Shown here: in pieces, positions 1 to 64,000 of the stretch
Position numbering within the stretch: the stretch's first letter is position 1
Layout: each line of letters opens with the position of its first letter
Assembly (NCBI GenBank): GCA_021814005.1
Contig: JAKAJC010000004.1
Location: forward strand, 230-64,229
Direction: 5' to 3'
Length of the DNA stretch: 64,000 nt
DNA from: Candidatus Micrarchaeota archaeon
GTDB lineage: Archaea; Micrarchaeota; Micrarchaeia; Anstonellales; Anstonellaceae
The notes under the pieces: generated by a model
Databases searched by the model: none
What the model was told of the DNA's origin: nothing
Seen by the model: the letters and a program-made list of their open reading frames with translations, nothing else
Program-made: the position numbers and the translations under genes

Positions 1-49
1 CCTGAGCAAGTAATTTTTCAAGCAGGCAAGGGATTTTTCAAGCAGGCAG

Positions 50-3000
50 CTATTCTTCGCCGAATCTCATTTTGAATCCCTTGCGCGCGGTTTCGAGCGT
101 GAGCGGCACCGTAACTATCCCGCTGGTCGCGGTCACACTGACCTCATATTCCTTTTCAGCCACAATCAGGCTCCTGAATTTCGGCTTGTTCTTATCCAGC
201 GTCTTTGTGTCAAGCTGCCCCAATTTTCCGTACATTTCGGTCGTAGCGTTAAGTATCACGCTATGCTCCCCCTTGTGCTCGTGGATTTCAACGTTGAGCT
301 TGGTCAGAAGGTCGTCCACCGTAACCAGCGCATTCTGGCTTGCGGGGTCTTTCTTCTTTTCCAGCGTTGTCTTGATTTCAGCCAGAGCTGCCGCATAGCC
401 AACCATGGCTTTTTCTGCAGTGGTAAGCTCGAGCGAAAGCCCGCGGCTGACTCCGGCCTTTACTTCGGCGTCGGCCTTGGCCTTTTCCTTTGCCTTGGCC
501 GTTTCCTCTGCCTCGCCAAGCTTGACCTTGCCCATCTTCTCGACGCCCTGGGTCAGCTTCTGCTCGATTCTCACGGTGAGCTTGTTCATGCGCTCCAGTG
601 AACTCTTGAGCGTCTTCTCCTCGGCCGGGCTCAGCTTCTGCCCGCTCGCGGCCTTGCCCTCCAACTGGGCAACAGTCTGCTGCTCCTTGGCGAACCGGTG
701 CACCAAATCTCGTCCTTCGGCGTCTCCGGCAAGTTTTCTTAGCGCCTGCTTGGTGTCCCTTACAACTGCATCCTCGCCCGGCGCCGGCCTGCTCAGGTCT
801 TTGGCATATTGCTCGTAATTCTCGAACCTCTTCTCCAGCAAATGCGCCCGTTTGCTGATGATTTTGTGGGTGACTATGAAAGTGCCGATAAACGCCAGCG
901 CGGCCATCTCCTGCGCGTTGAACTTGCCCTCCCTGACCAGCTCACTTACGAATTCAGTCGATTTCACTCCAAACAGCGCCTCGAGCATCTTGGTCGACAG
1001 CTGTTCGCTCACTTCCATAATCTCGTTTGTTGCCCCGACAACCTTGGCGCCGAATTTGGCATTGCTTGTGACGAGGTCAACTCCGGCCTGCTGGTATCCT
1101 GCCGCCTCAAGACTTGCCTGCTCGAAAAATGCACCGGCCTTGGTGCCGTTCAGGGCGCGGCCCATCATTTTCACCACGCTCGGCCCGCAGGCGCCTATGA
1201 TGGCGAGCGATATGCCGCCCTCCAGCAAAATTGAACCGGCGTTGCTTTGGGTGACTCCCTGCTTCTGCACCTCTTCATACAAGTTATACATTGTGTGGCC
1301 TGCGTCATATACGAAATAGACTGCCGCAATCGGCGCAACGACCGGAGCGGTGACCGGAACAATGGAGCCAATCATCAGCCCGCCCTGCAAAATAAGCGTG
1401 CCCCAGTCGTTCATGAACTGGCTGAACTCTATGCTCCCCTTGTGGTGCAGCGACTTGCCGGCCTCCCACTGTTTCTTGAGGTCTGTGCTGATTTCCTTCA
1501 CAGCCTCCTGATTTGCCTCGTGCTTGAGCGAGTATCTGATGCGGGCCAAATCGGCCGGGCTGGTCTCGGCCATCCTCTCCCTGCCGCCCGGGTAATAGTT
1601 GCCGTCCTTGTCACGGTGGCCGGTTGCTCCGTACCTCCCGTTAAAGTAGTCCTCGACGCTCTTGGCCTCTATCTTGAATCCTTGGGGGTGCGTCTTCTCA
1701 ACATAAACGCGGTATTTGCCGGTGCCGCTTCCCTCCTGCGGCACTAGAGTACCGTTCCCGTAATGGGCGTCCACCATGGCAGATGTGGCGTTCTCCAGCG
1801 TGGTGAATGCGTAGAACTGCCTTGTTCCTGTTTGGACATCAACATAATCGTCCATCATTTTGCGCCTTTGCATAATGCTCTCGGTGTTCTGTCCGAGCGG
1901 CGCCGGCTGGTCTTTCCACTCAATGGAGAAGCTGGTCATGTTGCTGGCGACTTTTTGCAGGCTCTTGCTCCGCTTGTCCTCTGCCCTGCTCAGCTCGTCC
2001 CAGAATTCCGGAGTTGCCTTGAGCCTGTCGATTGTCGCGCCTTTCAAATCCCCGTTGAAAATTCCGGGCGAGATGATGTCCATGACCGTGCTTGTAACCT
2101 GATTTACCTGCGCGCCTGTCGGGTTTTGCGCAAGCGTTGAGAGTGAAAGCCGCAGAGCCTGCAGTTTCATCCGCATGCCGCCTATCGAGCCTTCGGCCTC
2201 CTCGGCCAACTCAAGGCCCTCGCCGAAAAACATCCTGCGCTCGCGGTCTGTGTATTTGCGCAAAACGGCCGCCACGCCGTTCTCGTCAAATCCGCCGCCG
2301 GCCTTCTTGCTTTTGAGTTGCGCCTCAAGATATTCGATGTCTTTTTCCATCTGCGGAACAAGCTCTGCTCCAAGAGAAACAAGCGACTGCTGGAGCTGGC
2401 CGGCTGTTGATGGCGCAACCACTTTTGTCAAATCAACCTCTATGGGCCGCAGCAGCACTTCTGCGCCGCCCAAAATGTCCCTCTCCATGCTTCCAATCAA
2501 AAAGTCTGCCGGCAGCACTCCGTTGTTTTCCACGCAGGCCTCCAACGCTCTAATCGTAAGTTCAAGCGCCTCCGGAGTTTTGCCGCAATATTTCTGGACT
2601 ATGTCGGGATTGTATTTGTATTCTTCAACCAGCTTCTTGAGTTTGGTGATGCCAACCTCGAAATCCCCGTTGCCGATGGCTGCTTTTGCCACCTTCCAGT
2701 TGTTCGCCACCTCGTCGCTTATGCGGATGTAAGACTCCTCGAATATCTCCCGCTCGTCCTGGCTTTTGGCCTTGTTGAATTTTGCCCTGACACTGGTGCG
2801 GCCCTCCTTGATGCCTTCCTGTATTCTGATGTTCTCGTCCGTCTGCCGCTGCACAACCCCTTTCGGGCCGGTGTAATCGCTGGGCATGACATAAGGCATG
2901 GGGGCAATACCGCTGCCGGGCTTGTTCATTTCCTCGTGATTGTAATCCATCTGGCCTTTGAGGTCCTGCCTTAGCTTCTCAAGCAGGCCTTCCTGCCCTT

Positions 3001-4177
3001 TTGCTTTTTCATTGTCAACAAGTTGCGCCATTTTCGCAAGAGTTTCGATTTTGACAGCCACATTGAGGTCCGGGCTCATCACAATGTAATCCGCCTGTCC
3101 CGCAATGCTCTGGTCAATGGCATTGCGCTGTGTCTGGCCTTTGGTTTTTTCGTGCAAATCAAGAAGCGACTGCACCTTGTCAACGGAATTCTGCTCGGTA
3201 TTGACAATTGCGTCAATTTTTTTCTGAAATGCTGAACTGACCGGTTTGCCGGCCTTTTTCTCGCCTGTTTGCTTTTGTTTTTCCGCAATCTCGCGCACCA
3301 CTACTGCGCCGCCCTCGTTCGAGGCGAGCAAATTGTCAATTTCGTAATTATGCAAAATTCCTTTTTCGTCCTTGAGTGAAAACTTTCCTTTTTCATAATC
3401 ATCCATTGCAATCTGCACAAGCTGCCCGTTCGGCAAAGTTACCTGCGTTTTTTCATTTTCCCGCCTCATCTGCTCATACTGCTCGGGCGTGAGTCCGGCG
3501 TCCTCCTGCTGTTGCACGACTTTGCCCTGCTGCTGCACTATCTGGGCCGTTTCATGCAGGCTTTCGGCCTGCTGCGTTGTTTGCGCCAGAGGCATCTGTC
3601 CGGCGCCGGCCGGCACAATGCTCCCGTTCTCGCGAACCACCAGTTCGTATTTCTCGTACTCCGGGCCATTGACCTGATCCAAGACTGCCAGTATGTACTG
3701 TTTTGCATTTTCCTCGGTCAAGCCGAGGCCGATGACCGTGCTTGCAAGATGCGTGATGCTTTCCGGACCCTCTTGCCGGATTTTCTTGACCGCTTCTGTA
3801 AGGTCCATTCTCGTGCCGGCCGGCAGCGAAACAGGGGTGGAATTATCCATGGTCGCAATCATCGGGCTGTGCGCCGGCGCAGAAAGCGTGAGCTGGTTGC
3901 CGACAATCTGAAAAGCGTCTTTATTCATGTTGAGCGATTTGGCAGCGATGTCGATAATCTGCTCTTTTGGCAGGTTGATGAGGCTGATATCAATTGCCGC
4001 CATTATCGGCGCGCCTGTCGGATGCATGGATTCAAGATGCAGGATGGCCTGCCGGTTGTAATTTACCACCAAATCGCGCAGGCCGCATGAAAGCTTGTAG
4101 ATGTTTTCGCTCAGCTTCTGCACTGCGTCATCCGGCTTGGGGGCATATACCCCTCCCGTCAAGTCGAAAACAAACAT
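50..4177 (-). CDS. Giant hypothetical protein (1375 aa): Cys-poor, with a hydrophobic helix cluster at ~aa 930-1130 and a Lys/Glu/Ala-rich C-terminal tail
   Basis: Uninterrupted 4.1-kb ORF directly downstream of rpoP on the same strand. The ATG at 4177 is preceded by TTTTATTAA (minus strand) ~22-30 nt upstream. Only 4 Cys by hand count. No family recognised by eye. Confidence 0.7.
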   Translation of the reverse strand: MFVFDLTGGVYAPKPDDAVQKLSENIYKLSCGLRDLVVNYNRQAILHLESMHPTGAPIMAAIDISLINLPKEQIIDIAAKSLNMNKDAFQIVGNQLTLSAPAHSPMIATMDNSTPVSLPAGTRMDLTEAVKKIRQEGPESITHLASTVIGLGLTEENAKQYILAVLDQVNGPEYEKYELVVRENGSIVPAGAGQMPLAQTTQQAESLHETAQIVQQQGKVVQQQEDAGLTPEQYEQMRRENEKTQVTLPNGQLVQIAMDDYEKGKFSLKDEKGILHNYEIDNLLASNEGGAVVVREIAEKQKQTGEKKAGKPVSSAFQKKIDAIVNTEQNSVDKVQSLLDLHEKTKGQTQRNAIDQSIAGQADYIVMSPDLNVAVKIETLAKMAQLVDNEKAKGQEGLLEKLRQDLKGQMDYNHEEMNKPGSGIAPMPYVMPSDYTGPKGVVQRQTDENIRIQEGIKEGRTSVRAKFNKAKSQDEREIFEESYIRISDEVANNWKVAKAAIGNGDFEVGITKLKKLVEEYKYNPDIVQKYCGKTPEALELTIRALEACVENNGVLPADFLIGSMERDILGGAEVLLRPIEVDLTKVVAPSTAGQLQQSLVSLGAELVPQMEKDIEYLEAQLKSKKAGGGFDENGVAAVLRKYTDRERRMFFGEGLELAEEAEGSIGGMRMKLQALRLSLSTLAQNPTGAQVNQVTSTVMDIISPGIFNGDLKGATIDRLKATPEFWDELSRAEDKRSKSLQKVASNMTSFSIEWKDQPAPLGQNTESIMQRRKMMDDYVDVQTGTRQFYAFTTLENATSAMVDAHYGNGTLVPQEGSGTGKYRVYVEKTHPQGFKIEAKSVEDYFNGRYGATGHRDKDGNYYPGGRERMAETSPADLARIRYSLKHEANQEAVKEISTDLKKQWEAGKSLHHKGSIEFSQFMNDWGTLILQGGLMIGSIVPVTAPVVAPIAAVYFVYDAGHTMYNLYEEVQKQGVTQSNAGSILLEGGISLAIIGACGPSVVKMMGRALNGTKAGAFFEQASLEAAGYQQAGVDLVTSNAKFGAKVVGATNEIMEVSEQLSTKMLEALFGVKSTEFVSELVREGKFNAQEMAALAFIGTFIVTHKIISKRAHLLEKRFENYEQYAKDLSRPAPGEDAVVRDTKQALRKLAGDAEGRDLVHRFAKEQQTVAQLEGKAASGQKLSPAEEKTLKSSLERMNKLTVRIEQKLTQGVEKMGKVKLGEAEETAKAKEKAKADAEVKAGVSRGLSLELTTAEKAMVGYAAALAEIKTTLEKKKDPASQNALVTVDDLLTKLNVEIHEHKGEHSVILNATTEMYGKLGQLDTKTLDKNKPKFRSLIVAEKEYEVSVTATSGIVTVPLTLETARKGFKMRFGEE

Positions 4178-4198
4178 GGCGGATGGACTCTCGCGAGC

Positions 4199-4207
4199 TT
4201 AATAAAA
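4199..4207 (-). promoter_or_regulatory. TATA-like box for the 1375-aa gene (leaderless pattern)
   Basis: Minus strand reads GTCAGTTTTATTAAGC, ending ~22 nt upstream of ATG 4177. GTCAGTTTT occurs twice (plus-strand AAAACTGAC at 4204-4212 and 4222-4230). Confidence 0.4.
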
Positions 4208-4282
4208 CTGACTAGCCGGACAAAACTGACGATAAGAAGAACTTTTTGAAAAAGAGAATTTTTGGAAAAATAAAAATATTTT

Positions 4283-4414
4283 CTAATCTGTGCCGACTTC
4301 TTTGGCTATGGGCTGGCGCGCCTTGTAGAGCACCCTCCAGCCGCAGTGGGGGCAGCGGGTGAACTTGGCGTCAATTGCCTTGACGTCTTTTTTGCATTTT
4401 GCACAGCGGTACAT
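4283..4414 (-). CDS. rpoP: DNA-directed RNA polymerase subunit P (Rpo12/RpoP), 43 aa
   Basis: Not in the ORF track because it is too short. My translation is MYRCAKCKKDVKAIDAKFTRCPHCGWRVLYKARQPIAKEVGTD, a CxxC...CxxC zinc ribbon typical of RpoP. It sits immediately downstream of rpl37ae, as in the archaeal exosome superoperon. Confidence 0.8.
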   Translation of the reverse strand: MYRCAKCKKDVKAIDAKFTRCPHCGWRVLYKARQPIAKEVGTD

Positions 4415-4438
4415 AGAGATACCCCTAATTTACCGATT

Positions 4439-4705
4439 CTAGGCGTTCTTCGCCTTTGCTTCCTTTTCGCGGCGGTCGAAGTCTGCCGTCAGGCGGCTGG
4501 CCACCTCTCCTGCCGGAGTGGTGAGCGCATATGTCGCACCCGCGAACTCCTTGCCGCAGGCGCGGCATTCCCACAAAGCGTTGCTCACGCGGTGAACCTG
4601 CACCTTGGAGCAGCGCGGGCAGGGGTATGCGGCGCGCCTTGTCTGCGCTGTCGCCGAGGCGCGTTTGCGCAATTCCATGCCGTATCGAACATTGAAGTCT
4701 GCCAT
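4439..4705 (-). CDS. rpl37ae: 50S ribosomal protein L37Ae (eL43)
   Basis: The 88-aa sequence has a YPCPRCSK...WECRACGKEFAGATY zinc ribbon characteristic of L37Ae. Position after rrp42 is conserved. Confidence 0.9.
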   Translation of the reverse strand: MADFNVRYGMELRKRASATAQTRRAAYPCPRCSKVQVHRVSNALWECRACGKEFAGATYALTTPAGEVASRLTADFDRREKEAKAKNA

Positions 4706-4735
4706 TTGAGAATCACCATTAGTTCATTTCATCAA

Positions 4736-5521
4736 TTATTGCTGTATCAAGCGCCTAAGCTCGGCGCCTTTCTTAAAGGATATATCCACGAACTCCATTA
4801 TATCCTTTTGGGTGACCCCCTTCCAGCCCGTTTTCTGGGCCGCGCACACGAAATCGGGGGTGGTGGCGAGCGTGAAGCGCCCGTCCAGCCCCTTCTCCTC
4901 GTCAAGCGTGGGGTCGAGCAAATATGTGTTGCCCGCCATGCCGAATGTGCAGCTGACAGGCAGGCACGAAATGGGCAGATTGCCCTCGTACTCGCCGCGA
5001 ACAAGCTTCTCGCCCTCCATCTTGGGCATGCGCGTATTCGCAAGCGCGGCTACGGCCGCAAGCATGGCGGCGTCGAAAAGGTTGCCGTCGTGGTCCATAA
5101 TCCACAAATCCACGTAGACCGCCTTGACTTTTGTCACGCCCTCCACTTTGAGCGAAGACAAATCAATCATGTTGGCCGAGCGGATGCCGCGGTCAACCAC
5201 GCGGGCAAGCTCGATTGCCTCCACGCGGGGCGGGCCGGGCTCGAAAAGATGGCTGCCCAAAGGCGAGAATTCTGCGCCTGTGGAGAGCACGCCCTCTTCG
5301 GGGCGGTCTGGGAACGGGGTGGCCAAATCAATTTTCACGCCGGCCAGCACCTGAGTGCGGCCCAAATGGCACACTGCCGACCCTTCTGCATTTTGCAGCG
5401 GGTTTCTCTGCAGGCTGATGGAGCGGTATGTGAGCATGTCACGTCCGTCCTCGCGCTTGCCCGAGGCGAGCATCGAAAGCAGCTGGCTGTGCTTGAGTTC
5501 TTCCTGTACTTCCATGAACAT
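4736..5521 (-). CDS. rrp42: Exosome complex component Rrp42 (RNase PH-like, inactive subunit)
   Basis: RNase PH-like sequence (RxDGR, GSA...G.T.VLAGVK) following rrp41. ATG 5521 lies 4 nt after the rrp41 stop; GTG 5524 and ATG 5515 are alternative starts. Confidence 0.88.
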   Translation of the reverse strand: MFMEVQEELKHSQLLSMLASGKREDGRDMLTYRSISLQRNPLQNAEGSAVCHLGRTQVLAGVKIDLATPFPDRPEEGVLSTGAEFSPLGSHLFEPGPPRVEAIELARVVDRGIRSANMIDLSSLKVEGVTKVKAVYVDLWIMDHDGNLFDAAMLAAVAALANTRMPKMEGEKLVRGEYEGNLPISCLPVSCTFGMAGNTYLLDPTLDEEKGLDGRFTLATTPDFVCAAQKTGWKGVTQKDIMEFVDISFKKGAELRRLIQQ

Positions 5522-5525
5522 CACC

Positions 5526-6308
5526 TTATTGCCTGATTTCGCCGGGCGTGAGGTAGAGCGGCACGCTCACCTCGCCTCCGCGCTCATAGACGCGGCGCAG
5601 GGCCGCCGTCTGAATGGCATGCACTTTCTTCGAGGCCGCCATGCCCATTGTCATGGCCTGGTCAAGCTCCTCGCGTGTGAGCTGGCCGTCCATCTGGTAG
5701 AGCAAAACCTCGCCGTTGCGGCTTGCAAATGCGACGGGGTTGTCGGAGTCGCCCCAGTTGTCCTCCTCTTTGGACAGGTCGAGGGCGAGGTGGCCTTCCA
5801 CCTTGCCGACCGCAACTGCGGACACCATGTCTTTCATGGGAATGCCTGCGTCGGCCAGAGCAACTGCGGCCGCCGTTACTGCGGCGCAGCGCGTGCCGCC
5901 GTCAGACTGCAGCACGTCGATGAAAACATCAATGGCGCTCTTTGGGTAGGATTCGGCAATAACAACATTTTCGAAAGCCTCGGAAATTACCTTGGACAAC
6001 TCCTGGCTGCGGCGCGACGGGCCGGACCTTCCGTGCTCCTCAAGAGAGCAGAATGGAGCCATGTTGTAGCGGCACCGAATCACGGCGCGGTACGGGCTCT
6101 CGTCATGGCGGGGAATGCATTCGCGCGGGCCGAATACGCCTGCGAGAATTTTGTTCTTGCCCCAAATTACCAGCGCCGAGCCTGCGGCGTCGTTGAGCAC
6201 GCGGGCCTCTATGGAAAGAGGGCGCAGTTCGTCGAACGCGCGCCCGTCAAGGCGTTTGCCGTCCTCGCGAAGAAGAGGCGGTTTGCTTTTGGATGCACCA
6301 GTCATCAT
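5526..6308 (-). CDS. rrp41: Exosome complex exonuclease Rrp41 (RNase PH-like)
   Basis: LREDGKRLDGRAFDELRPL...GSALVIWGKNKILAGVFGPRE is a typical Rrp41 N-terminus. A GGTGA SD overlaps the track start (6314), so ATG 6308 or 6305 is preferred. Confidence 0.88.
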   Translation of the reverse strand: MMTGASKSKPPLLREDGKRLDGRAFDELRPLSIEARVLNDAAGSALVIWGKNKILAGVFGPRECIPRHDESPYRAVIRCRYNMAPFCSLEEHGRSGPSRRSQELSKVISEAFENVVIAESYPKSAIDVFIDVLQSDGGTRCAAVTAAAVALADAGIPMKDMVSAVAVGKVEGHLALDLSKEEDNWGDSDNPVAFASRNGEVLLYQMDGQLTREELDQAMTMGMAASKKVHAIQTAALRRVYERGGEVSVPLYLTPGEIRQ

Positions 6309-6353
6309 AGTCACCTTTTACAAAAATTATCTAATTTCATCAGAATAATTCAA

Positions 6354-7082
6354 TCAAACTTGGGGCTGATTCGGATTCTGCGGCGCTCTTGCCGAGCGGG
6401 GCGAATAATCTGAATCAGCCGCCTCGTCTCCCTGTCCGCCCGATGAGTGCACCGGAGCTGCCGGCGCTTTGGGCATTGCTTTGCCGCCCTTCTCCCTCAA
6501 GAGCGCGGCCACGCGGTCTGTCAATCCAGTGGTGTGGGCCTGCGCCTCCACCATGCGAATCGCCTCGACCGCCAACGCATGATTGCCGCCGAATGAAACA
6601 AACACATAGCCGTTGCGCCCGACTATCACCTGACAGCCGGTCATCTGCGCGATTGTGTTAATCATGGAATTCCGCTTGCCGATAAGGCGCGGCACCTTGA
6701 CTGGGGAAATGCGCTCAAGCCAGCCGCCCTCCAATGGGCGCGCGTCGGCCAAATCAATCGACTTCACTTCGTCGACGTTGATTACCCTTGCCTGCACCAT
6801 GCTGCCGAGGCGGAAAGTGGCCCTCGAATCTCGGCTGGACAAAAAGCCGGAGAACGGCTCGCCCAGCTCGACATTGTAGCCTGTGAAGCGGATGTCTGTG
6901 ACATAACCGACCACAATATCCTCGACAAGGGGCTCGTAAGGCCCTTCAAGGGGCACAAGGTGGCCGTCATCGCTCAAAAGGCTGAGCGCGGTCGCATATG
7001 TCTTGTGGCCGTCTGAAAAAGTGTAGGCCATGCGCTGGGGCTGGTCTGAAACGACTTCGCCTGGAACGACGATTTTGGACAT
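6354..7082 (-). CDS. rrp4: Exosome complex RNA-binding protein Rrp4 (S1 + KH domains)
   Basis: MSKIVVPGEVV... has S1-like then KH-like sequence and sits upstream of rrp41. Start moved from 7112 to ATG 7082, which is preceded by AGGAGGG. Confidence 0.88.
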   Translation of the reverse strand: MSKIVVPGEVVSDQPQRMAYTFSDGHKTYATALSLLSDDGHLVPLEGPYEPLVEDIVVGYVTDIRFTGYNVELGEPFSGFLSSRDSRATFRLGSMVQARVINVDEVKSIDLADARPLEGGWLERISPVKVPRLIGKRNSMINTIAQMTGCQVIVGRNGYVFVSFGGNHALAVEAIRMVEAQAHTTGLTDRVAALLREKGGKAMPKAPAAPVHSSGGQGDEAADSDYSPRSARAPQNPNQPQV

Positions 7083-7258
7083 AAGAATATCCCTCCTAAA
7101 TGCTTGGCCCAAACAGGGGCCATGGAACTACTAATCAGGTTCCGTTTTTGTTTCGAGTGTACGAGAGATAGTGGGGGCCCTATCTATAATAATATATATG
7201 GTTGGGCGGGCCCGCGAAAGCAGCCGGTTTGGCTCAAGCGGCCGGTTTGGCCAAATAT

Positions 7259-7969
7259 CTATTTTCCGGCATCCAGCATCTTGGTCTGGTTGTCGCCCGA
7301 TGTGGCCTTGTTCAGTTTGTCCAAAAATTCTCCAACCATGCCGGCCGGAATGGTGATGACGCCCATCAGACTTCCGTCCGAGCCCCATTCCTCGCGCTCC
7401 ATGTGCTGGCTTTTGAGCAAACCGAATGCGCGGTGCGCGTGAATTGCAGGAACCTTGATTGCAATGCGCTTTTTCTCCATCTTGATAGGCAGCTCAAGGC
7501 GCAATGCGGAAATGACTTTGTCCATTTGCGCGGCCGCATCCTGCATGGGGTCGATGTCAAGGCGCACCTTGTCCATGGACGCCTCTATGCGTGCAAGAGG
7601 ATGGGGCGCGCCCGTGCGCGGGTCTGTCGCCTCGCGCGCAATGAGCTGTGCAATCTGCTTTCTTTTCTGCTCCATCATCTTGTGCTTCTGGTCGGTGGTG
7701 AGGGCCAGCTCGCCGTCCTTGAGAATTTTCTCGGCAATAACGAAAACGTCCTGAGTGTGAAACGCTTTCTGCAATTCAGCCGCCTTGGCCCGCTCAGATG
7801 CCTTGGCGTCTGTGAAAATTTCCTCTACAACAAGAACATTGTTCAATTCTTTTTTCTGGCCCAAGCGATAGGCAAGTCCTGCGTCGGGGTCAACGTAGAT
7901 TTCGAACAGCTTGCCCTCTATCTTCATGTGCGCGATGATTGCCTTGTCAAGTGAAACCATGTTTATCAC
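7259..7969 (-). CDS. sdo1: SBDS (Shwachman-Bodian-Diamond) family ribosome maturation protein
   Basis: KLFEIYVDPD...ELNNVLVVEEIFTDA motif; conserved superoperon member. GTG 7969 overlaps the upstream stop (GTGA); ATG 7960 is the alternative start. Confidence 0.88.
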   Translation of the reverse strand: MINMVSLDKAIIAHMKIEGKLFEIYVDPDAGLAYRLGQKKELNNVLVVEEIFTDAKASERAKAAELQKAFHTQDVFVIAEKILKDGELALTTDQKHKMMEQKRKQIAQLIAREATDPRTGAPHPLARIEASMDKVRLDIDPMQDAAAQMDKVISALRLELPIKMEKKRIAIKVPAIHAHRAFGLLKSQHMEREEWGSDGSLMGVITIPAGMVGEFLDKLNKATSGDNQTKMLDAGK

Positions 7970-8745
7970 GACACAATCGAATTTTCGCCGGCATCAACCA
8001 CGTTCGTGGTCGGCAGCACGAATTCATCGTCCCAATAAACCGGGGCCACATATACAATCGCTTCCTGCACGATGCCGTTCCCTCTGTCGAATGACAGCAG
8101 GGCCCCGTCTTTGGGGTTATAGCAGTAGGTGCCTGAATTGACCGTGAATTTTGTCTCAAAGCATTCGGTCTGGATTGTGCCCCATTTTTTGGATTCCACT
8201 TTCTGCACGCGAGTCATCGTCCGGTTTTTCAGTTCGCCCAGCAGTCCGTTGTCCGGGCTGTAGAGCACAGACCGCGGCTTGGACTGGTTGTAGCACACCC
8301 ATTCCCCCTCGCGCGCGCCGGCCGAGGTTGTCCCGCTGTCATCGCAAAGATAGTAAGCCGGCCCGTTGAGGGCGTAATAGCGGAAGGTGCCGTCGCTGGC
8401 GCGCCATTGGCTTTTTCCGTCGTATGAACGGTTGACGTATCCCATAACCTCTGTGCCGTTCCAAATGATTTTGTATTCGGCATGCCACGAATGATTGGTC
8501 TCCAGTTCAAGAAGGCGCATCATCTCGTTTCTCGCGTCGCCTGCCGCCGCGGGTGCGGGAGTTCCATTTTGCGGAAGAGCCGCGCCGGCCGAGTTGTTAG
8601 GTTTCACCGCGCCGACCGTATTTTTGTCTTCAACCGGGCCCGAGCCGCCCGCCGCAGGCTGCTGATTTTGCGCCTGGGTGCAGCCGATGAAAATAAAACC
8701 GACGAAAATAAGAGAAATTAAAAAAAGAAATTTCAGCATGTTCAA
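7966..8745 (-). CDS. Hypothetical secreted/lipobox protein (259 aa)
   Basis: N-terminus MNMLKFLFLISLIFVGFIFIGC has a signal peptide ending in Cys, followed by a Gln/Pro/Ala/Gly-rich linker. It is wedged between psmA and SBDS with a 4-nt overlap to the SBDS start. Confidence 0.7.
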   Translation of the reverse strand: MNMLKFLFLISLIFVGFIFIGCTQAQNQQPAAGGSGPVEDKNTVGAVKPNNSAGAALPQNGTPAPAAAGDARNEMMRLLELETNHSWHAEYKIIWNGTEVMGYVNRSYDGKSQWRASDGTFRYYALNGPAYYLCDDSGTTSAGAREGEWVCYNQSKPRSVLYSPDNGLLGELKNRTMTRVQKVESKKWGTIQTECFETKFTVNSGTYCYNPKDGALLSFDRGNGIVQEAIVYVAPVYWDDEFVLPTTNVVDAGENSIVS

Positions 8746-8753
8746 TCACTCAC

Positions 8754-9464
8754 TCAAGCCTTGAGGTGCTTCTCAATCTCCTTTGTCGAGAGCACTTCAA
8801 ACACCTTGGTCTTGCTCGGGCAGATGGCGATTTCGACGTTCTGCGCCTCCAGCTTCAAATCGCCGGATTTGCGCAGCGCCTTGAGAGCGAGCGAGATGCC
8901 GGCGTCGAGGGTGAGGGATTCCTTGTATTCTTTTTCAAAGAACTCCTCAACCTCTTTGCGGCCCGAGCCGATGGCGCAGGCCTTGTAGCCTGTGAGAGCG
9001 CCCGAGGGTTCTGCCTCGTAGAGGCGCGGCTTGTCGTCAACGCCTGCCACAAGCAGTGTAACCCCGAAGGGTCTTACGCCGCCGTATTGAGTATATACCT
9101 GCATCAAATCGCACATCTCTTTTGCCATTGCCTCCAGACTCATGCTTTCGGCATAGGCCATGCGGTGGCGCTGCGCCTCGAGGCGCGCGATGTCCACCAA
9201 ACGGCGCGCGTCGGCAATCAGGCCGGACGCGGTGGTTGCGATGTGAGTGTCAATCTCAAACACCTTCTTCATCGACTCGGGCACAAGCAGGCCGGAGCCG
9301 GCGTTTTTGTAGGCAACAAGCGCCACTCCGTCGGCGCACACTATTCCGATTGCGGTTGCGCCGCGCCTCACCGCCTCTTTGGCGTATTCCACCTGAAACA
9401 GGCGGCCGTCTGGCGAGAAAACCGTGCTGGCGCGGTCATATGCTTGGGGCGATACGGGGTACAT
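8754..9464 (-). CDS. psmA: Proteasome subunit alpha
   Basis: YDRASTVFSPDGRLFQVEYAKEAV is the canonical alpha-subunit N-terminus. Start set to ATG 9464 (MYPVSP...), preceded by GAGGTG with 5-nt spacing. Confidence 0.92.
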   Translation of the reverse strand: MYPVSPQAYDRASTVFSPDGRLFQVEYAKEAVRRGATAIGIVCADGVALVAYKNAGSGLLVPESMKKVFEIDTHIATTASGLIADARRLVDIARLEAQRHRMAYAESMSLEAMAKEMCDLMQVYTQYGGVRPFGVTLLVAGVDDKPRLYEAEPSGALTGYKACAIGSGRKEVEEFFEKEYKESLTLDAGISLALKALRKSGDLKLEAQNVEIAICPSKTKVFEVLSTKEIEKHLKA

Positions 9465-9504
9465 GAAGACACCTCGAAGATAATGCACTGCATAACCGAA
9501 GAAG

Positions 9505-9514
9505 ATTTATAATT
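9505..9514 (-). promoter_or_regulatory. TATA-like box upstream of psmA
   Basis: AATTATAAAT on the minus strand lies ~40-50 nt upstream of ATG 9464, consistent with a short SD-containing leader. Confidence 0.4.
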
Positions 9515-9614
9515 GGGGCGCAGCGGCCCCAGACTTGCGCGGGCGAGAAGCTAATTCTGTTTTTGATTTTTTTGTTTTCCGGCCTTTGCCACCTCTTTTC
9601 GCATTCGACGGGAG

Positions 9615-9623
9615 TTTTATAAA
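9615..9623 (+). promoter_or_regulatory. TATA box of the nine-gene operon (leaderless first gene)
   Basis: TTTTATAAA ends 22 nt upstream of ATG 9646. There is no SD between them. Confidence 0.5.
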
Positions 9624-9645
9624 CGATATCAGTGTTGCATCGTCA

Positions 9646-12600
9646 ATGTCCCGCTCTAGGCCGCCTTCATATGCAGTATATGGCATAGCCCTCATTCTCA
9701 CCCTCTCATTCCTGCTTATTCTCATTCCGCCAGCGTCTGCCGGCGCAATCTGCTACGACTCGGCCAACACGACATATGTGCAGCTCAATTCAGACTGCAA
9801 CGCGCCGGGCCAGTTCTGCAATGTCGAGGCCTATGTCTACACCATGGTTTCGGCCCCGGGAGCCACCACTCCCAAATCGGAAGGAGTCAGCGGCGGGCTG
9901 GTAATCCTCAGCTGGGGGCAGGGCACAAGCAGGGCCTGCAAAATGGTCACCGGCTCCGACGGCAAGAACACGGCCAAACTGTCAGGCCCGAACTACCCTC
10001 CCGGCGCAACCTGCTGGAACGTGCGCGCAGTCTTCTGCCCGTTCACAAAAGACAACACAATAGAAAGCGGGCAGACCACGATGGCCGCCTGCGCCGGCCT
10101 GGTCGACGACGCCGGCAAATCCATCACTCGCATTGACTGGAATCAGGCGAGTCAGCTGCCAGACTGCGCCGCGCCTGCGCATGCGGTGAACAATTCAGCG
10201 ATGAATCAGGACCTCTCGCCATTTTTCCGCCCCTCGCAGGACTCGACAATGATATGCAACAGCGGCCCTTCTGCGGGGCAGGTGTCATTCTGCTGGGGCC
10301 TGGCCCTGGTGTTCGGGCTTCTCTTCTCGGCCTCTTTCCTCTCGGGCCGCAACCCGCTGATGTTCTTTGATTTCGGGGTGGCGCGCGGCGTGCGCATGAA
10401 CCGCGCGGCCGGCATATACACTCCAATCACCCAGAACGTGTCCATCAACCCGGTTGCCATTCTGCAGGCAATCGACAAGGCCGGCAGCATGGCTTCGACC
10501 GCGGTCGGCTCAGGCAGCAAGGACGACGAATACAACAAGAACTCGGACGGCACGGAAAAAAGCTTTGGCCAGAAGATGGATGCCGCCGGCCGGAAAGGAT
10601 TTATCACAAACGCGGTCGGCAAGACAATCAACGGCCTGTCGGACAGCTTGTTCGGCAAACTGACCGGCCAGTCGAGCGACGACTTGACCAAATCGCGGAA
10701 CGCGGCCTCGAAAGGTTTCACCTTGTCCAATGCGCTCAATTCGGTCGGGCAGAGGGCCATGGAAGGAATGGTGCTCGGCGCGCTCGGCACCCTGGCGGGC
10801 GGCAAGTTCGGCAAAATCGCGCTCGCCCACACTGGCAAGGAAGTTGCCAGCCAGATGTCGAAGGCGGCCGGTCACGGCATAGCGAGCGGGCTGGAAGCCG
10901 TCACTCCCAACGCCGACCTGGCCAAGAATGAAGGCAACAAAGGCCTTAGCGACAAAGACAGGGCCGAGCAGCTGAAAGTGCAGATTGCAGCCGCGCTTGA
11001 CAAGGATGTAAGCCTCTTCAACGTCGTGTCCGACGGCCGCGGCGGTTATTCAGTCAAGATGGGCGACGTGGTGGTCGGCGGCGTCACCCGGCCGAACGGC
11101 GCTGACGGGCCGCCGCTCTGCACATTCAACGACATCAGCTCCACGGGGCTGAGAGTGTCCAACGTGCTCCAAAATCTTGCCTTCGGCTCCAGCGCCGTGA
11201 CCTGGGTAATCCTCGATCCAGGCAAAGGTGTTGTAAAGGGGGCGGATGGCAAGTGGGCGCTTGCCGACCCCAATAACAACGGCATAACCGGGGCTTCCAA
11301 CATTTTCAACCGCGAGCAGATGATTGTTTCGGCTTCCAGCGGAGGCGTGAGAATACAGCTTCCCAACGGCCAGTGGGTGTCGATGAGCGGCAGCAGCGCC
11401 TTCTCCGACCATGTCGCCACCATACTGGATTCTATCGGGCTTTTCGTTCAGGGGCAACTCAACATCTTGGATTTGCTCAAGTCCATACTTTCGCCGGTGC
11501 TGTCCGTCGGGACGGTGGCCTCCAACGCCTTTGCCGCCCAGAACCACCCGACTGTGCAGGACGCAACCCGCATTATAGAGTTCAACAACCAGAATATTTT
11601 CATCAAGTCAAGCGGCGTCTATGAAAAAGACGAAACCACCGGCGAACTCAAGCCAATCGGCACCTATGACGTGAAAACAGAAACAATCAAATTCACCAAC
11701 GACATCCATGACCCCAAAAATCCGGCAAGCGAATCTTATCTGGAGGCCGGCGCCACCTACAAGCTCTCGCCCGACGGCACCATGACACTGGTGGACAAAG
11801 CGCATCCGCCAAAAGCACTTCCGGTTGTCATCACCACTGCCGCCAAAACCTCTGTAATCACAATAGATTCAGACAGCAACATCAAGAGCAAGGGGCTTGA
11901 CGGCGAAAAGGTCGCGCCGCCGGCCGCGCCGGCCGAAAAGGTCAATGTCGCGGTCAAACTCGCGAACGTGAACGGCGGCGGGGAGGAGAAGCTCGATTTC
12001 ACAATCACCCCGATGACATCAGACCACTCCGGCACGCGCGAGCTTGTCACCCTCTCGCACTTTGACCCGGTCGCGAAAGTCAACCTCCAGGTAATCGCCG
12101 AAGTGGACAACACCAAGAAGCCGACCGATACCGACTATATCGTGGGCGTGAAAGCCATTGTCAACCGCGCGCCTGAGACCGGCGGCCATGTTGTGGTCGG
12201 AGAGGTGCTGAGCATCGGTGACAGAAACGGCACGCCGTTGAAAGACGGCAAGTTCACATTTGACAACAACACATATGGCATCGGAAGCGCCACACTCTCA
12301 AGCGATGTCAAGATTGAACTCAAGTCCCCCGCCACTCAGACTGCGCCGGTGAAAGAGATATCAATCTCACCCACTACTCCGCCCGAAAAGATGACCGTTA
12401 TTCCGCTTGGCGCAACAGCCACGAGCGGTGATCCCGACGCCAAACTTGTGCTGGCCACCACGCTTAACACCAATACCCAGTACGTGATGGACAACACAAA
12501 CGAGGCCAATCCGAAAGTGCTGGCAGTAATCAAACGCGACGAGGACGGGCACGCGACAGCATACAAACCGAATGCCGACGGCACGGCCAGCTCGACCGAA

Positions 12601-13956
12601 ATCGACAAATTCGTTTTCCACGGCACGCAGCATGAAGTCGACATCACGACCAGGCACTATCCTCTCGGCAGCGAGCCGAGCACTGTTGTCATCTCCGACA
12701 CGCGCGTGGTGGACGGCGCAAGCGGCGACGCGTGGAAGGCGCAGCAAACCCTGCCCAGCGGCGAAAAGGTCATCTCATTCAACGGCACCACCTGCACTGT
12801 GCGCGAAACCGAAGTGGCATATGGCGCGGGTTCCAAGCCAGAAATGGTGGTATATGACGGCGGCCTGCCGGTCGGCACGGCTCAGTTCGATGACAAAGGC
12901 CATCTTCAAAGCGTGACAATAGACTACGACAATCAGGGCAGGAAGCTCTACGACCTGCCGCCCGTCGGTCCCAACCCCCCGTCAGTGCCTATTGCAGTGT
13001 TTGGCGACTATGCGCCCGGCACCGTGGTAAAGGCCAGCGGGCCGGAGGGCAAGGACCCCGAGCTCACAGAATATCTCAATTCTTCGCAAATGAACCGCCA
13101 CATGGTATTCGACGCAATCGGCGCGCAACTGGCCTCGGGCATAGACAGATTCGCCTCAGGCATGGACTACTTCGGCCTGTTCGGCAAGAAATTCTCTCCA
13201 GAAGGCGGCATGCAGTGGCTCACTGCATCGCTTTACAGCGAATATGTGAAATCTCCCATCGAAACAGCGCAACCTGGCCGGGGCTTTGACAGCATCAGGC
13301 GGGACGAGCTTAGGGAACTTTACGAAAAGTCGGGCGCAGAAGACTATGACGCCATGCGCCGTGAGGCAGAAGAGAAAAAGCAGCAGGAAGTTACGAAGTG
13401 GGTTCAGGATGTTGACAAGTTCAACAAGAGCGGCGCTGCCGGCCCTACTCCGCCCATGCCAGAGCCGCTGGAAAGAACCATGCCCTCGCGCTATGTCGAT
13501 TATCTGGTCAAACAGGTGGACGCTGGCATTGCCCCCGTCCTTTCCGCCCCGTTCACGGAAGGAATTCCCTATCGCGTTCAGGACAAAGAGGCGCGGCATG
13601 AGTCAGTTCTTTTCAAAAACCAGGCGGAGTTCGACGAGCTCAACTCAAACAATGACCCGAACAAGTATGCGATGAAAATAATCGAAAAAATAAATGCATA
13701 TGAAAACGACCTGCTCAAGCGCGTGAACAGCAGCGCGCAGAGCGGCGACCCCAACTACAAGCCGTTCACCAACTTGGGCGAGGCGCTCCTCGCTCACAGT
13801 TTCGCCACAACCGAGGACCCGAACATTGTCAAGCCCACGTGGGCCAAGAATCTTGACCCAGACCTTGTGAACGAGATGAGCAATTACATGAAAGTCTCAT
13901 CGTCTGTCAAGAAACTCGACAACCTGACGAAATACTATGAAAAGCAGGGCCAATGA
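9646..13956 (+). CDS. Operon gene 1: 1436-aa bitopic giant protein with a signal-like helix, a ~200-aa Cys-containing loop, a second TM, then a ~1190-aa Cys-poor region
   Basis: Same frame as track ORF 9535..13956. Start moved to ATG 9646 (MSRSRPPSYAVYGIALILTLSFLLILIPPASAGA). 10 of 12 Cys lie before or within the TM at ~10285-10345 (hand count). Arg residues follow the TM (positive-inside). No family recognised. Confidence 0.85.
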   Translation: MSRSRPPSYAVYGIALILTLSFLLILIPPASAGAICYDSANTTYVQLNSDCNAPGQFCNVEAYVYTMVSAPGATTPKSEGVSGGLVILSWGQGTSRACKMVTGSDGKNTAKLSGPNYPPGATCWNVRAVFCPFTKDNTIESGQTTMAACAGLVDDAGKSITRIDWNQASQLPDCAAPAHAVNNSAMNQDLSPFFRPSQDSTMICNSGPSAGQVSFCWGLALVFGLLFSASFLSGRNPLMFFDFGVARGVRMNRAAGIYTPITQNVSINPVAILQAIDKAGSMASTAVGSGSKDDEYNKNSDGTEKSFGQKMDAAGRKGFITNAVGKTINGLSDSLFGKLTGQSSDDLTKSRNAASKGFTLSNALNSVGQRAMEGMVLGALGTLAGGKFGKIALAHTGKEVASQMSKAAGHGIASGLEAVTPNADLAKNEGNKGLSDKDRAEQLKVQIAAALDKDVSLFNVVSDGRGGYSVKMGDVVVGGVTRPNGADGPPLCTFNDISSTGLRVSNVLQNLAFGSSAVTWVILDPGKGVVKGADGKWALADPNNNGITGASNIFNREQMIVSASSGGVRIQLPNGQWVSMSGSSAFSDHVATILDSIGLFVQGQLNILDLLKSILSPVLSVGTVASNAFAAQNHPTVQDATRIIEFNNQNIFIKSSGVYEKDETTGELKPIGTYDVKTETIKFTNDIHDPKNPASESYLEAGATYKLSPDGTMTLVDKAHPPKALPVVITTAAKTSVITIDSDSNIKSKGLDGEKVAPPAAPAEKVNVAVKLANVNGGGEEKLDFTITPMTSDHSGTRELVTLSHFDPVAKVNLQVIAEVDNTKKPTDTDYIVGVKAIVNRAPETGGHVVVGEVLSIGDRNGTPLKDGKFTFDNNTYGIGSATLSSDVKIELKSPATQTAPVKEISISPTTPPEKMTVIPLGATATSGDPDAKLVLATTLNTNTQYVMDNTNEANPKVLAVIKRDEDGHATAYKPNADGTASSTEIDKFVFHGTQHEVDITTRHYPLGSEPSTVVISDTRVVDGASGDAWKAQQTLPSGEKVISFNGTTCTVRETEVAYGAGSKPEMVVYDGGLPVGTAQFDDKGHLQSVTIDYDNQGRKLYDLPPVGPNPPSVPIAVFGDYAPGTVVKASGPEGKDPELTEYLNSSQMNRHMVFDAIGAQLASGIDRFASGMDYFGLFGKKFSPEGGMQWLTASLYSEYVKSPIETAQPGRGFDSIRRDELRELYEKSGAEDYDAMRREAEEKKQQEVTKWVQDVDKFNKSGAAGPTPPMPEPLERTMPSRYVDYLVKQVDAGIAPVLSAPFTEGIPYRVQDKEARHESVLFKNQAEFDELNSNNDPNKYAMKIIEKINAYENDLLKRVNSSAQSGDPNYKPFTNLGEALLAHSFATTEDPNIVKPTWAKNLDPDLVNEMSNYMKVSSSVKKLDNLTKYYEKQGQ

Positions 13957-14032
13957 TGAAGCGAACAGATGAGAAAAACAAATGATGAAGCGAACAAATG
14001 GGATTTGCAAAAATTTATTGAAGTGATTTGAA

Positions 14033-14971
14033 ATGGCAGACGAACTCGAACCGCCCGTCAACCGCCTCGGCATGAGCGCGGCGGAATTCAGCGAACTGGC
14101 GATGCGCCTGCGCGCGAAGCAGCCGCAGCTGCGCGCCATTGCCCAGCGCCTGCTGGCCGCGCGGGTCGTTATCAATTCAGTCGAGGAGCCGCTGCGCGAC
14201 GCCACAAGCAAACTGCTGGAGGCCGGGGAAATCCCGCCGGCAAAACTCAAAGACCAGTTCCTGTCCATGCGCCGCGTCAAGGAGGATGCAGAGCGCACTG
14301 CCGACTTCTACAAAGCGGCCGGCAACGCCCTCTCGTCGCTCTTTCTCTCCCCGCTGCCGCAGCAAAAGCATGCGGACGCGGCCGGCAAGAGAATGATTGA
14401 GCTTGGAGACGAATGGGAAAAATGCCGCTCAACAAATAGGCCCCGCGCCGATTACATCCGCCTGCTGCTCCGCGATTTGAGTTACACGATATTCTCCCTG
14501 CCCCTCACCCCGCCCGCCGACGGCATGGGCGCGGACCAGCGGCGCGAACTGCTGATGAGCGAAGCGATGGGGCGCGCAAAAGTCCAGACTCTTCAAACGC
14601 AAATTCCATTCGACACCGGCAACGGCATCATCTACCGCTCGCTGGAGCAGGCGCAGGCCGAAGCCGCGCAGCAAGCCGGACAAAAACTGGCGCCAATGCC
14701 GGGCCAGCCTTCGCGCCGCCCGTTGTCGGCCGTGGTCTATTCCCCTCCTCCGTCCATCGCCTCCGCTCCCCGCTCCAGAGCAAGCGGCGCCGGCATAAAG
14801 CCGGACCGCGCGGAGATGGTGCGGCAGATGGCGGTGCAATCGGCCCGCACGCGGCGCATCACTCCCGCGATAAGGCCGATTCCCCCCGCCGGAAAAACAA
14901 AATCATCCAAATCAAAATCTTCAGCGCGAAAACCAGCGGCAAAGAAAAAGAAACCAGAGCGGGGTGCCTGA
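14033..14971 (+). CDS. Operon gene 2: 312-aa soluble protein, helical N-terminal part with a Pro/Ser/Arg/Lys-rich basic tail
   Basis: No hydrophobic segment. Tail reads ...PPAGKTKSSKSKSSARKPAAKKKKPERGA. A GAAGTGA SD-like site lies 6 nt upstream of the ATG. Confidence 0.8.
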   Translation: MADELEPPVNRLGMSAAEFSELAMRLRAKQPQLRAIAQRLLAARVVINSVEEPLRDATSKLLEAGEIPPAKLKDQFLSMRRVKEDAERTADFYKAAGNALSSLFLSPLPQQKHADAAGKRMIELGDEWEKCRSTNRPRADYIRLLLRDLSYTIFSLPLTPPADGMGADQRRELLMSEAMGRAKVQTLQTQIPFDTGNGIIYRSLEQAQAEAAQQAGQKLAPMPGQPSRRPLSAVVYSPPPSIASAPRSRASGAGIKPDRAEMVRQMAVQSARTRRITPAIRPIPPAGKTKSSKSKSSARKPAAKKKKPERGA

Positions 14972-14974
14972 GCA

Positions 14975-16141
14975 ATGGTCGATTTTCTGGTGGCTGTCCC
15001 ATACGGCATAGCCATCGGCACCGGAATCGTCGCATTCGCCTACATGATAGGCTCGCTTCTGCAGTCGGACGCCATGAAATCGTGGAGCCGCCTTGAGCTT
15101 GGAGAGCTTGTGGTCTCGGCCATTCTTGTGGTGCTGGTTGCCGAGGCGCTCAGTCCGGCGGGGCAGGCCGGCATCATCAAGGCCTTCACCGGCGTGTCGA
15201 TGGGAATAGACGAGCTGCAGTCGAGGATGTATGTCTACATGGAGCTGCCGCTGGAAAAAGTGACAGAAGCCGTCGCAATAAGCAGCATGCATCTCAGCCG
15301 CATCATTTCCTACAATTACAACTACCAGCTGCCAATTCCCTACTTTTCGCCCACCGGCTCATCCAGCCCGGGCGCGGGAGCGGGGCCGCTGCAACTGTCG
15401 GTAATGATTGGCATGGATTCCACCGCTCTCAATCTCATGCTGGTCCATGCGGTCAAGCTGGTGTTTGTCTTCCTGATTTTCCTGCTGGGCACGTTCTTCA
15501 TGCCGCTCGGCATCATCCTGCGCTTCATCCCGCCTTTGCGGAAAATCGGAAGCATGCTGCTGGGCACGGGCCTGGCCGTCTATCTGGTGTTTCCCATCGC
15601 CATCTTCTGGGGCACGTCACTGCTGGCATTTTCGGTGAGCCCGCCCGATTACGACGCTGGCCGCCTGGTGCAGGACCCCGGCCGGCCTCCAACTTCCGGA
15701 TTCGTGTGCAGCACCGTCACGTCCGCCCTCTACAGCGCGGGCGAGCAGATTCCCGCATGGATAATCGGCGGAATAGTCTGCATCCCGACAATCATCACCG
15801 GCGGATACGTGGCCTGCGTCGGCACGCCCGGCTCGCCTCCGACATACGGGGGCGGAGTTGCCGGCATCGTTGCATACCTGATGTGGCTGTTCCAGTACGG
15901 CTTCCCCATCGCCACAACACAGTCGCTCAAGAGCGCGGGCGACACGCTGACGCCGGACTTCGTCTCCTCCGGCGTGTACCAGCCCATGGTGGGCTACCTT
16001 CTTCCATTGGCGGTGGTGCGAAATCTTGCGGTTCTTTTCATCGTAATCCTCGCGCTGGCGGCAACAATAATCCTGGCGCGCCAGTTCGCGCAGGTGCTGG
16101 GCGCGGAAGGGCAGTTCTACGGGCTGACAAAACTGGTGTAA
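14975..16141 (+). CDS. Operon gene 3: 388-aa polytopic membrane protein, paralog family member
   Basis: Starts 3 nt after the gene 2 stop. Carries Y-x17-E (AFAYMIGS...SRLEL), LRFIPPLRKIGSMLLGTGLAVYLVFP and the C-terminal VLGAEGQFYGLTKLV motifs. Confidence 0.85.
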   Translation: MVDFLVAVPYGIAIGTGIVAFAYMIGSLLQSDAMKSWSRLELGELVVSAILVVLVAEALSPAGQAGIIKAFTGVSMGIDELQSRMYVYMELPLEKVTEAVAISSMHLSRIISYNYNYQLPIPYFSPTGSSSPGAGAGPLQLSVMIGMDSTALNLMLVHAVKLVFVFLIFLLGTFFMPLGIILRFIPPLRKIGSMLLGTGLAVYLVFPIAIFWGTSLLAFSVSPPDYDAGRLVQDPGRPPTSGFVCSTVTSALYSAGEQIPAWIIGGIVCIPTIITGGYVACVGTPGSPPTYGGGVAGIVAYLMWLFQYGFPIATTQSLKSAGDTLTPDFVSSGVYQPMVGYLLPLAVVRNLAVLFIVILALAATIILARQFAQVLGAEGQFYGLTKLV

Positions 16142-16144
16142 TGG

Positions 16145-17197
16145 ATGGAAAACACGGCAGGAAAAATCGGTTCGGTTTCCCGTTTCGGGTTCGCCCCACT
16201 CGCAGTCCTCTCCCTGCTGTTTCTAGTCTCATCCTCTTCGGCCATCTTCGAGCCGCAGCTCTCGTGCTTCAACCAGACCTACAACATGGTGTATGATTTC
16301 GGCTCGCCAATCATCGCCGTCATTTTCATCATGGGCGTGCTCATCGCGATTGCGTACATGCTCGCGCAGCTTTTGGAAAAACCCGAGCTGTCGGTGTGGG
16401 CCAAGAGCGAAATAGTCACCCTGGGCTTTTCCATCCTTCTCATCGGCGCGGTGGTGGGCACGTTCGGACTTTCCTGCACAATCTCGAACTCGATGGTGTT
16501 TTCCGACTCGCGCGAATTCGCCAACAGCAGCGTGGTGGGGTCCGGCGCGCCGGCCAACGTTTTCACCAGCCCCGCGCAGAGGGCGGTGCAATATATCGAC
16601 AAGCTCACGCAGACCTACGGCCTGCGCCTCGCATCCGACCTCACCCGCCAGGCGGTGAACGACCAGCTCGGCGCGGTGGCATACGCGTACTGGTCCGTGC
16701 CGGTGCTTGACGGCGGCGGGCTTGCATACAAAGCCAACCAGCGCGCATGGGCGGCGCAGAAAGACATTCTCATCGACCTCTACATGCCGATGATGATTTC
16801 GCTGCAGGTGCAGAAATTCATGCTCAACCTGGCCATGGTCGGCGTGCTGAACATTCTTCTGCCGGCCGCGCTGCTTTTGCGCACGTTCTTCTTTTCGCGC
16901 GACATCGGCAACCTGCTCATCGCGCTCTCGTTTGCAATCTTCTTTGCCCTGCCGGTAGTCTATTCGTTCGGCTTCGAGGCGTCGGCAAATCTGCAGAAAC
17001 AGCTCTGTCCGTCGGGCTGCGACCCGCTCAATCCGTTCGGGCAGCTGAACATAGTCAAGGACCGCGTGGTTGGCGACAGCTATGCGAGAATCGGCTTCAT
17101 CTCCACACAAGCGATTTTAATCCCTAATCTCGCGCTGGTTGTGATGATAACCATGACCATGGCCCTAAACAAGGCCTTGAGAGGGTTCACAGGATGA
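16145..17197 (+). CDS. Operon gene 4: 350-aa polytopic membrane protein, paralog family member
   Basis: Starts 3 nt after the gene 3 stop. Carries AIAYMLAQ...WAKSEI and LRTFFFSRDIGNLLIALSFAIFFALP. The C-terminal tail motif is degenerate (KALRGFTG). Confidence 0.85.
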   Translation: MENTAGKIGSVSRFGFAPLAVLSLLFLVSSSSAIFEPQLSCFNQTYNMVYDFGSPIIAVIFIMGVLIAIAYMLAQLLEKPELSVWAKSEIVTLGFSILLIGAVVGTFGLSCTISNSMVFSDSREFANSSVVGSGAPANVFTSPAQRAVQYIDKLTQTYGLRLASDLTRQAVNDQLGAVAYAYWSVPVLDGGGLAYKANQRAWAAQKDILIDLYMPMMISLQVQKFMLNLAMVGVLNILLPAALLLRTFFFSRDIGNLLIALSFAIFFALPVVYSFGFEASANLQKQLCPSGCDPLNPFGQLNIVKDRVVGDSYARIGFISTQAILIPNLALVVMITMTMALNKALRGFTG

Positions 17198-20100
17198 GAA
17201 ATGAAAACGAAAACCCGGCGCGCCGCGAATCCGGCGTTTGCTTTGCGCCAGTCAATACGGCGCCAGCCGGCTTCCTGCCGCTGCACGCGCCGCATGTTTT
17301 CCTCTTCCTCCTCTGCCTTCTCTGTATCTCTCCAATAATTTTCTCCCAAAACACCACAATCCAGCCCGTGCTCACCGCCCAGAACGCGACTTTCGGGTTC
17401 GACAATTACGTGCGGGCAACCCTCGCGGCCGCCGCCCTCATGGCCGCAATCATGGCTCTGGTCTACATGGCAGGCATATTTTTCCAGAGCGAGGATGCCA
17501 AACAGCTGGCGCGCACTGAAATTCTGCAGACTGCTCTCAGCGTGATAATAGTCGCATTTCTTCTGGCCATTCTGCTCGGCGTCGACACCGGCCTTCGCCT
17601 TACCTCGGCCGAAATAGTCTCGCCCTGCGTGGGCCGCACCCTGCCCGCAAGCATCACGTCCGCCACTCTTCTCAACCAGTATGCATTCTGCTATGCGCAG
17701 GGCCTCAACGAAATGGCCATCGCGCAGGGCGACACCACAATCCGCAAGTCTGTCACATTTGCCAAGAAAGCGTATCGCATGGAAGGTTTCCAGACAGATT
17801 TGTGGTGGCTGCTCTACGGCGGCCTGACGCGCCGGCCCGATGCCAACCTGCGCCTTGACTCGGAAATCATGGGACAAGAGTTCACTCTTCTCACGTCATT
17901 CATGGTGAGCCTGCAGGGGCAGCTGGCATTTCTGCAATATATCGTGCCCGCGCTCGCGCCGGCGCTGCTTTTCCTTGGCGTCATCCTCCGCTCGCTTTTC
18001 TTCACCCGCAAACTTGGTGGCATGATGCTGGCAGCGGGAGCCGGATTATTGCTGGTGTGGCCGGCCACCTATCTGCTCTCATGGTTCACATTGCAGGTTG
18101 CGGTGTTCGGGCCGTCGGTGATGGGCGAGGAGCCGGGCTCGACCTGTCCAACCTCATGCAAAATCCTTCCCCCCGCCGGCTACAACATCTCAACAGCAAA
18201 TCCCGATTCATGGGGCAGTCCGCCTGCGGGTTCGCCTTATGCAACCGGCGCAATCAGCGCAAAGCAAATGGCAAGCGCCGGCGGCAGCTCGATTGCGCCT
18301 GACATCGGCGACGAGGCGGCCTGGAAACTGCGGGGCGTCCAGACCTGTTATCCGCAATACAATTACACTGAAGACAAGACAACCGGCACCCGCACATACA
18401 CTCTGCCGGCCGGCTATTCCAGCAGCGTGCCCGTGCAGTCTTCGGACAAGTGCCCCTCGGAGTGCCGCTTCCTTCCCACCCCGACGGATTTGAACTGCGA
18501 CCTGGCCGCCTGTGACAACATACCAATAGCCTGCAAGGCAATCAGGGCCATGAACCTTTCCACCTCGCCCCTGCCGAACCCGCCGGACAACTGCAACTCG
18601 TGCACCAGCTGCCCGGCGTTCTGCCGCACAATTTTGCCGCAGGTGAAATATGCAAACCCCGCAAACCCGGCCGCCGGAGTTGTGCCGACAACGAACGCGA
18701 ATTCATGCTCGGCCAATCCCGGCAATGCAACCCTATGCCCGCTCTACTGCCGCTCCTATTTGCACACGGACGCCAGCAACACGATTTCCTATTCCACTCC
18801 CGACTGCCAGGCCGCATGCCAAGCGACTCTTGACAACAAGAAAGACGCGGCAACGAGCCAGCCCGACTGCATGCTCGGCATTCCGGCCGCCATGATGGAG
18901 TGCAACACCCCCAACGTGTGCGGCCCTGCCATGAACCTTGAGGCTGCCATCGCCTCGGGCCGCACCGACCTCTGCCCGATTGAATGCCGCGTGAATTTCA
19001 ATTCATCTGGCACCGAGGACAGATACAAGGACCCGACATTCAACCAATACTGCACCGGCTCCGGCAAGTTCGGCACCGCGTGCGACACGCAATGCCCGAG
19101 CACGTGCAAGGTGAAAGCAAGCGCCGAGAACGCGGCGCTGCCAAATTCATTCTCGCTGGGCGTGCCCAACTCGTTCATAGTTTCGACCGGCGCAGGCAGT
19201 GTTCTTTGCGCGGCAGCCCCCACTTTCACAAACGGCCAGATGGACTCGAGCGTGAACGGGCAGTGCGCACGCTGCCCGCTCTCATGCCGCCTGCGCAACC
19301 CCTCCTCCATCCTCGACCTTGACAACAACCACAGCACTTACTTCTTCTCGCAGTCGCATTATGCCCTCACCTGCAATTACCGCAACACCACCCCAATCAT
19401 CCTGTACTCCGGCGCGTGCAGAAATTCCACATTCCCGCCCGGCTGGCTTGCGTTCGCTTCCGAAGATCCATCCGGCATTTCGTTGAGCCAAATCGGCCGC
19501 GGCCCGCCGGAATGCGCGCCAACCGCCCGCATTTACCTGCGCATGGATTCGTCAGACCCGCTCTGCCCGCTCTTTCTGGCCCCAATCCCGCCTTACATCA
19601 AGGACGGCACTCTTTCAAACGACCCTTCCAATTCCGCGGTGTCTGCCATCATTCCGCCAAACACCGACGTGTCGGCCGAATGCTCCACTCCCGATGCGCA
19701 GAAATACTGCCTCGGCAAAGACCCGCAGGGCCAGCCCTATTGCGACATTTCCTGCCAGCCAGACCGCGCCGTGAACGGGCCGTTCTACTGCCACTTGACC
19801 GACCTCTACAGCCCGCTCTCCAGCATTCCCGACAACACGCAGCGCTGCGGCGCCTGTTCGAGCCCGGCAGCAGACAATTCCAAGGGGCCGCAATGCCAAG
19901 TCATGCTGACAAGCGGCAGCACCCTCTATCTGCCCAAAGGCTGCGACCCGTCCTGCGCGCCCGGCTCGCTTGACACTGCGACCGGAATAATCCTCAACCC
20001 CGACACAGACCCCAAGTCGAGGGCTTCATGCGGCGGCTTCTGCTATCCGCGCCTGCCCATCCCCTCGTGCAGCGCATATGCCCCCGCCAGCACAACCAAT

Positions 20101-21423
20101 CCCAACGGCCGCGCGTTCGCCTCCTGTGCCGCCTGCCCAACCGACTGCCGCTATGATTATCTCACTGCCGCGGGCATCAGGCGCCCAAACAGCCAGGACA
20201 ACTACTGCGGCTGGAGCTTCACCGCGCCAACCGCATGCTTTTCCATCACGCTGGAGCGCCTGCGCGGCAGCGACATCCCAAGCGTGAACAACACCCGCTA
20301 TTATTCGTGCACGCAGACCGAAGCAGGCCAATACCACTGGGTGCGCACAAGCAGCGGCGTTGACAACAGAAGCGACAGCGGCTGCAACGCGGCCTGGTAT
20401 CCGATTGGCCACTTCACCAACCAAACCGTTGCCAACCTCGCGTGCGGCCCAGGCACTTTCAGCAACACCACGAGCGATGTCTACTCATGCACGCCGGTCC
20501 ACAAGTATCCGGCCCTCGACAGCCTTGTCACCTCTTCGGGCGGGCCTTCCGATTACCGCGAATGCGGAGACATAAGCGTCAACGGCCAGAATCCGAACAA
20601 CAACCTCTGCGGCGCGCGCACGTTCGGCGGCGCAAGCGTCCAGCTGTGCAAGAACGACCGCGCGGCAACAGATTCGTGCTTTGCCCACTTCAACGCGCTC
20701 GCGGTTGCCTGCCTGCCGATTACCGGCGTGGTGAATGATTACACAGACCCCGCCAACAATCCGACCAAGGCGGAGGAGAGCTGCCAGAACTGCCCGCTCT
20801 TCTGCCGCATAGACAACGGCGGCCAGATATGCTCGCCGTGGTCTGCCGGCGGCGAGCCTCCCAAATGTGATTTCCCCAACCAGTGCGACCGGCGCACTGC
20901 TCAGGGCAGCGGCTACTGCGGCATCCCGTCATCAGCATTCAAAATTGGCCAGGGCTGCGCGAATTACACCGGCGGCTCCGGCGTGGGCTGCCCCGCCCGC
21001 TGCCGCGTTTCACTGCCGTCCGGCAACGTGCCATACGGCTGCTCGGGCGGTGAAATCGGCAACGCATGCTCGCCCGGCAATCTTGATTCGGCATGCACCG
21101 CCACCCCGCCCGACAATCCGTGCGCAGGCTGCGGCGAATGCGACACCGACTGCCGCTCCACGCCTTATGTGCGGCAGAACTGCGACGACCTCTGCCTGCC
21201 GACAGACTTTGCCACCGGAGCCTCGCCCATCACGCCCAAGGACCTTTTGATGTCGTGGGAAGGCGCGTCGGGCAACCCCGACTGGCGCTCATTGGGCTCT
21301 TTGGGCATCGCCGCTTTCCTGCTGCCGATTCTCAACATCATACTCACTCTTGCATTCATCCGCAGCCTCTCGCCGGTGCTGGGCGGCGACATCGAGATTC
21401 CGGGAATACTCAAGGTGCTGTGA
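17194..21423 (+). CDS. Operon gene 5: 1409-aa paralog with a ~1020-aa Cys-rich ectodomain inserted before the last TM
   Basis: ATGA start/stop overlap with gene 4. Carries ALVYMAGI...LARTEI, LRSLFFTRKLGGMMLAAGAGLLLVWP and the C-terminal VLGGDIEIPGILKVL. There are 80 Cys between codons 318 and 1334 (hand count), and many N-x-S/T sequons. Confidence 0.88.
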   Translation: MRNENENPARRESGVCFAPVNTAPAGFLPLHAPHVFLFLLCLLCISPIIFSQNTTIQPVLTAQNATFGFDNYVRATLAAAALMAAIMALVYMAGIFFQSEDAKQLARTEILQTALSVIIVAFLLAILLGVDTGLRLTSAEIVSPCVGRTLPASITSATLLNQYAFCYAQGLNEMAIAQGDTTIRKSVTFAKKAYRMEGFQTDLWWLLYGGLTRRPDANLRLDSEIMGQEFTLLTSFMVSLQGQLAFLQYIVPALAPALLFLGVILRSLFFTRKLGGMMLAAGAGLLLVWPATYLLSWFTLQVAVFGPSVMGEEPGSTCPTSCKILPPAGYNISTANPDSWGSPPAGSPYATGAISAKQMASAGGSSIAPDIGDEAAWKLRGVQTCYPQYNYTEDKTTGTRTYTLPAGYSSSVPVQSSDKCPSECRFLPTPTDLNCDLAACDNIPIACKAIRAMNLSTSPLPNPPDNCNSCTSCPAFCRTILPQVKYANPANPAAGVVPTTNANSCSANPGNATLCPLYCRSYLHTDASNTISYSTPDCQAACQATLDNKKDAATSQPDCMLGIPAAMMECNTPNVCGPAMNLEAAIASGRTDLCPIECRVNFNSSGTEDRYKDPTFNQYCTGSGKFGTACDTQCPSTCKVKASAENAALPNSFSLGVPNSFIVSTGAGSVLCAAAPTFTNGQMDSSVNGQCARCPLSCRLRNPSSILDLDNNHSTYFFSQSHYALTCNYRNTTPIILYSGACRNSTFPPGWLAFASEDPSGISLSQIGRGPPECAPTARIYLRMDSSDPLCPLFLAPIPPYIKDGTLSNDPSNSAVSAIIPPNTDVSAECSTPDAQKYCLGKDPQGQPYCDISCQPDRAVNGPFYCHLTDLYSPLSSIPDNTQRCGACSSPAADNSKGPQCQVMLTSGSTLYLPKGCDPSCAPGSLDTATGIILNPDTDPKSRASCGGFCYPRLPIPSCSAYAPASTTNPNGRAFASCAACPTDCRYDYLTAAGIRRPNSQDNYCGWSFTAPTACFSITLERLRGSDIPSVNNTRYYSCTQTEAGQYHWVRTSSGVDNRSDSGCNAAWYPIGHFTNQTVANLACGPGTFSNTTSDVYSCTPVHKYPALDSLVTSSGGPSDYRECGDISVNGQNPNNNLCGARTFGGASVQLCKNDRAATDSCFAHFNALAVACLPITGVVNDYTDPANNPTKAEESCQNCPLFCRIDNGGQICSPWSAGGEPPKCDFPNQCDRRTAQGSGYCGIPSSAFKIGQGCANYTGGSGVGCPARCRVSLPSGNVPYGCSGGEIGNACSPGNLDSACTATPPDNPCAGCGECDTDCRSTPYVRQNCDDLCLPTDFATGASPITPKDLLMSWEGASGNPDWRSLGSLGIAAFLLPILNIILTLAFIRSLSPVLGGDIEIPGILKVL

Positions 21424-21428
21424 GAAAA

Positions 21429-22718
21429 ATGGCGCGAGCTCAAAAAACAAAAACAAAAAATGAAAAAGAAAACGGCTGCTCCCGTTTCGCGAGCATTGGC
21501 TTCGCGCGCGCCAGCCCTGCGCGCGCCAGCCCCGCGTTTTCTTCGGCGCGCTCGAGCGCGCTGCGGCATTTTGTTTTCTTGTTTATTACGGCCTCTCTGT
21601 TCCTTATCCCATCAATTCACGCGGCCGCCGCATGGCAGCCGGCAGTTTTCGCAGCCGTGCTCATCTCCGTCTCCGTGCTGGCAGTCGTTTACATGATTGT
21701 AACCGTGCTGAAATGGGACAGGTTCAAGGGCATCATAAAAGACGAGCTCGGCCAGACGTTCATCACATTTCTTCTGGTGGTCCTGCTTGTTGCAGGCATG
21801 TCCGAAGGCGAAACCCAAGCGTCGAAACTTGTGTGCGGCATTTCCGGCATGCCAGACTCCGGCTTCTGCCCGACTCCCGCGCGCGACACCATGATTTTCT
21901 GCAAAACTGCCGGAAGCAATCCCACCACATGCCCCATCACCGGCAGCCAGCCGCTCAACAACTGGGCCCTCTCGCTCAACACCAACGCGCAGTCTCTCCT
22001 GAGCACCAACCTGCTCGCCAAGGCGCTGGAGTTCAACCAAAAACTCGGCTATGTGAGCTCGGTGTCGGGCTTCTGCAACATGCTTGGCGTGGGCTTCTCC
22101 ATCGCCGGCTGCTCCACTTACGGCGTGCTGCGCGGACCCGTCGGCCAGCTGCTCAACGCAATCGGCATCGGATTGATGGATTTGCAGGCAGAGCGGATTC
22201 TGCTCCAGCTCAACACTGCCGGTTTCACGCTGAGCCTGCTTTTGCCGCTTGGCATCCTGCTCCGCGCGCTGCACTGGACCAGAAAGGCGGGCGGCACGCT
22301 CATCGCCCTCGCACTCTCGCTCTACTTCATTTTCCCCGCGTCGCTTTTGCTTGGGCAGGCGATGGCAGACCAGTTCATCAAGACGGGCAGCCCGTATCAG
22401 GCCCTCGCAGCCGGCCCGACGTTTCCGGCAATGAGCGGCAGCTACAATCCGCTCGACACATCTACCGTCGAATGCAATCCATTTGACCCAAGCACCGGCA
22501 AGATGGTCAACACCATGAACAGCTTCCTCACGCGCAGTCCTTCCGACCCCGCGAACGTCAAGAATCCATCCACCATCGACCAGATTCTTTTCGTTGTGAT
22601 GATACGCAACCTGATGATAACCATCGTGGCGCTCACAGTCACCCTCTCCGCCACGCGCGTGCTGGGCCACGCCCTTGGCGCGGAAATCGACGTGTGGGGC
22701 ATTGCGAGGCTGAGCTAA
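21429..22718 (+). CDS. Operon gene 6: 429-aa polytopic membrane protein, paralog family member
   Basis: The track ORF (21093..) overlaps gene 5. The ATG at 21429 lies 5 nt after the gene 5 stop, with AGGTG upstream. Carries AVVYMIVT...IIKDEL, LRALHWTRKAGGTLIALALSLYFIFP and the C-terminal ALGAEIDVWGIARLS. Confidence 0.85.
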   Translation: MARAQKTKTKNEKENGCSRFASIGFARASPARASPAFSSARSSALRHFVFLFITASLFLIPSIHAAAAWQPAVFAAVLISVSVLAVVYMIVTVLKWDRFKGIIKDELGQTFITFLLVVLLVAGMSEGETQASKLVCGISGMPDSGFCPTPARDTMIFCKTAGSNPTTCPITGSQPLNNWALSLNTNAQSLLSTNLLAKALEFNQKLGYVSSVSGFCNMLGVGFSIAGCSTYGVLRGPVGQLLNAIGIGLMDLQAERILLQLNTAGFTLSLLLPLGILLRALHWTRKAGGTLIALALSLYFIFPASLLLGQAMADQFIKTGSPYQALAAGPTFPAMSGSYNPLDTSTVECNPFDPSTGKMVNTMNSFLTRSPSDPANVKNPSTIDQILFVVMIRNLMITIVALTVTLSATRVLGHALGAEIDVWGIARLS

Positions 22719-25700
22719 ATGGAGAAAAAGAACCGGCCGCATTCACCGAAGTTCTCATCGCCATCGCCCATGCCGCACCTTGCGCTGTTATTTCTCTTGG
22801 CCGCAGTTCTGCTCGCTCCATTTGTTTCGGCAGACATAACCGCAACAATTGATTACAACAGCGCCCCTCCCCCGCCCGCCTCGCCCTGGCTCACCATAAC
22901 TCCGATGACTGTGGGCGTGAGCGCCGACTGCGGCACCATACCGCCCTGCGTGCCGCCGTTCAGAATCAATTTCCAGTTCGTCTGCGGCGGCACCCCTGTG
23001 CAGGAAACATTCACAAACGTCCCGCCGGCCTCCCGAACAGCATACACCTATTATCCAAACTCCGACCCCGCATGCCGCGAGCCGACGCCGCTGAATTCCA
23101 TAATCACAATCACCGACACTACTGGACAATCATTTTTCACGCAAAGTTTCCCCGTAGCTCTGGCAAATGGTACAGACACCACTCCGCCGGGCATCTCGTG
23201 GAATCCCGTGCCGCCGCCAGAATATGATGCGGGCGCAACCATCAGCTTCGGCTTCACAGTCACCGACCCTGACGACAACACCAACGCGATTCCGACATTG
23301 TATCCAAATGTCGCCACGGCCGAGGTGGAAATCACCGACTTGGGAAACGGCCAGGTCTATGGGCCATATGACATGGGCCCGTTCCCTCCACCGAACGGCT
23401 GGAGCACCCAAGTCTTTCATATAGAAGGCACCCCCAGCGCCGACCACACTGTTGAAATCAACTGCAGCCGCCTCAACTGCGTCGGAGATTTGCAAATAAA
23501 AGTCAGGTCCCACGACCCTGCGGGCCTTGGCATTACCCTGCCGCCAATGATTGTGCGCAGGCGCGGCGGCCTGGTTCTTCCCTCTCCCATATTGGGCATC
23601 ATCCCGCCCGCACCCGTCTGCCCCAACGCGGCCATCCGCGCCATGGCAAACCAGCCGTCTGGCTCCCCTGCAATAGACAGCCATGAATACAGCTGGTCCA
23701 TCACTCCAAATCCTCCGGTGCAGATAGATACTGTGCCCGACACCGCCAAAACGGGCGCCACTTCAGACACATTCGACTGCGCGGCGCGCAACTGCCAGAA
23801 CGGCCAGACCGTGTCAGTAAGCGTGCTCGCCATCGCCGGCGCCCAGCGCTCCCCTCCCAACGCCACCCTGATTCTCGTCGACGGCAGCAGCCTTGACTGC
23901 AGAATGCCGGCAGCCCCGCTTCTCACCAACCAGACAATATCCATCTCGCCCTTCAACGCGATAGTGCTGGCAAACCAGAGCAACAACGATCCGCGAGCCG
24001 TGCTCCACCGCTATGTCTGGACCATGGCCGACGGCACAGTCATCGAATCCCCGCTCATGCCCCTGCCAATCCAAAATGTCACATCAGCTCCCGTGCCCTG
24101 CGCCGCGAATCCAAACCTCTACTGCCCGTCGGGAGGAACCGTCCTTCTCACGGTCTATTCATACACTGCGCAGAATGTGCAATCCCAGCCAGCATTTATC
24201 TCCATCTTAATTCCGGCGCGCTCAGCCCTCAATCCGCCGGTGGTTGTCACCAAGCCCTTCAGCCCGTATGACAACGACACCATCGTGCTTGTTGCAAACA
24301 ACCAGAACGAAGAGGTGGACCGGCACCAGTACCGCCTGCTCATCATCAATGCGGACGGCACTATATACCAAGAAATCGATGCTCCAATCTACGACACTGT
24401 TTCCACAACCGCGGCAGACAAACACACCACCACATCCAAGCCATTCACCTGCACGACAAGCGTATGCAGGGGCCGCTTTGCCAACATAACCGCCCGCGCC
24501 TACAATTCCCTTGGCTGGTCAGACTGGTCTCCCTGGCTGAGCGTCCCATTCGGCCCGCCGCCGATTCCTGCGCCAATACTTGTGCGCATCGACCCGATTC
24601 CACCCGGCAATTCGATGCTGTCAGACATCAATTCCGGACTTGGCGCGCTCCTCAACACCTCGCTTGCCTACAGCTTCACAATAACCCCGCCCGCCGGCCA
24701 GCCGCCGTTCAACGACTATATTCCAACCCTCACAGTCAACGGCGCAGACGCGCCGGTTTCATCCAGCCGCTCGGGCAACAATCTCATCATCACTCTGGCC
24801 TGCACCCCGTCATCATGTCCGAACGGCTCAATCCTCACATACAAGGTAATCGGCGTGCAGGCGGGAGCGAATTCCACTCCCCTGTATTTCTCGCTTGTAG
24901 TTCCGCAGGCGAGCGGCATGCCCGCGCAGGTGGGCGTCATCTGTTCCGGCGCCGAACTGCAAAGATGGCTGCAGGTGATGGCCATCGGCATGATGGCCCT
25001 TCTCGCCCTTATCGCGCTCGTCTATATGATTGGCGAGGCGCTGCACCACCCGCAGCTTTTGGAATGGTCCAAATCAGAAATCGGGCACGTGGGCATGACC
25101 ATCATCCTCTTCTTCCTCATCGTATGGCTGATTCAGTTCCAGTGCAACCTGACGGTGGGCGAATTCCTCAACTGGTCTGGCTCGTCAAACCCCCTCTACT
25201 CGTCAGGCATGACGCTTTCACAGGCAGGTCTCAAATCGCTTGAATGGGGCATCACCCAGACGCGGCTCACCCTCGTGGCCATGCGCTACGAGATGGGAGT
25301 GCTCAACATGCGGGCCACCTATTCCTCCTACTCCACCCAGTTCCCCGGAATGGGCGGCAACGGCTACAGCTTCATGCCCTTCTCGGGCGATTACACCCTG
25401 CTCGGCTCGTTCGGCATGCTCACCAACCTCAACTCCACTTTCCTGCTCGCGCTCCTCTTCCAGCTATTCTCGCTGTTCTTCTTTTCCTCTTCCAGCGGGC
25501 TGTTCATATTCCTCGTGCCGGTCGGCCTCATACTGCGCTCGGTTCCGTTCATACGCGGATTCGGCGGCTCGCTGGTGGCCATCGGCATCGGCTTCTACAT
25601 ATTCTATCCGATTCTGCTTGCCTTCACCGGCCTTCTGCTCGCGCCGCTCTACTCGGGCATTGACTCCACCAGCCAGCTCGGCATCGCCGACGCCTCGCAG

Positions 25701-25991
25701 CTGGAGGCAAAAGAGCTTGCGATTCACACGCCATTCAGCAGCACCGGCCTTGCTGGCGACAACATTTTCAGCTACAATCCGGGCGACCCGTATCCGGGGC
25801 CGCTGATGCCCACCGCCGGCAAGGACTCGCCGCCGAAGCTGGGAATATATTTCAATCTAACTGCCCTGAATTTCCTGCGCGCCATCCTCATTCCGACCGC
25901 AGGGCTGATAGTGACCGTGTCATTTGTGCGCGACCTCGCGGCCATTTTCGGCGAAGAGGTGGACGCGTCGAAACTGATTGCCATGATTTAG
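22719..25991 (+). CDS. Operon gene 7: 1090-aa protein with a signal peptide, a ~720-aa repeat-containing ectodomain, then the paralog membrane module
   Basis: The ATG abuts the gene 6 stop (TAAATG). There are five C-x4-7-C pairs at aa 249/254, 354/359, 461/469, 578/583 and 695/700. The module begins ALVYMIGE...WSKSEI, then LRSVPFIRGFGGSLVAIGIGFYIFYP, with C-terminal IFGEEVDASKLIAMI. Confidence 0.88.
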   Translation: MEKKNRPHSPKFSSPSPMPHLALLFLLAAVLLAPFVSADITATIDYNSAPPPPASPWLTITPMTVGVSADCGTIPPCVPPFRINFQFVCGGTPVQETFTNVPPASRTAYTYYPNSDPACREPTPLNSIITITDTTGQSFFTQSFPVALANGTDTTPPGISWNPVPPPEYDAGATISFGFTVTDPDDNTNAIPTLYPNVATAEVEITDLGNGQVYGPYDMGPFPPPNGWSTQVFHIEGTPSADHTVEINCSRLNCVGDLQIKVRSHDPAGLGITLPPMIVRRRGGLVLPSPILGIIPPAPVCPNAAIRAMANQPSGSPAIDSHEYSWSITPNPPVQIDTVPDTAKTGATSDTFDCAARNCQNGQTVSVSVLAIAGAQRSPPNATLILVDGSSLDCRMPAAPLLTNQTISISPFNAIVLANQSNNDPRAVLHRYVWTMADGTVIESPLMPLPIQNVTSAPVPCAANPNLYCPSGGTVLLTVYSYTAQNVQSQPAFISILIPARSALNPPVVVTKPFSPYDNDTIVLVANNQNEEVDRHQYRLLIINADGTIYQEIDAPIYDTVSTTAADKHTTTSKPFTCTTSVCRGRFANITARAYNSLGWSDWSPWLSVPFGPPPIPAPILVRIDPIPPGNSMLSDINSGLGALLNTSLAYSFTITPPAGQPPFNDYIPTLTVNGADAPVSSSRSGNNLIITLACTPSSCPNGSILTYKVIGVQAGANSTPLYFSLVVPQASGMPAQVGVICSGAELQRWLQVMAIGMMALLALIALVYMIGEALHHPQLLEWSKSEIGHVGMTIILFFLIVWLIQFQCNLTVGEFLNWSGSSNPLYSSGMTLSQAGLKSLEWGITQTRLTLVAMRYEMGVLNMRATYSSYSTQFPGMGGNGYSFMPFSGDYTLLGSFGMLTNLNSTFLLALLFQLFSLFFFSSSSGLFIFLVPVGLILRSVPFIRGFGGSLVAIGIGFYIFYPILLAFTGLLLAPLYSGIDSTSQLGIADASQLEAKELAIHTPFSSTGLAGDNIFSYNPGDPYPGPLMPTAGKDSPPKLGIYFNLTALNFLRAILIPTAGLIVTVSFVRDLAAIFGEEVDASKLIAMI

Positions 25992-26004
25992 GAGAGAACC
26001 TGCC

Positions 26005-27198
26005 ATGACAAAACAAAAAATAAAATCAAAAACAAATTCGGCCCCCATGTCGGGATTGCTTTCGGCCAGCCGCGCACGTTTCACCCTCTCCTCCTTCTTC
26101 CTCACATTCTTCTTCATCCTCTTCCTCTCGTCAATTCTCGCGGCTCTCGACCCCAACGCCCTCACATGGAGCAATCCCGACAAGCTCATGGTCCGCTCGG
26201 CCGGCTACTTCCAGCCAACCTCGCCCAACAGCTGGTACCGCATGGTCATTCCCGCTCTGGCCATCTGCATTTTTGCCAACACTCTTGTCTATGTGTTCGG
26301 GCGCGTTGCGAACGCGCCGCACGTGGTCCAGTTCGCGAAATCAGAATTCTACCAGGTCACGGCCTCGGCAGTCATGATATTCATTTTGGTGGCCGCGGGC
26401 GCGGAATCATTCCGCTATATTCAGGACAGCGGCCTGCTGCCCGCAGGCACCACGACTTTGTGCTACGGACAGGCGATGTCAGTTTGGGATGTGGGGCCGT
26501 TCGGCATAATCCGCTGCAAGCTGCAGGAGAAAATCGACTATGTTGAAGACCTCTACAATCAGGCATGGACTCTCAACGCCAATGTCGAGCCTCTCACCAC
26601 CTATTCGCTCTACCTCTTCAACATACCCGTCTATGTGTGGGACTGGAACACCGCCCTGCATTCGCAGATGGAGCAGGCCCACTTCATAGCCAACAAGCTC
26701 ACGCCAATCGGCATCAGCCTTCACGCGCAATTCATGTTTGCAGAATATCTTGCCCAGAACATGCTCAACGTATTTTTGCCGGTCGGCCTGCTGCTGCGCA
26801 TCTTCCCCATCCTGCGCGGCATCGGCTCTCTCATGGTGGCCATCTCAATCGGCTTCTTCTTCGTGTTCCCCATCGCATACATTTTGATGGACCCGACAAC
26901 CGTGCGGCCCGACCCTGCCACCCTCATACCGGCGGTCAATGACAACAAGGCCAACGTGTGCTACACTTCGTTCAGCGGCATGGTGACCACCTACACCCAA
27001 ATCGCCCCGAAGGTGGCGCAAAAGGCGGAGACGGCCGACATCACCCAAATAGGCTCGGAACTTGCCAAACTGCAGATAGAGGCGTTCTTCTATCCGCTTG
27101 CCGCGCTTGCCACCGCGCTGGTGTTCATCTCCATCGCCACGCCAATCTTGGGCGGCGACTCGGGGGAAATCATGCACTTCCTCACAAAGGTGATATGA
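26005..27198 (+). CDS. Operon gene 8: 397-aa polytopic membrane protein, paralog family member
   Basis: A GGAGAG SD-like site lies in the 13-nt gap after gene 7. Carries TLVYVFGR...FAKSEF, LRIFPILRGIGSLMVAISIGFFFVFP and the C-terminal ILGGDSGEIMHFLTKVI. Confidence 0.85.
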   Translation: MTKQKIKSKTNSAPMSGLLSASRARFTLSSFFLTFFFILFLSSILAALDPNALTWSNPDKLMVRSAGYFQPTSPNSWYRMVIPALAICIFANTLVYVFGRVANAPHVVQFAKSEFYQVTASAVMIFILVAAGAESFRYIQDSGLLPAGTTTLCYGQAMSVWDVGPFGIIRCKLQEKIDYVEDLYNQAWTLNANVEPLTTYSLYLFNIPVYVWDWNTALHSQMEQAHFIANKLTPIGISLHAQFMFAEYLAQNMLNVFLPVGLLLRIFPILRGIGSLMVAISIGFFFVFPIAYILMDPTTVRPDPATLIPAVNDNKANVCYTSFSGMVTTYTQIAPKVAQKAETADITQIGSELAKLQIEAFFYPLAALATALVFISIATPILGGDSGEIMHFLTKVI

Positions 27199-27199
27199 G

Positions 27200-30100
27200 T
27201 TGGGAAAAGAAAAAGAAATTGAGAGCATGCGCGCACAGGCGCCGCACCCGTCGCGGGAATCGGACAGTGGAACAAATATCAATCTGTTGTTTTTGGCCGC
27301 CATCTCCCTCTCCCTTCTCTCCCTCATTTTCCTCTCGGGCTGCGTGCAGCCCAACTCCAACCTCTCCTACGGCGCGTGCTGCATGCAGAGCAATTCGTTC
27401 TATACCTGCCAGGTGCGCACCGACGCCAACGGCACGCAGCAGCGGGATTCGAACGGCAACCTTCTCATCGACGGCTGCGGCCCCTGCATTGCCGTTGCCA
27501 AGAACGGCACGGTTTACAACTCGTCCGGCCCAACCGACGCCGCGCTCTGCACAAACAACTGCAACTTCAAGCAGTCCAACTGCACCAATTTCGACGGCAA
27601 AAACACCTGCTATCTTGTGGACAAGAACATGCAGACAACCAACGAATCGGTGGGCCCGATTTGCATGGCCGCAACCGACCCGTGCGTGCAGAACAACTGC
27701 ACTGCCATGGTTTACGGCAAGCCGCTTCCATCCCCCAAGCGCAGCATCAACTCCCAGTCGGTGCAGCAGTCCAACAACCCGGACGGCAACGCGTTCAAGC
27801 AGGACGCGGCCAACCAGAAGACCGGCCTTGTGGGCCGCATCATGCAGTTCAGCCAGTTCAACACCCGCCTTGCCCGCCTCTTGAAAAGTCCGGACTGGTC
27901 TGTGAACACTTTGCGCCTCGGCCTCCAAGGACAATTTTCCGACTACGACCGCGCGCGTTTCTATCTTCCGCCCTCGGATTACTTCTGCCCGCAAAACAAC
28001 CCCAACGCAATAGTTGACCGCTACACCGCCTATCTGGACGGGTTGAGCGCGCTCCCGCCTTTCCGCTCATACTACACTGTCAATTACGCAACAACCTGCA
28101 GCCCCGGCCACAAAAAACCCCCGTATGGCGGCTGGTATTCAACATGCACCTGCACTCCCTCCAGCCCTCCCGCCCCGCCGTGCGGCAAGGATTTCATGGG
28201 TTCTTCTGCCCTTGATGCAGAAGACATGTGCAACTCCTCCTGCACGAATTTCAGCCGTGTATACAGCACGCCCAATTTCAAGAATCCGCTCAGCCTCTGC
28301 CGCCTCGAGCCGGCATCAGGCGCCAATCTCTCCTACTTCTACTGCGATGTCAATCCCGGGCTCAAGTTCACCATCGCCGACCCGTCCGACCAGCTGCGCG
28401 CATATCTTTCCTGCCAGAAAGCATGCAGTTACAGCCAATACCGCACATGCAGCCAGAATCAGGACCTTCTGACCTACAACGCCAATCTCCACCCCAATAT
28501 TTATTCGCCCTCCAATTGGCCTCCACAAACACCTCCGGCCGGCTCAATCCAGCCGTTCATCGACATCGACCAATATGCCAAGGCGCTTGCGAACGCTTAT
28601 CCGACTCCGACCGGGCCGGCCTGGTGCCCCGCGCTTGTGGCGCTAAGACCCGACCCTGCCAAGGAGGCGGCGATGAAGAATGACCCGCGCAATTACTACA
28701 AATGCCTTCTGCCCGAACCCAACAGTGCCGGCGCCAACCAGACCATAGCCGCCTACGGCATCACGGCCGACCAGTACAACACCACCTATATGAGCGAGGG
28801 CATCAAGCCCGGGCCTGCCGGCGGCAAGGTGTTTGAGTGCACCGGCGGCGGCGACTGCCTCTCCGGCATCTGCGACAAATCCACCTATTCGCGCACCTCA
28901 TGCTTCCTCAAAGACGGCTCTGCGGTTGACTGCGCCTGCCGCTGGGTAACCAATTGCAAGCTCGCGTACCAATGCTCGGGTTACGAAGCCCGCAGCATCA
29001 GAAAAGACCAGTGCGAGGTGAACCTCAACAACTGCCAGGAGGCACAGGGAGGCTCGGACTATCCGGTGCTGATGTGCGAGTACCGCATCAATCCGCTCAC
29101 TCCCCAGACCGCCAATCCGCCCATCCATGGCCTGCGCACCCCCTACGCCTCCAGTGGCAACTATGTTTTCAACGACGGCCGCAACGGCTACGGCATTCTG
29201 CATATCGAGGAATTCAACAAATACATCGACGCTGCGGTCGCGGACGCCGAGCTTGCCACGGTGCAAAGGCCCTCCACTTCGCTCGAATTGTGCCCAAGCC
29301 GCGTGCGCCGGCCATGCGCCTCTTCAACAGAACAGGGCTGCTATGTGAGGAACACCAATCCTCCCGACGTGTCGGTGCTCTGGCAGCATGACGGCGACAG
29401 CGACGTATACCAGAACATACCGGCCTACACGCCCACCTACGACGCCTGCCCAAGCGGCGGCACGCTGTCCAATGTCTCTGGCTGGAAAGACACTCCCAAG
29501 GCATTTGGCGACTATTTGCGCGACAGTTCCTACCCCTCGCGCGAAACATTTGCTCTCGTGCCCACGCAGCAGGCGGTGGCCGGGCCGGGAGGCGCGCATT
29601 TCATCACCACCAGCCGCTATGTGACATGGCAGAATGACAACTGCTATTTCTCGCTCTCCGGCTACACTCTGAGCGGCTCAAAATGTCCGGCAGACCAGGT
29701 CCGCTTCCCGCTCTTTCAGGCCTGCAACATGAGCGTTAATTCCGAATATTTCAACAAAGCCGCAGGCAGCAGGAGCTATCCTTATCAGGACGCGTATCAG
29801 GCCGAAATATACAATGCCCGCGGGCAGGATGCGGCCGGCTCCGCGTTTGATGTGAAATATGTGGACGGCTATTCCTACGACCCAAACAACAACGACACCC
29901 TTTATTCCTACGGCGGCTCTGACCCCTACCGCATAGACAAGACGTGGGCAATCTACAGTTTCGGCGCCTGCCAGGTCCAGCCAAGCACCCCATCCGCTCC
30001 GGCGGTGTCGGGCAAGAGCCCGCCGCCGGTGGTGTTCAGCTACGGCATGTGCCGCTCGTGCGGCACCCTGCTGTCCATGGCTTACCAGCCGGTGAAGGAT

Positions 30101-31864
30101 TCGCCTCTGGCCTTCCCATACGACTTCAACGGCTACTGCCCCTCGGGCTGCAAAAAGTATATTTGGAACGGCTTTCTGAATATGGGGCCGAAATTCTCGT
30201 GGTGCGCCGAGTGCCCGTCCAGCTATCCTGCGCAGACTTTCAGCCAATTCGCAAGAGGCTCGCCGGCAATGTATCCTGATTTCGGATTTCTGGCCGACAA
30301 AATCAACGAATACCAGTCATCCAACATCCTGCCAGTTCTGGATGTGCGCAACTACCACTATGCCGACGGGGGCAGCACTGTTGTGAGAGTGCCGTTCTCA
30401 AATCTCTGCCAGACGCTCGGCGGCAAGAGGGGCGGCTCCGGCGCAATCAACCAAAACGGCGGCGTGTATCAGGGTTCTGCCTGGGACTGCACCCTTCCCG
30501 CACAGCCCGACTGGCTGCTTGCATATCTGAACAAGAACCACTCGGCCGCGGTTCTTATCGTGGCCAACCTGCCCCCCGCCGCAATCGACCCGGCTGTCGT
30601 GCAGGCGGAGGTGGACCGCTCTGCGAAGGCCTGCCCCAACTGCCTGCGGGCGCTCGAATACGTCCCGCTTCTCACGCCTTCCGACGTGACGGGGGCAGAC
30701 TACAATTATCCTTCAGCCCTCAACGACTCGGTGGCTTCATACACGAACGTGTCATTCAATCCCCTGCGCGTCAGCACGCCTCCCGAATGGCTGTCCAACC
30801 GCGGCAAGAAGCCCGACAACGTGCGGCAGGTGGACATGATAGTGCTTGAGCTTGACATGTCCGGCGTGGACATGACCAACGAGACGACCGTGGACAACGC
30901 AGTCCTCGCTTATGTCAACCTCTCGCGCCGCCTGCTGCAGCACGTGGGCTGGCCGACAATTTGGAAAATCAATTACAGATTCGGCATGTACCCCTCCGCG
31001 CTCACCAACGACGTCCTCTACCGCCGCATCATAGCGCACGAGCGCGAGATGACGCTGGCAGGGGTGAGCGGCGTGCTTATGCCGGCCATGGACAACGGCG
31101 ACCCGGACGGGCACATCACCGGCCCGCCCACCGAGCAGTTCGGCCGCCTTCTTCCCAACACCGGCGGCTTGAGCGGCTCGAGCCTTATCCGCGCATCCGG
31201 CACGCCTTTCTGCGCCCTGCAAAATGCCTCGGCCGAATTCCTGCATCCCAAGATGATGGTCGGCACCCAGAAAATTCTGGCCAAGAACAACTGCTCCTGC
31301 CTGCCGTGCAGCGACATGGACCTTCTGGCCGGCAACTGCAACAACAAGTGCTATGACGGGCTGGCCTGCGAGGCTCCCGGCGGCGGCACAAGCGCCGGCA
31401 GCAAGTGCGAGCCATACTGCGTGCGCAACAGCTTCTGCCAAAACAACCTGTGCAACGGCACCCAGATTGGAAGCAAGACAACAACCTGCACCGCCCTGCG
31501 CCCCACCAACCTGCCGCCTGTCTCCTGCGGCGCCAACAACGCCCTCTTCCCCAAGTGCGACGTGCTGGCCGATGCCGCGCTCAAAGACATAGCCGCATTG
31601 CCGCAGGCGCCGCAGCTTATCGGCGGATTGCCGCCGGGGCAGGGCTGCTGCCTGTCGCAGAATCGCACCTATTACACCTACCGCTCTGCCGGTTCTGCCG
31701 CCACTTCAGCAGAGCCGGTCATTTTCCCCGGCTACGGCGCCAACACCACAGACTGCGGGCGCGTGCCGGACCCGGGCGACCCCTATTCCGACCCGTCCGC
31801 AAACTGCGCCGTGCCGCCTGCTCCGCTAAGCAATGTGATGTGGACCTGCACCCCGCCGAGATGA
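27200..31864 (+). CDS. Operon gene 9: 1554-aa Cys-rich secreted protein with a lipobox-like signal (LIFLSGC), lacking the paralog membrane module
   Basis: TTG 27200 lies 1 nt after the gene 8 stop, with AGGTGA 6 nt upstream; ATG 27227 is the alternative start. About 75 Cys by hand count. There is no C-terminal TM and no family recognised. Confidence 0.85.
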   Translation: MGKEKEIESMRAQAPHPSRESDSGTNINLLFLAAISLSLLSLIFLSGCVQPNSNLSYGACCMQSNSFYTCQVRTDANGTQQRDSNGNLLIDGCGPCIAVAKNGTVYNSSGPTDAALCTNNCNFKQSNCTNFDGKNTCYLVDKNMQTTNESVGPICMAATDPCVQNNCTAMVYGKPLPSPKRSINSQSVQQSNNPDGNAFKQDAANQKTGLVGRIMQFSQFNTRLARLLKSPDWSVNTLRLGLQGQFSDYDRARFYLPPSDYFCPQNNPNAIVDRYTAYLDGLSALPPFRSYYTVNYATTCSPGHKKPPYGGWYSTCTCTPSSPPAPPCGKDFMGSSALDAEDMCNSSCTNFSRVYSTPNFKNPLSLCRLEPASGANLSYFYCDVNPGLKFTIADPSDQLRAYLSCQKACSYSQYRTCSQNQDLLTYNANLHPNIYSPSNWPPQTPPAGSIQPFIDIDQYAKALANAYPTPTGPAWCPALVALRPDPAKEAAMKNDPRNYYKCLLPEPNSAGANQTIAAYGITADQYNTTYMSEGIKPGPAGGKVFECTGGGDCLSGICDKSTYSRTSCFLKDGSAVDCACRWVTNCKLAYQCSGYEARSIRKDQCEVNLNNCQEAQGGSDYPVLMCEYRINPLTPQTANPPIHGLRTPYASSGNYVFNDGRNGYGILHIEEFNKYIDAAVADAELATVQRPSTSLELCPSRVRRPCASSTEQGCYVRNTNPPDVSVLWQHDGDSDVYQNIPAYTPTYDACPSGGTLSNVSGWKDTPKAFGDYLRDSSYPSRETFALVPTQQAVAGPGGAHFITTSRYVTWQNDNCYFSLSGYTLSGSKCPADQVRFPLFQACNMSVNSEYFNKAAGSRSYPYQDAYQAEIYNARGQDAAGSAFDVKYVDGYSYDPNNNDTLYSYGGSDPYRIDKTWAIYSFGACQVQPSTPSAPAVSGKSPPPVVFSYGMCRSCGTLLSMAYQPVKDSPLAFPYDFNGYCPSGCKKYIWNGFLNMGPKFSWCAECPSSYPAQTFSQFARGSPAMYPDFGFLADKINEYQSSNILPVLDVRNYHYADGGSTVVRVPFSNLCQTLGGKRGGSGAINQNGGVYQGSAWDCTLPAQPDWLLAYLNKNHSAAVLIVANLPPAAIDPAVVQAEVDRSAKACPNCLRALEYVPLLTPSDVTGADYNYPSALNDSVASYTNVSFNPLRVSTPPEWLSNRGKKPDNVRQVDMIVLELDMSGVDMTNETTVDNAVLAYVNLSRRLLQHVGWPTIWKINYRFGMYPSALTNDVLYRRIIAHEREMTLAGVSGVLMPAMDNGDPDGHITGPPTEQFGRLLPNTGGLSGSSLIRASGTPFCALQNASAEFLHPKMMVGTQKILAKNNCSCLPCSDMDLLAGNCNNKCYDGLACEAPGGGTSAGSKCEPYCVRNSFCQNNLCNGTQIGSKTTTCTALRPTNLPPVSCGANNALFPKCDVLADAALKDIAALPQAPQLIGGLPPGQGCCLSQNRTYYTYRSAGSAATSAEPVIFPGYGANTTDCGRVPDPGDPYSDPSANCAVPPAPLSNVMWTCTPPR

Positions 31865-31909
31865 GCGGGCATCAGCGCAATCGCCGTCTCGGCAGGTCCG
31901 ACCTCTTCG

Positions 31910-31917
31910 TTTATATT
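31910..31917 (+). promoter_or_regulatory. TATA-like box upstream of tRNA-His
   Basis: TTTATATT lies 29-36 nt upstream of the tRNA 5' end. Confidence 0.35.
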
Positions 31918-31945
31918 GTTACTTCGTCCCAGATTAATTTATCGT

Positions 31946-32058
31946 GGCCAAGGTGGTGTAGCCTGGTAGCACTGGGGATTGTGGAAACCCCTTGCCCGGA
32001 TTGTCGGGCAATTAGTTGCAGACCTCCCTTAGCCCGGGTTCAAATCCCGGCCTTGGCC
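31946..32058 (+). tRNA. tRNA-His (GUG) with genome-encoded G-1 and a 39-nt intron at the canonical 37/38 position
   Basis: Hand fold: G-1:C73 gives an 8-bp acceptor (GGCCAAGG/CCTTGGCC). D arm GTGT/GCAC. Anticodon stem GGGGA/TCCCT with loop TTGTGG|intron 31985-32023|C. T arm CCGGG-TTCAAAT-CCCGG. The intron contains a 7-bp hairpin, TTGCCCG/CGGGCAA. Confidence 0.8.
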
Positions 32059-32065
32059 CATTTTT

Positions 32066-32740
32066 TTATTCTCTGCGCCTGTCTTTTACCGGCTCTTCCT
32101 TTTCGCCTTTCTCAAGCCGAAGCAAAAACGTGGAGCGCAAAAGCGGCTTGCCGTTTTTCTCGCCGACCAGCTTTTCTGTTCGCACGAATTTGTAGCCCTC
32201 GAGGCGGATGATGTTTTCCACATCCTTTTTTTCGCCGACCTGAATGTCCATGCCGCCGTGCATGGGTGCAACATCCTGCAAAAACGTCCTGCGCTCGAGG
32301 CGGCGCACCAGCCTCTTTCTCGCGCTCTCCACACGCACCGGGTCTCCGCGAATCTGAATTATTGCCTCATGATAGCTGCTTCCAATGCGGCCGCAGTTGG
32401 GGCACATATGCTCCGTGTACTTGACTGTAAATGGATGCGTATATGCAATTTTCGCCCCCTCCTCGTTGAATATGCCCTCCCACTGCTGCGCCTCTATATT
32501 GTAATGGCCATTCAGCCCCTTTTTCTCGAACTGGTGAGACACCAAATCCGAAACCAGCTGCGCGTCGGGGTGTTTCCACTCCCTGTCCCGATAAACGCGC
32601 TTGCAGGTGGGGCACTGCTTGAGCTCAAGGCCGCTCGGCCAGTCCTTGCGGCTGCGGTCAAGCGTGCATTCCACGCACAGCTCGCCAACAAAAGGCCTCT
32701 CGTTGGATGACTTGCCGCAGACTGGGCATATTCTTTCCAT
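32066..32740 (-). CDS. nmd3: NMD3 family (60S subunit export/maturation adaptor homolog)
   Basis: N-terminal CPVCG...CVEC...CPTC zinc clusters plus a later CPNCG, with the overall NMD3-like pattern, in 224 aa. Confidence 0.8.
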   Translation of the reverse strand: MERICPVCGKSSNERPFVGELCVECTLDRSRKDWPSGLELKQCPTCKRVYRDREWKHPDAQLVSDLVSHQFEKKGLNGHYNIEAQQWEGIFNEEGAKIAYTHPFTVKYTEHMCPNCGRIGSSYHEAIIQIRGDPVRVESARKRLVRRLERRTFLQDVAPMHGGMDIQVGEKKDVENIIRLEGYKFVRTEKLVGEKNGKPLLRSTFLLRLEKGEKEEPVKDRRRE

Positions 32741-32762
32741 GATGTCTTTTGGCGCGTCCGGA

Positions 32763-32777
32763 CATTATAATATATAC
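32763..32777. promoter_or_regulatory. AT-rich bidirectional TATA region between nmd3 and a small ORF
   Basis: CATTATAATATATAC lies 23-37 nt from ATG 32740 (minus strand) and 23-37 nt from ATG 32800 (plus strand). This spacing suggests both transcripts are leaderless. Confidence 0.45.
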
Positions 32778-32799
32778 TTTTACTCGTCCACCCAATCCC

Positions 32800-33012
32800 A
32801 TGGAAGAAGAGAAGGCCAACGCCAATTCGGAGCTGCGCTATATCGCGCTCGAGCTGACCAAACTCGCCGAGAAGCGCAAAAAGCCGTTCAAAATCGTGGC
32901 TGCCGAATACATGCTCAATGTTTTCGAATTGGAAAGCATGCTGCGCGCAGCCCCGCCAGTTCCGCGCACAGGCCGCAAAACGCGCCACTCCATAAGCGAG
33001 CGCGAACAATAA
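32800..33012 (+). CDS. Small hypothetical protein (70 aa), helical and Lys/Glu-rich
   Basis: In-frame ATG of track ORF 32749..33012 at leaderless distance from the TATA region, followed by a T-rich tract. No family recognised. Confidence 0.45.
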   Translation: MEEEKANANSELRYIALELTKLAEKRKKPFKIVAAEYMLNVFELESMLRAAPPVPRTGRKTRHSISEREQ

Positions 33013-33107
33013 TTTCATTTTCCTCTTTTTTCATTTTCTTGTTTTTGTGTTTTTCTTAATTTCAGCCAATCCCTCATCTTTTTAGCCCCTCGCGTTGTTC
33101 CTCTCCT

Positions 33108-34910
33108 ATGGAATCAGCCAAGACGGCGCTGGGGCTCACCCGCTATTTCGTGGCCCTGCCGCCCGCCAAGCACATGCTCGCCTTTCTCCTTCTCTCCACG
33201 CTCATAGGCGGCGCGCTGCTTGACTGGGCCCGCTCCGGCCGCCTTGACGGCGTTTCTCTTATGAGCGGCGCGGGCAGCGCGCTTATCACCATCGCCATTC
33301 CCTCCCTCATTGCCGCGGGCGCATTGGCGGTTTTGCGCAGGCGCGTAACCCCGCAGCGCGCCTTGGCGGTCGGCCTGATTTCAGGGCTGACCTATCTGTT
33401 CTTTTTCATCTGTGCCGCCGCCCTGAGCCACTTCTATCTTCCGGCATCCAACCTTGTCTTTGTGGGTTTTGGCGTCGCATTTCTTCTCTGGCTCACGGTT
33501 CTCAAATACGCGTTCGGCCTCACCCGCTCGGCATGGCTGTTTGCCATCGCCCAGCTTTTGGGCTACACTTTCTTCATGCTGGCCGGCTCCTCGCTCTATC
33601 TGGAGGCCCCCACCGACACCCTGATGCGCGTGGTGCTTGCAGCATCCGTGTTCGTGGCCGCCCTTTATGCAGTGCTCTCATTTGCCTCCGGCCCCCTCAA
33701 GCGCAATCTCGGGCTCAAATCAGGCGACATATTGTCAGGCTTTTCCAGCCAGTGGCTTTTTGGTGAAAACGATTTGGAGGAGGCGTTTGACGAAATCGGC
33801 GAAAACGTGCAAACCTATGTTGGCATGGCCGAGTGGCGCACAAAGCACGGCAATCTGCGGTGGGTGGTGCCCTATGTCCACTTCGGCCCGTTCGGCTCAT
33901 TGGGCGGCAGCCACTTTTCCTACAAAATGGCCGAGGCCCTCTCAAACCAGCGCACAATGGCAATGGTGTTTCACGGCACCTGCACCCACGACTTTGACCC
34001 GGTTTCATCCAAGCAAATCAACGCACTTCTGGCGGCCTGCCAGACCATGAGTTCAAAATTCTCTTTCAAACCCGCGCGCTTCACATACAAAGAGGGCAGT
34101 GCCGGCGCCAGCCGCTGCTACTTTCTGGCTGTAAACAATTCCGCCCTGCCAAGCTTTTCGCGCGCGCCACTTTCCACAGAAGACGTGAATTTCGGAGTGG
34201 GCCTTGCGCTTATGGCAAGGGCCGAAACAGCATATTCAAACGCCCTTGTCTTCGACTGCCACAATGCCGAGACGGGAGATTTGGATTATATCGAGCCCGG
34301 CTCGGCCGAGTCGTTTGAAATGATTGACTCTTTGGAGCACGCATTGTCGAGCATGGCCAAAAATACAAAATCCTCCCCAATGTGCGCAGGCTGGTCTGCA
34401 TCAGATGCAGAAGGCATAGGCGGCATCGGAGACGGCGGAATAAAGGTGAGCTGCTTTGCGCCCGCAGGCCGCGCAGACGAATCCCTTTTCTACATCCTCA
34501 TCGACTCCAACGGCATCACCGCCGGCGCGCGCGACCGGCTTATCGGCGCTGTGCGCACCTATTACCCGCGCTCATCGTTTATCGAAGTGCTCACAACCGA
34601 CACCCACCAGCTCAATTCAGTGCGCGGCGTGTTCAACCCCGCAGGCGCGACAGACGAGGCCGCGCTTGAGAAAATGGCGGTGCAATTGTGCGCGCAGGCG
34701 CACGGCCGCCTCTCGCCCGCCACATTCGCAATGGCAAAGCAGAGGGTAGAGGTGAAAGTGCTAGGGCCTTATCAGTCAGCCGAAATAGTCGCAACCCTAA
34801 ATTCGGTTGTCGCGGTGCTCAAATTCGCCCTGCCAATAATATTTTTGGCAGCCATCGCGCTGGTGCTGTTCATACTCGGCAAAATTCCGGGAAGCACGAT
34901 AGCATTATAA
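33108..34910 (+). CDS. Polytopic membrane protein (600 aa) with a large soluble C-terminal domain and a terminal TM; possibly DUF2070-like
   Basis: The N-terminal ~200 aa has several hydrophobic helices, a ~350-aa soluble region follows, and there is a final TM (LPIIFLAAIALVLFILG). The size and architecture resemble archaeal DUF2070, but this is unverified. Confidence 0.7.
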   Translation: MESAKTALGLTRYFVALPPAKHMLAFLLLSTLIGGALLDWARSGRLDGVSLMSGAGSALITIAIPSLIAAGALAVLRRRVTPQRALAVGLISGLTYLFFFICAAALSHFYLPASNLVFVGFGVAFLLWLTVLKYAFGLTRSAWLFAIAQLLGYTFFMLAGSSLYLEAPTDTLMRVVLAASVFVAALYAVLSFASGPLKRNLGLKSGDILSGFSSQWLFGENDLEEAFDEIGENVQTYVGMAEWRTKHGNLRWVVPYVHFGPFGSLGGSHFSYKMAEALSNQRTMAMVFHGTCTHDFDPVSSKQINALLAACQTMSSKFSFKPARFTYKEGSAGASRCYFLAVNNSALPSFSRAPLSTEDVNFGVGLALMARAETAYSNALVFDCHNAETGDLDYIEPGSAESFEMIDSLEHALSSMAKNTKSSPMCAGWSASDAEGIGGIGDGGIKVSCFAPAGRADESLFYILIDSNGITAGARDRLIGAVRTYYPRSSFIEVLTTDTHQLNSVRGVFNPAGATDEAALEKMAVQLCAQAHGRLSPATFAMAKQRVEVKVLGPYQSAEIVATLNSVVAVLKFALPIIFLAAIALVLFILGKIPGSTIAL

Positions 34911-34986
34911 ACTAAAACAACACTATCTATAACAAGCATATCATCCAATCTTCAGCGGCCAGCTTGAAGCTTAGAGGTGCATTTCG

Positions 34987-35460
34987 ATGAAAGACAAAAT
35001 ATTCATAGCCAAACTAATGAAGCTCCCGGTGCCCATAGTCAGCATCAGCGGCATCCCCACCCTGCCTGAGCTCAAGCAGCACATCCACCTTGCGAATGCC
35101 GGCTCCAAGCACATAGTGATAAGCGCCCACCACATCTTCAACGCCCGCCATGTTCCGTCAGATGAAAAAATCTCATGGGCTCAGGACAAGCTGAAAGCAA
35201 TCAAAACGTCTGAAAACGCCATTAACGGCTTTTCAGAGCTTTTGAATCAGGATTCGGCCCTGCTTGCCCACTGGTACAATGTCCGAATTTTTGATTTGGC
35301 CGACAGAAAAGACACCCTTATCAGCATGGTGTACAAGCTGCAATACTGGGATTTTGTCCAGGAGGAAACAAGGAACGGAAGGGAGCCCATAAACCTGCAT
35401 CTTCAGAAAACCGAAGACAAAATCGCCATCTTTGTGGACGGCAAACACATCAACCCTTAG
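34987..35460 (+). CDS. Hypothetical protein (157 aa)
   Basis: ATG is preceded by GAGGTG with 8-nt spacing. GC is visibly lower than in the neighbours. No family recognised. Confidence 0.6.
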   Translation: MKDKIFIAKLMKLPVPIVSISGIPTLPELKQHIHLANAGSKHIVISAHHIFNARHVPSDEKISWAQDKLKAIKTSENAINGFSELLNQDSALLAHWYNVRIFDLADRKDTLISMVYKLQYWDFVQEETRNGREPINLHLQKTEDKIAIFVDGKHINP

Positions 35461-35533
35461 GCCGGCCAAGTATAATTCGAGAATAATGAAGATAATTAGT
35501 TTTCCAAGGTTTTTTGCCTCGAGCAAAAAAGCT

Positions 35534-35607
35534 TGCCAATGGCCGGATTTGAACCAGCAACACATCGGTCTTCAGCCGATTGCTCTCCCAGGTTGAGCTA
35601 CATTGGC
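35534..35607 (-). tRNA. tRNA-Phe (GAA)
   Basis: Hand fold of the reverse complement: GCCAATG-TA-GCTC-AACCTGGGA-GAGC-A-ATCGG-CTGAAGA-CCGAT-GTGTT-GCTGG-TTCAAAT-CCGGC-CATTGGC-A. TTTTTATTC lies ~25-33 nt upstream. Confidence 0.9.
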
Positions 35608-35660
35608 GCGAATGAACTAGGCACAAGCAAAGAATAAAAACAAGCGTTTGGGGGCAGACG

Positions 35661-36263
35661 TCATTTTCCGCCGCCTATCTTCGGCCTTGAGGTCAAAAGC
35701 TGCCTGCCAAGCTCTCGGTGCCCGTCCCGCATGGCGTCATTTTCCAAAAGCCGGCGGATGGCCTCCCAATCCCTGTTGCAGGCCATTTCAACCAGCACGC
35801 CGGGCACTATGTGCATGTTTTCAAAATTCTCGTGGGCCAGATTTACCAAAAGCTCCTTTTTCCCGCCCAGCGAGAGCAATTTGATTGAATTGGCAATAAG
35901 CGTCTTGCGCTGGCGCATGTCGAACTCCCCTTTAGTGGCTCCCACCACGCAGGCCTTGAGCAGGCCCTCGGTCACGCTCATCCCGACTTCGGGGTGGCTG
36001 ACCAGCAGGTGCGAGGACGGGTCTGATGCCAGCGCATTCACCAGCTGAAAAGTTTTGTCATAGCGGCCCACTTTTATTGACGGCATTATCCATTTGCCTA
36101 CGCTAAGTGTAATCTCGCCCAGCGGCACGCGGTCTTTGCCCTCCTTTTTGGCCTGCGTGATGCGGTGCTCCAAATCTTTTTTGAACAAATGAGGCCAGAA
36201 CCTTTTGTCGTTGGCCTTATTCGCCTGCGGATTAGCCCACCATCTGTTTTGCATACCCGTCAC
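35661..36263 (-). CDS. Hypothetical protein (200 aa)
   Basis: Clean ORF divergent from the Lon-like gene. No family recognised. Confidence 0.6.
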   Translation of the reverse strand: MTGMQNRWWANPQANKANDKRFWPHLFKKDLEHRITQAKKEGKDRVPLGEITLSVGKWIMPSIKVGRYDKTFQLVNALASDPSSHLLVSHPEVGMSVTEGLLKACVVGATKGEFDMRQRKTLIANSIKLLSLGGKKELLVNLAHENFENMHIVPGVLVEMACNRDWEAIRRLLENDAMRDGHRELGRQLLTSRPKIGGGK

Positions 36264-36311
36264 CTGTATTTTCAGCCCCCTTCTTGAGGCTAAGGCTGAG
36301 CTTTTGATATT

Positions 36312-36392
36312 CTATTTTTTTGCTGTTTTGCTGTTGCCTATTTTTGCTATTCTGTTACTGCCTATTGTTCGCTGTTCTGCTTTGCCTGCTTC
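36312..36392. repeat. Adenine-poor T/G/C low-complexity tract with degenerate GCTGTT / TGCCTATT repeats
   Basis: Sequence is ttttttgctgttttgctgttgcctatttttgctattctgttactgcctattgttcgctgttctgctttgcctgctt, in a divergent intergenic region. It generates the artefactual N-terminus MLFCCCLFLLFCYC of track ORF 36320. Confidence 0.6.
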
Positions 36393-36487
36393 AATTCGGG
36401 CATAAAAGAATATATACCCCAATCAGGGCACGGGGAGCGCATAAGCCAATCCATCTCCCTTTTATTCCTCCATGCCTTTATTTTTTT

Positions 36488-37924
36488 GTGGGAAACCCGT
36501 TTGATTTCGACGACACGTCGAGCGTAAAAGTGCCGTCCACTTTGCTCGAGCAGGTAATCGGGCAGGAGGAAGCCGTGCGCCTTGCCCGCGTCATCGCAAA
36601 GCAGCGCCGCCATCTTCTGCTGGTAGGCCCGCCCGGCACAGGCAAATCCATGGTGGCGCAGGCCATCTCCTCTATCTTGCCCAGGCCGACTCAGGAAGTT
36701 TCCGTGCTTCACAATCCTGCCAAACCAGAGCGCCCATTCCTAGAAGTACGCACCCGCCCCCAAATCGAGGAGCAGGTCCGCGGCAGGCCTCCCGCAGGCC
36801 TTCTAATGCCAATCGAGCAGGCGCCCCCCTTTGTGACCGAGCGCCTCGGCTACCGCTGCCACGCATGCAGCCGCAACTCATCTCCAGACGCGCCTCTCTG
36901 CCCGCATTGCGGCGCCGAGAAATTCCGCGGCGGCGCGGGCCCGTTCGATGATTTGGTTGTGGGCCTTGGCGCGCCCGAGCGCGAGGAATCTGTTTCCACC
37001 ACCCGCATAATGGGCGGCAAGGAAGAGCTTGTGGTGTTCGAGCGCTTTGACGACCGCTGCGTGCGCGCGCTTGACCAGAAAGAGCTTTCCAAGCTCGACC
37101 ATTCCGACACGCAGCTGCCGCGCAACATTCTTCTCAATCTTGAGCGCCCCTGCTTTGTGCAGGCGACAGGCGCGTCAGAAACAGAGCTTCTGGGCGATGT
37201 GCGCCACGACCCGTACGGAGGGCATTACCAAATCGGCACTCCGCCCTATTCGCGCGTGGTGGCTGGAGGCGTGCACGAGGCGCACGAGGGTGTGCTGTTT
37301 ATCGACGAGCTGGTCTCTCTGGGACGGCTGCAGCGCCACCTTCTCACCGCAATGCAGGAGCGAAAATTCCCAATCACCGGGCGCAACGCATCCTCAACCG
37401 GCGCGTCTGTGCGCGTGGATTCAGTGCCGTGCGAATTCATTCTTGTCGCGGCAGTAAACACATCCGACTTGCGCAAAATCCTGCCACCACTGCGCTCGCG
37501 CATAGGCGGCAACGGCTACGAGCTGCTCATCAACACCACCATGCCCGACACCGAGGCAAACGTGCAGAAGCTGGCCCAGTTCGCGGCTCAGGAAGTGCGG
37601 CGCGACGGCCGCATTCCGCACGCAAGCCGCGCGGCCGTGGAGGCGCTGGTGGGCGAGGCGCGCCGCCGCGCCAAATCTGTTGACCACGCGGCCGGCCTCA
37701 CGCTGCGCCTTCGCTCTTTGTCAGGCATTCTCAAAATGGCCGGAGACTGGGCGGTGTCAGACACTGCCCCGCTTATCGAGGAAAAGCATGTGAAGCTGGC
37801 GATTGAGCGCGGCAAGCCTGTTGAAGAGCAGATTATGGGCCGCTACGGCAGCGCATACAAGGCCGCCATGTCGGACTGGGGGCTTTCAAACCGCGTGCCC
37901 ACTGATGACAAAAACATCGGCTAG
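36488..37924 (+). CDS. LonB-like AAA+ ATPase lacking the protease domain and the TM insert, with a zinc ribbon between Walker A and Walker B
   Basis: VPSTLLEQVIGQEEAV...LLLVGPPGTGKS (Walker A), ETELLGDVRHDPYGG, GVLFIDE (Walker B), VPCEFILVAAVN and LTLRLRSLSGILKMAGDWA all match the archaeal LonB ATPase pattern. The ORF stops ~35 aa after the alpha-domain. Start assumed at in-frame GTG 36488 and is uncertain. Confidence 0.75.
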   Translation: MGNPFDFDDTSSVKVPSTLLEQVIGQEEAVRLARVIAKQRRHLLLVGPPGTGKSMVAQAISSILPRPTQEVSVLHNPAKPERPFLEVRTRPQIEEQVRGRPPAGLLMPIEQAPPFVTERLGYRCHACSRNSSPDAPLCPHCGAEKFRGGAGPFDDLVVGLGAPEREESVSTTRIMGGKEELVVFERFDDRCVRALDQKELSKLDHSDTQLPRNILLNLERPCFVQATGASETELLGDVRHDPYGGHYQIGTPPYSRVVAGGVHEAHEGVLFIDELVSLGRLQRHLLTAMQERKFPITGRNASSTGASVRVDSVPCEFILVAAVNTSDLRKILPPLRSRIGGNGYELLINTTMPDTEANVQKLAQFAAQEVRRDGRIPHASRAAVEALVGEARRRAKSVDHAAGLTLRLRSLSGILKMAGDWAVSDTAPLIEEKHVKLAIERGKPVEEQIMGRYGSAYKAAMSDWGLSNRVPTDDKNIG

Positions 37925-37947
37925 AAAAAGCCGATTAAGCATTCGGA

Positions 37948-38769
37948 CTAATTAGCCGCCTTTTTCATGCGCCCGGCCCAGGCAGTCTCGCGGGCGCGCT
38001 CTTCTCCGTAAATGTATATGTCCTCGAGCATTTTTTCGCCAGTTTTCACCCATTTCAAAAACGCGCGCTGCTCAGCCCCGTCCATGTACATCGCAGTCTT
38101 GTGCATTATTCCGGTCATGAAATAAATCAGTTCGGCCGCTTTCGGCTCTGGCGCATCAGGATTGTTTTTGAAATACCGCTGGCGGGAAATGGCATCTTCC
38201 AAATCATTGAACCGATAGACAAACCACTCAACCGAAATTGCGAACGCTATGGATTTCACCAGCGCAACCTGCTCCGCGCTCGCCTCTTTTCTCGGACCCG
38301 CTTCGGCGAAAAAGGCCTGATTCTCCTCAGGTGTTCTCTTCATGGCCCGCATGACTGAAGGGCCCCAAAGCACGAGATTCATATATGCCTCGAAGGGGCT
38401 TCCGCGCTTGTGATACAACACCTGAGGCGAGTCGGACAGCGCGCCAAGCCATTGCTTCATGGGGCCGGTGATTGATTCCGGCGCCTGCCCCTCAAACGGC
38501 TTTATTTCTTTAATCAATTCAAACCACTGGCTGGCTGCGGCGCCAAATTCGCGGATTTGCTGCATCCGATATTCTGAAACCGCTATGCCCATTTTTGATT
38601 TGTCTATCTCCGGCGCCAGCCGTTCTATCTTATGGCGTCCCCTGCGGTTGAGGCGAATCGGCACAATCTCCGGCGTCAGCCGTTCAATCTTATGGAGTCC
38701 ACTGCGGTTGAGGCGAATCGACGCAATGTCAAGCTTGCCGCTCGGCGTGGAGTTTATCGCTTTTCGCAT
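37948..38769 (-). CDS. Hypothetical protein (273 aa) with an N-terminal duplicated 20-aa motif
   Basis: Start moved from 39084 to ATG 38769, since the upstream part overlaps the herA-like start and promoter. ATTAAAAA lies 24-31 nt upstream. No family recognised. Confidence 0.65.
   Translation of the reverse strand: MRKAINSTPSGKLDIASIRLNRSGLHKIERLTPEIVPIRLNRRGRHKIERLAPEIDKSKMGIAVSEYRMQQIREFGAAASQWFELIKEIKPFEGQAPESITGPMKQWLGALSDSPQVLYHKRGSPFEAYMNLVLWGPSVMRAMKRTPEENQAFFAEAGPRKEASAEQVALVKSIAFAISVEWFVYRFNDLEDAISRQRYFKNNPDAPEPKAAELIYFMTGIMHKTAMYMDGAEQRAFLKWVKTGEKMLEDIYIYGEERARETAWAGRMKKAAN
38606..38725. repeat. Two tandem 60-bp units (~90% identical), in frame within CDS 37948..38769
   Basis: Unit 1 (38606-38665) and unit 2 (38666-38725) align with ~6 mismatches. 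They encode IRLNRxGxHKIERLxPEI twice. Confidence 0.85.
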
Positions 38770-38809
38770 GTTGTTTACTATGGTTTTTGTTGTTTTTAAT
38801 AGCAGAGGG

Positions 38810-38834
38810 GCGGAAAAGCGCCTCCCATCTCTTT
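38810..38834. repeat. 25-nt direct repeat, copy 1 (GCGGAAAAGCGCCTCCCATCTCTTT)
   Basis: Perfect copy of 38911-38935. Lies 10 nt from the minus-strand TATA (38793-38800). Confidence 0.85.
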
Positions 38835-38843
38835 CCGAACCGC

Positions 38844-38867
38844 GGAGGGGGGCTTTGGCCCCCCTCC
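38844..38867. other. GC-rich perfect hairpin (10-bp stem, 4-nt loop) centred between the two 25-nt repeats
   Basis: GGAGGGGGGC-TTTG-GCCCCCCTCC. Confidence 0.8.
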
Positions 38868-38910
38868 CCAGTTTGAGGTTCTTCCTGACCCTCCCCCCAC
38901 GAATATTTGA

Positions 38911-38935
38911 GCGGAAAAGCGCCTCCCATCTCTTT
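38911..38935. repeat. 25-nt direct repeat, copy 2, abutting the herA-like TATA
   Basis: Perfect copy of 38810-38834. Its 3' end merges into CTTTTTATTG (38932-38941), 21-30 nt upstream of ATG 38962. Confidence 0.85.
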
Positions 38936-38961
38936 TTATTGTTCACGACGTAAAGCGAGAC

Positions 38962-40506
38962 ATGGTTTCCGGCCCAACCACCTCCCCTCTTCCCGCTTCC
39001 GCGCTGGGCACTGTCATCTCCACTTTCGAGGGCACCCCCAACACGGCCGAATTTCATTTTGTCATCCAGTCGGGCGACGTGCACAAGGGCCAGTTCGTGC
39101 AGGTTGTCACCCCTTCCGGCCCTGTCCTTGGCTCGATAACCGAAATCTCGCGCGCCAACCGCTATTTCGAGCGCGCCGAATCTGTTGCAGAATACGAGCG
39201 CCTTGGCGTGCTATCATCGCAGTTCCCCACAACCGAATGGGAATACATGGTTGCGGTGGTGCGGGTGCAGGGCGTGCTCAACGGCGCGCACATGGGCCGC
39301 TGCTCCATCCCCGTCGCCCCCGGCGCGGCCGTTTCGGCAGCAACAGAGGAGCAGCTCAAATCTTTTCTTGGGTTTGACGATTCGGGCCTTCATGTGGGCA
39401 CAGTGGCCTATCATACGCTGCCAGTGCGCCTTGGTTTGGGCCGCCTTTTGCAAAAGCATCTGGCAATTCTGGCCATGTCTGGCGCAGGCAAATCCTATCT
39501 TGCCTCTGTTCTAATCGAGGAGCTGCTTGACCGGCCGGCAGCCAGCGGCCGCCTGGCCGTTGTTGCGCTTGACCAGCACGGAGAATATGTTGGCTTCAAA
39601 GATTCAATTTACCGCGACCGCGTCACCGTGGTGCCGGGCAAGAAAATCCGCATCGGCCTTCGCCATCTCTCAGCCTCCCATCTGGCCGAATGGTCTGAAA
39701 TGTCATCCACCGCGCGCCGCGCTCTTGACAAGCATGTGGCTGCCCTCAAGGCCGAGATAAAAGAAAAGCAGGAGCCGGTTGGCCTCTCCGAATTGATTGA
39801 GCGCGTGCGCGACGATGCCGACCTCAACAAAAAGGAAAATGTGCGCGGCCCCCTTCTTGCCGCGCTCGAAGAGCTTGAGCATCTGCACCTCATAGGCACA
39901 ACCGACACCCTCAAACTTTCCGAGCTGATAAAGCCCGGACATCTCATAGTGCTCGACCTTTCCGACATTGACGATTTGCGCAAAAAGCAGATGATTGTCG
40001 CATACTACGGCCGCAAACTGTTCCGCCAGCGCAAGAAAGGCCTTATCCCGCCCTATGTCATGCTGGTGGAAGAGGCGCACAATTTTGCGCGCGAAAAGGC
40101 CGAGCGGCGCAACGCGCTTTCAAAATCCATGATTGAAACCATTGCGCGCGAGGGAAGAAAATTCGGCGCAAGTCTTTGTCTCATCACCCAGCGCCCCGTC
40201 CAATTGTCCACAACCGCCCTCTCGCAATGCAATTCCAACATCATTTTGCGTGTAACAAATCCGTTCGACCTCAAGCACATCGGCGAATCATGCGAGGGCA
40301 TCGACTCGCACATGCTTGACTCCATCACCTCATTGCGCGTGGGCGAGGCCCTTGTGGTGGGCGAGGCCGTGGGCGCGCCCATCTTTGTCAAGGTGAGGCA
40401 GCGCAAAAGCAAAGTTGTGGCGCGCGGCGAGTCTTTGGAAAAGCTGGCAAAAGAATTTGAGGAAAAAGACAAAAGAAAAGAGGACGAGATTGAGGCATTT
40501 CTCTAA
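38962..40506 (+). CDS. HerA-like ATPase (DUF87/COG0433, FtsK-HerA superfamily)
   Basis: N-terminal barrel pattern (GTVISTFEGTPNTAEFHFVI...GQFVQVV), Walker A LAMSGAGKSY, Walker B HLIVLDLSD and VMLVEEAHNF, in 514 aa. Confidence 0.85.
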   Translation: MVSGPTTSPLPASALGTVISTFEGTPNTAEFHFVIQSGDVHKGQFVQVVTPSGPVLGSITEISRANRYFERAESVAEYERLGVLSSQFPTTEWEYMVAVVRVQGVLNGAHMGRCSIPVAPGAAVSAATEEQLKSFLGFDDSGLHVGTVAYHTLPVRLGLGRLLQKHLAILAMSGAGKSYLASVLIEELLDRPAASGRLAVVALDQHGEYVGFKDSIYRDRVTVVPGKKIRIGLRHLSASHLAEWSEMSSTARRALDKHVAALKAEIKEKQEPVGLSELIERVRDDADLNKKENVRGPLLAALEELEHLHLIGTTDTLKLSELIKPGHLIVLDLSDIDDLRKKQMIVAYYGRKLFRQRKKGLIPPYVMLVEEAHNFAREKAERRNALSKSMIETIAREGRKFGASLCLITQRPVQLSTTALSQCNSNIILRVTNPFDLKHIGESCEGIDSHMLDSITSLRVGEALVVGEAVGAPIFVKVRQRKSKVVARGESLEKLAKEFEEKDKRKEDEIEAFL

Positions 40507-41030
40507 GCCTTCTTTGACTTCCTGCCTCTTGCCGCCATTTCCTTTCTCTCTTTTTTGATATAATCATCCAAAAGCGCGTTTTCGGCCAGAGCGTAGAACT
40601 CTGTTTTTATGTTTTTCAGCATATGGCGCGCCTGGTCGTAAAATCCGGCGTCTCTCAGACCGGTGGAAATGTCAATCCACACGAAGTCGCGGTCGTACAC
40701 CGACATGGCGTCAGTTTCAACAACTTTTTGCGCCTGCAATATGGCATCCTCGAAAGTGTGGCTTGCCACCTTCCACATCCCGTGTTTGGCCTCCTCCACG
40801 GCGCACGACACCTTGTCTTTTATGTTAAAGGTGGCGAGCATGCCAAACTCGTTCAGTATGGCCTTTTTGTTGCGGTTGTGCCAGTAGATGTTGAAAACAT
40901 TGCGTTTTATCTGCGCCGGTATTTTTTTTATCTGGTTGAATTTTTCCGGCCTGCGCCAGTCTGGAAAAGGAGAAGGTTTCAATTCGGGGTTCGGGGCCAA
41001 TGTCTGTATCCTCAGTCCCTCCATATACAA
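40503..41030 (-). CDS. Hypothetical protein (175 aa)
   Basis: ORF convergent with the herA-like gene, with stops overlapping by 4 nt. GC is visibly lower. No family recognised. Confidence 0.55.
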   Translation of the reverse strand: MYMEGLRIQTLAPNPELKPSPFPDWRRPEKFNQIKKIPAQIKRNVFNIYWHNRNKKAILNEFGMLATFNIKDKVSCAVEEAKHGMWKVASHTFEDAILQAQKVVETDAMSVYDRDFVWIDISTGLRDAGFYDQARHMLKNIKTEFYALAENALLDDYIKKERKEMAARGRKSKKA

Positions 41031-41113
41031 TCAATACGCGTGGGAAAAGAATAAAAATCGGTGTTTTCGTCAATTCCCAAACCGATAAAACACAAGGCTG
41101 TGAGAACTTCATC

Positions 41114-42013
41114 ATGCGCAAAATCAACGCCGTGGCCAATCTTCCGCTGCAGTTGCGAAACTTCTGGCACGGCAAAATAGGCAATCAGCAGATGCAGTTC
41201 CACCTCTATACTGCCTCCGCGCGCGCCGCATTGCGAACCGAAGTAGAAAAAGCAGTAGAAAAATACGAAAATTCGGGCAATATGCTTTCCGCAGACAGGC
41301 TTTCGCGCTACTGGGAATATTTGTCTGCCTACATTGCGGCGCAAAACGAGAATAGCGGCGGCAAACCTGTCAGGCCCTCCTTCGATCTCTCGTCTTTTCT
41401 GCGCCTTCTTTACGCCGGCAAAAAACCTGCAAAATTCTGGCATGATTTTTCGCACACTTACAATTTGCGTGCGCCAATCGGCGGAATGTTCTGGGATTAT
41501 TTTGAGGAATTTCAAATCAGGCGGCTGGACATTGCCAATTGGCTTGCCGAAAATTCAAAAGGAAAAATCCTTGACATCGGTGCGGGCGCACATTCCTATA
41601 TTCCGGTCGATACGGCAGCCGACATTTCGAAAACTGCGCTGGCCGAAAATAAAAACGCAAAAAGAAAAATCGTGATAAATCCGCTGGACGAAATGACGGC
41701 CAATAACTGGCCGTTTGCGCGCCATTCGTTTGACACCGTCATGCTCAATTCAATTCTTTCTTATGTGAAAAATCACAAGCGTCTGCTGGCACTTATCCGC
41801 TCAACTCTGCGAAATGGCGGGGTTCTTCTCATCACAAATGCGCCGATTCTGCCGCACCATCCTGCCGCATTTTTTGTCAAAAAAGAAGTAAGCGCAAAAT
41901 CTCTTGCCCGTTCCCTCCATCAGGCAGGATTTGAGTTTGAAAACCACTCGCGCGGCGAAATTCTTCTAATCAAATCCACGCCACGCTCCACGCGCCGGCA
42001 TAAGCCAGCATGA
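41114..42013 (+). CDS. Class I SAM-dependent methyltransferase (299 aa)
   Basis: Motif I KILDIGAGAHSY, a later DTVMLNSILSYV and GGVLLITNAP. Start moved to ATG 41114. Confidence 0.7.
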   Translation: MRKINAVANLPLQLRNFWHGKIGNQQMQFHLYTASARAALRTEVEKAVEKYENSGNMLSADRLSRYWEYLSAYIAAQNENSGGKPVRPSFDLSSFLRLLYAGKKPAKFWHDFSHTYNLRAPIGGMFWDYFEEFQIRRLDIANWLAENSKGKILDIGAGAHSYIPVDTAADISKTALAENKNAKRKIVINPLDEMTANNWPFARHSFDTVMLNSILSYVKNHKRLLALIRSTLRNGGVLLITNAPILPHHPAAFFVKKEVSAKSLARSLHQAGFEFENHSRGEILLIKSTPRSTRRHKPA

Positions 42014-42563
42014 TGAAGCGCACTATTCTTCCTGCAATGCACCAGAAAAGAAATTCATACCATTTCATCCCCATCAGGCCTGCCGCAATTCCTGCAAAAT
42101 CAAAGAACGGATTGGGCAGGGCCGAGAGAAGAAACACGCCCGCCCCCGCCCATCGCGTGAGAATTGATGACTGCAGTTTCAAAAGCCACTTCAAAGTTTT
42201 GTCTTTTGTTTTGAGAAGATGGGTGGAGCCCTGTCCGATGAAAAATCCTGACAATTCTCCAATGCCCGAGCCTATGCCTGCAACCAAACCGAGCAGAAGC
42301 GGGTCAAGCGTGCGGCCAAGGCCGACAATTGCAAATTGCAGCGGCCCTGCAGGCACGAAAACCGTTGCAGATGCAAGAAACGCGATAAGAAATGCGCCAA
42401 AATAGGAGTATCTGCCCAAGATGCGGGCCAGATGGGGCGCGGCAAGCCAGATAATGGCCGAAACCAGCAGCATTGCGGCTATTTCAAAAAGCCCGATGCG
42501 AAATTCCTTTCCTGACTTGGCGCGAGAGGCAATATTTGTTTTTTTCCCTCTGTTCTTGCCCAT
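41970..42563 (-). CDS. DedA/VTT-domain membrane protein (YqaA-like)
   Basis: Polytopic 197-aa protein with YFGAFLIAFLASATVFVPAGP and ALPNPFFDFAGIAAG motifs typical of YqaA/DedA. Confidence 0.65.
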   Translation of the reverse strand: MGKNRGKKTNIASRAKSGKEFRIGLFEIAAMLLVSAIIWLAAPHLARILGRYSYFGAFLIAFLASATVFVPAGPLQFAIVGLGRTLDPLLLGLVAGIGSGIGELSGFFIGQGSTHLLKTKDKTLKWLLKLQSSILTRWAGAGVFLLSALPNPFFDFAGIAAGLMGMKWYEFLFWCIAGRIVRFIMLAYAGAWSVAWI

Positions 42564-42625
42564 ATGTCCAGTCGTTCGTCTTATCGTTTTAAATCCTCTG
42601 CCCTCATTTGCCCATTGGCGTTTCT

Positions 42626-43618
42626 ATGGCATCTCTTCCGAATTCAGAGCCTGAAGCCAACGAGCTTCGCACAGACTTCCTGGGCCGCAGCGTGGTGCTC
42701 ACCCCGCGCCGCGCATCCCGCCCCCATGATTTCGCCCCGGTAGTGCCGCAAAAGAGCGGCCTTCCCGCCCAATGTTTCTTCTGCCCAGGCAATGAAAGCA
42801 AAACTCCGCCCGAAATCGAGCGCGTGGCGGCCGACGGCTCATTCAAGCCGGCAGTCTCGCTCAATTCTCCCGACGTTTCCAAATGGCTTACGCGCGTTTT
42901 CCCAAACAAATTCCCAGCATTTGGCAAAAATTCCAAATCAGCATACGGCGCTCACGAGGTTATTGTGGAAACTTCCGACCACACCAAAACCCTTTCGCAA
43001 TTGGATGAGGCGGCTTTTGTGCGCTACTTGGGCATGATGGCCCGCCGCCTGCGCGCGCACGCAAAAGACCGCAAAATCAAATACACCTGCGTTTTCAAAA
43101 ACGAGTGGGCGGATGCGGGCGCATCTTTGGAGCACACCCACACCCAAATGGTTGCCATGAATGTGGTGCCTGACAACATCAAGAAGCAGAAGCGTTTGTG
43201 CGCATCCTCCTGCCCCTTCTGCCTTTTGGCTGTTGATGACAAATTTTCCAAAATCATAGACACTGGCCCGTTCCTTGTTGTTGCCCCCTATGCCCCGCGC
43301 TTTAACCACGAGGTCTGGATTGTGCCCCGCATGCACACTGCCAACATAGTTGATTTGGACGAGGAGGCTATCAAAGCCCTTGCGCGCACATTGCGCACAG
43401 TGCTGCGCGCGCAAGATTCCTATCTCAACTACCCAGCCTACAACATCCTCTTCTTCCTCGCCCCGCACCGCGAGAAGGCGTTCCACTTCCACATCGAAAT
43501 CTGCCCGCGCATGGCCAAATGGGCGGGCTTCGAGTACGGGGCCGAAACCGTGATGAATTCCATCAAGCCCGAATGGACTGCGGCCGAATACAAAGAGGAA
43601 ATTTCAAAGTTGAAATGA
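42626..43618 (+). CDS. Galactose-1-phosphate uridylyltransferase-like HIT-family nucleotidyltransferase
   Basis: CFFCPGNE zinc motif plus LEHTHTQ (HxHxQ active-site pattern) and a duplicated half-domain. ATG 42626 is preferred over TTG 42608. Confidence 0.75.
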   Translation: MASLPNSEPEANELRTDFLGRSVVLTPRRASRPHDFAPVVPQKSGLPAQCFFCPGNESKTPPEIERVAADGSFKPAVSLNSPDVSKWLTRVFPNKFPAFGKNSKSAYGAHEVIVETSDHTKTLSQLDEAAFVRYLGMMARRLRAHAKDRKIKYTCVFKNEWADAGASLEHTHTQMVAMNVVPDNIKKQKRLCASSCPFCLLAVDDKFSKIIDTGPFLVVAPYAPRFNHEVWIVPRMHTANIVDLDEEAIKALARTLRTVLRAQDSYLNYPAYNILFFLAPHREKAFHFHIEICPRMAKWAGFEYGAETVMNSIKPEWTAAEYKEEISKLK

Positions 43619-43666
43619 GGCTGCCTACCCCCACCTTTTTTTAGCTCTCCTCTCTATTGCTAGCCC

Positions 43667-45046
43667 GTGTACTCCAACCAGATAGAGCCGGTCCTCAAGT
43701 CGGCAGGAATCAAAATCGGTGAGCGCCTCCGCTATGAGCGCGAGGGCTGGTCAATCGAGGGACTTCTCATGCCGCGCCCCGATGTCGGCGACCCGGACTG
43801 CATTGTGCTCAAGCTGTCGTCAGGCTACAACATCGGCCTCTGCATGGAGGGCGCGAAAATAGAGAAAATCAAAGGCGAGGCGGTCAGCATTGCAGGCAGG
43901 GGCGGCTCAAAAGAGAGTGTTTCGGCACCCGCCCAATCCTCCCCATCACCTCATCGCCCCCATATTTTCCTTCTTTCAACCGGCGGCACCATCACATCCA
44001 AAGTCGACTATGTCACCGGCGCTGTTCATCCTGTCATGGATGCCGAGCAGCTGCTCTCCACCTACCCCCGCCTTGCACCCTTGGGCCCTTTCAAATCTGT
44101 TTCACTCATGCGCATCCTGTCCGAGGACATGCACCCGTTGCGCTGGACCACTCTGGCGCGCGGTGTTGCGGACGCGCTTCGCGATGGCTCGGAAGGCATT
44201 GTGATAACCCATGGCACAGACACCATGGGCTATTCTGCAGCCGCCCTCTCATTCGCCCTCCAAAATCTGCCAGTTCCTGTGCTGCTCACAGGCGCGCAGC
44301 GCTCGCCCGACCGAGGCTCGTCAGATGCGGGCGACAATTTATTCTGCGCAGCAGCCGCGGCCCGCGCCAATTTTGCCGGAGTGGGTTTGTGCATGCCCAC
44401 CGAACCTGCCGGCGGCCGCTGCAATCTTCATCTCGGCACGCGCGTGCGCAAATGCCACACATCAGCCCGCTGGGCTTTCCGCTCAATCGGCGCGCAGCCG
44501 TTCGGCACAGTGGATATGCGCACAGGCGATGTGCGCCTCGAGCCGAATTCACCCGTCGCGGCCCGCGACCATTCGCGCAGTCTTCACATGAGTGAGAAAT
44601 TCTCGGAAAATGTTCATCTTGCATGGGTGTATCCCGGCCTCACGCCCAAAACAGTTTCCTCGTGGGCTGATTATGATGGCGTGGTGCTGGCAGCCACCGG
44701 CCTTGGCAACGCTCCTGTTTCTGCAGACGAGCCAAACTCGCCCCGCTCCGTGCTTCCCGCCATTCGCGAGCTTGTAGAGTCCGGAGTTATAGTTGCCATT
44801 GCCCCGCAAACACTGGAGGGGCGCATCAACATGGATGTTTATTCGGCCGGCCGCCTGCTGCACGAGGCCGGTGTAATCGGACAGGGGGCCGACTGGCTGC
44901 CCGAAACAGCCTATGCCAAATTGTGCTGGGCTCTGGGGCAGGGCCATGATGCAGCACTTGTGAAAAAACTTATGATGACTCCAATCGCAGGCGACATCAC
45001 CCCGCGCTCGGGCGCGCCTGATGGCCTCGGGCAGCAGACAATCTGA
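43667..45046 (+). CDS. gatD: Glutamyl-tRNA(Gln) amidotransferase subunit D
   Basis: N-terminal AD1-like domain then an asparaginase-like domain (LSTGGTITSKVDYVTGAV, ITHGTDTM). GTG start. Directly upstream of gatE. Confidence 0.88.
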   Translation: MYSNQIEPVLKSAGIKIGERLRYEREGWSIEGLLMPRPDVGDPDCIVLKLSSGYNIGLCMEGAKIEKIKGEAVSIAGRGGSKESVSAPAQSSPSPHRPHIFLLSTGGTITSKVDYVTGAVHPVMDAEQLLSTYPRLAPLGPFKSVSLMRILSEDMHPLRWTTLARGVADALRDGSEGIVITHGTDTMGYSAAALSFALQNLPVPVLLTGAQRSPDRGSSDAGDNLFCAAAAARANFAGVGLCMPTEPAGGRCNLHLGTRVRKCHTSARWAFRSIGAQPFGTVDMRTGDVRLEPNSPVAARDHSRSLHMSEKFSENVHLAWVYPGLTPKTVSSWADYDGVVLAATGLGNAPVSADEPNSPRSVLPAIRELVESGVIVAIAPQTLEGRINMDVYSAGRLLHEAGVIGQGADWLPETAYAKLCWALGQGHDAALVKKLMMTPIAGDITPRSGAPDGLGQQTI

Positions 45047-45063
45047 TTTTTTGGGTTTTGTTT

Positions 45064-46905
45064 ATGGAAGAACTCACCTGCGGACTGGAAATTCACCAGC
45101 GCCTGGCGGGGCGCAAACTGTTCTGCTCCTGCCCCTGCCCCTCTCCTGACGAGGCGGTGCCAGCAGACGCTCCCCATCTTGTCCGCCGCATGTCACTGGC
45201 TGTGGGCGAATTGGGCGGAGTGGACAAGGCGGCAGCATTTGCAGTGGCCCAAGGCCGTGAAATTGACTACACCCTTCCTCCGGCATTCACCTGCCTTGTT
45301 GATGCAGACGAGGAGCCGCCCCACGAAATCAACCCCCAGAGCCTTGCCGCCGTTCTTACTCTTGCGCGCGCCTGCGGCTCAAACATTTCAGGCGAAGTGC
45401 AGGTGATGCGCAAAACAATTTTGGACGGCTCGGCAGTCACCGGCTTTCAGCGCACCTCACTGGTCGCCCTCGGCGGCAGCATCCCCTCTCCTAAGGGCGG
45501 CAAGCCGATTGCATTGCAAACCATTTGCATTGAAGAGGAAAGCGCAGGCATTCTGCCACCAATCGCGGGGCGCACATCTTTCCGCCTCGACCGCCTCGGC
45601 ATTCCGCTCATTGAAATCGCAACCGACCCGGTCTTTCATTCCGCGCAAGAGGCATTGGAGGGCGCAGAAGCAATCGGCCTCTTTTTGCGCATGCTGCCCC
45701 AAGTGATGCGAGGCTTGGGCACCATCCGCCAAGACGTCAACATTTCAATTCCGCACGGCGCGCGCGTGGAAATCAAGGGCATGCAGGAATTGCGCATGCT
45801 GCCTGTTCTTATTGAAAATGAAGTGACAAGACAAAAGGCACTCTTGGAAATAATCTCGGAATTGAAGAAGAGGGGCATCGGATTTGGCGTGAGCGAAAAA
45901 GAGAAAAAAGAAAAAAATGCCGAACACTTGTGGCTCGACGTCACACCCATCTTCGCGCATTCCACCTGCAAGGTGGTGAGCCGCGCTCTTGCTTCTGGCG
46001 GAGTTGTTCTTGCTGCGCGCCTGGCAGGTTATGCCGGCCTTTTGGGCCGCGCAACAGGCCCCAACAAACGTTTTGGCACCGAATTGTCTGATTACGCGAA
46101 AATGGCCGGCGGCGTGCACGGGCTTATTCATTCTGACGAAGACATGCAGAAATATGGGTTTGCGCCCGAAGAGCTGGCAAACCTTCACAAGGCCCTTCAC
46201 CTCGAAAAAGAGGATGCGTTCATTCTCATCGCAGATGCGCGCCAAAAGGCCGAGCCAGCCATTGTCGCAGCCATATCGCGCGCGGGCCGCCTTGAAATTC
46301 CGGGCGAAACGCGCAGGGCGAACGAGGACGGCACCTCATCTTTCATGCGCCCTCTTGCAGGCGCGCACCGCATGTATCCCGAAACGGACGTGCGGCCCAT
46401 TCGCATTACTGAAGAAATGCTGGCAAACCTGCCAAAGCTGGAAACTCCCGCCGCCCGCCGCTCGCGTCTGGTTTCCATCCTCGGTCCAGAGCTTGGCGAG
46501 CAGATGATGGGTTCATCCAATTTCGCAGACTTTGAAAAATTGACTGCCGGCGGAAATGTTGATGCAAAGCTTGCCGCAGTAACATTGGAGCAGACAATTG
46601 TTTCGCTGCGAAGAGAAGGCGTTGCGGTGGAAAAAATTTCTCTCGATTCAATCTCTCAATTGCTCGAAATGGCCACTTTAGGCCAAATAACAAAGGCAGT
46701 AATTCCCGAAGTGCTCAAAGAACTGGCAAAAACTACTGGCGCCAAACCCGAAGCAGTCATCGCATCGCACAGCTGGAACCGCCTGTCCGGCCCAGCGCTC
46801 GCGCAGGCATGGGCAGCATCCGGGGGCGACATGCGCGCCTTCATGGCCAAAAACCGCCTTGTTGTCGACGGCTCGGACGTAGCGGCGCTTATGAAAAAGA
46901 AATAG
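45064..46905 (+). CDS. gatE: Glutamyl-tRNA(Gln) amidotransferase subunit E
   Basis: MEELTCGLEIHQRL..KLFCSC N-terminus is typical of GatE/GatB, and the size (~613 aa) fits GatE. Confidence 0.88.
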   Translation: MEELTCGLEIHQRLAGRKLFCSCPCPSPDEAVPADAPHLVRRMSLAVGELGGVDKAAAFAVAQGREIDYTLPPAFTCLVDADEEPPHEINPQSLAAVLTLARACGSNISGEVQVMRKTILDGSAVTGFQRTSLVALGGSIPSPKGGKPIALQTICIEEESAGILPPIAGRTSFRLDRLGIPLIEIATDPVFHSAQEALEGAEAIGLFLRMLPQVMRGLGTIRQDVNISIPHGARVEIKGMQELRMLPVLIENEVTRQKALLEIISELKKRGIGFGVSEKEKKEKNAEHLWLDVTPIFAHSTCKVVSRALASGGVVLAARLAGYAGLLGRATGPNKRFGTELSDYAKMAGGVHGLIHSDEDMQKYGFAPEELANLHKALHLEKEDAFILIADARQKAEPAIVAAISRAGRLEIPGETRRANEDGTSSFMRPLAGAHRMYPETDVRPIRITEEMLANLPKLETPAARRSRLVSILGPELGEQMMGSSNFADFEKLTAGGNVDAKLAAVTLEQTIVSLRREGVAVEKISLDSISQLLEMATLGQITKAVIPEVLKELAKTTGAKPEAVIASHSWNRLSGPALAQAWAASGGDMRAFMAKNRLVVDGSDVAALMKKK

Positions 46906-46991
46906 ACGCTTTTTGAAATCCGACTTCCCGCCATTTTGTCAAAACCTCTTTTATCGGAACCTTTTTCTTCTTCGCCGCCCGAATTCATTTC

Positions 46992-48506
46992 GTGCCAGAA
47001 GAGCTGCTTTCCCCCGTTTCCTTGGCCGGCGCCGCCCAATTCAAGCTTGGGCTTGAGCATTTCCCGCACACCTCTCTCGACCCGCAAGTGAGCGCCAAGC
47101 TTTCCGAGCTATTGCCTCTCGTGCACGGAAAAGACGCCCAGTATCAGCAATACTTCCAGCGCCAGATGGAGCGTTACCTGAATTCAACAAATTCGGCTCC
47201 GGTCTCTGAGCAGCTTCGCGCGCTTTCGGAAATCCAGCAGATATGCGCGAAGCAGCCCTCTCTGGAACTCGGGGCTGTTCTCGCGCTCTATCAGGCGGTG
47301 TCCGGCGCCCCGGCAGGACCGTCTCTCGGCCCAGAGCAGAAGGCCGAAAAGATTTTGCAGATGCAGGCGGTCCTCGGCCAAAATTACGGCATCAACGGCG
47401 CCCGCTGGTGCTCCATTCCGCCCGAATACCTCGCTTCCACCTACGAGAATCATTTCAAGCCAGACAAGAAGGGGCTCACACTGGTGATAGTCTCCCCCGA
47501 GGCGGGCGACATCCAATCAACCGACATGGTCGGCATGGGCCTTTTCGGCATCCTGCGCCCGTCACTGGCCGCATCTGATGTCATAGTGTGCGTGGCGCAT
47601 GACGACTCGGAAGTCGGCCGCCGCGTGCTGGGCCGCGGGACGCTCACCGAGGTTCCCGACGCGCAGAAAGCGGGGGCATATTCGGACGCCTTCGTAGTCT
47701 CGCATGCGCGGGCGGAAGGCCTGCTCATCGGCCAGCTGCCCGACTCATATTCCCCCGAGCAGTTCGGCTCGGCATATTCCTCCATCGACAGCAAGGTGTT
47801 CGACCCGGGCGATTACACAAAATTCCCGGCAACCCGTGCGCGTGCGTGGTCCGGCATGTTCAGCCCGGACGCCGGCATCTATCTCATCGCCTGCTCGGCC
47901 GGAGGCATTGCGAACACCCCGATTCCGCACATCGAGTCATTCGGCAACGTTGCGCGCTTTCTCGCCGCCCTCTCAGACCGGCCGGTTCATGCCTCCGCCA
48001 TTCCAATGGACGCCACCACAAAAGTGACGCGCCGGCCCGACGGCCACTATGCAATGTCCTTTGTCAAGGACGGCATCGAACGCGTCGCGGTCTTCACGGC
48101 GCCCCATCTCGAAGCATTCCCTATCAAAAACGAAATGCTTATGGCGGACAACAGCCAGACAAAAACCGGCCCGTTCATTGGCATCGAGCAGGAATATTCG
48201 AAGATAAAGTCGGCCATCTCAGACCTGCTGGCATATCGGAACTTCGGCCTTCACGTGTCAAAGAACGGCATCGCCCGGGCATATGCGTCTTCCCGAACGC
48301 GGGAAATCCGCTTATGCGACCCGCAGGGGGCCGTCCTCTCGTCAGAAACTGTCAAGTCCGAAGGCGGCATCCTCGCCGTGCCGGCTGGCCTGCCGGACGG
48401 CGTCTATCGGCTGGTGTTCGAGCCGAAGAATCCATCCGCCAAAACACCCACTCTGGATTTCGCAATAATCGACGGCAAATTCTATGCGGGAGGCAAGAGG
48501 AAATAG
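46992..48506 (+). CDS. Hypothetical protein (504 aa)
   Basis: Long clean ORF with a GTG start. No TM or family recognised. Confidence 0.65.
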   Translation: MPEELLSPVSLAGAAQFKLGLEHFPHTSLDPQVSAKLSELLPLVHGKDAQYQQYFQRQMERYLNSTNSAPVSEQLRALSEIQQICAKQPSLELGAVLALYQAVSGAPAGPSLGPEQKAEKILQMQAVLGQNYGINGARWCSIPPEYLASTYENHFKPDKKGLTLVIVSPEAGDIQSTDMVGMGLFGILRPSLAASDVIVCVAHDDSEVGRRVLGRGTLTEVPDAQKAGAYSDAFVVSHARAEGLLIGQLPDSYSPEQFGSAYSSIDSKVFDPGDYTKFPATRARAWSGMFSPDAGIYLIACSAGGIANTPIPHIESFGNVARFLAALSDRPVHASAIPMDATTKVTRRPDGHYAMSFVKDGIERVAVFTAPHLEAFPIKNEMLMADNSQTKTGPFIGIEQEYSKIKSAISDLLAYRNFGLHVSKNGIARAYASSRTREIRLCDPQGAVLSSETVKSEGGILAVPAGLPDGVYRLVFEPKNPSAKTPTLDFAIIDGKFYAGGKRK

Positions 48507-48567
48507 CTGGCAGCGGAAAGCAGCCCCCTCCAAAATCAGTTAAGGCCCGCCCGCCCTCTTTCTCCCT

Positions 48568-48792
48568 ATGGTTCTTTTGCTCAAGCACCACGCGCTTCTC
48601 TGCCCCTCCTGCGGGCAGGTGCAGTCCAGTTCAGCCAAAACGCGGGCGAAATGCCTCTCATGCAACCATTCATGGGCTCTTTCGCAAAAAGGCATGTCTA
48701 TCGGCGTGCTGGGCTCCTATTGGCGGCCGGCAGAAGCCGGCGCGCATGTAAAAATGGCAAAAGAAGCAAGAGCCGGCGCGCAGTGCGGATAA
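48568..48792 (+). CDS. Small putative zinc-ribbon protein (74 aa)
   Basis: CPSCG...CLSC pattern. No clear SD or TATA, so coding status is uncertain. Confidence 0.35.
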   Translation: MVLLLKHHALLCPSCGQVQSSSAKTRAKCLSCNHSWALSQKGMSIGVLGSYWRPAEAGAHVKMAKEARAGAQCG

Positions 48793-48828
48793 TTGGTCGG
48801 GAGCGTGCCGAGGCGCACGGCTGATTAA

Positions 48829-49650
48829 TTATTCTTTTCTGCTCGGCTGCAAATAGTTCTGGTCTTCAAGATGCTTTTTCTTTCCATGCCACAAAATGTC
48901 AAGCCGCTGCCTTGAATATTCCAGATAGTGCCTGTCTTCGGAATGCACTTCCAAAGTGATTGTGCCGTCGTATTTCTCCTTTAGCGCGGCAACTGTTTTC
49001 TCCACATCAATCTTGCCGGCGCCAAGAGGCAGATGGTCATCGGTCTGCCCCATGTTGTCGTGCAGATGCACGTGCCTTATGCGGGGGGCGAAATGCTTGA
49101 GATAGGTTTCCAGCCCCTCGCCTTTTGCCGTGTTGGCATGGCCGACGTCAAACGTCATGCCCATGTCAACTTCGGAAAAGAGGCGGGTGAATTCGCGCAC
49201 TGAAAATGACTTGGAATCCAGATTCTCAATCAGCAGGTCAAGCCCCATGTTCATTGCTTCCTTGTGCAAAGTCTTGAGGCTGCGAATGGTTCCGTCCACG
49301 TGTGACTCGCGGCTCTGAATCGAGGGCGAAAGCGTCTCGGTGTGAAGCGTGATTTTCTTTGCGCCCAAAAGCGCGGCAATGCGGAAAGCGGAAATGAATT
49401 CTGTGTGGGTGGCCTTCTCAATGCGCTCGTAGGGGTTGGCAAGCGAAAAATACCACGGCAAATGCGTGACAATCCCCAAATTGTAGGTGGAAAGCGCGTC
49501 CAGTATGTCTTTCTTGTTTTTCTCGATAAATTCGGGCCGCGCATGCGGATGTTCAATCGTTATCTCGGCATAATCAAAATTCATTTCGCCGAAAAGCATG
49601 AGCTCCTCGATAAGCTTCTTGTGTGGGTTGTTCATTGCGCCGATAATCAT
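48829..49650 (-). CDS. Xylose isomerase-like TIM-barrel protein (sugar phosphate isomerase/epimerase family)
   Basis: The ITLHTE, LLIENL, FDVGHAN and HVHLHDN strand-end motifs are typical of this fold. Start moved to ATG 49650, with CTTTTTATCC (minus strand) 23-31 nt upstream. Confidence 0.7.
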   Translation of the reverse strand: MIIGAMNNPHKKLIEELMLFGEMNFDYAEITIEHPHARPEFIEKNKKDILDALSTYNLGIVTHLPWYFSLANPYERIEKATHTEFISAFRIAALLGAKKITLHTETLSPSIQSRESHVDGTIRSLKTLHKEAMNMGLDLLIENLDSKSFSVREFTRLFSEVDMGMTFDVGHANTAKGEGLETYLKHFAPRIRHVHLHDNMGQTDDHLPLGAGKIDVEKTVAALKEKYDGTITLEVHSEDRHYLEYSRQRLDILWHGKKKHLEDQNYLQPSRKE

Positions 49651-49870
49651 GAACAGAGTTGGCCTACAAGAGGATAAAAAGAAGACGGGTAAGGGGGGCG
49701 GGCGGCTCTTCTTTTCCAAACCCGCCCGTTTCTTGGCCGCCTTATTCGCCATATTTAAATAGTTGTTTAGAAATGTAAAAACGTGAAGCGCATCCCCTAT
49801 ACTTTAAATACACTCATTCTCAATTATCCACTTACTTTCGTTCTAATCCATTGAACATATAGGTGACTTG

Positions 49871-50266
49871 ATGTCTGGCGAGAAACTGTTCTCAGAAGCC
49901 AAAGAGCTCAAAGAAGGAAAATACATCCTTATCGACGACATACCCTGCCGCGTGGTGGGCATCGACACGTCGAAACCCGGCAAGCACGGCGCAGCCAAGA
50001 TGCGCGTGACGGCCATCGGCGTGTTCGACGGCCAGAAGAAGCAGTGGCTGGGCCCGTCCGACCAGGATGTCGAGGTTCCGGTCATCGACCGCGGCAACGC
50101 GCAAATCGTGTCGCTCAACGGCAAGGTCGCGCAGCTGATGGACACCGTCACATTCGAAACATTCGAGCTTGAAGTGCCCGAAGAAATGCTGAAGGATGCG
50201 GCGCCCGGCAAGGAAGTCGAGCTGCTGTCCGCAATGGGCCGCCGCGCGATTCAGCGCATCCGCTAA
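49871..50266 (+). CDS. eif5a: Translation initiation factor 5A (aIF5A)
   Basis: GKYILIDDIPCRVV...TSKPGKHGAAK contains the hypusine-site motif. An AGGTGA SD lies 5 nt upstream of the ATG. Confidence 0.92.
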   Translation: MSGEKLFSEAKELKEGKYILIDDIPCRVVGIDTSKPGKHGAAKMRVTAIGVFDGQKKQWLGPSDQDVEVPVIDRGNAQIVSLNGKVAQLMDTVTFETFELEVPEEMLKDAAPGKEVELLSAMGRRAIQRIR

Positions 50267-50303
50267 ACAAAAAATCTGTTCCGTTCTTTAGGAGGTAATA
50301 TTT

Positions 50304-50633
50304 GTGAACATCTCAATTGATTCCAAAAACACCAACGCGCTCTTAGGCCGCACCGACGTGAAGTTCTCCATCGAGTTCGAGGGCGGCGTTCCGTCGCGAA
50401 AAGCAGTGCGCGAGGCGCTCGCAGCCGCGCTCTCGGTTCCGGCTGAGCGCATAGTCGTGGTTCGCCTGGACAGCTCGTTCGGCGTGCACACCTTGAGAGG
50501 CATTTCCCACCTTTATCAGACTCCCGAGGCCGCGCTCAAAAACGAGAAAAAGCACCTTCTCATCCGCGACGGCCTTGCTGTCAAGGAAGAGAAAAAGAAA
50601 GAGGAGAAAAAGGCCGCTCCGGCCAAGAAGTAG
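50304..50633 (+). CDS. rps24e: 30S ribosomal protein S24e
   Basis: NALLGRTDVKFSIEFEGGVPSRKAVREALA is S24e-like. GTG start 7 nt after GGAGGT. Upstream of S27ae, as is typical. Confidence 0.88.
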   Translation: MNISIDSKNTNALLGRTDVKFSIEFEGGVPSRKAVREALAAALSVPAERIVVVRLDSSFGVHTLRGISHLYQTPEAALKNEKKHLLIRDGLAVKEEKKKEEKKAAPAKK

Positions 50634-50664
50634 GTAAAAACCAAATTATTTTGATGTGATTTTC

Positions 50665-50817
50665 ATGGCAGACGAAAAGAAAGCACCCGCAAAAAAGAAA
50701 TCGTTCAAGCCCTACAAGGCCGGCAAGTCCTGCCCCAAGTGCGGCTCAGGCATCCGCCTCGCCGACCACAAGGACCGCCGCTCCTGCGGCAAGTGCGGCT
50801 ACTTCGAGAAAAAATAA
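50665..50817 (+). CDS. rps27ae: 30S ribosomal protein S27ae (eS31), 50 aa
   Basis: Not in the ORF track. My translation is [50 protein letters not shown], with a CxxC...CxxC ribbon. Confidence 0.85.
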
Positions 50818-50889
50818 ATTAAAAAGAAATAAAATAAAAAGAAAAATAAAATAAAAATACTTTTTGTCTTTTTTCGTTCTCTATTTTTT

Positions 50890-51153
50890 CTACGCCTTGT
50901 TATACGCCCAGGCGAAGACATAGGCAGCCGCGGCTCCGGCAACCGCGCCCCAGAGCAGGCCCGACACCCATGCCAGCGGGGTGAAGCCGTAGCCATAATA
51001 GCGGCCCATCATCCCATATCCCCAGCCGCCCATCATGGCGCCAAAGCCCATCAGGCCCATGCATATTGCGCCAATCAGCGCGCCGGCAAGCGCCATCTTG
51101 CGCTCATCAAGGCGCATTGCCGTCTTTGCGGGCATGTTTTGTTTTTTAGCCAT
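50890..51153 (-). CDS. Small Gly/Met/Tyr-rich membrane protein (87 aa)
   Basis: Two hydrophobic helices flank GGWGYGMMGRYYGYG. Downstream of kae1 on the same strand. Confidence 0.5.
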   Translation of the reverse strand: MAKKQNMPAKTAMRLDERKMALAGALIGAICMGLMGFGAMMGGWGYGMMGRYYGYGFTPLAWVSGLLWGAVAGAAAAYVFAWAYNKA

Positions 51154-51174
51154 TTTCTCACCCCTCTTTCCATC

Positions 51175-52173
51175 TCAAACAATCTGGTCTATTCTCCATT
51201 TCTGTTCATACCACATTTTTTCCGGCAGAATAGCGGCCTCTTTGCCTTTGCGCTCCATTTCGCGCGCGCCTAAAAGCGCAATCATGCCGCCGTTGTCTGC
51301 ATTATACTGGTTTTCACACGTCGAGCATTTTGCATTGTGCAAACCAGCCATTGCCTTCATCTTGTCCATAAGCACGGTGTTCTGCGCCACGCCGCCGCAG
51401 ACAACAACCTCTTCCTTGTTTGTCATCAACAGCGCCCTCTCGCTCGCCTCACACAATTCCGCGAAAGCGGTTTCCATCAATGAATAGCACAAGTCATTTG
51501 CCTCGATTTTTCCAACTCTTTTCGAGGCATAAGTCAAGAGGCCAGAAAAGGCGAAATTCATCCCCTTCACGGTGTAGGGCAGCTCATGATAATTTTTGCC
51601 CACCATCGCCATTTTTGCCACAACCGAGCCGTGGGCAAATTCCAAGCCCAGCTCGCGGGCAAACGCGTCAAACAAATTTCCGATGCCTATGTCCAGAGTT
51701 TCGCCAAGAACAGTAAATGGCGGGCCGTAAATTTTGCCTTTTTTCGTGCCTGTCAATATTTGTGTGTTCCCGCCGCTGACATAAAGCACGAGCGGGTCAT
51801 CAAATCCAGACTGCCAGCGCGCGGCCTCAATGTGCGCAGGCCCGTGATGCACTGGGATAAGCGGCTTGTGGTGCAGTCCTGCCAAAAAGGCGGCCGAACT
51901 CGCTCCAATCTGCAGGCAGGGGCCCAAGCCCGGACCTGCTGCATAAGAAATCGCATCAATGTCTTGCCAGCTGCTTTTGCTTTGCTCAAGCGCCTGTCTG
52001 ATTATTTCCTGCGCATGCTCCCGATGATGCTCTGCCGCCACAATAGGAACAATGCCCTGCCCTGCAGGCGATTTGTAAAATGCCTTCGGGTTTGCGAGCA
52101 TGGCGTCTGCTGTCGAATCAAATACGCCAACCCCGAATGTGTGGGCAGTGGATTCTATTCCAAGCACTCGCAT
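51175..52173 (-). CDS. kae1: tRNA N6-adenosine threonylcarbamoyltransferase Kae1
   Basis: MRVLGIESTAHTFGVGV, HHGPAHIE and VVCGGVAQN motifs of the Kae1/TsaD family. ATG 52173 is preferred over TTG 52179. Confidence 0.9.
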   Translation of the reverse strand: MRVLGIESTAHTFGVGVFDSTADAMLANPKAFYKSPAGQGIVPIVAAEHHREHAQEIIRQALEQSKSSWQDIDAISYAAGPGLGPCLQIGASSAAFLAGLHHKPLIPVHHGPAHIEAARWQSGFDDPLVLYVSGGNTQILTGTKKGKIYGPPFTVLGETLDIGIGNLFDAFARELGLEFAHGSVVAKMAMVGKNYHELPYTVKGMNFAFSGLLTYASKRVGKIEANDLCYSLMETAFAELCEASERALLMTNKEEVVVCGGVAQNTVLMDKMKAMAGLHNAKCSTCENQYNADNGGMIALLGAREMERKGKEAAILPEKMWYEQKWRIDQIV

Positions 52174-52203
52174 AATCAATTTTGGCCAAAGGGGGCTTAT
52201 TAA

Positions 52204-52740
52204 TCAATTCGCAAACGAGCCGAGGCAGCCGCCCTGCGAGATAGTGTTGTTTATTTTGCCGCATGCCGTCCGGCAGGCGTCCTTGTCCAAAACAAGGATA
52301 TTTTCATTGCACGTCTTGACGCACTCCTGTCCGAACTTGTCTCCCAAATCGGGCGCAGCGCCGATTATGCGCCGCTCTCCGACAAGAGAAGCGTAAATCA
52401 CAATATTTTGCTCATCTAAAGGCAGGCCGTAGCGTATGGTGGAGTTGGCAAAATAGGCCCACCCCTCGCGCCTCACCGAGCGCACCGCTATTTCGGTTTT
52501 GTTTATGCCGCGAATAAGATAAGATGAAATCAGTTTCGCATATGTATCTGACTGGTTCGGGGCGTCATATGGCGCGAGCCGGTCAATGAGGCAGTTTTTT
52601 GTTTTGTTGAATTCGCCTTTCACTCCCGCGCGCAGCGCATCTTCACTAAAGGCAGTGTACATCAAAACTTCGGCAACAAGAAAAACTAAGACTAGAATTA
52701 TGGTCAAAACAACAAGCCAGCGGGGGATATGTTCAAGCAT
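52204..52740 (-). CDS. Hypothetical N-terminally anchored protein (178 aa) with a Cys-containing ectodomain
   Basis: N-terminal TM WLVVLTIILVLVFLVAEVLMY and C-terminal Cys residues. No family recognised. Confidence 0.6.
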   Translation of the reverse strand: MLEHIPRWLVVLTIILVLVFLVAEVLMYTAFSEDALRAGVKGEFNKTKNCLIDRLAPYDAPNQSDTYAKLISSYLIRGINKTEIAVRSVRREGWAYFANSTIRYGLPLDEQNIVIYASLVGERRIIGAAPDLGDKFGQECVKTCNENILVLDKDACRTACGKINNTISQGGCLGSFAN

Positions 52741-52757
52741 GCCGTCCCCCCGCGTCT

Positions 52758-53777
52758 TTACATCAAATTGATTTTTTTGCCGGCCTGCACAAGCGTCACG
52801 CCCTCCTCTTTGACCACGCGGCCGATTTGCCGGCTTTCCATTCCGCTCTTTTTCACGATTTTCATCACGCTTTCCGCCGCCGCCGGCTCGCAGGCAATCA
52901 CCATGCCGATGCCCATGTTGAATGTGCGGTAAGCTTCGCGCGCGTCTCCCATCTTTTTGTAAAGCTCTGCCATTACCCCCTGCGGCTTTGGCATATTGTC
53001 AAGCTCAAAACCGACAGAGGCGTGCGCGCCTATTCTTGCAAGCTTGGAAAACGCCCCGCCGGTTATGTGGGCAATGCCGTGAACAGAAGACGGGTGCGCC
53101 TTGAGCATTTCCAGCACCGGCTTGACATAAAGCGCGGTCGGCTCAAGCATCTCCTCGCCCCACTCGTCTGTTGAGAGAAGCTTTCGCGCGAGCGTGTATC
53201 CGTTTGAATGCAAACCCGAAGAGGCAAGGCCGACAAGCGCGTCCCCAGCCTTCATCTTCGCGCCAGTAATCGGCTCGCCGTTCAGCGTGCCGACAACAGT
53301 CATAGCCAAATCATAATCTGCGCGGGCCGGATTTTTCTTCACGTCCCCCTTTATCATGTCGGGCAATATTGCCGTCTCGCCGCCGATGAGCGCCACTCCG
53401 CTCTCGCGGCAGCCGGCCACGAGCCCGCGCATCACCTGCTCCACAAGAGCGTCGTCCAGCTTTGAGAGGGCCAGATAATCCACGCCCACAATTGGCGTCG
53501 AGCCCACGCAAACAATGTCGTTGGCGTTCATTGCCAGCGCGTCAATTCCAATCGTGTCATGCTTGTCAAGCGCCTGCGCAACAAGGATTTTCGAGCCCAC
53601 GCCGTCGCAGTGCATTGTCATCTTCTGCCCGCCCGCCTCAAACACTCCGGCATAATGGCCTGCCAGAAAGTGCGGGGTGTGCTTGTTGGATGTGGAGCCG
53701 ATGAGGGCGTTTATGCGCGCCTGAACCGCCTTGACCGCCCGAACATCCACTCCGCTGTCCGCATAAGTAGCTTTCAT
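52758..53777 (-). CDS. purM: Phosphoribosylformylglycinamidine cyclo-ligase (AIR synthase)
   Basis: MKATYADSGVDV, DGVGSK and TGGAF motifs typical of PurM. ATG 53777 is preferred over GTG 53786. Confidence 0.9.
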   Translation of the reverse strand: MKATYADSGVDVRAVKAVQARINALIGSTSNKHTPHFLAGHYAGVFEAGGQKMTMHCDGVGSKILVAQALDKHDTIGIDALAMNANDIVCVGSTPIVGVDYLALSKLDDALVEQVMRGLVAGCRESGVALIGGETAILPDMIKGDVKKNPARADYDLAMTVVGTLNGEPITGAKMKAGDALVGLASSGLHSNGYTLARKLLSTDEWGEEMLEPTALYVKPVLEMLKAHPSSVHGIAHITGGAFSKLARIGAHASVGFELDNMPKPQGVMAELYKKMGDAREAYRTFNMGIGMVIACEPAAAESVMKIVKKSGMESRQIGRVVKEEGVTLVQAGKKINLM

Positions 53778-53868
53778 GCATCTCACATGTAAGCAATCTT
53801 TAAAAACTCTAGACGGATGTGCTCTCTATCAGGACCTTTTACCTTAGGTTAGGTCTTGGGGTGAATCA

Positions 53869-54423
53869 ATGACTCTTGAATTAGGTGTGGTTTTGGGCGA
53901 GGTCGTCATCGGCCTGCTGTCCGGCGTGCTCCAGCTCTTGATTGGCCTCGGCCTTGCCATGAGCTCGGTGTATCTGGGCCTGCGCATGTTCGACCGCATG
54001 ACCAGCGGCATCAACGAAATGGCGGAGCTGAAGAAAGGGAACGTGGCTGTCGGCATTCTCATGGCCGCCGTCATCTTCTCCATCGCCAACGTGATACAGG
54101 GCGGCGTGGCGCGCCTCACGGCTGTCATCCACCCGGGTGCGCCAATGGCTGTGGTCGTCATCGGCCTGCTGTTCGGCATCCTGCAGCTCCTCATCACAAT
54201 CGCGGCTGCGGCTTTCTCCATCAACCTTGCGCTCAAGGTGTGGGACAAGATAACAACCGAGATTGACGAGACCAAGGAGCTCAAGCGCGGCAACGTGGCG
54301 GTCGCCATCGTTATGGCCGGCGTGCTTCTGGCGGTTTCGGTGATTGTCGCCTCAGGCGTTGTGGGCCTTGCGTCAGCCGTTGACCCGGTCCGCCTTGCCT
54401 CAGCACTCGGCCTTCTGGCCTAA
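53869..54423 (+). CDS. DUF350-like membrane protein with an internal duplication
   Basis: Two similar halves, each with ...E(L/M)KKGNVAV(G/A)I..A. flanked by helices. Confidence 0.65.
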   Translation: MTLELGVVLGEVVIGLLSGVLQLLIGLGLAMSSVYLGLRMFDRMTSGINEMAELKKGNVAVGILMAAVIFSIANVIQGGVARLTAVIHPGAPMAVVVIGLLFGILQLLITIAAAAFSINLALKVWDKITTEIDETKELKRGNVAVAIVMAGVLLAVSVIVASGVVGLASAVDPVRLASALGLLA

Positions 54424-54545
54424 ACCCAGCTCAAAATCCATTTTTTCTTTTTTCGGGGCTCCGGAGCGGGCCCCACCTATATCTATTATATACATGATTA
54501 AACCAACCTTTCTTTAGCTCATTCAATTAGAGTCGAGGTTTTCAC

Positions 54546-54842
54546 ATGACCAATGTATCAGAAATACGCCCCGGCACCGGCAATGTTACGGTTGAGGGCG
54601 AAATCTCAGCAAAAGACGAGCCCCGCGACGTTGTGTCGAAATTCGGCAAGCGCCTGCGCGTCTGCTCCGCCACCCTCAAGGACGAGAGCGGCGAAATCAC
54701 CCTGTCTTTGTGGAACGATGACATCGACCGCATCAACGTGGGCGACAAGGTCAAGATTGAGAACGGCTGGGTGTCCGACTTCAAGGGTCAGGCCCAGATT
54801 TCAGCCGGCAAATACGGCAAAATCACGGTGATGGGCAAGTAG
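54546..54842 (+). CDS. Single OB-fold ssDNA-binding protein (SSB/RPA-like), 98 aa
   Basis: The VTVEGEI...ATLKDESGEITLSLWNDD...GDKVKIENGWVSDFKGQAQI pattern matches short archaeal OB-fold SSBs. GAGG lies upstream. Confidence 0.75.
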   Translation: MTNVSEIRPGTGNVTVEGEISAKDEPRDVVSKFGKRLRVCSATLKDESGEITLSLWNDDIDRINVGDKVKIENGWVSDFKGQAQISAGKYGKITVMGK

Positions 54843-55007
54843 AAAATAAGGGTGGCCGCCCATCGAGCGGCCCCGGCCCGCGCCAATCAACATAAATTTT
54901 TTATTTTTTCACAACAATAATTGGCTTGAAACGCATTTAGGGGACATCTTCTCTCCCAAGTGCATATTCTCTTGCAAAACAAACGCGATTTATCGAGGTG
55001 TTTTAAT

Positions 55008-56648
55008 ATGGCAGACAGAATGCAGAACCAGAACGGCCTGCCTGAGGGCAGCCAGCGCGTTTTGGGCCGCGACGCTCAGCGCACCAACATCATGGTGGGC
55101 TATGCAGTGGCCAACATCGTGCGCACCACGCTCGGGCCCAAGGGCATGGACAAAATGCTTGTGTCCGACCTTGGAGACATCATCATCACAAACGACGGCG
55201 CCACCATCTTGGAGGAAATGAACGTCGAGCACCCGGCCGCCAAAATCATGGTCGAGATTGCCAAGACGCAGGACAAGGAGGTCGGCGACGGCACCACGAC
55301 AGCGGTCGTCATTGCAGGCGCTCTCTTGAAGAACGCGGGCGATTTGCTTGACCAGGACATCCATGCCTCCACCATTGTCAAGGGCTACATGGACGCGGCC
55401 GCGCGCTGCGAAGAGTTTTTGGGCAACATCAGCCAGCCCGTCAGCCTCAACGACACGGCCAACCTCGAGAAAATGGCCTCCATCTCAATGGGCTCCAAGT
55501 CTATTGCGGGCGGCGCTGTCAAGGACGAGCTTGCCAAGCTGGTTGTCAAGGCGGTCACGCAGGTGGCCGAGAAGAAGGGCAACAAATATTTTGTTGACGA
55601 CGAGCTCATCAAGATTGAAAAGAAGTCTGGCGGCGACATCCACGACACCAAGCTGATTCAGGGAGTATTGGTGGACAAGGAGGTCGTGCACTCGGGAATG
55701 CCCAAGACGCTGAACAAGGCCAAAATCGCCCTCGTTGACTCGGCCCTCGAAATCGAGAAGACCGAAATCGACGCCAAGATTGACATCAAGTCCCCCGACC
55801 AGATGCAGTCTTTCCTCGATCAGGAGGAGAAGATGCTCAAGGACATGGTGGACAAAATCGCCAAATCGGGCGCCACTGCCGTCTTCTGCCAGAAGGGCAT
55901 CGACGACATGGCCCAGCATTTCCTGGCCAAGAAGAATATTATGGCGGTTAGGCGCGTGAAGAAGTCCGACATGGAGAAGCTTGCCCGCGCAACAGGCGCG
56001 CGCATAGTCTCCTCGCTCGACGACCTCGCGTCCAAGGATTTGGGCGACGCGGGAACGGTGGAGGAGCGCTCCATCTCCGGCGAGAAGATGGTCTTTGTCG
56101 AGAACTGCAAAGACCCCAAGTCGGTCACGCTCTTTGTGCGCGCATCAACCGAGCACGTGGTTGCCGAGGCCGAGAGGGCCATTGTGGACGCAATCGGCGC
56201 GGTTTCAGCCGCAATCGAGGAAGGCCACTATGTCTATGGCGGCGGCTCTGCCGAAATGGAGCTGGCTGCGCGCCTGGGCGAGTATGCCAAAAAGGTGGGC
56301 GGCCGCGAACAGCTGGCCATCAACGCCTTTGCCGAAGCGCTCGAGTTCATCCCCCGCACGCTGGCGGAGAACACGGGCATGGACGCCATCGACACGCTGG
56401 TGTCCCTGCGCTCCAAGCACAGCTCTTCGGGCAACGCCTCATGGGGCATTGACGTCTATGCGGCCAAGGTGGCCGACGTCAAGACCACTGGTGTTCTCGA
56501 GCCGGCCAAGGTCAAGAGGCAGGCAATCCAGTCGGCCTCAGAGGCCGCGCGCATGATTTTGCGCATCGACGACATGATTTCCTCCAAGGCCAAGGCGCCA
56601 CAGGGCGGCCCCGGCGGCATGGGAGGCATGGGCGGCGACGACTACTAA
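55008..56648 (+). CDS. ths: Thermosome subunit (group II chaperonin)
   Basis: [28 protein letters not shown] and [11 protein letters not shown] motifs, with a GGM-rich C-terminal tail. ATG 55008 follows GAGGTG. Confidence 0.93.
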
Positions 56649-56649
56649 G

Positions 56650-56686
56650 TTTTTTTCTTTTTATTTTTCATTTTTTCCTAATATTA
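56650..56686 (+). terminator. T-rich tract after the thermosome gene (archaeal oligo-T terminator candidate)
   Basis: tttttttctttttatttttcattttttcc lies immediately after the TAA stop. Confidence 0.5.
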
Positions 56687-56910
56687 TACAATACATGCAA
56701 TTCCGCCTTTTCCACCGAACATTAAACAAAGCAGCTATAACCAGATTTTGCCAATTTTCTCTCGTATTCAACAGCCGTTTTTGGGCCTTCTCCAAAGCCC
56801 CGTATAGTTTCGAAACCTATATAAACATGTAAGTTTATACTCATGTCAATATGTGGTAATGCACATAATGCATTGCTGAATTCACCTTTTGGAAAGGTGT
56901 GGGTGATTAG

Positions 56911-57984
56911 ATGAAAATGAACACTGTTGGTAAACTTGTTGTTGGAGCGGGCATCGGCGTCAGCTCCATCGCCGGCGTTAATGCTGCCAAGGCGCAGGAA
57001 GTCGGCCAGATGTCGATTAATGACATCAAGGCCGCGCATGCGCGCACTCTCGATTCCTTGAAAACTGTCATCAAGACAACCAAGGCAATCAACGAGGCCA
57101 AGCTTGACTACAAGCTCGACAGCCTTTCCTATCAGAAAGAGCTCAATGCAGCGCAGAAAGCGTATCTCCGGGAAATGAACGCCCTGTTGGCTGACACGAC
57201 CGGCGAGCTTTCGGCTTCGACCAAGGTCAAAATCACAGCAGAAGGCGGCATGCTTACAGCGACCGACATGAACAGCAACGTGCCACTTTCAGGCAAGTAC
57301 TTTGGCACAACCATTGACTGGAATGCCTCAAAGACATTGCAGCCCTATGCGCGCGTGCAGGGCAACTTCGGCATGACCACGCCCAACACAACGGCCGGTC
57401 AGACCGTAACGCAGGCGATTGCGGGCGCAAAAATCAACCTTGAGCCCGTCAATCTCGACATCGCAGGTTTCTATGCCGACCGCCCCTCTCCGGGCGTGCG
57501 CGGAGCCGGCGGTGTTATCGGGGAGGCAAAAGTGAGCGTGCCCCAGAGTTCTGACAGCCCGATTGGTTTCAGCATGACAGCCGGCGGCGCAGGCCAGTAC
57601 TCCAAAGAGGGATTCTTTCCGGTCTACCGTTTTGACTCCAAGCTGCAGTTGGCGCTTGAGGACTCGCAAATCCTTTCCTCAATCTTTGGCCTGCCGATTT
57701 CAGCCGAGGTCAATTACTCGCCCATCCACAACATCAACACCCTCTTGAAAACAAACGGCTTGTATGCCCCGCTCACGACCAGCACAATCGGCGGCAAACT
57801 CAAGTTCAATACCTTGAGCGGTCTGGTGTTCAGCGGTGATGTCGAAGGCGGCTCCAGCCTGTTCCGCATGAATGCCGGCGTCGGCACCAACAGCTGGCAG
57901 CTCAACTTCAACCTTGAGCAGTACAACAACCGGGACCTGAACGTGCGCAAAGTCGGCGTTAAGGGCAGCGTGAATATCCGCTAG
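56911..57984 (+). CDS. Hypothetical secreted protein (357 aa): helical N-terminal part, then a Gly/Ser/Thr/Asn-rich region with alternating polar/hydrophobic pattern (beta-rich)
   Basis: Signal-like MKMNTVGKLVVGAGIGVSSIAGVNAAKA and no Cys. A CTATATAAA box lies ~90 nt upstream and GGTGA is the SD. No family recognised. Confidence 0.7.
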   Translation: MKMNTVGKLVVGAGIGVSSIAGVNAAKAQEVGQMSINDIKAAHARTLDSLKTVIKTTKAINEAKLDYKLDSLSYQKELNAAQKAYLREMNALLADTTGELSASTKVKITAEGGMLTATDMNSNVPLSGKYFGTTIDWNASKTLQPYARVQGNFGMTTPNTTAGQTVTQAIAGAKINLEPVNLDIAGFYADRPSPGVRGAGGVIGEAKVSVPQSSDSPIGFSMTAGGAGQYSKEGFFPVYRFDSKLQLALEDSQILSSIFGLPISAEVNYSPIHNINTLLKTNGLYAPLTTSTIGGKLKFNTLSGLVFSGDVEGGSSLFRMNAGVGTNSWQLNFNLEQYNNRDLNVRKVGVKGSVNIR

Positions 57985-57987
57985 TTG

Positions 57988-57998
57988 GGATTTTGGGC
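57988..57998. repeat. 11-nt direct repeat GGATTTTGGGC, copy 1 (copy 2 at 58250-58260)
   Basis: A perfect 11-mer pair brackets a ~250-bp GC-rich non-coding segment. Confidence 0.7.
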
Positions 57999-58009
57999 AA
58001 TGAACGGAA

Positions 58010-58032
58010 CTGGCCGGTCAGACACCGGCCAG
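58010..58032 (+). other. Perfect 9-bp stem-loop CTGGCCGGT-CAGAC-ACCGGCCAG
   Basis: Lies 25 nt downstream of the stop at 57984. It is the first of several GC-rich hairpins in 58000-58210, which are followed by T-runs at 58214-58240. Confidence 0.7.
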
Positions 58033-58249
58033 TCCGCAAGCCCTTTTCCGTTTCTTCAGCCACCGCTCGGTGGGGAAGTTCGGTCTCTTGGTGAATGGAT
58101 GCGGCCGGGGCGCTTTTGCGTCTTGTACGCACGGGCGTCCCGTCGCAGGGACACACCATTCCCATAAAATCACCCCAACTTTCCAGCCCGGACCCCATGA
58201 CCGGCCGGAGGTTCTTTTTTCATTTTTAATTTTATTTTCGTCATACGCC

Positions 58250-58260
58250 GGATTTTGGGC
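58250..58260. repeat. 11-nt direct repeat GGATTTTGGGC, copy 2
   Basis: Perfect match to 57988-57998. Confidence 0.7.
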
Positions 58261-58319
58261 CGCTTTTACATCGCTTATATAATGTTTCTTGTCCATGCTC
58301 TAACCAGTGTGGGATTGCC

Positions 58320-58721
58320 ATGAAACAGATTACTCTTGTAGTCGACGACAAGGTTGGCCTTCTGGCCGACGTCTCATATCTTTTGGGCCGCTCCAAAATC
58401 AACATTGAGGCCATCAGCGCCGCAATGGTGGGCGGCAAGTCAATCGTCACTCTTACAATCAAGGACAGCCGCCGCGCCCTCGAGGTTCTGGCGGCCAACG
58501 GCTACCACTGCCTTGAGGCGGACAGCCTTGTGGCAAAGCTCGACAACAAGGCGGGCGAGCTGGCCAAGATGTCACGCCTTCTGGCGGACAACAATGTCAA
58601 CATCGAGAGCGTCACCATGATAAGCCAGGACGACCGCGTCTCGATATACTCCCTGCGCGTGGACAAGCCGAGCAAGGCCGAGAAAATCCTCGGGCCTTAC
58701 CTGAGCGTAGAGAACATTTGA
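58320..58721 (+). CDS. ACT-domain protein (2 ACT-like halves), paralog 1
   Basis: MKQITLVVDDKVGLLADVSYLLGRSKINIEAIS and a second half AKLDNKAGELAKMSRLLADNNVNIESV. Confidence 0.75.
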   Translation: MKQITLVVDDKVGLLADVSYLLGRSKINIEAISAAMVGGKSIVTLTIKDSRRALEVLAANGYHCLEADSLVAKLDNKAGELAKMSRLLADNNVNIESVTMISQDDRVSIYSLRVDKPSKAEKILGPYLSVENI

Positions 58722-58746
58722 TTTCCTAAAATTCGGGGGTTTTATC

Positions 58747-59145
58747 ATGAAGCAGCTCACTATTGTAGCCGATGACAAGGTAGGCCTTCTGGCCGACATC
58801 TCATACCTTTTGGGCCACGCCAAGGTCAACATCGAGTCGATTTCGGTGAGCGTGGCGGGCGGCAAGGCGTTCATCAACCTGGGCGTGCGCGACGACTCGC
58901 GCGTGCTGCAGGTGCTCAAAGCCAACGGCTACGACGTCATCGCGTCAGACCTTCTTGTGGTCAAGCTGGCCGACAAGCCCGGCGAGCTGGCCCGCATCGC
59001 CAAACTGCTCTCGGACGGGGGCGTCTCGATTGAGAACGTGGTGATTCTGGCCAAGATGGAGGGCATGGTGTTCGACTGCATCAAAGTCGACAAGCTGGAA
59101 AAGGCGCGCAAGCTTTTGGGCCCCTATTTGGATTTGGAGCGCTAG
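58747..59145 (+). CDS. ACT-domain protein, paralog 2 (tandem duplicate)
   Basis: MKQLTIVADDKVGLLADISYLLGHAKVNIESIS is collinear with the upstream paralog. Confidence 0.75.
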   Translation: MKQLTIVADDKVGLLADISYLLGHAKVNIESISVSVAGGKAFINLGVRDDSRVLQVLKANGYDVIASDLLVVKLADKPGELARIAKLLSDGGVSIENVVILAKMEGMVFDCIKVDKLEKARKLLGPYLDLER

Positions 59146-59192
59146 CCCGCATCCGTTCGGGTTTTTAACCCCGCCACACAAAATAATATCAT

Positions 59193-59264
59193 AGCCCCTT
59201 CGTCTAGCGGCAAGGACATCAGGCTCTGAACCTGAGGACATCGGTTCGAATCCGGTAGGGGCTA
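59193..59264 (+). tRNA. tRNA-Gln (CUG)
   Basis: Hand fold: AGCCCCT-TC-GTCT-AGCGGCAA-GGAC-A-TCAGG-CTCTGAA-CCTGA-GGAC-ATCGG-TTCGAAT-CCGGT-AGGGGCT-A. It has the A1:U72 pair typical of archaeal tRNA-Gln. Confidence 0.88.
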
Positions 59265-59267
59265 AGC

Positions 59268-59331
59268 TTTTTTCTTTCTCTTTCTGCGGAAAGAGGAAAG
59301 AAAAAACCTTGGAAAAAAGAAAGAGAAAGAC
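59268..59331. terminator. Homopyrimidine/homopurine hairpin plus purine mirror repeat between tRNA-Gln and a convergent gene
   Basis: TTTTTTCTTTCTCTTTC-TGCG-GAAAGAGGAAAGAAAAAA forms a ~17-bp stem with one bulge. It is followed by CCTTGG and AAAAAAGAAAGAGAAAG, the mirror image of the purine arm. Confidence 0.55.
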
Positions 59332-59360
59332 AAACTCCTTCTCAGTCAAAGCTCGCCAAA

Positions 59361-60431
59361 CTAACCTCTTCGCGCGGCCAAAACCGCGAACAATGCCACG
59401 ACCGAGAGGGCAAACATGCTCAGCGGGCAGGCGGCCGGCTTTGCGCCGCCGGAAGAAGCGGCCGCCGAAGCTGCCTTTTGCAGCGCGGCTGTCGAGGCGA
59501 TGTAGGCATCTTGAATCTCGTCTTGCGCGCTTCCGGCCTCCTGCGTTGAATTTTCAAACAGCGAATTACGTGCATCCCACTGCTCTTGCGTGAGCTGTGT
59601 GATATTCACCACTCCGCGCGCATCCACCACAGCCAATTGGCCGGCTTCCACAGTTTTTTTCAAATCTGTGCGGTTCACCCCGCCGACTATGGGCGTGACG
59701 TCAACAAGCCCCTCGTGCAGATAAAGCGTCGTGATGTTCTCGTTCTGTTCCAGAATAAATTCTGTTCCGCGCGGCGCAATGACCGCATTCGGGGTAAGAA
59801 TATAGAAATTAAACCATGACTTGGACATTCTCTCCGCCAGTTTCAAATCCCCATCAAGCAGGACGGGCGCAAGATTTTTCATCAGCGTCAAGATGGTGCC
59901 CCTGCCGGTTTTGTACATGTGGCCGTCCGGCATTGTCACCCATGCCAGCCCCCGCACGGTGTAGCTGTCTTCTTTCATGGTAACGCTTGTGCCTGAATAC
60001 ACATGAAGCCTTGTTCCGTCGCTGAGTTTGAGCGCGACATCACCTTTTGCAACGCGCAGGGTGTCGCCGGCCCTAAGATTATTGTCGCCCGGCGGCGCTA
60101 TCGTGCCGTCTGCATGAAAAATCCTAAAACTGCTGTTTTCACTCTCGATTGTGCCGGTGAGATTGGTCGGCGTGCCGGTAGTCTGGCCGGTTGAACCAGT
60201 TGTCTGGCCCCCCGTTGCGGCCGAACAGCCGGCATTGTTTTTGAAAGCCTCATACTGGCAGCACTCGGCGCCCTGGCAGCAGCCGCCCTGCTCTTTTGGA
60301 ATGTATTCTCCGCTGGCGGTGAATCCGCCGGCGCAAACTGCATCCGGAACCTCGGGCACCTGGGCCTGGATAATTCCGGCCGACAGCAAAAGGGCCATCG
60401 CCATGCACAGCATCACAAAGAGTCTGGCCAT
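59361..60431 (-). CDS. Hypothetical secreted protein (356 aa) with a Cys-knot N-terminus, a Thr/Gly linker, a beta-rich (FecR-like?) core and a C-terminal TM anchor
   Basis: Signal MARLFVMLCMAMALLLSAGIIQA, then CAGG...GGCCQGAECCQYEAFKNNAGC and a GQTTGSTGQTTGT linker. The segment RAGDTLRVAKGDVALKLSDGTRLHVYSGTSV resembles FecR-type domains. C-terminus is ACPLSMFALSVVALFAVLAARRG. Confidence 0.7.
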   Translation of the reverse strand: MARLFVMLCMAMALLLSAGIIQAQVPEVPDAVCAGGFTASGEYIPKEQGGCCQGAECCQYEAFKNNAGCSAATGGQTTGSTGQTTGTPTNLTGTIESENSSFRIFHADGTIAPPGDNNLRAGDTLRVAKGDVALKLSDGTRLHVYSGTSVTMKEDSYTVRGLAWVTMPDGHMYKTGRGTILTLMKNLAPVLLDGDLKLAERMSKSWFNFYILTPNAVIAPRGTEFILEQNENITTLYLHEGLVDVTPIVGGVNRTDLKKTVEAGQLAVVDARGVVNITQLTQEQWDARNSLFENSTQEAGSAQDEIQDAYIASTAALQKAASAAASSGGAKPAACPLSMFALSVVALFAVLAARRG

Positions 60432-60471
60432 GGCGGCAGTTATGGGCAGGAGATATTTAACACAAACAGCT

Positions 60472-60544
60472 TGGACCCGGAGCGAATCGAACGCTCAGTC
60501 TTCTGCGTGTAAGGCAGACGTGTTAACCATTCCACCACGGGTCC
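60472..60544 (-). tRNA. tRNA-Val (UAC)
   Basis: Hand fold of the reverse complement: GGACCCG-TG-GTGG-AATGGTTA-ACAC-G-TCTGC-CTTACAC-GCAGA-AGACT-GAGCG-TTCGATT-CGCTC-CGGGTCC-A. Confidence 0.88.
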
Positions 60545-60604
60545 GATGGTTCCGAATTAGATTGAGCCGCCAATGATTAAAAAGCGGCTCCGGCATTTGG
60601 TTTT

Positions 60605-60907
60605 ATGCATCTCGTCTTCACCTCGGTTGCGAAAAAGGCGCAAGCGGCGAAAATGGCCAAATCCCTTGTCCGCTCGTCTCTTGCGGCCTGCGTGTCCTTG
60701 AGCCCCATTGAATCTGTCTATTCATGGAAAAACGAAATGATTCATGCGCGCGAATATTTGCTTGAAATCAAGACAGCAAATCCGGCCGCGGTCCGCGCAT
60801 GGCTGGCCAAACACCACCCCTACCGCCTCCCGATGATTTATTCTCAAAAAACAACGGCAGTGGAATCACGCTATGCCAAATGGGTAAAAAGCGCGCACAA
60901 GAGGTAA
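60605..60907 (+). CDS. cutA: Divalent-cation tolerance protein CutA
   Basis: LAACVSLSPIESVYSWKNEM...LLEIKT...HPYRLPMI matches the CutA1 pattern. Confidence 0.8.
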   Translation: MHLVFTSVAKKAQAAKMAKSLVRSSLAACVSLSPIESVYSWKNEMIHAREYLLEIKTANPAAVRAWLAKHHPYRLPMIYSQKTTAVESRYAKWVKSAHKR

Positions 60908-60911
60908 GCAC

Positions 60912-61259
60912 ATGCCAAACCAGAAAGCTGCAAAACCGGCATCAAATTCCTCACTAATCCGTTTCCGGCTGCACAAGCAGGGGGACGAATTGGTGCTGGC
61001 TGCGGCAGATGAGGATGCTCTTGGCCTGCGCCACGAAGGCAATGGCCGCGTGCTCGACTTGGTCAAATTCGCGTCATTTTACGGGGAGGAAACCATCGAG
61101 GCAGCAGACTTGGCGCCCCACCTCTCTGCCTGCACTTCAGCCAATCTGGTCGGCGAAAAAGCGGTCGGCGCGGCCCTCTCAATGGGGCTGGCCGAAAAGG
61201 GGGCGGTGGTGCGAATCGGGGCCGTGCCCCATCTGCAGCTCTACCGCGCCCGCCCCTAA
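60912..61259 (+). CDS. DUF424 family protein
   Basis: LAAADEDALGL...FYGEE...ANLVGEKAV...IGAVPHLQLY matches the archaeal DUF424 pattern. Confidence 0.65.
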   Translation: MPNQKAAKPASNSSLIRFRLHKQGDELVLAAADEDALGLRHEGNGRVLDLVKFASFYGEETIEAADLAPHLSACTSANLVGEKAVGAALSMGLAEKGAVVRIGAVPHLQLYRARP

Positions 61260-61347
61260 TCTGCTACCTTTTCACGTCGAGAGCGGGCAAAGCTATTTAA
61301 AATAAAAGGTGGTAGCGCAAGACAGAGTGAAAAGATAGGTGATACTC

Positions 61348-61602
61348 ATGACGAAGATCGTCATCGCCAAGCAATTAGCAGGCAAGAAAATCATTACCAA
61401 CGACGGTGAGGAGCTCGGCAAGCTCATCGATTTGAACGTCCACGATGTGAGCGGGAAAATCGAGAGCATGCTGGTGGAGCCCAATCTGGACAACGCATTG
61501 GCGCGCGCGCTCAACAAGGAGGAAGGGCTCATCAACATCCCCTACTCCTCGGTGCTTGCGTCATCCGACCACATCATCGTCGACAAGAAAGCGATTCACT
61601 AA
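61348..61602 (+). CDS. PRC-barrel domain protein
   Basis: LAGKKIITNDGEELGKLIDLNVHDVSGKIESMLV is a typical PRC barrel. ATG 61348 lies 5 nt after AGGTGA. Confidence 0.75.
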   Translation: MTKIVIAKQLAGKKIITNDGEELGKLIDLNVHDVSGKIESMLVEPNLDNALARALNKEEGLINIPYSSVLASSDHIIVDKKAIH

Positions 61603-61664
61603 GTTTTTTCTATTTTAGTTTTTCATTTTTACTTTTAGTTTTTATCATTTCTTTGGGAGTTTGA

Positions 61665-62507
61665 ATGCTGATGGACCCTCTTTCTATTCTTATTCTGGGT
61701 GCCGTGCAGGGCATAGCAGAATGGCTGCCAATATCCTCCAAAACCCTTGACACCGCCGTCTTTCTCCAGATGCTGGGCGGCTCGCGCGAGGCGGTCGTTC
61801 CCCTCCTGCTCTACCTCCATCTGGGCACATTTCTCGCAGCCCTCGTCTACTTCCGCTCCCAGCTAATCGAGCTGATTCGCGCCGGATGGCAAATCGTGCG
61901 CAGCGCCGGCAAAAACAAGGAGCGGGGGAGCGAACTCCTCTTCTTTGTCTTTGCCCTCTTTGGCACAGGCCTAATCGCCTTGCCATTGCTGTGGCTGTCG
62001 AAAAACTTTCTTGCCAACCTTGATTTGGGCTTTTTGTTTGCCTTTATGGGCGCGGGGCTCATCATCACCGCGCTGCTTCTTCATTCGCAAAAAGGGCGGC
62101 GCCAGTACAGAACCACTTCAGCTGCCGGCCCTCTCGATGGCCTGACAGTCGGGTTGATGCAGGGCCTCAGCGTGCTGCCCGGCCTCTCCCGCTCCGGCGT
62201 GAGCACAACCGCCCTCATCTGGCGCGGCTTTGACGCCTACTCGGCCTTCGAGCTGAGCTTCATTCTATCCATTCCGACCGTGCTCTGTGCTGAGATGGTG
62301 CTGTGGGGCTACCAGCTTTTCGCCGACCGCTCGCTTTTGGGCGCGCTGGCAGTGGGAGACGGGCTCATGCTGGCCGCATCCAGCGCAGTCTTCGGTTATC
62401 TCACAATAGGCGCCCTTCTCAGGCTGGCCCGCAAGCTCGACTTCTCAGTCATTGCGGGCGCATTTGGCCTTCTCATGCTCATCGCGGGCCTTGTACGGCT
62501 GACCTGA
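61665..62507 (+). CDS. uppP: Undecaprenyl-diphosphatase (UppP/BacA family)
   Basis: ILGAVQGIAEWLPISS N-terminal motif, the later PGLSRSG motif, and ~8 TM helices. Confidence 0.85.
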   Translation: MLMDPLSILILGAVQGIAEWLPISSKTLDTAVFLQMLGGSREAVVPLLLYLHLGTFLAALVYFRSQLIELIRAGWQIVRSAGKNKERGSELLFFVFALFGTGLIALPLLWLSKNFLANLDLGFLFAFMGAGLIITALLLHSQKGRRQYRTTSAAGPLDGLTVGLMQGLSVLPGLSRSGVSTTALIWRGFDAYSAFELSFILSIPTVLCAEMVLWGYQLFADRSLLGALAVGDGLMLAASSAVFGYLTIGALLRLARKLDFSVIAGAFGLLMLIAGLVRLT

Positions 62508-62690
62508 TTTTGCAGATATTGTGCGGCTTGGCCTATCCAGTGCGGCAGGCCTGTTTTCCCTCATTTTGCCTGCGCGGGCGCGGGCATTTAAATCTCTTTT
62601 TCCCTATCTCTGTGCAATGATGAAATCGAGGTATTCCTGACGCCCGAACCTCAGAGCTTTGGGCGGCCATGAGGAAGATCTTGAGTACTG

Positions 62691-63752
62691 ATGCAAACTA
62701 CTGGTCATTTTATGCCACGGCATGCACGCGCAAAGCGCCATCAGCCAAAAAGCCAGCCCGCCCGCCCCAAACTTCTTGTTGCAGTGGCAGGCGCGTCGGG
62801 CCGATTGGGCCTTCACGTGCTGCGCAAGCTCCGCTCGCACAGATGGCGCTGCGTTGCGCTTGTGCGCTCGCGCGCGGCCGCGCAGAAGCTGCCAAAAGGA
62901 ATCAATTGGCGGCTGGTGGACTATTCCGACGTCGACGCGCTTGCGCTCACGCTGGCCGATGTCACCCACATAGTGAACTGCACCGGCAGGCCGGACCAGA
63001 ATTCCTCCCTGCACGAAATGATGGCTGCCAACGTGCTGCCCACCCGCGCCCTCCTGATTGCATCCCCGGCTGCCTTGCAGAAATTCGTGCACATCAGCTC
63101 CATTTCAGTCTATGGCTGGAATCCAAAAAGCGGGGCAGACGAATTCTCGCCCCGCCGGCCGGACACGCCGTATGCGCACAGCAAGCTGGAGGCGGAAAAA
63201 CTCGTGCTGGCGCAGGCCCACAAGCGGCCAGTCGTGGTGCTGCAGCCGGGCATGATATTTGGCACAGATTTTCACGAAGGATTCTGGCCCGCCCTGCGCA
63301 TGATTATGCAGGGGCAGATGAGAATTCTTGGAAGCGGAAAGAACCGCCTGCCCCTTGTGCATGTTGACGATGTTGCGAGAGGAATAATTTGCGCCCTTCG
63401 CGCCCCCGTCATTTCCGGCTCGGTATTTTTGCTTGTCGGCCCCGAACAAATCACGCAGGAAAAGGCAATCTCTTCAGCCGCCGTCGAGCTTGGCGTCATG
63501 GCACCGCAAAGCCATCTTTCTCTTCACCTTGCCAATCTTATGTCTCACAGCCATTCATTTGTGCGAAGTTTGCAGGGCCGCCAGTCATCCCTTAGCCCTG
63601 AAATGGTGCGCCAGATGTCGTCAGACCGTTTCTTCGACTGCTCGCGCGCGCGCACGCTTTTGCACTGGCGGCCTTCCGTACCATTTAAAATAGGTCTAAG
63701 GCAAGTCGTATCACAGTTCGAATCATCGCAGCGAGGCGAATCCTATGGCTGA
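62691..63752 (+). CDS. NAD-dependent epimerase/dehydratase (extended SDR)
   Basis: Rossmann VAVAGASGRLG, and YAHSK (YxxxK) after ISSISVYG. The start is uncertain (62691 or 62712). Confidence 0.8.
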   Translation: MQTTGHFMPRHARAKRHQPKSQPARPKLLVAVAGASGRLGLHVLRKLRSHRWRCVALVRSRAAAQKLPKGINWRLVDYSDVDALALTLADVTHIVNCTGRPDQNSSLHEMMAANVLPTRALLIASPAALQKFVHISSISVYGWNPKSGADEFSPRRPDTPYAHSKLEAEKLVLAQAHKRPVVVLQPGMIFGTDFHEGFWPALRMIMQGQMRILGSGKNRLPLVHVDDVARGIICALRAPVISGSVFLLVGPEQITQEKAISSAAVELGVMAPQSHLSLHLANLMSHSHSFVRSLQGRQSSLSPEMVRQMSSDRFFDCSRARTLLHWRPSVPFKIGLRQVVSQFESSQRGESYG

Positions 63753-64000
63753 CAAAACCTACCAATATCTTCTCGAGTCACTCTCGGCGCGCGGCGCATT
63801 GCTGGCCGCCCTAATCGACCCCCTCGACCACCCAAGCCCTGCCGCGGCAGTGAAGGCCGGCGTGTCGGCAGCCAATGCTGGCGCAGACTATGTGCTTATC
63901 GGCGGCTCCACCGGGGTGGGCGGAGAGCTCCTTGATGGAGTTGCAAAAGACATCAAATCCCAAATTTCGGTGCCGCTCGTTCTTTTCCCCGGCAATGTGA
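63745..64000 (+). CDS. Geranylgeranylglyceryl phosphate synthase (PcrB/GGGPS family), 5' partial at the window edge
   Basis: ALIDPLD...GADYVLIGGSTGV...VPLVLFPGN is the GGGPS pattern. ATG 63745 overlaps the upstream stop (ATGGCTGA). Truncated by the window end. Confidence 0.8.
   Translation, partial: MADKTYQYLLESLSARGALLAALIDPLDHPSPAAAVKAGVSAANAGADYVLIGGSTGVGGELLDGVAKDIKSQISVPLVLFPGNV

Follow-up and report, generated by a model that had tools for sequence, protein, structure and literature searches.

A conserved Micrarchaeota gene cluster of six paralogous membrane proteins and giant surface proteins as a probable new cell-envelope machine

Introduction

The mycobacterial Mce system (Mce1A-F with YrbE and MceG) is encoded by six tandem paralogues kept in fixed order within one operon. 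The Mce paralogues assemble into a single hetero-hexamer that spans the envelope and has long helical extensions; to our knowledge, no other well-known system turns six tandem paralogues into one ring. Polytopic membrane proteins that sometimes occur as tandem paralogues and sometimes carry huge extra domains are found among the VirB6/TrbL components of type IV secretion systems (T4SS), including the tandem rvhB6 of Rickettsiales, and as CedA in Ced/Ted import. Micrarchaeota, like other DPANN archaea, have genomes of about 1 Mb, are unable to synthesise many of their building blocks, and live attached to archaeal hosts; we know of few candidate genes for this attachment and uptake. CARDB-repeat and other giant DPANN surface proteins carry large, fast-evolving, adhesin-like ectodomains on a single anchor. 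Archaeal S-layer proteins (e.g., SlaA/SlaB of Sulfolobales or PF05123 proteins of Micrarchaeota) are large glycosylated envelope proteins. The one described for Micrarchaeota is PF05123-type and sulfur-poor (bioRxiv 10.1101/2021.04.28.441871).

Here, a cluster of nine genes (g1-g9) is analyzed, found in a window of 64,000 nucleotides from a Candidatus Micrarchaeota archaeon. Six consecutive genes (g3-g8, the hexad) encode paralogous membrane proteins sharing one module. The likeness to Mce is in gene organisation only, with no detectable homology: the cluster subunits are polytopic (5 TM), whereas Mce proteins are single-pass, and neither the cluster nor its flanks contain an MCE domain (PF02470), a YrbE/MlaE permease, or an MceG/MlaF ATPase. 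The six window paralogues gave no Pfam or NCBIfam match to TrbL/VirB6 (PF04610) at E<=1, and the module shows no similarity to solved T4SS inner-membrane components. Unlike T4SS, the cluster has no VirB4/VirD4/CedB ATPase, pilin, or mobile-element context. For Ced/Ted import, in which a CedA-like membrane protein goes with an adjacent CedB (HerA/VirB4-like) ATPase and a CedA1/A2 pilin, neither an ATPase nor a small pilin gene was found in the cluster. Class III signal-peptide pilins, the PilB/FlaI ATPase, and the PilC/FlaJ platform of Type IV pili or the archaellum were also not found with Pfam and NCBIfam. S-layer proteins occur in the same organisms; however, no PF05123 or other S-layer domain is present in the nine proteins, the cluster has multi-pass membrane subunits, and the 85 Cys of g5 and 75 Cys of g9 contrast with the near absence of sulfur amino acids in the Micrarchaeota S-layer protein. 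Identity of the cluster with that published protein, PF05123-type and sulfur-poor, was thus rejected. Although CARDB occurs in some orthologues, the adhesin-like parts of the cluster are fused to, or encoded with, a six-paralogue membrane core and not a single anchor.

None of the nine proteins matched Pfam, NCBIfam, or PHROGs at threshold, and none matched a PDB sequence; sub-threshold matches to DUF4971, thymidylate synthase, a phage minor tail protein, and others were dismissed as noise. No ATPase domain was detected among the nine (Pfam, NCBIfam). These results agree with an earlier reading made from the sequence only, which had recognised no family in any product, and profile and structure searches for membership of VirB6/TrbL, S-layer, or pilus systems likewise gave no confident match. 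No earlier description of the cluster was found in the literature. Judged from sequence comparison, it is probably a new cell-envelope machine, distinct from T4SS, Mce, S-layer, and pilus systems.

Gene organisation and expression signals

The cluster consists of nine co-directional, tightly packed ORFs at 9646-31864 (22.2 kb). The features of the cluster and its surroundings are as follows (positions are those of the window; res, residues).

Upstream of the cluster, - strand: exosome/proteasome superoperon (L37ae, Rrp42, Rrp41, Rrp4, SBDS, PsmA)
9616-9624, + strand: TATA-like box TTTTATAAA, -30 to -22 from ATG 9646; leaderless-type promoter, as read from the sequence
9646-13956, + strand: g1, 1436 aa, bitopic giant (from ORF and TM/Cys profile)
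14033-14971, + strand: g2, 312 aa, soluble, Lys/Ser-rich basic tail, no TM, one Cys
14975-16141, + strand: g3, 388 aa, hexad subunit 1, 5-6 TM, no large ectodomain or signal peptide
16145-17197, + strand: g4, 350 aa, hexad subunit 2, 76% identical to its closest relative (locus L005)
17194-21423, + strand: g5, 1409 aa, hexad subunit 3, with a Cys-rich ectodomain of about 1025 aa inserted between TM4 and TM5
18139-21213, + strand: ectodomain of g5, res 316-1340, 78 Cys
21429-22718, + strand: g6, 429 aa, hexad subunit 4
22719-25991, + strand: g7, 1090 aa, hexad subunit 5, N-terminal ectodomain of about 690 aa (res 45-735), module at res 736-1090
26005-27198, + strand: g8, 397 aa, hexad subunit 6, the best conserved of the subunits
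27200-31864, + strand: g9, 1554 aa, Cys-rich lipoprotein-type giant, 75 Cys, 25 sequons
27332-27343, + strand: lipobox L-S-G-C of g9, res 45-48, G47 and C48 invariant in 22 orthologues
30239-31099, + strand: predicted (beta/alpha)8 TIM-barrel domain of g9, res ~1014-1300, glycoside-hydrolase clan-A-like, from structure prediction
31947-32059: tRNA-His(GTG), with a 39-nt intron, found by aragorn -i
38962-40503: HerA-type ATPase, 7 kb downstream of the cluster

The junctions from g1 to g9 are 76, 3, and 3 nt, a 4-nt ATGA overlap, and then 5, 0, 13, and 1 nt, so that the coordinates, lengths, and spacing proposed in the sequence-only reading are all confirmed. The same is true for its claim of a single TATA box at g1: apart from TTTTATAAA, no TATA-like octamer occurs in the 60 nt before any of the nine starts, and g1 itself is not preceded by an SD. 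The claim of an SD at every internal start holds for g3-g9, each of which has a GGTG/GAGG/GGAG motif 10-16 nt before the start and lacks a TATA-like octamer, but not for g2, where only a weak GAAGTGAT is found, together with an A/T-rich stretch at -24. A secondary promoter driving g2-g9 is therefore possible, and one transcript for the whole cluster is likely from these signals. The start of g9 is ambiguous, as TTG 27200 has a good SD, whereas other gene callers choose ATG 27227 (P0182, 1545 aa).

Six paralogues of one membrane module

The proposal of six paralogous polytopic membrane proteins is borne out by pairwise BLASTP comparisons of g3-g8 (E 1e-4 to 2e-9) and by common motifs in their MAFFT alignment. 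The topology was deduced from hydropathy and positive-inside reasoning on alignments A1 and A6, combined with AF2 secondary structure. In g8, a signal peptide precedes 5 TM; a helical hairpin bearing a small beta element lies on the extracellular side, and the C-terminal tail with LGGD is cytoplasmic. The near-invariant residues of the module (E114, P259, G261, R265, R271, G274, and the C-terminal LGGD) all lie at the cytoplasmic membrane face, where the charged E114, R265, and R271 cluster in all six paralogues.

No fold match was found between the AF2 model of the module and solved structures, and PDB sequence-profile searches with alignments A1, A3, and A6 gave no match. Scanning of orthologue sets with Pfam (22 g9, 17 g1, 63 modules, and 25 ectodomain-bearing subunits) yielded no TrbL/VirB6 or MCE match among the 63 diverse module proteins (E<=0.01). 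The family itself is large: in metagenomes, the module profile matches 2928 representatives of clusters formed at 50% identity when E<=1e-3 is required, and still 2108 when the limit is E<=1e-10. A second homologue search with the paralogue profile A2 returned 24 proteins only and added little, and 10 profile matches looked up by cluster had almost no names. The six paralogues diverged anciently from one new 5-TM module and are translationally coupled.

Conservation of gene order

Eight of the nine genes, g1, g3-g8, and g9, form a conserved cluster: dozens of further Micrarchaeota contigs carry their orthologues in unchanged order, which is far beyond chance. The order of the hexad is kept in 40 Micrarchaeota loci. 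Conserved order was seen in 34 genome loci, all from Micrarchaeota, and also in metagenome loci; the locus scan (A1) used g8-specific patterns and says nothing on the family outside this group. The paralogues are also orthologous by position, since in 17 loci with complete hexads (two of them duplicates of one contig) the best match agrees with position in 1446 of 1632 comparisons, or 88.6% where chance would give 16.7%. The check on neighbourhood conservation named in the sequence-only reading thus comes out strongly in its favour, and its nine-gene unit stands for g1, g3-g8, and g9, but not for g2, which is lineage-specific.

The arrangement varies in two ways. In a distant clade, g1 is relocated to the opposite end of the cluster. 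In loci L035, L036, and L038, there are only six small paralogues, without g1, g9, or large ectodomains, although these contigs are short (12-19 kb) and g1 and g9 could sit in another part of the genome. A set of just six small paralogues is the minimal form of the system. Their neighbours are tRNA-synthetase, tRNA-modification, transcription-factor, and mevalonate-pathway genes; a large conserved protein upstream of the minimal hexads, considered as a partner, is leucyl-tRNA synthetase. In most lineages, ectodomains, g9, and g1 take up more than 15 kb in tight coupling with the hexad.

Both flanks named earlier, the exosome superoperon and tRNA-His, are confirmed, and with them the chromosomal setting: housekeeping genes flank the cluster in all clades, and no relatives of the cluster were found in plasmid or viral collections. 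The proposed envelope complex is chromosomal, vertically inherited, and present in every Micrarchaeota locus recovered.

Ectodomains of the hexad

Large insertions in the hexad are all at extracellular positions; they are size-variable, evolve faster than the module, and are rich in Cys and sequons. In g5, the module is split into two matched stretches (res ~60-315 and 1341-1409) around the ectodomain, and the protein as a whole contains 85 Cys plus 15 N-glycosylation sequons. In the ectodomain, a CPxxC[R/K] motif is present 10 times; it recurs 6-12 times in every long g5 orthologue compared with 0.6 expected by shuffling. Two sites of the ectodomain show a CxxCxxCxxxC spacing. An Fe-S reading of this spacing is considered unlikely for a domain that forms an extracellular loop in a polytopic membrane protein, given the requirements of Sec-type insertion and Fe-S export. 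In g7, identity to L005 is 34% in the ectodomain and 71% in the module. The earlier description of two paralogues with huge Cys-containing ectodomains applies fully to g5, whereas g7, with 18 Cys in the whole protein, is only moderately Cys-rich.

Among orthologues, sizes range from 328 to 1761 aa for g5, 328 to 933 aa for g6, and 317 to 1115 aa for g7. The ectodomains in this window matched no Pfam domain. The sole recurring Pfam domain among orthologues is CARDB, found in 5 of the 25 ectodomain-bearing proteins scanned (best E 2.6e-63); some g6 orthologues have N-terminal CARDB repeats, and the domain is also present in some g7 and g1 orthologues.

Lipoprotein g9

The signal peptide of g9 ends ...LIFLSGC48, and the lipobox, invariant across the 22 orthologues, upholds the earlier assignment of g9 as a lipobox-type Cys-rich giant. 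By signal peptide and lipobox with its invariant Cys, g9 is an extracellular archaeal lipoprotein, the lipidation being predicted. In all, 19 Cys are invariant in the 22 orthologues; C48 and 17 further Cys are among them.

The absence of any enzyme signature, as claimed previously, stands at the sequence level: no Pfam family, glycoside hydrolases included, matched g9 or any of its 21 aligned orthologues (22 scanned), nor was there a PDB sequence match. However, the predicted structure contains a glycoside-hydrolase-like TIM barrel. Its (beta/alpha)8 fold is that of glycoside hydrolase clan A (GH5/10/26/53), at 5-15% identity; beyond the barrel, the model is of low quality (mean pLDDT 59). The putative domain differs from clan A in being placed inside a 1554-aa disulfide-rich lipoprotein and in having no invariant pair of Glu residues to serve as the clan's acid/base (after strand 4) and nucleophile (after strand 7). 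The best acidic positions among the 22 orthologues, judged from the alignment, are D1048 (21/22), D1212 (acidic in 18/22), E1217 (acidic in 16/22), and E1153 (acidic in 15/22). With no invariant Glu pair, catalysis by the barrel is doubtful.

Proteins g1 and g2

A signal peptide (res 1-33), a small Cys-rich ectodomain (res 34-212), one TM (res 213-231), and an Arg-rich juxtamembrane segment follow one another in g1. Its 12 Cys are clustered N-terminally, and the tail of about 1200 aa is Cys-poor and poorly conserved; among 17 orthologues, only res ~30-350 are conserved (consensus LCWPLMLI..GASFA.GRNPF.AFDFS.PRM.RGRQY), and the orthologue in L040 has 31% identity over res 85-691. Pfam gave no match for g1 and most of the 17 orthologues, with CARDB in one of them. 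According to the positive-inside rule and the conserved segment after the TM, the tail is most likely cytoplasmic. The earlier view of g1 as a bitopic giant with a large Cys-poor region is kept, with this region most likely not exposed at the surface.

For g2, tblastn found no match in any of the 40 loci, and in L040 g1 lies directly beside g3 with no g2 between them. The codon-position GC of g2 is similar to that of its neighbours, and it is called as a gene on 5 public contigs. In the distant clade, a conserved ORF of about 88 aa after g1 was considered as its equivalent and rejected, as it has no similarity to g2; its sequences look like a translated conserved non-coding or RNA region.

Possible function

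We propose that the cluster encodes an envelope complex in which a hetero-hexameric ring carries adhesin-like and glycan-binding surface parts, serving contact with a host or surface and possibly transfer (rough probability 0.45). It is assumed that the six paralogues would assemble 1:1:1:1:1:1 into a ring in the cytoplasmic membrane, as suggested by six conserved paralogues and their translational coupling, and that their long extracellular helical hairpins might make up a stalk or barrel. Together, the g5 and g7 (or g6) ectodomains, lipoprotein g9, and the ectodomain of g1 could build a large surface structure, which would bind, and perhaps trim, glycans on a partner surface, while the g1 tail may couple the complex to the cytoplasm. 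Material might also pass across the symbiont membrane; having no dedicated ATPase, the complex would be passive or driven by proton-motive force. It may also be proposed, more tentatively, that this is a host-interface machine with a hetero-hexameric ring of a membrane fold that has no known relative, adhesin-like and glycan-binding giants on top, and g1 as a tether to the cytoplasm, acting in host docking and in uptake of lipids and metabolites.

A challenge to a role in contact comes from the loci with small paralogues only, which imply that the core can work without surface parts, so that its function could be an ordinary membrane one. The ring might then be a housekeeping channel, transporter, or flippase, i.e., a conduit for solutes, ions, lipids, or glycan carriers of the cell itself, with lineage-specific and secondary ectodomains. 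The placement of six small subunits among housekeeping genes, the charged residues that all six share on the cytoplasmic side of the membrane, and the few recognised transporters encoded in DPANN genomes are consistent with such a conduit. It is nevertheless quite unlikely, given no similarity to any transporter family or fold, no associated ATPase or substrate-binding protein, and the large investment in ectodomains, g9, and g1 that accompanies the hexad in most lineages. The minimal loci also weigh against an architectural role, in which the hexad would form an anchor in the membrane at the six-fold axes of the hexagonal S-layer, and ectodomains and g9 would act as stalks or spacers keeping the S-layer 20-25 nm off the membrane, structurally and with no relation to a host. 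Micrarchaeota do possess an S-layer together with a pseudoperiplasm of 20-25 nm, and the anchor of the S-layer protein is an unresolved matter (bioRxiv 10.1101/2021.04.28.441871). Six subunits would suit a p6 lattice, and the cluster is core, chromosomal, and conserved. Spacers, however, are not expected to vary 3- to 5-fold in size or to evolve so fast, and no PF05123 match exists in the nine proteins, which makes this arrangement unlikely.

A function in envelope biogenesis or glycan processing, with the hexad exporting or assembling surface glycoproteins or EPS and the g9 barrel trimming or transferring glycans of the cell's own surface, is very unlikely, since the catalytic Glu pair is not conserved, no glycosyltransferase, flippase, or OST homologue is encoded in or beside the cluster, and the minimal loci have no g9. 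Least probable is a Type IV secretion- or Ced-like translocon for DNA or protein, with the paralogues as VirB6/TrbL/CedA-like channel subunits. Tandem polytopic paralogues with large extensions do resemble the rvhB6 arrays of Rickettsiales, and the HerA-type ATPase lies downstream of the cluster; by analogy alone this could suggest a translocon, but as it stands the idea of VirB6/TrbL subunits is refuted by the lack of any sequence, profile, or fold match to VirB6/TrbL.

If the more tentative host-interface reading is correct, the machine would represent a new class of prokaryotic trans-envelope apparatus, ATPase-free and unrelated to secretion systems, pili, and Mce. If the six paralogues form one ring, it would be a rare obligate hetero-hexameric membrane complex with a new membrane-protein fold. 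The cluster is a concrete candidate, with defined subunits, for the question of DPANN attachment and uptake. A link to the intercellular nanotubes of ARM-1 co-cultures was considered and rejected, as cryo-ET assigns the nanotubes to the host and not to the symbiont (PMC11329633).

Two minor observations concern the genome. The tRNA-His gene downstream of g9 is overlooked by default ARAGORN and Rfam because of its intron. In Micrarchaeota genomes of about 1 Mb, a cluster of 22.2 kb takes up roughly 2% of the genome.

Gene layout and expression signals

The candidate envelope cluster, genes g1–g9 (9646–31864), is a conserved and coupled gene set with six anciently fixed paralogous membrane subunits, g3–g8 (the hexad). 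When the ORFs were re-derived in the window, all nine were found on the same strand, with the lengths and junctions reported in the sequence-only reading, which had proposed an undescribed nine-gene surface apparatus. Codon-position GC is uniform and coding-like in all nine genes.

Genes of the cluster (window coordinates, strand, feature)
9646–13956, plus strand, g1, ORF
14033–14971, plus strand, g2, ORF
14975–16141, plus strand, g3, ORF
16145–17197, plus strand, g4, ORF
17194–21423, plus strand, g5, ORF
21429–22718, plus strand, g6, ORF
22719–25991, plus strand, g7, ORF
26005–27198, plus strand, g8, ORF
27200–31864, plus strand, g9, ORF

The sequence TTTTATAAA is located 21 nt before the start ATG of g1 (9646), and no Shine-Dalgarno (SD) motif was found upstream of this start. 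A GGTG, GAGG or GGAG motif lies 10–16 nt upstream of each of g3 to g9, none of which is preceded by a TATA-like octamer. The earlier claim of an SD at every internal start thus holds for g3 to g9 but not for g2, which has weak GAAGTGAT only and an A/T-rich stretch at −24; because of these signals, a secondary promoter may be located upstream of g2. A single transcript for the cluster is a prediction from sequence signals only. The g1–g2 spacer also contains a 16-nt direct repeat, AATGATGAAGCGAACA, in two plus-strand copies with a 29-nt period (13952–13967 and 13981–13996). The first copy overlaps with the stop codon of g1. The repeat resembles a short tandem duplication of the 3′ end of g1 and is placed shortly before the lineage-specific g2.

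The membrane module of g3–g8

The six proteins described earlier as paralogous and polytopic do have one membrane module in common, as demonstrated by pairwise BLASTP (E-values 1e-4 to 2e-9) and by motifs in the MAFFT alignment of g3–g8: A(L/I)VYM in TM1, (S/T)E(F/I/L) before TM2, LLP(L/V)G(I/L)LLR....R..G covering TM3, the loop and TM4, and an LG(G/A)(D/E) tail C-terminal to TM5. The topology was modelled from the AF2 secondary structure of g8 in combination with hydropathy and the positive-inside rule. It is predicted that TM1, preceded by a signal peptide or an N-out start, runs out-to-in and TM2 in-to-out, and that an extracellular domain of ~100 aa, made up of two long helices plus small beta hairpins, separates TM2 from TM3. 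TM3 and TM4 would be joined on the cytoplasmic side by a short Arg-rich loop, TM4 and TM5 by an extracellular one, and the chain would end in a cytoplasmic tail. The ~100-aa domain contains two invariant Cys. Across 63 diverse members, the near-invariant residues (g8 numbering) are E114, L258, P259, G261, L264, R265, R271, G274, P289 and G383, most of them at the cytoplasmic membrane face. Large insertions are confined to extracellular positions, between TM4 and TM5 in g5 and between the signal peptide and TM1 in g7. A search of 1.84 billion cluster representatives with A2, the profile of the module, gave 2928 proteins at E<=1e-3 and 2108 at E<=1e-10, among them long proteins whose module stands at one or the other end or is divided into two parts.

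Ectodomains and accessory giants

The Cys-rich, sequon-rich and adhesin-like parts are located extracellularly. The g5 ectodomain (residues 316–1340; 18139–21213, plus strand) holds 78 of the 85 Cys of the whole protein, which has 15 sequons. CPxxC[R/K] occurs ten times in g5 and 6–12 times in every long orthologue, against 0.6 expected from shuffling. In this domain, predicted to be extracellular, C467–C477 and C1310–C1320 have a CxxCxxCxxxC spacing, as is typical for 4Fe-4S ferredoxins. Sizes vary among lineages (g5 328–1761, g6 328–933, g7 317–1115 aa), and ectodomains evolve faster than modules: between g7 and its counterpart in the related locus L005, they are 34% and 71% identical, respectively. 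In 5 of 25 ectodomain-bearing orthologues, the added part consists of CARDB repeats (best E 2.6e-63). The bitopic g1 links the cell exterior with a large, putatively cytoplasmic domain. Its N-terminal part has a signal peptide, then an ectodomain of about 180 aa that contains Cys, then a single TM, and is followed by a conserved Arg-rich segment (consensus GRNPF.AFDFS.PRM.RGRQY). The remaining tail, about 1100 aa long, is poor in Cys, rich in Lys/Asp/Glu and shows hardly any conservation; by the positive-inside rule it should be cytoplasmic. The g9 product is a lipobox protein with a glycosidase-like barrel.

Conservation across Micrarchaeota

A genome-collection scan with the g8 alignment recovered 34 loci, to which individual homologue look-ups added further ones; these 34 and the named homologues all belong to Micrarchaeota, Micrarchaeia or Anstonellaceae MAGs, which places the organism of the window in Micrarchaeota (DPANN). 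The order g3-g4-g5-g6-g7-g8-g9 is constant throughout the recovered loci, so the neighbourhood is conserved in related genomes. In the clade of the window, g1 stands before the hexad (with g3 directly after it in L040); in a distant clade it follows g9, a circular permutation that leaves the set together. No relative of g2 was detectable in any recovered locus. Among 17 loci with complete hexads, two of them duplicates of one contig, the best match had the same position in 1446 of 1632 comparisons (88.6% vs 16.7% by chance). The six paralogues therefore diverged before the lineages split and each was kept, which is what an obligate hetero-oligomer of six different subunits would predict.

Three loci (L035, L036, L038) carry only six small subunits of about 300–580 aa, flanked by LeuRS, Trm5, aTrm56, TFE, mevalonate-pathway genes and PGK; because of them, the hexad is regarded as the core and the giants as accessories, with the caveat that these contigs are short. 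A g1-like gene is also kept in L034 and L037. In one lineage, a ~6-kb insertion with a HepT/MNT toxin-antitoxin pair and AAA_14/DUF4143 ATPase genes splits the cluster between the g7-like and g8 genes (L003 5661–9624, L004 313–2711); the hexad thus tolerates splitting into two transcription units. A nearly identical ~89-codon "ORF" follows g1 at a distance of about 180–200 nt in three loci of Anstonellaceae type (L024 19725–19994, L026 19722–19991, L031 20136–20360). Since it translates into an Arg/Ser/Pro-rich sequence, it is more likely to be a conserved non-coding or RNA element than to encode a protein.

Possible function and known systems

In its genetic logic, the cluster comes closest to the Mce operon, in which six tandem paralogues form one hetero-hexameric envelope-spanning structure. 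Unlike Mce, the cluster lacks an MCE domain, a permease and an ATPase. As regards tandem arrays of polytopic paralogues that bear giant extensions, the nearest parallel is VirB6/TrbL; every feature tested for membership there came out negative. Nor is the cluster an S-layer, pilus or archaellum system, in agreement with the initial impression of no recognisable family. Since it matches none of the compared systems, it is filed as a new kind of system with a proposed function. In the proposed mechanism, g3–g8 would assemble as one hetero-hexameric ring, with a stalk or barrel made of their extracellular helical hairpins. A large surface cap would be built from g9, the head of g1 and the ectodomains of g5, g6 and g7, and would bind, and perhaps trim, glycans of a partner surface; the g1 tail, together with g2 in the window's lineage, would provide the cytoplasmic link.

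The best single reading is an apparatus for contact with a host or surface, which may also serve as a conduit (probability about 0.45). It is favoured because Micrarchaeota are host-dependent and have small genomes, of which the cluster takes roughly 2%. A scaffold of the S-layer or pseudoperiplasm is rather unlikely. A plain channel, transporter or flippase with a housekeeping role, whose ectodomains would be decorative, is considered slightly less probable still; the main argument for it comes from the minimal hexad-only loci. An envelope-glycan biogenesis machine is improbable. The likeness of the g9 barrel to GH clan A is confined to the fold. Least credible is a T4SS/Ced-like translocon; no ATPase gene is present within the cluster.

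Genomic neighbourhood

The flanks are as previously described, with the exosome superoperon on one side and tRNA-His on the other. The minus-strand exosome/proteasome superoperon upstream (L37ae, Rrp42, Rrp41, Rrp4, SBDS, PsmA) includes an extra lipoprotein-like ORF and is otherwise canonical; tRNA-His(GTG), NMD3 and DUF2070 genes lie 3′ of the cluster.

Neighbouring features (window coordinates, strand, feature)
50–4177, minus strand, giant ORF, 1375 aa, 4 Cys, two hydrophobic segments near residues 930–1000
7966–8739, minus strand, lipoprotein-like ORF between SBDS and PsmA, 257 aa, N-terminus …IFIGC
31947–32059, plus strand, tRNA-His(GTG), 39-nt intron, found by aragorn -i
36650–37921, plus strand, AAA+ ATPase, weak LonB-lid/sigma54/Mg-chelatase-like matches
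38962–40503, plus strand, HerA-type ATPase, DUF87 plus HAS barrel

The lipoprotein-like ORF has no Pfam match; the same is true for the giant ORF, which also lacks similarity to the nine cluster proteins and to proteins of the fetched loci. The two ATPase genes are located 5–7 kb downstream of the cluster, past tRNA-Phe; in those relatives for which the flanks were read, no genes of such size were found downstream of g9. The tRNA-His gene was detected with aragorn -i and missed by default ARAGORN and by the Rfam gathering-threshold scan. It has its own TTTATAT box at −37, is followed by a T-run and has T at position −1, where tRNA-His genes usually encode G. Two plus-strand ORFs, 5355–6413 (352 aa) and 4346–5536 (396 aa), run antisense to the genes for Rrp41 and Rrp42 and are almost certainly spurious; long shadow ORFs are common in DNA of 56–59% G+C.

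Follow-up and report, generated by a model that had tools for sequence, protein, structure and literature searches.

The window analysed here, a 64,000-nucleotide stretch of DNA from a Candidatus Micrarchaeota archaeon, contains a nine-gene chromosomal operon of 22.2 kb (positions 9646-31864), which begins with the region 9646-14971. All nine genes lie on the forward strand and are separated by intergenic gaps of -4 to +13 nt, with the exception of genes 1 and 2, which are 76 nt apart. A TATA-like box (TTTTATAAA, 9615-9623, forward strand), read off the sequence about 27 nt 5' of the gene 1 ATG, suggests by its position that this putative promoter gives rise to a leaderless or short-leader archaeal transcript. 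The neighbours of the operon are archaeal housekeeping genes, and its chromosomal position beside proteasome and exosome genes is conserved. Likewise, the gene order was kept in all five related Micrarchaeota loci that were long enough to show more than two operon genes. In loci L005 and L006 no gene 1 precedes the operon, and gene 2 was present in two loci only, the window and L003, and absent from L004, L005, L006, L007 and L008, so that the cytoplasmic mass proposed below does not belong to every version of the system. The operon proteins gave no meaningful match in scans against Pfam, NCBIfam and PHROGs, and no known transport or secretion domain was found in the operon. In addition, no solved structure in the PDB was matched by the sequences of genes 1 and 2 or by the profile of the core family (genes 3-8), self-BLAST revealed no internal repeats in genes 1, 5, 7 and 9, and searches of full-text literature yielded no description of the operon. 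A tblastn search with gene 3 as query found no homologues on plasmids or phages, and a mobile-element origin of the operon was therefore rejected.

Genes 3-8 encode six polytopic paralogs, as a sequence-only reading of the same DNA had proposed and as alignment and cross-hits confirmed. Gene 3 (14975-16141, 388 aa), for which an AlphaFold model supplements the alignments, consists of a 5-TM core and a C-terminal tail (LGAEGQFYGLTKLV), and is followed by gene 4 (16145-17197, 350 aa), gene 5 (17194-21423, 1409 aa, with the tail LGGDIEIPGILKVL), gene 6 (21429-22718, 429 aa from the ATG at 21429), gene 7 (22719-25991, 1090 aa) and gene 8 (26005-27198, 397 aa). The cytoplasmic tails carry paralog-specific motifs, and a generic form of the tail was present in 118 of 149 representatives of the family. 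Characteristic of the core are a conserved LR....R..G loop and short K/R-rich loops that alternate with large loops, and in the AlphaFold model of gene 3 (pLDDT 88.4) long helices reach beyond the membrane. Taken together, the location of the ectodomains, the short loops rich in K/R and this model suggest a 5-TM core with the N-terminus outside and the C-terminus inside the cell. An exhaustive search was needed to reveal the core family, which comprised 3010 cluster representatives at E <= 1e-3, since word-index searches with the family alignments returned only 10-11 proteins. The family carries no annotation in any library searched, and its named members come from Micrarchaeota and Anstonellales.

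Two of the paralogs bear very large Cys-rich segments. In gene 5, 80 of the 85 Cys residues are located in an insert of 1075 aa (aa 296-1370, nt 18079-21303) within the last outside loop, while in gene 7 a 716-aa N-terminal ectodomain (aa 37-752), which precedes the 5-TM core, contains 17 of the 18 Cys residues. Gene 9 (27200-31864, 1554 aa), the last gene of the operon, was identified by its open reading frame and signal peptide as an extracellular Cys-rich protein with 75 Cys, all of them past the N-terminal hydrophobic segment. These counts agree well with the approximately 80, 20 and 75 Cys that the sequence-only reading had assigned to the predicted extracellular portions of these three genes. 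A lipobox-like LSGC (aa 45-48) closes the signal peptide of gene 9, with LAGC at the corresponding position of the L005 orthologue; both conform to the pattern L-[AS]-[GA]-C and mark the protein as a putative lipoprotein. Genes 3, 4 and 8 are without a large ectodomain in the window, and the gene 3 orthologue of L005 and L006 carries a Cys-rich ectodomain of 517 aa that is missing in the window gene 3. In general, the ectodomains evolve faster than the cores.

Gene 1 (9646-13956, 1436 aa from the ATG) encodes a bitopic membrane protein according to its open reading frame, the Cys and TM scan and the alignment. Its N-terminus reads MSRSRPPSY, with two Arg, followed by a 19-residue h-region and ASAGA, and its hydrophobic segments comprise residues 9-27, a signal-like helix, and residues 214-232, termed TM2 (SFCWGLALVFGLLFSASFL, nt 10285-10341). 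On a simple Hessa-type scale, no further TM-competent segment was found in gene 1, the best 19-mer beyond residue 240 scoring +6.4. A third TM helix at the moderately hydrophobic residues ~603-630 was considered and rejected on this score. The same scan returned two TM-competent segments each in gene 1, P0005 and L007; in the L008 orthologue only TM2 was below the threshold, and the N-terminus was still hydrophobic and signal-like. The 25 residues past TM2 contain four K/R and one D/E in all four gene 1 orthologues, in agreement with the earlier observation that Arg residues follow this helix. A positively charged n-region, a hydrophobic h-region, a cleavage motif of small residues, a single later stop-transfer helix and a positive-inside flank, as in type I bitopic proteins with a cleavable signal peptide, are thus all present in gene 1. 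Its most conserved part is the TM and juxtamembrane segment, which includes the conserved motif GRNPLMFFDFGVARGVRMNRAAGxYTPxTQNVS. Orthologues were found as P0005/L003, in L007 and in L008, with a distant one in L004; a word-index homologue search returned only gene 1 itself and one orthologue, and no further relatives were found in metagenomes by an alignment scan or by searching for the juxtamembrane motif with a degenerate DNA pattern.

The Cys residues of gene 1 (36, 51, 58, 98, 123, 131, 149, 174, 204, 216, 492 and 1050) are strongly clustered, with 10 of the 12 falling within the 181 residues 36-216 (binomial P = 5e-8). Nine of these lie in the ectodomain (aa 28-213, 9727-10284), as delimited by Cys positions and alignment, and the tenth, C216, lies at the outer edge of TM2. 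Four ectodomain Cys are invariant among the aligned orthologues, in addition to an invariant FCW Cys. The remaining C-terminal arm (aa 233-1436, 10342-13953), predicted to be cytoplasmic from composition and topology reasoning, has 2 Cys in 1204 residues (0.17%). Both the N-terminal clustering and the near absence of Cys from the remainder had been noted in the sequence-only reading and stand, since three orthologues repeat the split of the window gene; the four orthologues pooled have 37 Cys in 1057 N-terminal residues and 8 Cys in 4644 arm residues. An AlphaFold model of the arm, calculated from a 3-sequence alignment, was unusable (pLDDT 36.9). With low confidence, the arm is predicted to be disordered over ~200 residues, rich in beta structure in the middle and alpha-helical over its last ~270 residues. 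Genes 1 and 2 contain no Walker A or NTPase motif. The conserved arm string AGGKFGK(I/V) was rejected as a Walker A motif, as it is without Ser/Thr and located in a predicted-disordered region.

Gene 2 (14033-14971, 312 aa) encodes a soluble protein with neither a TM segment nor a signal peptide and with a single Cys (C131), as previously read. Its conserved head of ~200 aa is followed by a basic Pro/Ser/Ala-rich tail, the last 107 residues containing 23 K/R versus 4 D/E, which matches the basic tail described before. The sole orthologue found, in L003, shares 47% identity.

The sequence-only reading had started from the premise that Cys density might mark the oxidising outside, which proved valid in one direction only. 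High Cys coincides with outside segments, the ectodomains of genes 5, 7 and 9 containing 2.4-7.5% Cys compared to 1.24% in cytoplasmic housekeeping proteins encoded in the window (n = 11), and the long non-TM stretches of the core family have a median of 6.15% Cys. In contrast, low Cys is not diagnostic of the inside, since the arm of gene 1 contains seven-fold less Cys than the cytoplasmic proteins (0.17% versus 1.24%, Fisher p = 2e-10) and the S-layer protein of Micrarchaeota, SLP_Mh (Micr_00292), is reported to be nearly devoid of sulfur-containing residues (bioRxiv 10.1101/2021.04.28.441871). A large, charged window protein with no predicted TM (50-4177) is similarly Cys-poor (0.29%). In this organism, a high density of Cys can serve to mark exported segments, but a low density does not mark the cytoplasm. 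With a Cys content well under what is usual for cytoplasmic proteins, the arm would also be compatible with export as a protein free of disulfides. The density of N-glycosylation sequons was dropped as a compartment marker, as by a hand estimate the counts roughly track the Asn/Ser/Thr composition.

From its sequence, the arm is probably best placed in the cytoplasm, a prediction for which the TM count, the positive-inside rule and the charge content argue, not low Cys. K+E make up 12.3% of the arm and 12.9% of the cytoplasmic proteins versus 2.6-5.7% of the operon ectodomains, and across the orthologues the arms are cytoplasm-like with 11-15% K+E and 22-25% K+R+E+D. The composition is mixed in that Asn (5.8%) and S+T+N+Q (24%) are closer to the ectodomains than to the cytoplasmic proteins. 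Thus, the earlier proposal of large masses on both faces of the membrane is retained for a probably cytoplasmic arm on account of its TM segments, Arg/Lys flank and charge, while the low-Cys argument offered for it is not.

In summary, we consider it reasonably likely, though well short of certain, that the operon encodes a multi-subunit cell-envelope complex of this Micrarchaeota (DPANN) archaeon with an arm inside and Cys-rich parts outside the cell. The analysis shows directly the gene content, the paralogy, the conservation, the statistics of Cys and charge and the lack of known domains. We infer the topology, the assembly of the subunits into one complex, a role where symbiont and host meet and, from operon structure alone, the physical association of the nine products. 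The core would be formed by the six paralogous 5-TM proteins of genes 3-8, each with its N-terminus outside and its C-terminus inside; the presence of six paralogs with specific tails in an order fixed across distant genomes speaks in favour of an obligate membrane hetero-oligomer. The disulfide-rich ectodomains, either attached to the cores (gene 5 loop, gene 7 N-terminus) or anchored beside them (gene 9 lipoprotein, gene 1 N-terminal domain), would build a large structure outside the cell. Gene 1 would contribute a type-I-like bitopic subunit with a signal peptide and a Cys-rich domain outside. This subunit probably docks to the paralog complex through its highly conserved TM helix and its Arg-rich juxtamembrane motif, while its fast-evolving, charged and partly disordered arm of ~1200 aa would stay in the cytoplasm, probably together with the gene 2 protein, and probably serve as a scaffold or tether and not as a motor. 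Of the trans-envelope machine suggested by the sequence-only reading, the multi-subunit envelope complex is supported, while a powered machine is not shown, given the lack of NTPase and Walker A motifs in genes 1 and 2, the failure of AlphaFold to resolve the arm and the patchy occurrence of genes 1 and 2 among related loci. Likewise, no P-loop protein and no energy source are encoded within 9646-31864. The nearest DUF87/HerA-like ATPase (38962-40506) is located 7 kb downstream of the operon, past a tRNA gene and divergent genes, and neither L007 nor L008 shows it in its flanks.

Alternatively, the operon might represent an adhesin display cluster, in which the 5-TM cores are mere anchors for independent Cys-rich surface proteins and nothing crosses the envelope. 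Such a cluster would require no ATPase, Walker A motif or known transport or secretion domain, none of which is present, and would be consistent with ectodomains that evolve faster than the cores and are swapped among subunits across lineages, as illustrated by the 517-aa ectodomain on the gene 3 orthologue of L005 and L006. We nevertheless regard it as rather unlikely, because six distinct paralogs that keep the same order and their own cytoplasmic tails across distant Micrarchaeota are unexpected for independent anchors, and because genes 3, 4 and 8 lack any large ectodomain that could be displayed. Gene 1 would then be just another anchored surface protein with a long, functionally passive cytoplasmic tail; against this reading, its conservation peaks at the TM and juxtamembrane segment.

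VirB6 proteins have about five TM helices, a periplasmic N-terminus, a cytoplasmic C-terminus and a large outside loop, a topology matched by the 5-TM N-out/C-in core with its large outside loop. Genes 3-8 could accordingly be an extremely diverged VirB6/CedA/TedA pore of a type IV secretion-derived translocon for the exchange of DNA or protein with a host. VirB6 (TrwI, 7o3v) reached the joint-highest Foldseek probability, 0.60, which is not significant, VirB6-like CedA and TedA exist in archaea (PMC9905601), and Rickettsiales have tandem VirB6 paralogs with giant extensions (PMC7648143). We consider this origin very unlikely, as profile-profile comparison (hhalign) with eight VirB6/TrwI sequences gave probabilities below 1%, none of 39 family members matched the Pfam family TrbL/VirB6 (PF04610) at E <= 1, and the core-family HMM retrieved no PDB sequence. 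Moreover, the operon contains no VirB4-like ATPase, pilin or coupling protein (all its genes encode at least 312 aa and its gaps are at most 76 nt, leaving no small VirB2/CedA1/TedC-like pilin gene at the locus), and it lacks plasmid or phage homologues and occupies a conserved chromosomal position beside proteasome and exosome genes. Least probable of all, and very unlikely in our view, is that the gene 1 arm, perhaps with gene 2, leaves the cytoplasm by export or outward threading and serves as an extracellular Cys-free stalk or effector, so that all large masses lie outside: a Cys content seven-fold under that of cytoplasmic proteins, reminiscent of the near-sulfur-free S-layer protein, and ectodomain-like Asn and Ser/Thr contents are opposed by the presence of just two hydrophobic segments in gene 1, the Arg-rich flank past TM2 conserved in four orthologues, 11-15% K+E versus 2.6-5.7% in every operon ectodomain, the lack of a signal peptide in gene 2, and the similar Cys-poverty of the charged protein 50-4177.

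With their tiny genomes, DPANN archaea rely on touching a host cell physically, and we know of almost no proteins from their contact sites. The envelope complex proposed here is an undescribed system that takes up 22 kb of a tiny symbiont's chromosome beside housekeeping genes, belongs to a core family of ~3000 cluster representatives and would place several thousand disulfide-rich residues outside and, in some lineages, ~1500 residues inside the cell; it may be part of how Micrarchaeota cells connect to their hosts. Cryo-ET of the micrarchaeon ARM-1 revealed an unidentified 21-nm barrel-shaped complex under the S-layer, where host nanotubes dock (PMC11329633). That the operon represents the symbiont's half of this host-symbiont junction, either the barrel or an equivalent conduit, is a decidedly unlikely proposal, in which a VirB6-like 5-TM hetero-hexamer would be the membrane pore, the ectodomains would form the barrel, and the gene 1 arm with gene 2 would constitute a cytoplasmic receiving platform. 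The operon products are specific candidates for the envelope complexes that cryo-ET has revealed in co-cultures of Micrarchaeota, and the question of the symbiont side of the junction becomes testable in existing co-cultures.

Among known proteins, the top Foldseek matches were the Tweety homologues TTYH1-3, which were not significant (E >= 0.044, TM-score about 0.19). These proteins have five TM helices in N-out/C-in orientation, and disulfides hold their extracellular helical domain; they are eukaryotic, and we claim no relationship. Each of the SPEARE proteins of Nanohaloarchaeota, presumed to act in host contact, is one giant polypeptide in which protease, adhesion or nuclease domains can be recognised. 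They resemble the operon products as very large secreted or membrane proteins of small-genome episymbiotic archaea, but, as compared by description, are without a six-paralog polytopic core, extreme Cys richness and a cytoplasmic arm. SLP_Mh, which belongs to the same phylum, is an abundant envelope protein outside the cell and carries a signal or anchor at its N-terminus. In contrast to this almost sulfur-free protein, the ectodomains of genes 5, 7 and 9, with 2.4-7.5% Cys, do not have the few or no sulfur-containing residues of an S-layer protein. The likeness to VirB6/TrwI (TrbL) consists in the ~five TM helices, the N-out/C-in orientation and the large outside loop, and extends to the tandem paralogs with very large extensions in the Rickettsiales, which are obligate host-dependent bacteria (PMC7648143); VirB6-like proteins furthermore occur in archaeal DNA-import systems (PMC9905601). 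The operon differs from these systems in the absence of sequence or profile similarity and of a VirB4/CedB ATPase, pilin or other T4SS gene, and is distinguished by its six paralogs in fixed order, its Cys-rich ectodomains and its chromosomal, non-mobile context.

The nine genes at positions 9646-31864 of the window (+ strand, 22.2 kb) form a real and conserved operon, a description of which was not found in the searched libraries and literature. Gene 1 (9646-13956, +) encodes 1436 aa and gene 2 (14033-14971, +) 312 aa; they are separated by 76 nt, whereas all other intergenic gaps measure between -4 and +13 nt. A TTTTATAAA box is located about 27 nt 5' of the start codon (ATG) of gene 1. The window belongs to an archaeal chromosome, with proteasome alpha, an Rrp4-like exosome protein, GatD/GatE, the thermosome, DUF2070 and three tRNAs encoded in the flanks of the locus. 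A convergent NMD3-like gene (32066-32740, -) follows gene 9, and the DUF2070 membrane protein gene (33108-34910, +) also lies downstream. The same pair is found immediately upstream of gene 1 in the related Micrarchaeota locus L008 (L008:579-3567), as is an NMD3 gene in locus L007 (L007:5053-5784); linkage has been kept, with a changed arrangement. Titles of the related loci name Candidatus Micrarchaeota or Micrarchaeia.

Genes 3-8 were confirmed as the six polytopic paralogs recognized by the sequence-only reading. They are 18-24% identical and share YM in TM1, a conserved Glu after TM1, the motif P(L/V)G(I/L)xLR....R..G between TM3 and TM4, a Pro in TM4 and a C-terminal tail. Since the gene 7 ectodomain is N-terminal to the core, the gene 5 insert is in the last loop and the short loops are K/R-rich, the core is predicted to be a 5-TM, N-out/C-in protein, and the confident AlphaFold model of gene 3 (pLDDT 88.4, pTM 0.74) predicts a long-helix bundle reaching past the membrane. 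The generic tail motif was present in 118 of 149 family representatives. In genes 3, 5, 6, 7 and 8 it takes the form of short, strongly conserved, paralog-specific and predicted cytoplasmic tails of the pattern LGxE/D....G(L/I)xK(L/V)x (e.g. 16097-16138 and 21379-21420), with the types GGExQLYGLSKLV in gene 3, GGDIEIPGLSKVF in gene 5, GAEIDVWGIARLS in gene 6 and GEEVDASKLIAMI in gene 7, while gene 4 has no such motif; these tails are kept even in genomes without genes 1 and 2. The paralogs represent ancient orthologous groups, each with its own tail type. The paralog-specific tails, together with the order 3-4-5-6-7-8(-9), which is identical in L003, L005, L007 and L008, argue for an obligate hetero-oligomer. 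An exhaustive profile search (E <= 1e-3) returned 3010 cluster representatives of the core family, whose named members belong to Micrarchaeota and Anstonellales; Pfam, NCBIfam, PHROGs and PDB sequences gave zero matches, and no relative was found among plasmids and phages.

The orthologue of gene 3 is split into two ORFs in a pair of related Micrarchaeia genomes (L005:8537-11125, L006:3594-6198). The first ORF (517/518 aa) comprises a Cys-rich ectodomain and TM1, ends with ...AYMA(A/S)QMFNL and is closed by TAG in L005 and TAA in L006, and the core remainder restarts a few codons on, with the reading frame kept in L005 and shifted to +1 in L006. Because it is conserved, the split is probably real, and TM1 would then be supplied in trans.

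The cysteine distribution had been taken to place large masses on both faces of the membrane, and all figures given for it stand. Ten of the 12 Cys of gene 1 lie within residues 36-216 (binomial P = 5e-8) and only two in the 1204-residue tail; gene 2 has one Cys, no TM segment and a final stretch of 107 residues with 23 K/R vs 4 D/E; and genes 5, 7 and 9 carry 80, 17 and 75 Cys in stretches placed outside by predicted topology. The split is kept in gene 1 orthologues (pooled, 37 Cys in 1057 N-terminal residues vs 8 in 4644 arm residues). The operon ectodomains contain 2.4-7.5% Cys and, since the non-TM stretches of at least 200 aa present in 101 of 149 family representatives have a median of 6.15% Cys, high Cys does track exported segments. 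However, low Cys cannot place the gene 1 arm (residues 233-1436) inside, because its 0.17% is seven-fold below the 1.24% of cytoplasmic housekeeping proteins in the window (n=11; Fisher p = 2e-10). The observation is thus confirmed and its interpretation partly supported: the layout with mass inside and outside is probably right but partly for the wrong reasons, and topology and charge have to replace low Cys. Only residues 9-27 and 214-232 of gene 1 are TM-competent, and on a Hessa-type scale the most hydrophobic 19-mer past residue 240 reaches +6.4. The N-terminus carries two Arg, TM2 is followed by four K/R vs one D/E in 25 residues (4/4 orthologues), and the charge content of the arm (orthologue range, K+E 11-15%, K+R+E+D 22-25%) resembles that of cytoplasmic proteins (12.9% and 23.9%) rather than ectodomains (K+E 2.6-5.7%). 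From these features we infer a cytoplasmic location of the arm, whose composition is nevertheless mixed, since its Asn and Ser/Thr contents are ectodomain-like.

The operon begins with gene 1 in the window, L003, L007 and L008. Identity is 38-46% for the L003 orthologue (P0005) and about 30% for those of L007 and L008, with an hhalign E of 1.6e-55 across residues 19-692; all have the same build, and L004 has a distant relative. L005 and L006 have no gene 1 upstream of the operon but a TATA-binding protein gene instead, and their gene 3 orthologue has its own 517-aa Cys-rich ectodomain. Gene 2 was found in the window and L003 only. The cytoplasmic mass of this lineage, which we infer to be real, is thus accessory to the conserved core. 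Conservation in gene 1 peaks at the ectodomain end, the TM helix (FCWxLAxIFGLLF) and the juxtamembrane motif GRNPLxFxDxGxxRxxRxNRxAGxYTPxTQxVSxN, which are therefore likely to form a docking element, and past residue ~700 the arm has diverged beyond easy recognition. Its AlphaFold model is unusable (pLDDT 36.9) and at most suggests that ~200 residues are disordered, the middle is rich in beta structure and the C-terminal ~270 residues are helical. Gene 1 and P0005 share TLAGGKFGK(I/V) after a hydrophobic stretch (10789-10812; gene 1 aa 382-389), whose resemblance to a P-loop is superficial, as it lacks the Walker A Ser/Thr and falls within a part of the arm for which the model indicates disorder. 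Of the proposed trans-envelope machine, the hetero-oligomeric envelope complex is thus argued for, but a motor was not identified: the gene 1 and gene 2 proteins contain no Walker A motif, and no feature marks the cytoplasmic mass as a motor.

Outside the membrane, the signal peptide of gene 9 ends with a lipobox-like LSGC (aa 45-48, 27332-27343), and its L005 orthologue (L005:19442-19741) has LAGC at the matching position; this 1554-aa Cys-rich protein is therefore probably lipid-anchored rather than TM-anchored. The gene 7 ectodomain (22827-24974) contains close Cys pairs (C249/C254, C354/C359, C461/C469, C578/C583, C695/C700) with a period of ~105-117 residues, which suggests five repeated modules, although self-BLAST shows no repeat.

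Further genes lie near the operon. An AAA+ protein (36320-37924) with weak Mg-chelatase, LonB-lid and zinc-ribbon matches and a DUF87/HerA-like ATPase (38962-40506) are encoded 4.5-7 kb downstream, past a tRNA gene; no tie to the operon was found, and both are absent from the visible L007 and L008 flanks. A second giant orphan, a highly charged 1375-aa protein (50-4177, -; K+E 17.4%, 0.29% Cys) with a few hydrophobic stretches around residues 930-1010, has zero Pfam/PHROGs matches and no relative among the fetched loci.

In summary, we consider it reasonably probable that the operon products constitute a hetero-oligomeric envelope complex on the surface of an obligate episymbiont, in which disulfides would stabilise the extracellular structure and, for this lineage, a part inside the cell would serve as scaffold. 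A role at the host interface may be proposed given the lifestyle of the phylum, a 22.2-kb operon in a phylum whose genomes are reported to be reduced (PMC8975820), and cryo-ET of the micrarchaeon ARM-1, in which a large barrel-shaped complex lies under the symbiont S-layer at the host nanotube docking site (PMC11329633). That the operon encodes this very complex is speculative and rather unlikely.

Foldseek gave no significant match (TTYH2, E = 0.044; TrwI, E = 0.16, probability 0.60), and profile-profile comparison of the family alignment with TrwI and seven plasmid VirB6 homologues yielded a probability <1%. VirB6 has a 5-TM, N-out/C-in topology, a plan in common with the operon core. VirB6 has archaeal relatives, CedA and TedA (PMC9905601), and in Rickettsiales it is present as giant paralogs arranged in tandem (PMC7648143). 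Since the defining partners of type IV secretion systems, the VirB4 ATPase and pilin, are absent from the operon and membership fails at the sequence level, we do not assign the operon to these systems. The parallels in topology, archaeal relatives and tandem giants are nonetheless suggestive, and a way of working like that of a VirB6-type platform remains a lead.

Follow-up and report, generated by a model that had tools for sequence, protein, structure and literature searches.

A predicted lipid-anchored, disulfide-rich protein with a glycosidase-like barrel core, encoded by the last gene of a conserved Micrarchaeota operon

Micrarchaeota are host-dependent DPANN archaea, for which the molecules devoted to the cell surface and to host contact are largely unknown. 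Among the described proteins closest to the one considered here, the glycoside hydrolases of clan GH-A carry an acid/base Glu residue at the C-terminal end of strand β4, usually as part of an Asn-Glu pair, and a nucleophile Glu residue at the end of strand β7. The fungal GH72 glucanosyltransferases Gas2p and Gel4 are GPI-anchored enzymes of cell-wall remodelling which comprise a Cys-rich module and keep the catalytic Glu pair. β-Klotho, a GH1-like pseudo-enzyme with a catalytically inactive glycosidase fold, serves as a receptor. With respect to anchoring, lipoproteins are predicted to be prevalent in DPANN, and the archaeal lipidation enzymes AliA and AliB (arCOG02177/02178) have been identified and are reported across DPANN "with some gaps" (PMC12462473). 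An S-layer protein of Micrarchaeota, SLP_Mh, has also been described (bioRxiv 10.1101/2021.04.28.441871).

The gene considered here, g9, closes a putative operon of nine genes in the window, i.e., the whole stretch of 64,000 nucleotides that was analysed. With somewhat better than even confidence, its product is read as a lipid-anchored, disulfide-rich surface protein built on a glycosidase-like barrel core devoid of the usual catalytic residues, and the gene as the last one of a conserved Micrarchaeota envelope operon. The coding sequence occupies positions 27200-31864 of the forward strand, starts with TTG, ends with a stop codon at 31862-31864 and encodes 1554 amino acids (aa). The public annotation (P0001) starts at ATG 27227 instead, 9 codons downstream of the TTG, and gives a protein of 1545 aa. 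As pointed out in the initial annotation, the TTG (27200) lies 1 nt past the TGA stop codon of g8 (27196-27198), and the Shine-Dalgarno-like sequence announced upstream of the start reads AGGTGAT at 27188-27194, where the codons for K-V-I, the conserved C-terminal end of g8, give rise to it. Two homolog loci, L002 and L006, show the junction AAGGTGATATGA again, with ATG or TTG behind it, and the homolog locus L004 displays AAAGTGATTTGA followed by ATG. Because the junction recurs in homolog loci and one homolog also uses a TTG start, comparison of the sequences favours TTG 27200 as the true start of g9. The conservation of the coupled junction among homolog loci agrees with the translational coupling of g9 to g8 that had been proposed.

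A chance open reading frame is ruled out for g9 by 14 close, full-length homologs sharing 26-46% identity, and an exhaustive search extended the family to 55 cluster representatives; a second search using the full alignment as query yielded no further members. The family is almost confined to Micrarchaeota metagenome-assembled genomes (MAGs), apart from one member labelled Methanosarcinales, and the alignments on which the conservation data below rely are shallow (14-45 sequences). It is also unannotated: no match rose above noise for any of the nine operon proteins in Pfam and NCBIfam scans, six distant members of the g9 family had no Pfam match, and phmmer and profile hmmsearch comparisons of g9 and its barrel region with PDB sequences returned spurious coiled-coil matches only. 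A preprint on "CysRRep" which mentions Micrarchaeota was found to be unrelated to g9.

The main part of a GH clan-A-like barrel is predicted in a Cys-poor α/β region located at 30257-31234 (aa 1020-1345), which consists of six β/α units with strands at aa 1044-1051, 1118-1123, 1149-1158, 1213-1219, 1253-1258 and 1289-1294. The initial annotation had suspected an α/β barrel in this part of the protein from four β-like segments, ILPVLDV, AAVLIVANL, VDMIVLELD and GVSGVLMPA, all of which are predicted as β-strands in the structure models. It had delimited the Cys-poor stretch as aa 1050-1330; a true Cys-free run does occur at aa 1149-1337, the longest of the protein, but aa 1050-1330 contain four Cys residues (1070, 1097, 1145 and 1148) which are invariant across the 14 close homologs. 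A model of aa 1010-1350 reached a pLDDT of 79.9 and a pTM of 0.77, and a model of aa 170-1350, with a pLDDT of 77.4 and a pTM of 0.77, exhibits eight candidate barrel strands. The predicted structure possesses the (β/α)8 barrel of clan GH-A. The best Foldseek matches belong to families GH79 and GH10.

The most conserved block of the protein, located at 27812-28054 (aa 205-285), is predicted to adopt a strand-helix-strand-helix organization and contains the conserved residues N236, R239, D248, D250, D260, D273, R274 and Y278. From the models, this block may correspond to β1-α1-β2-α2 of a split barrel, in which β1 and β2 would be provided by aa 205-285 and β3 to β8 by aa 1020-1345, on both sides of an insertion of ~735 aa. 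The barrel domain is seen solely in proteins of similar length, at the same relative position. The insertion itself (28055-30256, aa 286-1019) is Cys-rich, with 38 Cys residues and a conserved FECxxxxDCxSGxCD motif whose E546 is invariant. Much of it is modelled with confidence, the confidence being low at aa 633-680, 701-750, 765-778 and 853-879.

A catalytic, possibly glycan-active, domain had been suggested for g9. In the canonical sense of a glycosidase, this suggestion is unsupported because no conserved pair of Glu residues occurs at the C-termini of the strands across 45 family members, and no match to a CAZy/Pfam glycoside hydrolase family was found by Pfam, NCBIfam, or PDB sequence and profile searches. 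Subject to the strand numbering, which is itself a prediction, the acid/base Glu is missing from the end of the putative β4, which terminates in IVAN (A1122, N1123) and whose position 1122 is occupied in the family by D in 22 members, A in 11, G in 5, E in 5 and S in 2; the nucleophile Glu is similarly missing from the end of the putative β7, TIWKI (K1256-I1257), where no acidic residue is conserved at positions 1255-1259. Within aa 1010-1350, D1048 alone passes the conservation thresholds at a predicted strand end (45 members), and it is the sole position of aa 1028-1350 occupied by D or E in at least 80% of the family. Together with N236, R239, D248, D250, D260, D273, R274 and Y278, D1048 belongs to a conserved, putative Asp/Arg cluster which is likely to represent a functional site. 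Since neither the acid/base nor the nucleophile Glu of the canonical site is conserved, the most likely reading of the barrel is that of a pseudo-glycosidase which binds glycans, or of a scaffold, and a glycan-binding or non-canonical role appears more likely for g9 than canonical catalysis.

The reading that competes best with this one assumes that g9 is an active glycan-processing enzyme, either a hydrolase or a transglycosylase, which would use a non-canonical site comprising for example D248, D250, D260, D273 and D1048 to remodel the surface glycans of the cell or of its host. In this respect, the 60 best fold matches consist exclusively of glycoside hydrolases and transglycosylases, including the lipid (GPI)-anchored, Cys-rich GH72 enzymes Gas2p and Gel4, and a strongly conserved group of acidic and basic residues is placed in the loop after the putative β2 and at the end of the putative β3; active sites of TIM barrels are usually located at strand ends or in the loops that follow the strands. 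The absence of the two clan GH-A Glu residues from g9, their lack of conservation in the family and the lack of any glycoside hydrolase match in Pfam, NCBIfam and PDB sequences nevertheless make such an enzyme unlikely, though still worth serious consideration.

Most of the protein is Cys-rich. Where about 75 had been estimated, exactly 75 were counted in the 1554-aa open reading frame (4.8%), and 25 N-X-S/T sequons accompany them; no internal repeats were detected by self-BLAST. In the mature protein, the Cys-rich region of the N-terminus (27344-27811, aa 49-204) begins with a conserved PNSNLSY..CC motif right after the lipobox, a CC pair within ~10 residues of the lipobox Cys being found family-wide. 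It counts 12 Cys residues as far as aa 167, plus a linker free of Cys. The C-terminal Cys-rich region (31235-31861, aa 1346-1554) contains 19 Cys. The C-terminal anchor is lacking, as had been stated: hydrophobic segments are confined to aa 24-51, which end in L45-S46-G47-C48, and to a short internal segment, aa 1116-1134, which forms a β-strand in the structure model, and the protein terminates in WTCTPPR with no transmembrane helix.

The operon in which g9 occurs is organized around six paralogous genes of polytopic membrane proteins, g3 to g8 (14975-27198, forward strand), which are mutually similar by BLAST: g3 (14975-16141), g4 (16145-17197), g5 (17194-21423), g6 (about 21420-22718), g7 (22719-25991) and g8 (26005-27198). 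Two of these membrane proteins possess large ectodomains; g5 carries one of them, and the whole g5 protein contains 85 Cys. Two further genes of the same strand lie upstream, namely g1 (9535-13956), which encodes 1473 aa with an N-terminal hydrophobic segment and a large Cys-poor ectodomain, and g2 (14033-14971), which encodes 312 aa with a Lys-rich tail and no hydrophobic segment. The description of g9 as devoid of the membrane module of its neighbours holds good, since no BLAST match relates it to g3-g8 and neither a shared domain nor a profile-profile match (hhalign) was found with the ectodomains of g5 or g7. The hallmark of g3-g8, a polytopic core followed by a final transmembrane helix and an L-G-[GA]-[DE] C-terminal motif, is absent from g9, whose N-terminus displays a single hydrophobic segment.

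In 8/8 loci, the genes g5-g6-g7-g8-g9 keep the same order and are one-to-one orthologs, and a similar gene layout also surrounds a very distant member of the g9 family. A mobile-element origin of the operon was rejected because its position, beside proteasome/exosome or NMD3/DUF2070 genes, is conserved in several MAGs. Tandem VirB6 paralogs occur in Rickettsiales; a VirB6/TrbL-like reading of g3-g8 found no support in Pfam, NCBIfam or PDB searches, the g8 family having no match among PDB sequences and no consistent family in a Pfam scan of each member at E ≤ 1. Neither enzymes nor ATPases were detected in the operon with Pfam and NCBIfam. An assignment of g9 as an S-layer protein was also rejected, on account of its 4.8% Cys and the lack of any S-layer domain match in Pfam and NCBIfam.

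Another reading assigns g9 a purely architectural role in the envelope, for example that of a spacer, of a support associated with the S-layer or of a protective coat, the TIM barrel being a stable scaffold for the Cys-rich decorations with no role linked to glycans. The missing catalytic pair, the Cys-rich bulk of the protein, to which no fold is assigned, and a conserved, structural-looking operon with no detected enzymes or ATPases would all fit such a role. It is nevertheless rather improbable, considering that polar or charged residues are the best conserved ones and gather in one block beside the putative barrel strands, a pattern that suits a ligand site better than a scaffold, and that the known S-layer protein of Micrarchaeota is a different, Cys-poor protein.

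The N-terminus of g9 (27200-27343) is predicted as a Sec-type signal peptide composed of an n-region and an h-region and closed by the lipobox L45-S46-G47-C48 (27332-27343). The hydrophobic segment aa 24-51 is preceded by a charged n-region rich in R, K and E residues, and K or R occurs in the n-region of 35/44 family members. The lipobox reading had been proposed from g9 alone, and non-conservation of the N-terminal Cys in homologs was expected to disprove it; on the contrary, none of the 14 close homologs deviates from G47-C48, and all 44 full-length family members possess Gly(-1)-Cys(+1). A PROSITE-style lipoprotein pattern is matched by 38 of these 44; Pro occupies position -2 in five of the six exceptions, a departure from the bacterial canon, and P0013 (L-S-G-C), the sixth, carries Gln at -4. 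No twin-Arg (Tat) motif occurs among the 44 members. Downstream of the lipobox Cys, 38/43 members possess an even number of Cys residues (binomial p = 1.2e-7), 74 in g9 itself, and the remaining 5/43 an odd one; an even number fits one lipid-modified Cys plus ~37 disulfides. Another open reading frame with a lipobox occurs within the window at 7966-8745 on the reverse strand.

An uncleaved signal anchor, which would make g9 a type II membrane protein with Gly-Cys in a structural role, for example as a disulfide partner or packing motif, could draw on the length of the h-region (~21 residues, enough for a possible membrane span) and on the Pro residue at -2 of some members, but is rather improbable, given that the invariant Gly-Cys closes an otherwise unconserved hydrophobic segment, that the even number of remaining Cys argues against the lipobox Cys being a disulfide partner, and that a wealth of lipoproteins is predicted for DPANN (PMC12462473). 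Cys48 is accordingly kept here as the predicted lipid-attachment residue, and g9, which had been imagined as a possible secreted component, is probably anchored in the membrane and not released.

Under the preferred reading of a lipid-anchored surface protein, g9 would be exported via the Sec pathway as an archaeal lipoprotein, and cleavage of the signal peptide would leave a lipid-modified Cys48 as membrane anchor. The other 74 Cys would form ~37 disulfides in a large ectodomain carrying the 25 N-glycosylation sequons and built around the predicted (β/α)8 barrel, with Cys-rich regions at both ends of the protein. The barrel may function as a glycan-binding pseudo-glycosidase or as a scaffold, the Asp/Arg cluster being the likely functional site. 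As the last, translationally coupled product of a gene set that is fixed in Micrarchaeota and also comprises six ancient paralogous membrane proteins, g9 could represent, as the synteny suggests, the lipid-tethered outer subunit of an envelope complex formed with g3-g8.

The g9 family and its fixed operon thus offer a concrete candidate for an envelope system, nearly exclusive to Micrarchaeota MAGs, and g9, as a predicted archaeal lipoprotein of very large size and ~37 putative disulfides, offers a test case for the newly found archaeal lipidation pathway. The arrangement of the fold is itself unusual, with a glycosidase-fold barrel apparently split by ~735 residues and from which the catalytic pair is missing. 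Should the barrel bind host glycans, it would provide a molecular handle on host recognition by DPANN. It is tempting, as a long shot, to imagine that the operon encodes a novel envelope machine by which Micrarchaeota interact with their hosts, with g9 as the outward-facing subunit recognizing host glycans via its degenerate barrel; a candidate would be the barrel-shaped "docking platform" of 21 nm which cryo-ET revealed under the S-layer of Micrarchaeon ARM-1, the components of which are unknown (PMC11329633).

Compared with known systems, g9 shares its predicted barrel fold with members of clan GH-A such as the GH5 mannanases (1rh9), the GH53 galactanases (6gp5), the GH10 xylanases, GH26 and GH79, but differs from them by an identity of just 5-14%, by the lack of a sequence-profile match, by its two unconserved catalytic Glu positions, and by the apparent interruption of the barrel after β2/α2. 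Gas2p and Gel4 are anchored by a C-terminal GPI and possess the Glu pair, whereas g9 has an N-terminal lipobox and no such pair, and there is no evidence for a common descent. β-Klotho, unrelated in both sequence and organism, offers an analogy for a glycosidase fold turned to binding, a function which g9 may share. The SLP_Mh type of S-layer protein is abundant, of ~100 kDa, almost free of sulfur amino acids and equipped with S-layer domains (TIGR01567-like), in contrast to g9, with its high Cys content and no such domain. The closest resemblance of the N-terminus is with the substrates of bacterial Lgt/Lsp and with the archaeal AliA/AliB lipoproteins of Haloferax volcanii (PMC12462473), with which g9 shares a positive n-region, a hydrophobic h-region and an [L/A/M/V]-[A/S]-G-C lipobox with an invariant Cys, all of the Sec type. 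The Pro residue at -2 in some family members departs from typical lipobox lipoproteins. To our knowledge, the mature protein (~1500 aa, 74 Cys) stands far above known lipoproteins in both size and Cys content.

The Cys-rich lipobox protein gene g9 occupies positions 27200..31864 (+) and encodes, as the initial annotation had proposed, 1554 aa read from a TTG start, with exactly 75 Cys (4.8%) where about 75 had been counted, together with 25 N-X-S/T sequons. Its single N-terminal hydrophobic segment (aa 24-51) terminates in L45-S46-G47-C48, and no hydrophobic segment occurs at the C-terminus, in agreement with a protein devoid of any C-terminal anchor. The Cys-poor stretch first placed at aa 1050-1330 does exist, the longest Cys-free run covering aa 1149-1337, but the region originally delimited holds Cys 1070, 1097, 1145 and 1148, which are invariant in 14 close homologs. 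The junction with the upstream gene 8 (g8) also reads as described, with the TGA at 27196-27198, one intervening base and the TTG at 27200, preceded by the Shine-Dalgarno (SD) sequence AGGTGAT (27188-27194), and the public annotation of g9 (P0001) begins nine codons downstream of the TTG, at ATG 27227. Among the homolog loci inspected (L002, L004, L006, each around position 10000), two distant ones again display AAGGTGATATGA immediately before ATG or TTG and the third reads AAAGTGATTTGA followed by ATG; a TTG start is also used at one homolog locus. The SD-like AAGGTGAT ahead of g9 (27186-27202) arises from the K-V-I codons at the conserved C-terminal end of gene 8, so that protein conservation and translational-coupling signal coincide. 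Owing to this SD-like sequence, the gene 8/g9 spacing and the recurring junction, TTG 27200 is accepted, from sequence, as the predicted start of a gene translationally coupled to gene 8.

The N-terminal Cys, whose conservation had been singled out as decisive, is retained: all 14 close homologs have both G47 and C48, and in 44/44 full-length members a hydrophobic segment with no other conservation ends in a Gly(-1)-Cys(+1) pair. A PROSITE-style lipoprotein pattern is matched by 38 of these 44, five of the six failing members having Pro at -2, and a twin-arginine motif occurs in none of the 44. Family-wide, a CC pair follows the lipobox Cys by at most ~10 residues. Past the lipobox Cys, the Cys count is even in 38/43 members (binomial p = 1.2e-7), with 74 in g9, as expected if the lipobox Cys is reserved for a lipid and all the others are disulfide-paired in an exported protein. 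With both the Gly-Cys pair and the Cys parity in its favour, the anchoring interpretation is largely right. Sequence features support a predicted export by the Sec pathway; a lipid would be attached to Cys48 and the signal peptide cleaved, and the protein would undergo oxidative folding, with ~37 disulfides, and N-glycosylation. An N-L-S/T sequon (aa 54-56, 27359-27367) lies six residues past the lipobox Cys, inside the conserved PNSNLSY; it is present in most of the 14 close homologs and absent from the three most divergent (P0012-P0014). Lipoproteins are predicted to be prevalent in DPANN, where the archaeal lipidation enzymes AliA/AliB occur with gaps (PMC12462473). A second lipobox-type ORF of 259 aa (MLKFLFLISLIFVGFIFIGC...; 7966-8745 (-)), with four Cys past the lipobox Cys and no Pfam match, has the proteasome alpha subunit gene on one side and the exosome gene cluster on the other.

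The window is archaeal by content (NMD3, DUF2070, Rrp4, proteasome alpha, GatD/E, thermosome, Kae1 and three tRNAs). Fourteen full-length homologs of g9 (26-46% identity, 1351-1603 aa) were collected, none of them named or carrying a Pfam domain, and the labelled ones come from Micrarchaeota MAGs. With the Cys-poor region as query, an exhaustive HMMER search returned 55 cluster representatives (24 below 1e-30). Leaving aside entries that are short or truncated, and a 3049-aa repeat protein that is probably spurious, the domain keeps a constant relative position within proteins of ~1070-1760 aa; neither a stand-alone enzyme nor an alternative architecture with this domain was found by that search. 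Family members with a name belong to Micrarchaeota or Micrarchaeia, except for one from a 'Methanosarcinales' MAG, and a scan of species-representative genomes yielded 12 loci, 10 from Micrarchaeota/Micrarchaeia and 2 from one 'uncultured archaeon' assembly. The 'Methanosarcinales archaeon' label belongs to a distant member, P0032 (RLG25807.1), on an 11-kb contig, and could stem from misbinning or from a rare transfer event; the other labelled members checked are all Micrarchaeota/Micrarchaeia, save two 'uncultured archaeon' loci.

Upstream of g9, the genes g3-g8 (14975-27198, +) encode six tandem, mutually similar polytopic membrane proteins, each with a C-terminal TM helix and, after it, an L-G-[GA]-[DE]-x... 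motif; g5 (1409 aa) contains 85 Cys and g7 (1090 aa) a large ectodomain. They have no relative in Pfam, NCBIfam or PDB, the 26 homologs of the g8 family having none in Pfam or PDB, and share nothing with g9 by BLAST or, for g5 and g7, by profile-profile comparison. Genes g5, g6, g7 and g8 each possess a separate ortholog in other Micrarchaeota MAGs, and the order g5-g6-g7-g8-g9 with one-to-one orthology is kept in 8/8 loci examined, so the paralogs are older than the radiation of these lineages, and g9 invariably closes the series. The surrounding layout is similar even for a very distant g9 family member. In several MAGs the locus adjoins core information-processing genes, which argues against a mobile-element origin; neither an ATPase nor a known enzyme was found in the operon. 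Synteny and coupling are consistent with a g9 protein that would be tethered to the outside of the membrane and serve as the peripheral subunit in a complex that also contains the co-translated products of g3-g8. Gene g2 (14033-14971, +; 312 aa), which lacks a hydrophobic segment and any family match and has a strongly Lys/Pro/Ser-rich tail (…KTKSSKSKSSARKPAAKKKKPERGA), may act in the cytoplasm as a partner of these membrane proteins. The g5 ortholog of a CG10 Micrarchaeota MAG (L014, PFCD01000015.1, ~198-4675) is read as two ORFs of 1290 and 264 aa, probably through an assembly frameshift of the NCBI record, since another assembly from that organism (L003) carries one 1524-aa gene.

Elsewhere in the window, a giant unannotated ORF (50-4177 (-), 1375 aa) divergent from the operon side contains just 4 Cys; its initial 200 residues show no evident signal peptide, and it has no Pfam match. 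A LonB/Mg-chelatase-like AAA+ ATPase gene (36320-37924), an unannotated 378-aa ORF (37948-39084, minus strand) and a HerA/DUF87 ATPase gene (38962-40506) are also present.

The AlphaFold2 model of aa 1010-1350, built from a 14-sequence alignment (pLDDT 79.9, pTM 0.77), is of the alpha/beta type with six β/α units, and the four segments initially taken as beta-like all form strands in it. The most conserved block of the entire protein, aa 205-285, displays a strand-helix-strand-helix pattern, and aa 170-1350 was therefore modelled from a 45-sequence alignment (pLDDT 77.4, pTM 0.77), giving strands 214-216 and 239-242 alongside 1044-1051, 1118-1123, 1149-1158, 1213-1219, 1253-1258 and 1289-1294; Foldseek best matches were GH79 and GH10, both weak. 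From these models we infer a (β/α)8 barrel split after β2/α2 by a Cys-rich insertion of ~735 aa; the barrel fold initially suggested is largely right, and it is its extent that needs correction.

Conserved polar residues are concentrated in block 236-278 (N236, R239, D248, D250, D260, D273, R274 and Y278), directly after the inferred β2, on the face that usually bears the ligand site in TIM barrels, and the insert contributes E546, D552, S555 and R565. A glycan-binding pseudo-glycosidase is the preferred reading, the degenerate barrel recognising, speculatively, a ligand, probably a glycan, via the conserved Asp/Arg site. The main rival is a non-canonical enzyme. D1048 is the sole position at least 80% acidic within aa 1028-1350 (45 family members). 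The catalytic, glycan-active domain of the initial annotation is not supported in the canonical sense: no conserved acidic residue occurs at the β4/β7 ends among 45 family members, under the inferred strand numbering, and sequence-based searches (Pfam, NCBIfam, PDB; distant members against Pfam) tie g9 to no GH family, so that the models support a resemblance to the GH-A fold and active GH-A membership is not supported.

In g9, both the predicted anchoring signal and the predicted barrel fold are of kinds already known. New are the family itself, unannotated and almost exclusively from Micrarchaeota MAGs, the extreme content in predicted disulfides, the constant linkage to six membrane-protein paralogs and, as modelled, a barrel that seems to be split and lacks the catalytic pair. 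This group of genes makes a good candidate lineage-specific envelope system. The S-layer protein published for Micrarchaeota differs from g9 and is poor in Cys. Cryo-ET of a cultivated Micrarchaeon disclosed an unidentified barrel-shaped docking structure of 21 nm in the symbiont envelope (PMC11329633); linking it to the g9 operon is pure speculation and very improbable. As for the barrel, glycoside hydrolases of the GH-A clan carry the acid/base Glu at the end of β4 and the nucleophile Glu at the end of β7, whereas in g9, with strands numbered as inferred, β4 terminates in A1122-N1123 and β7 reads T-I-W-K-I instead.
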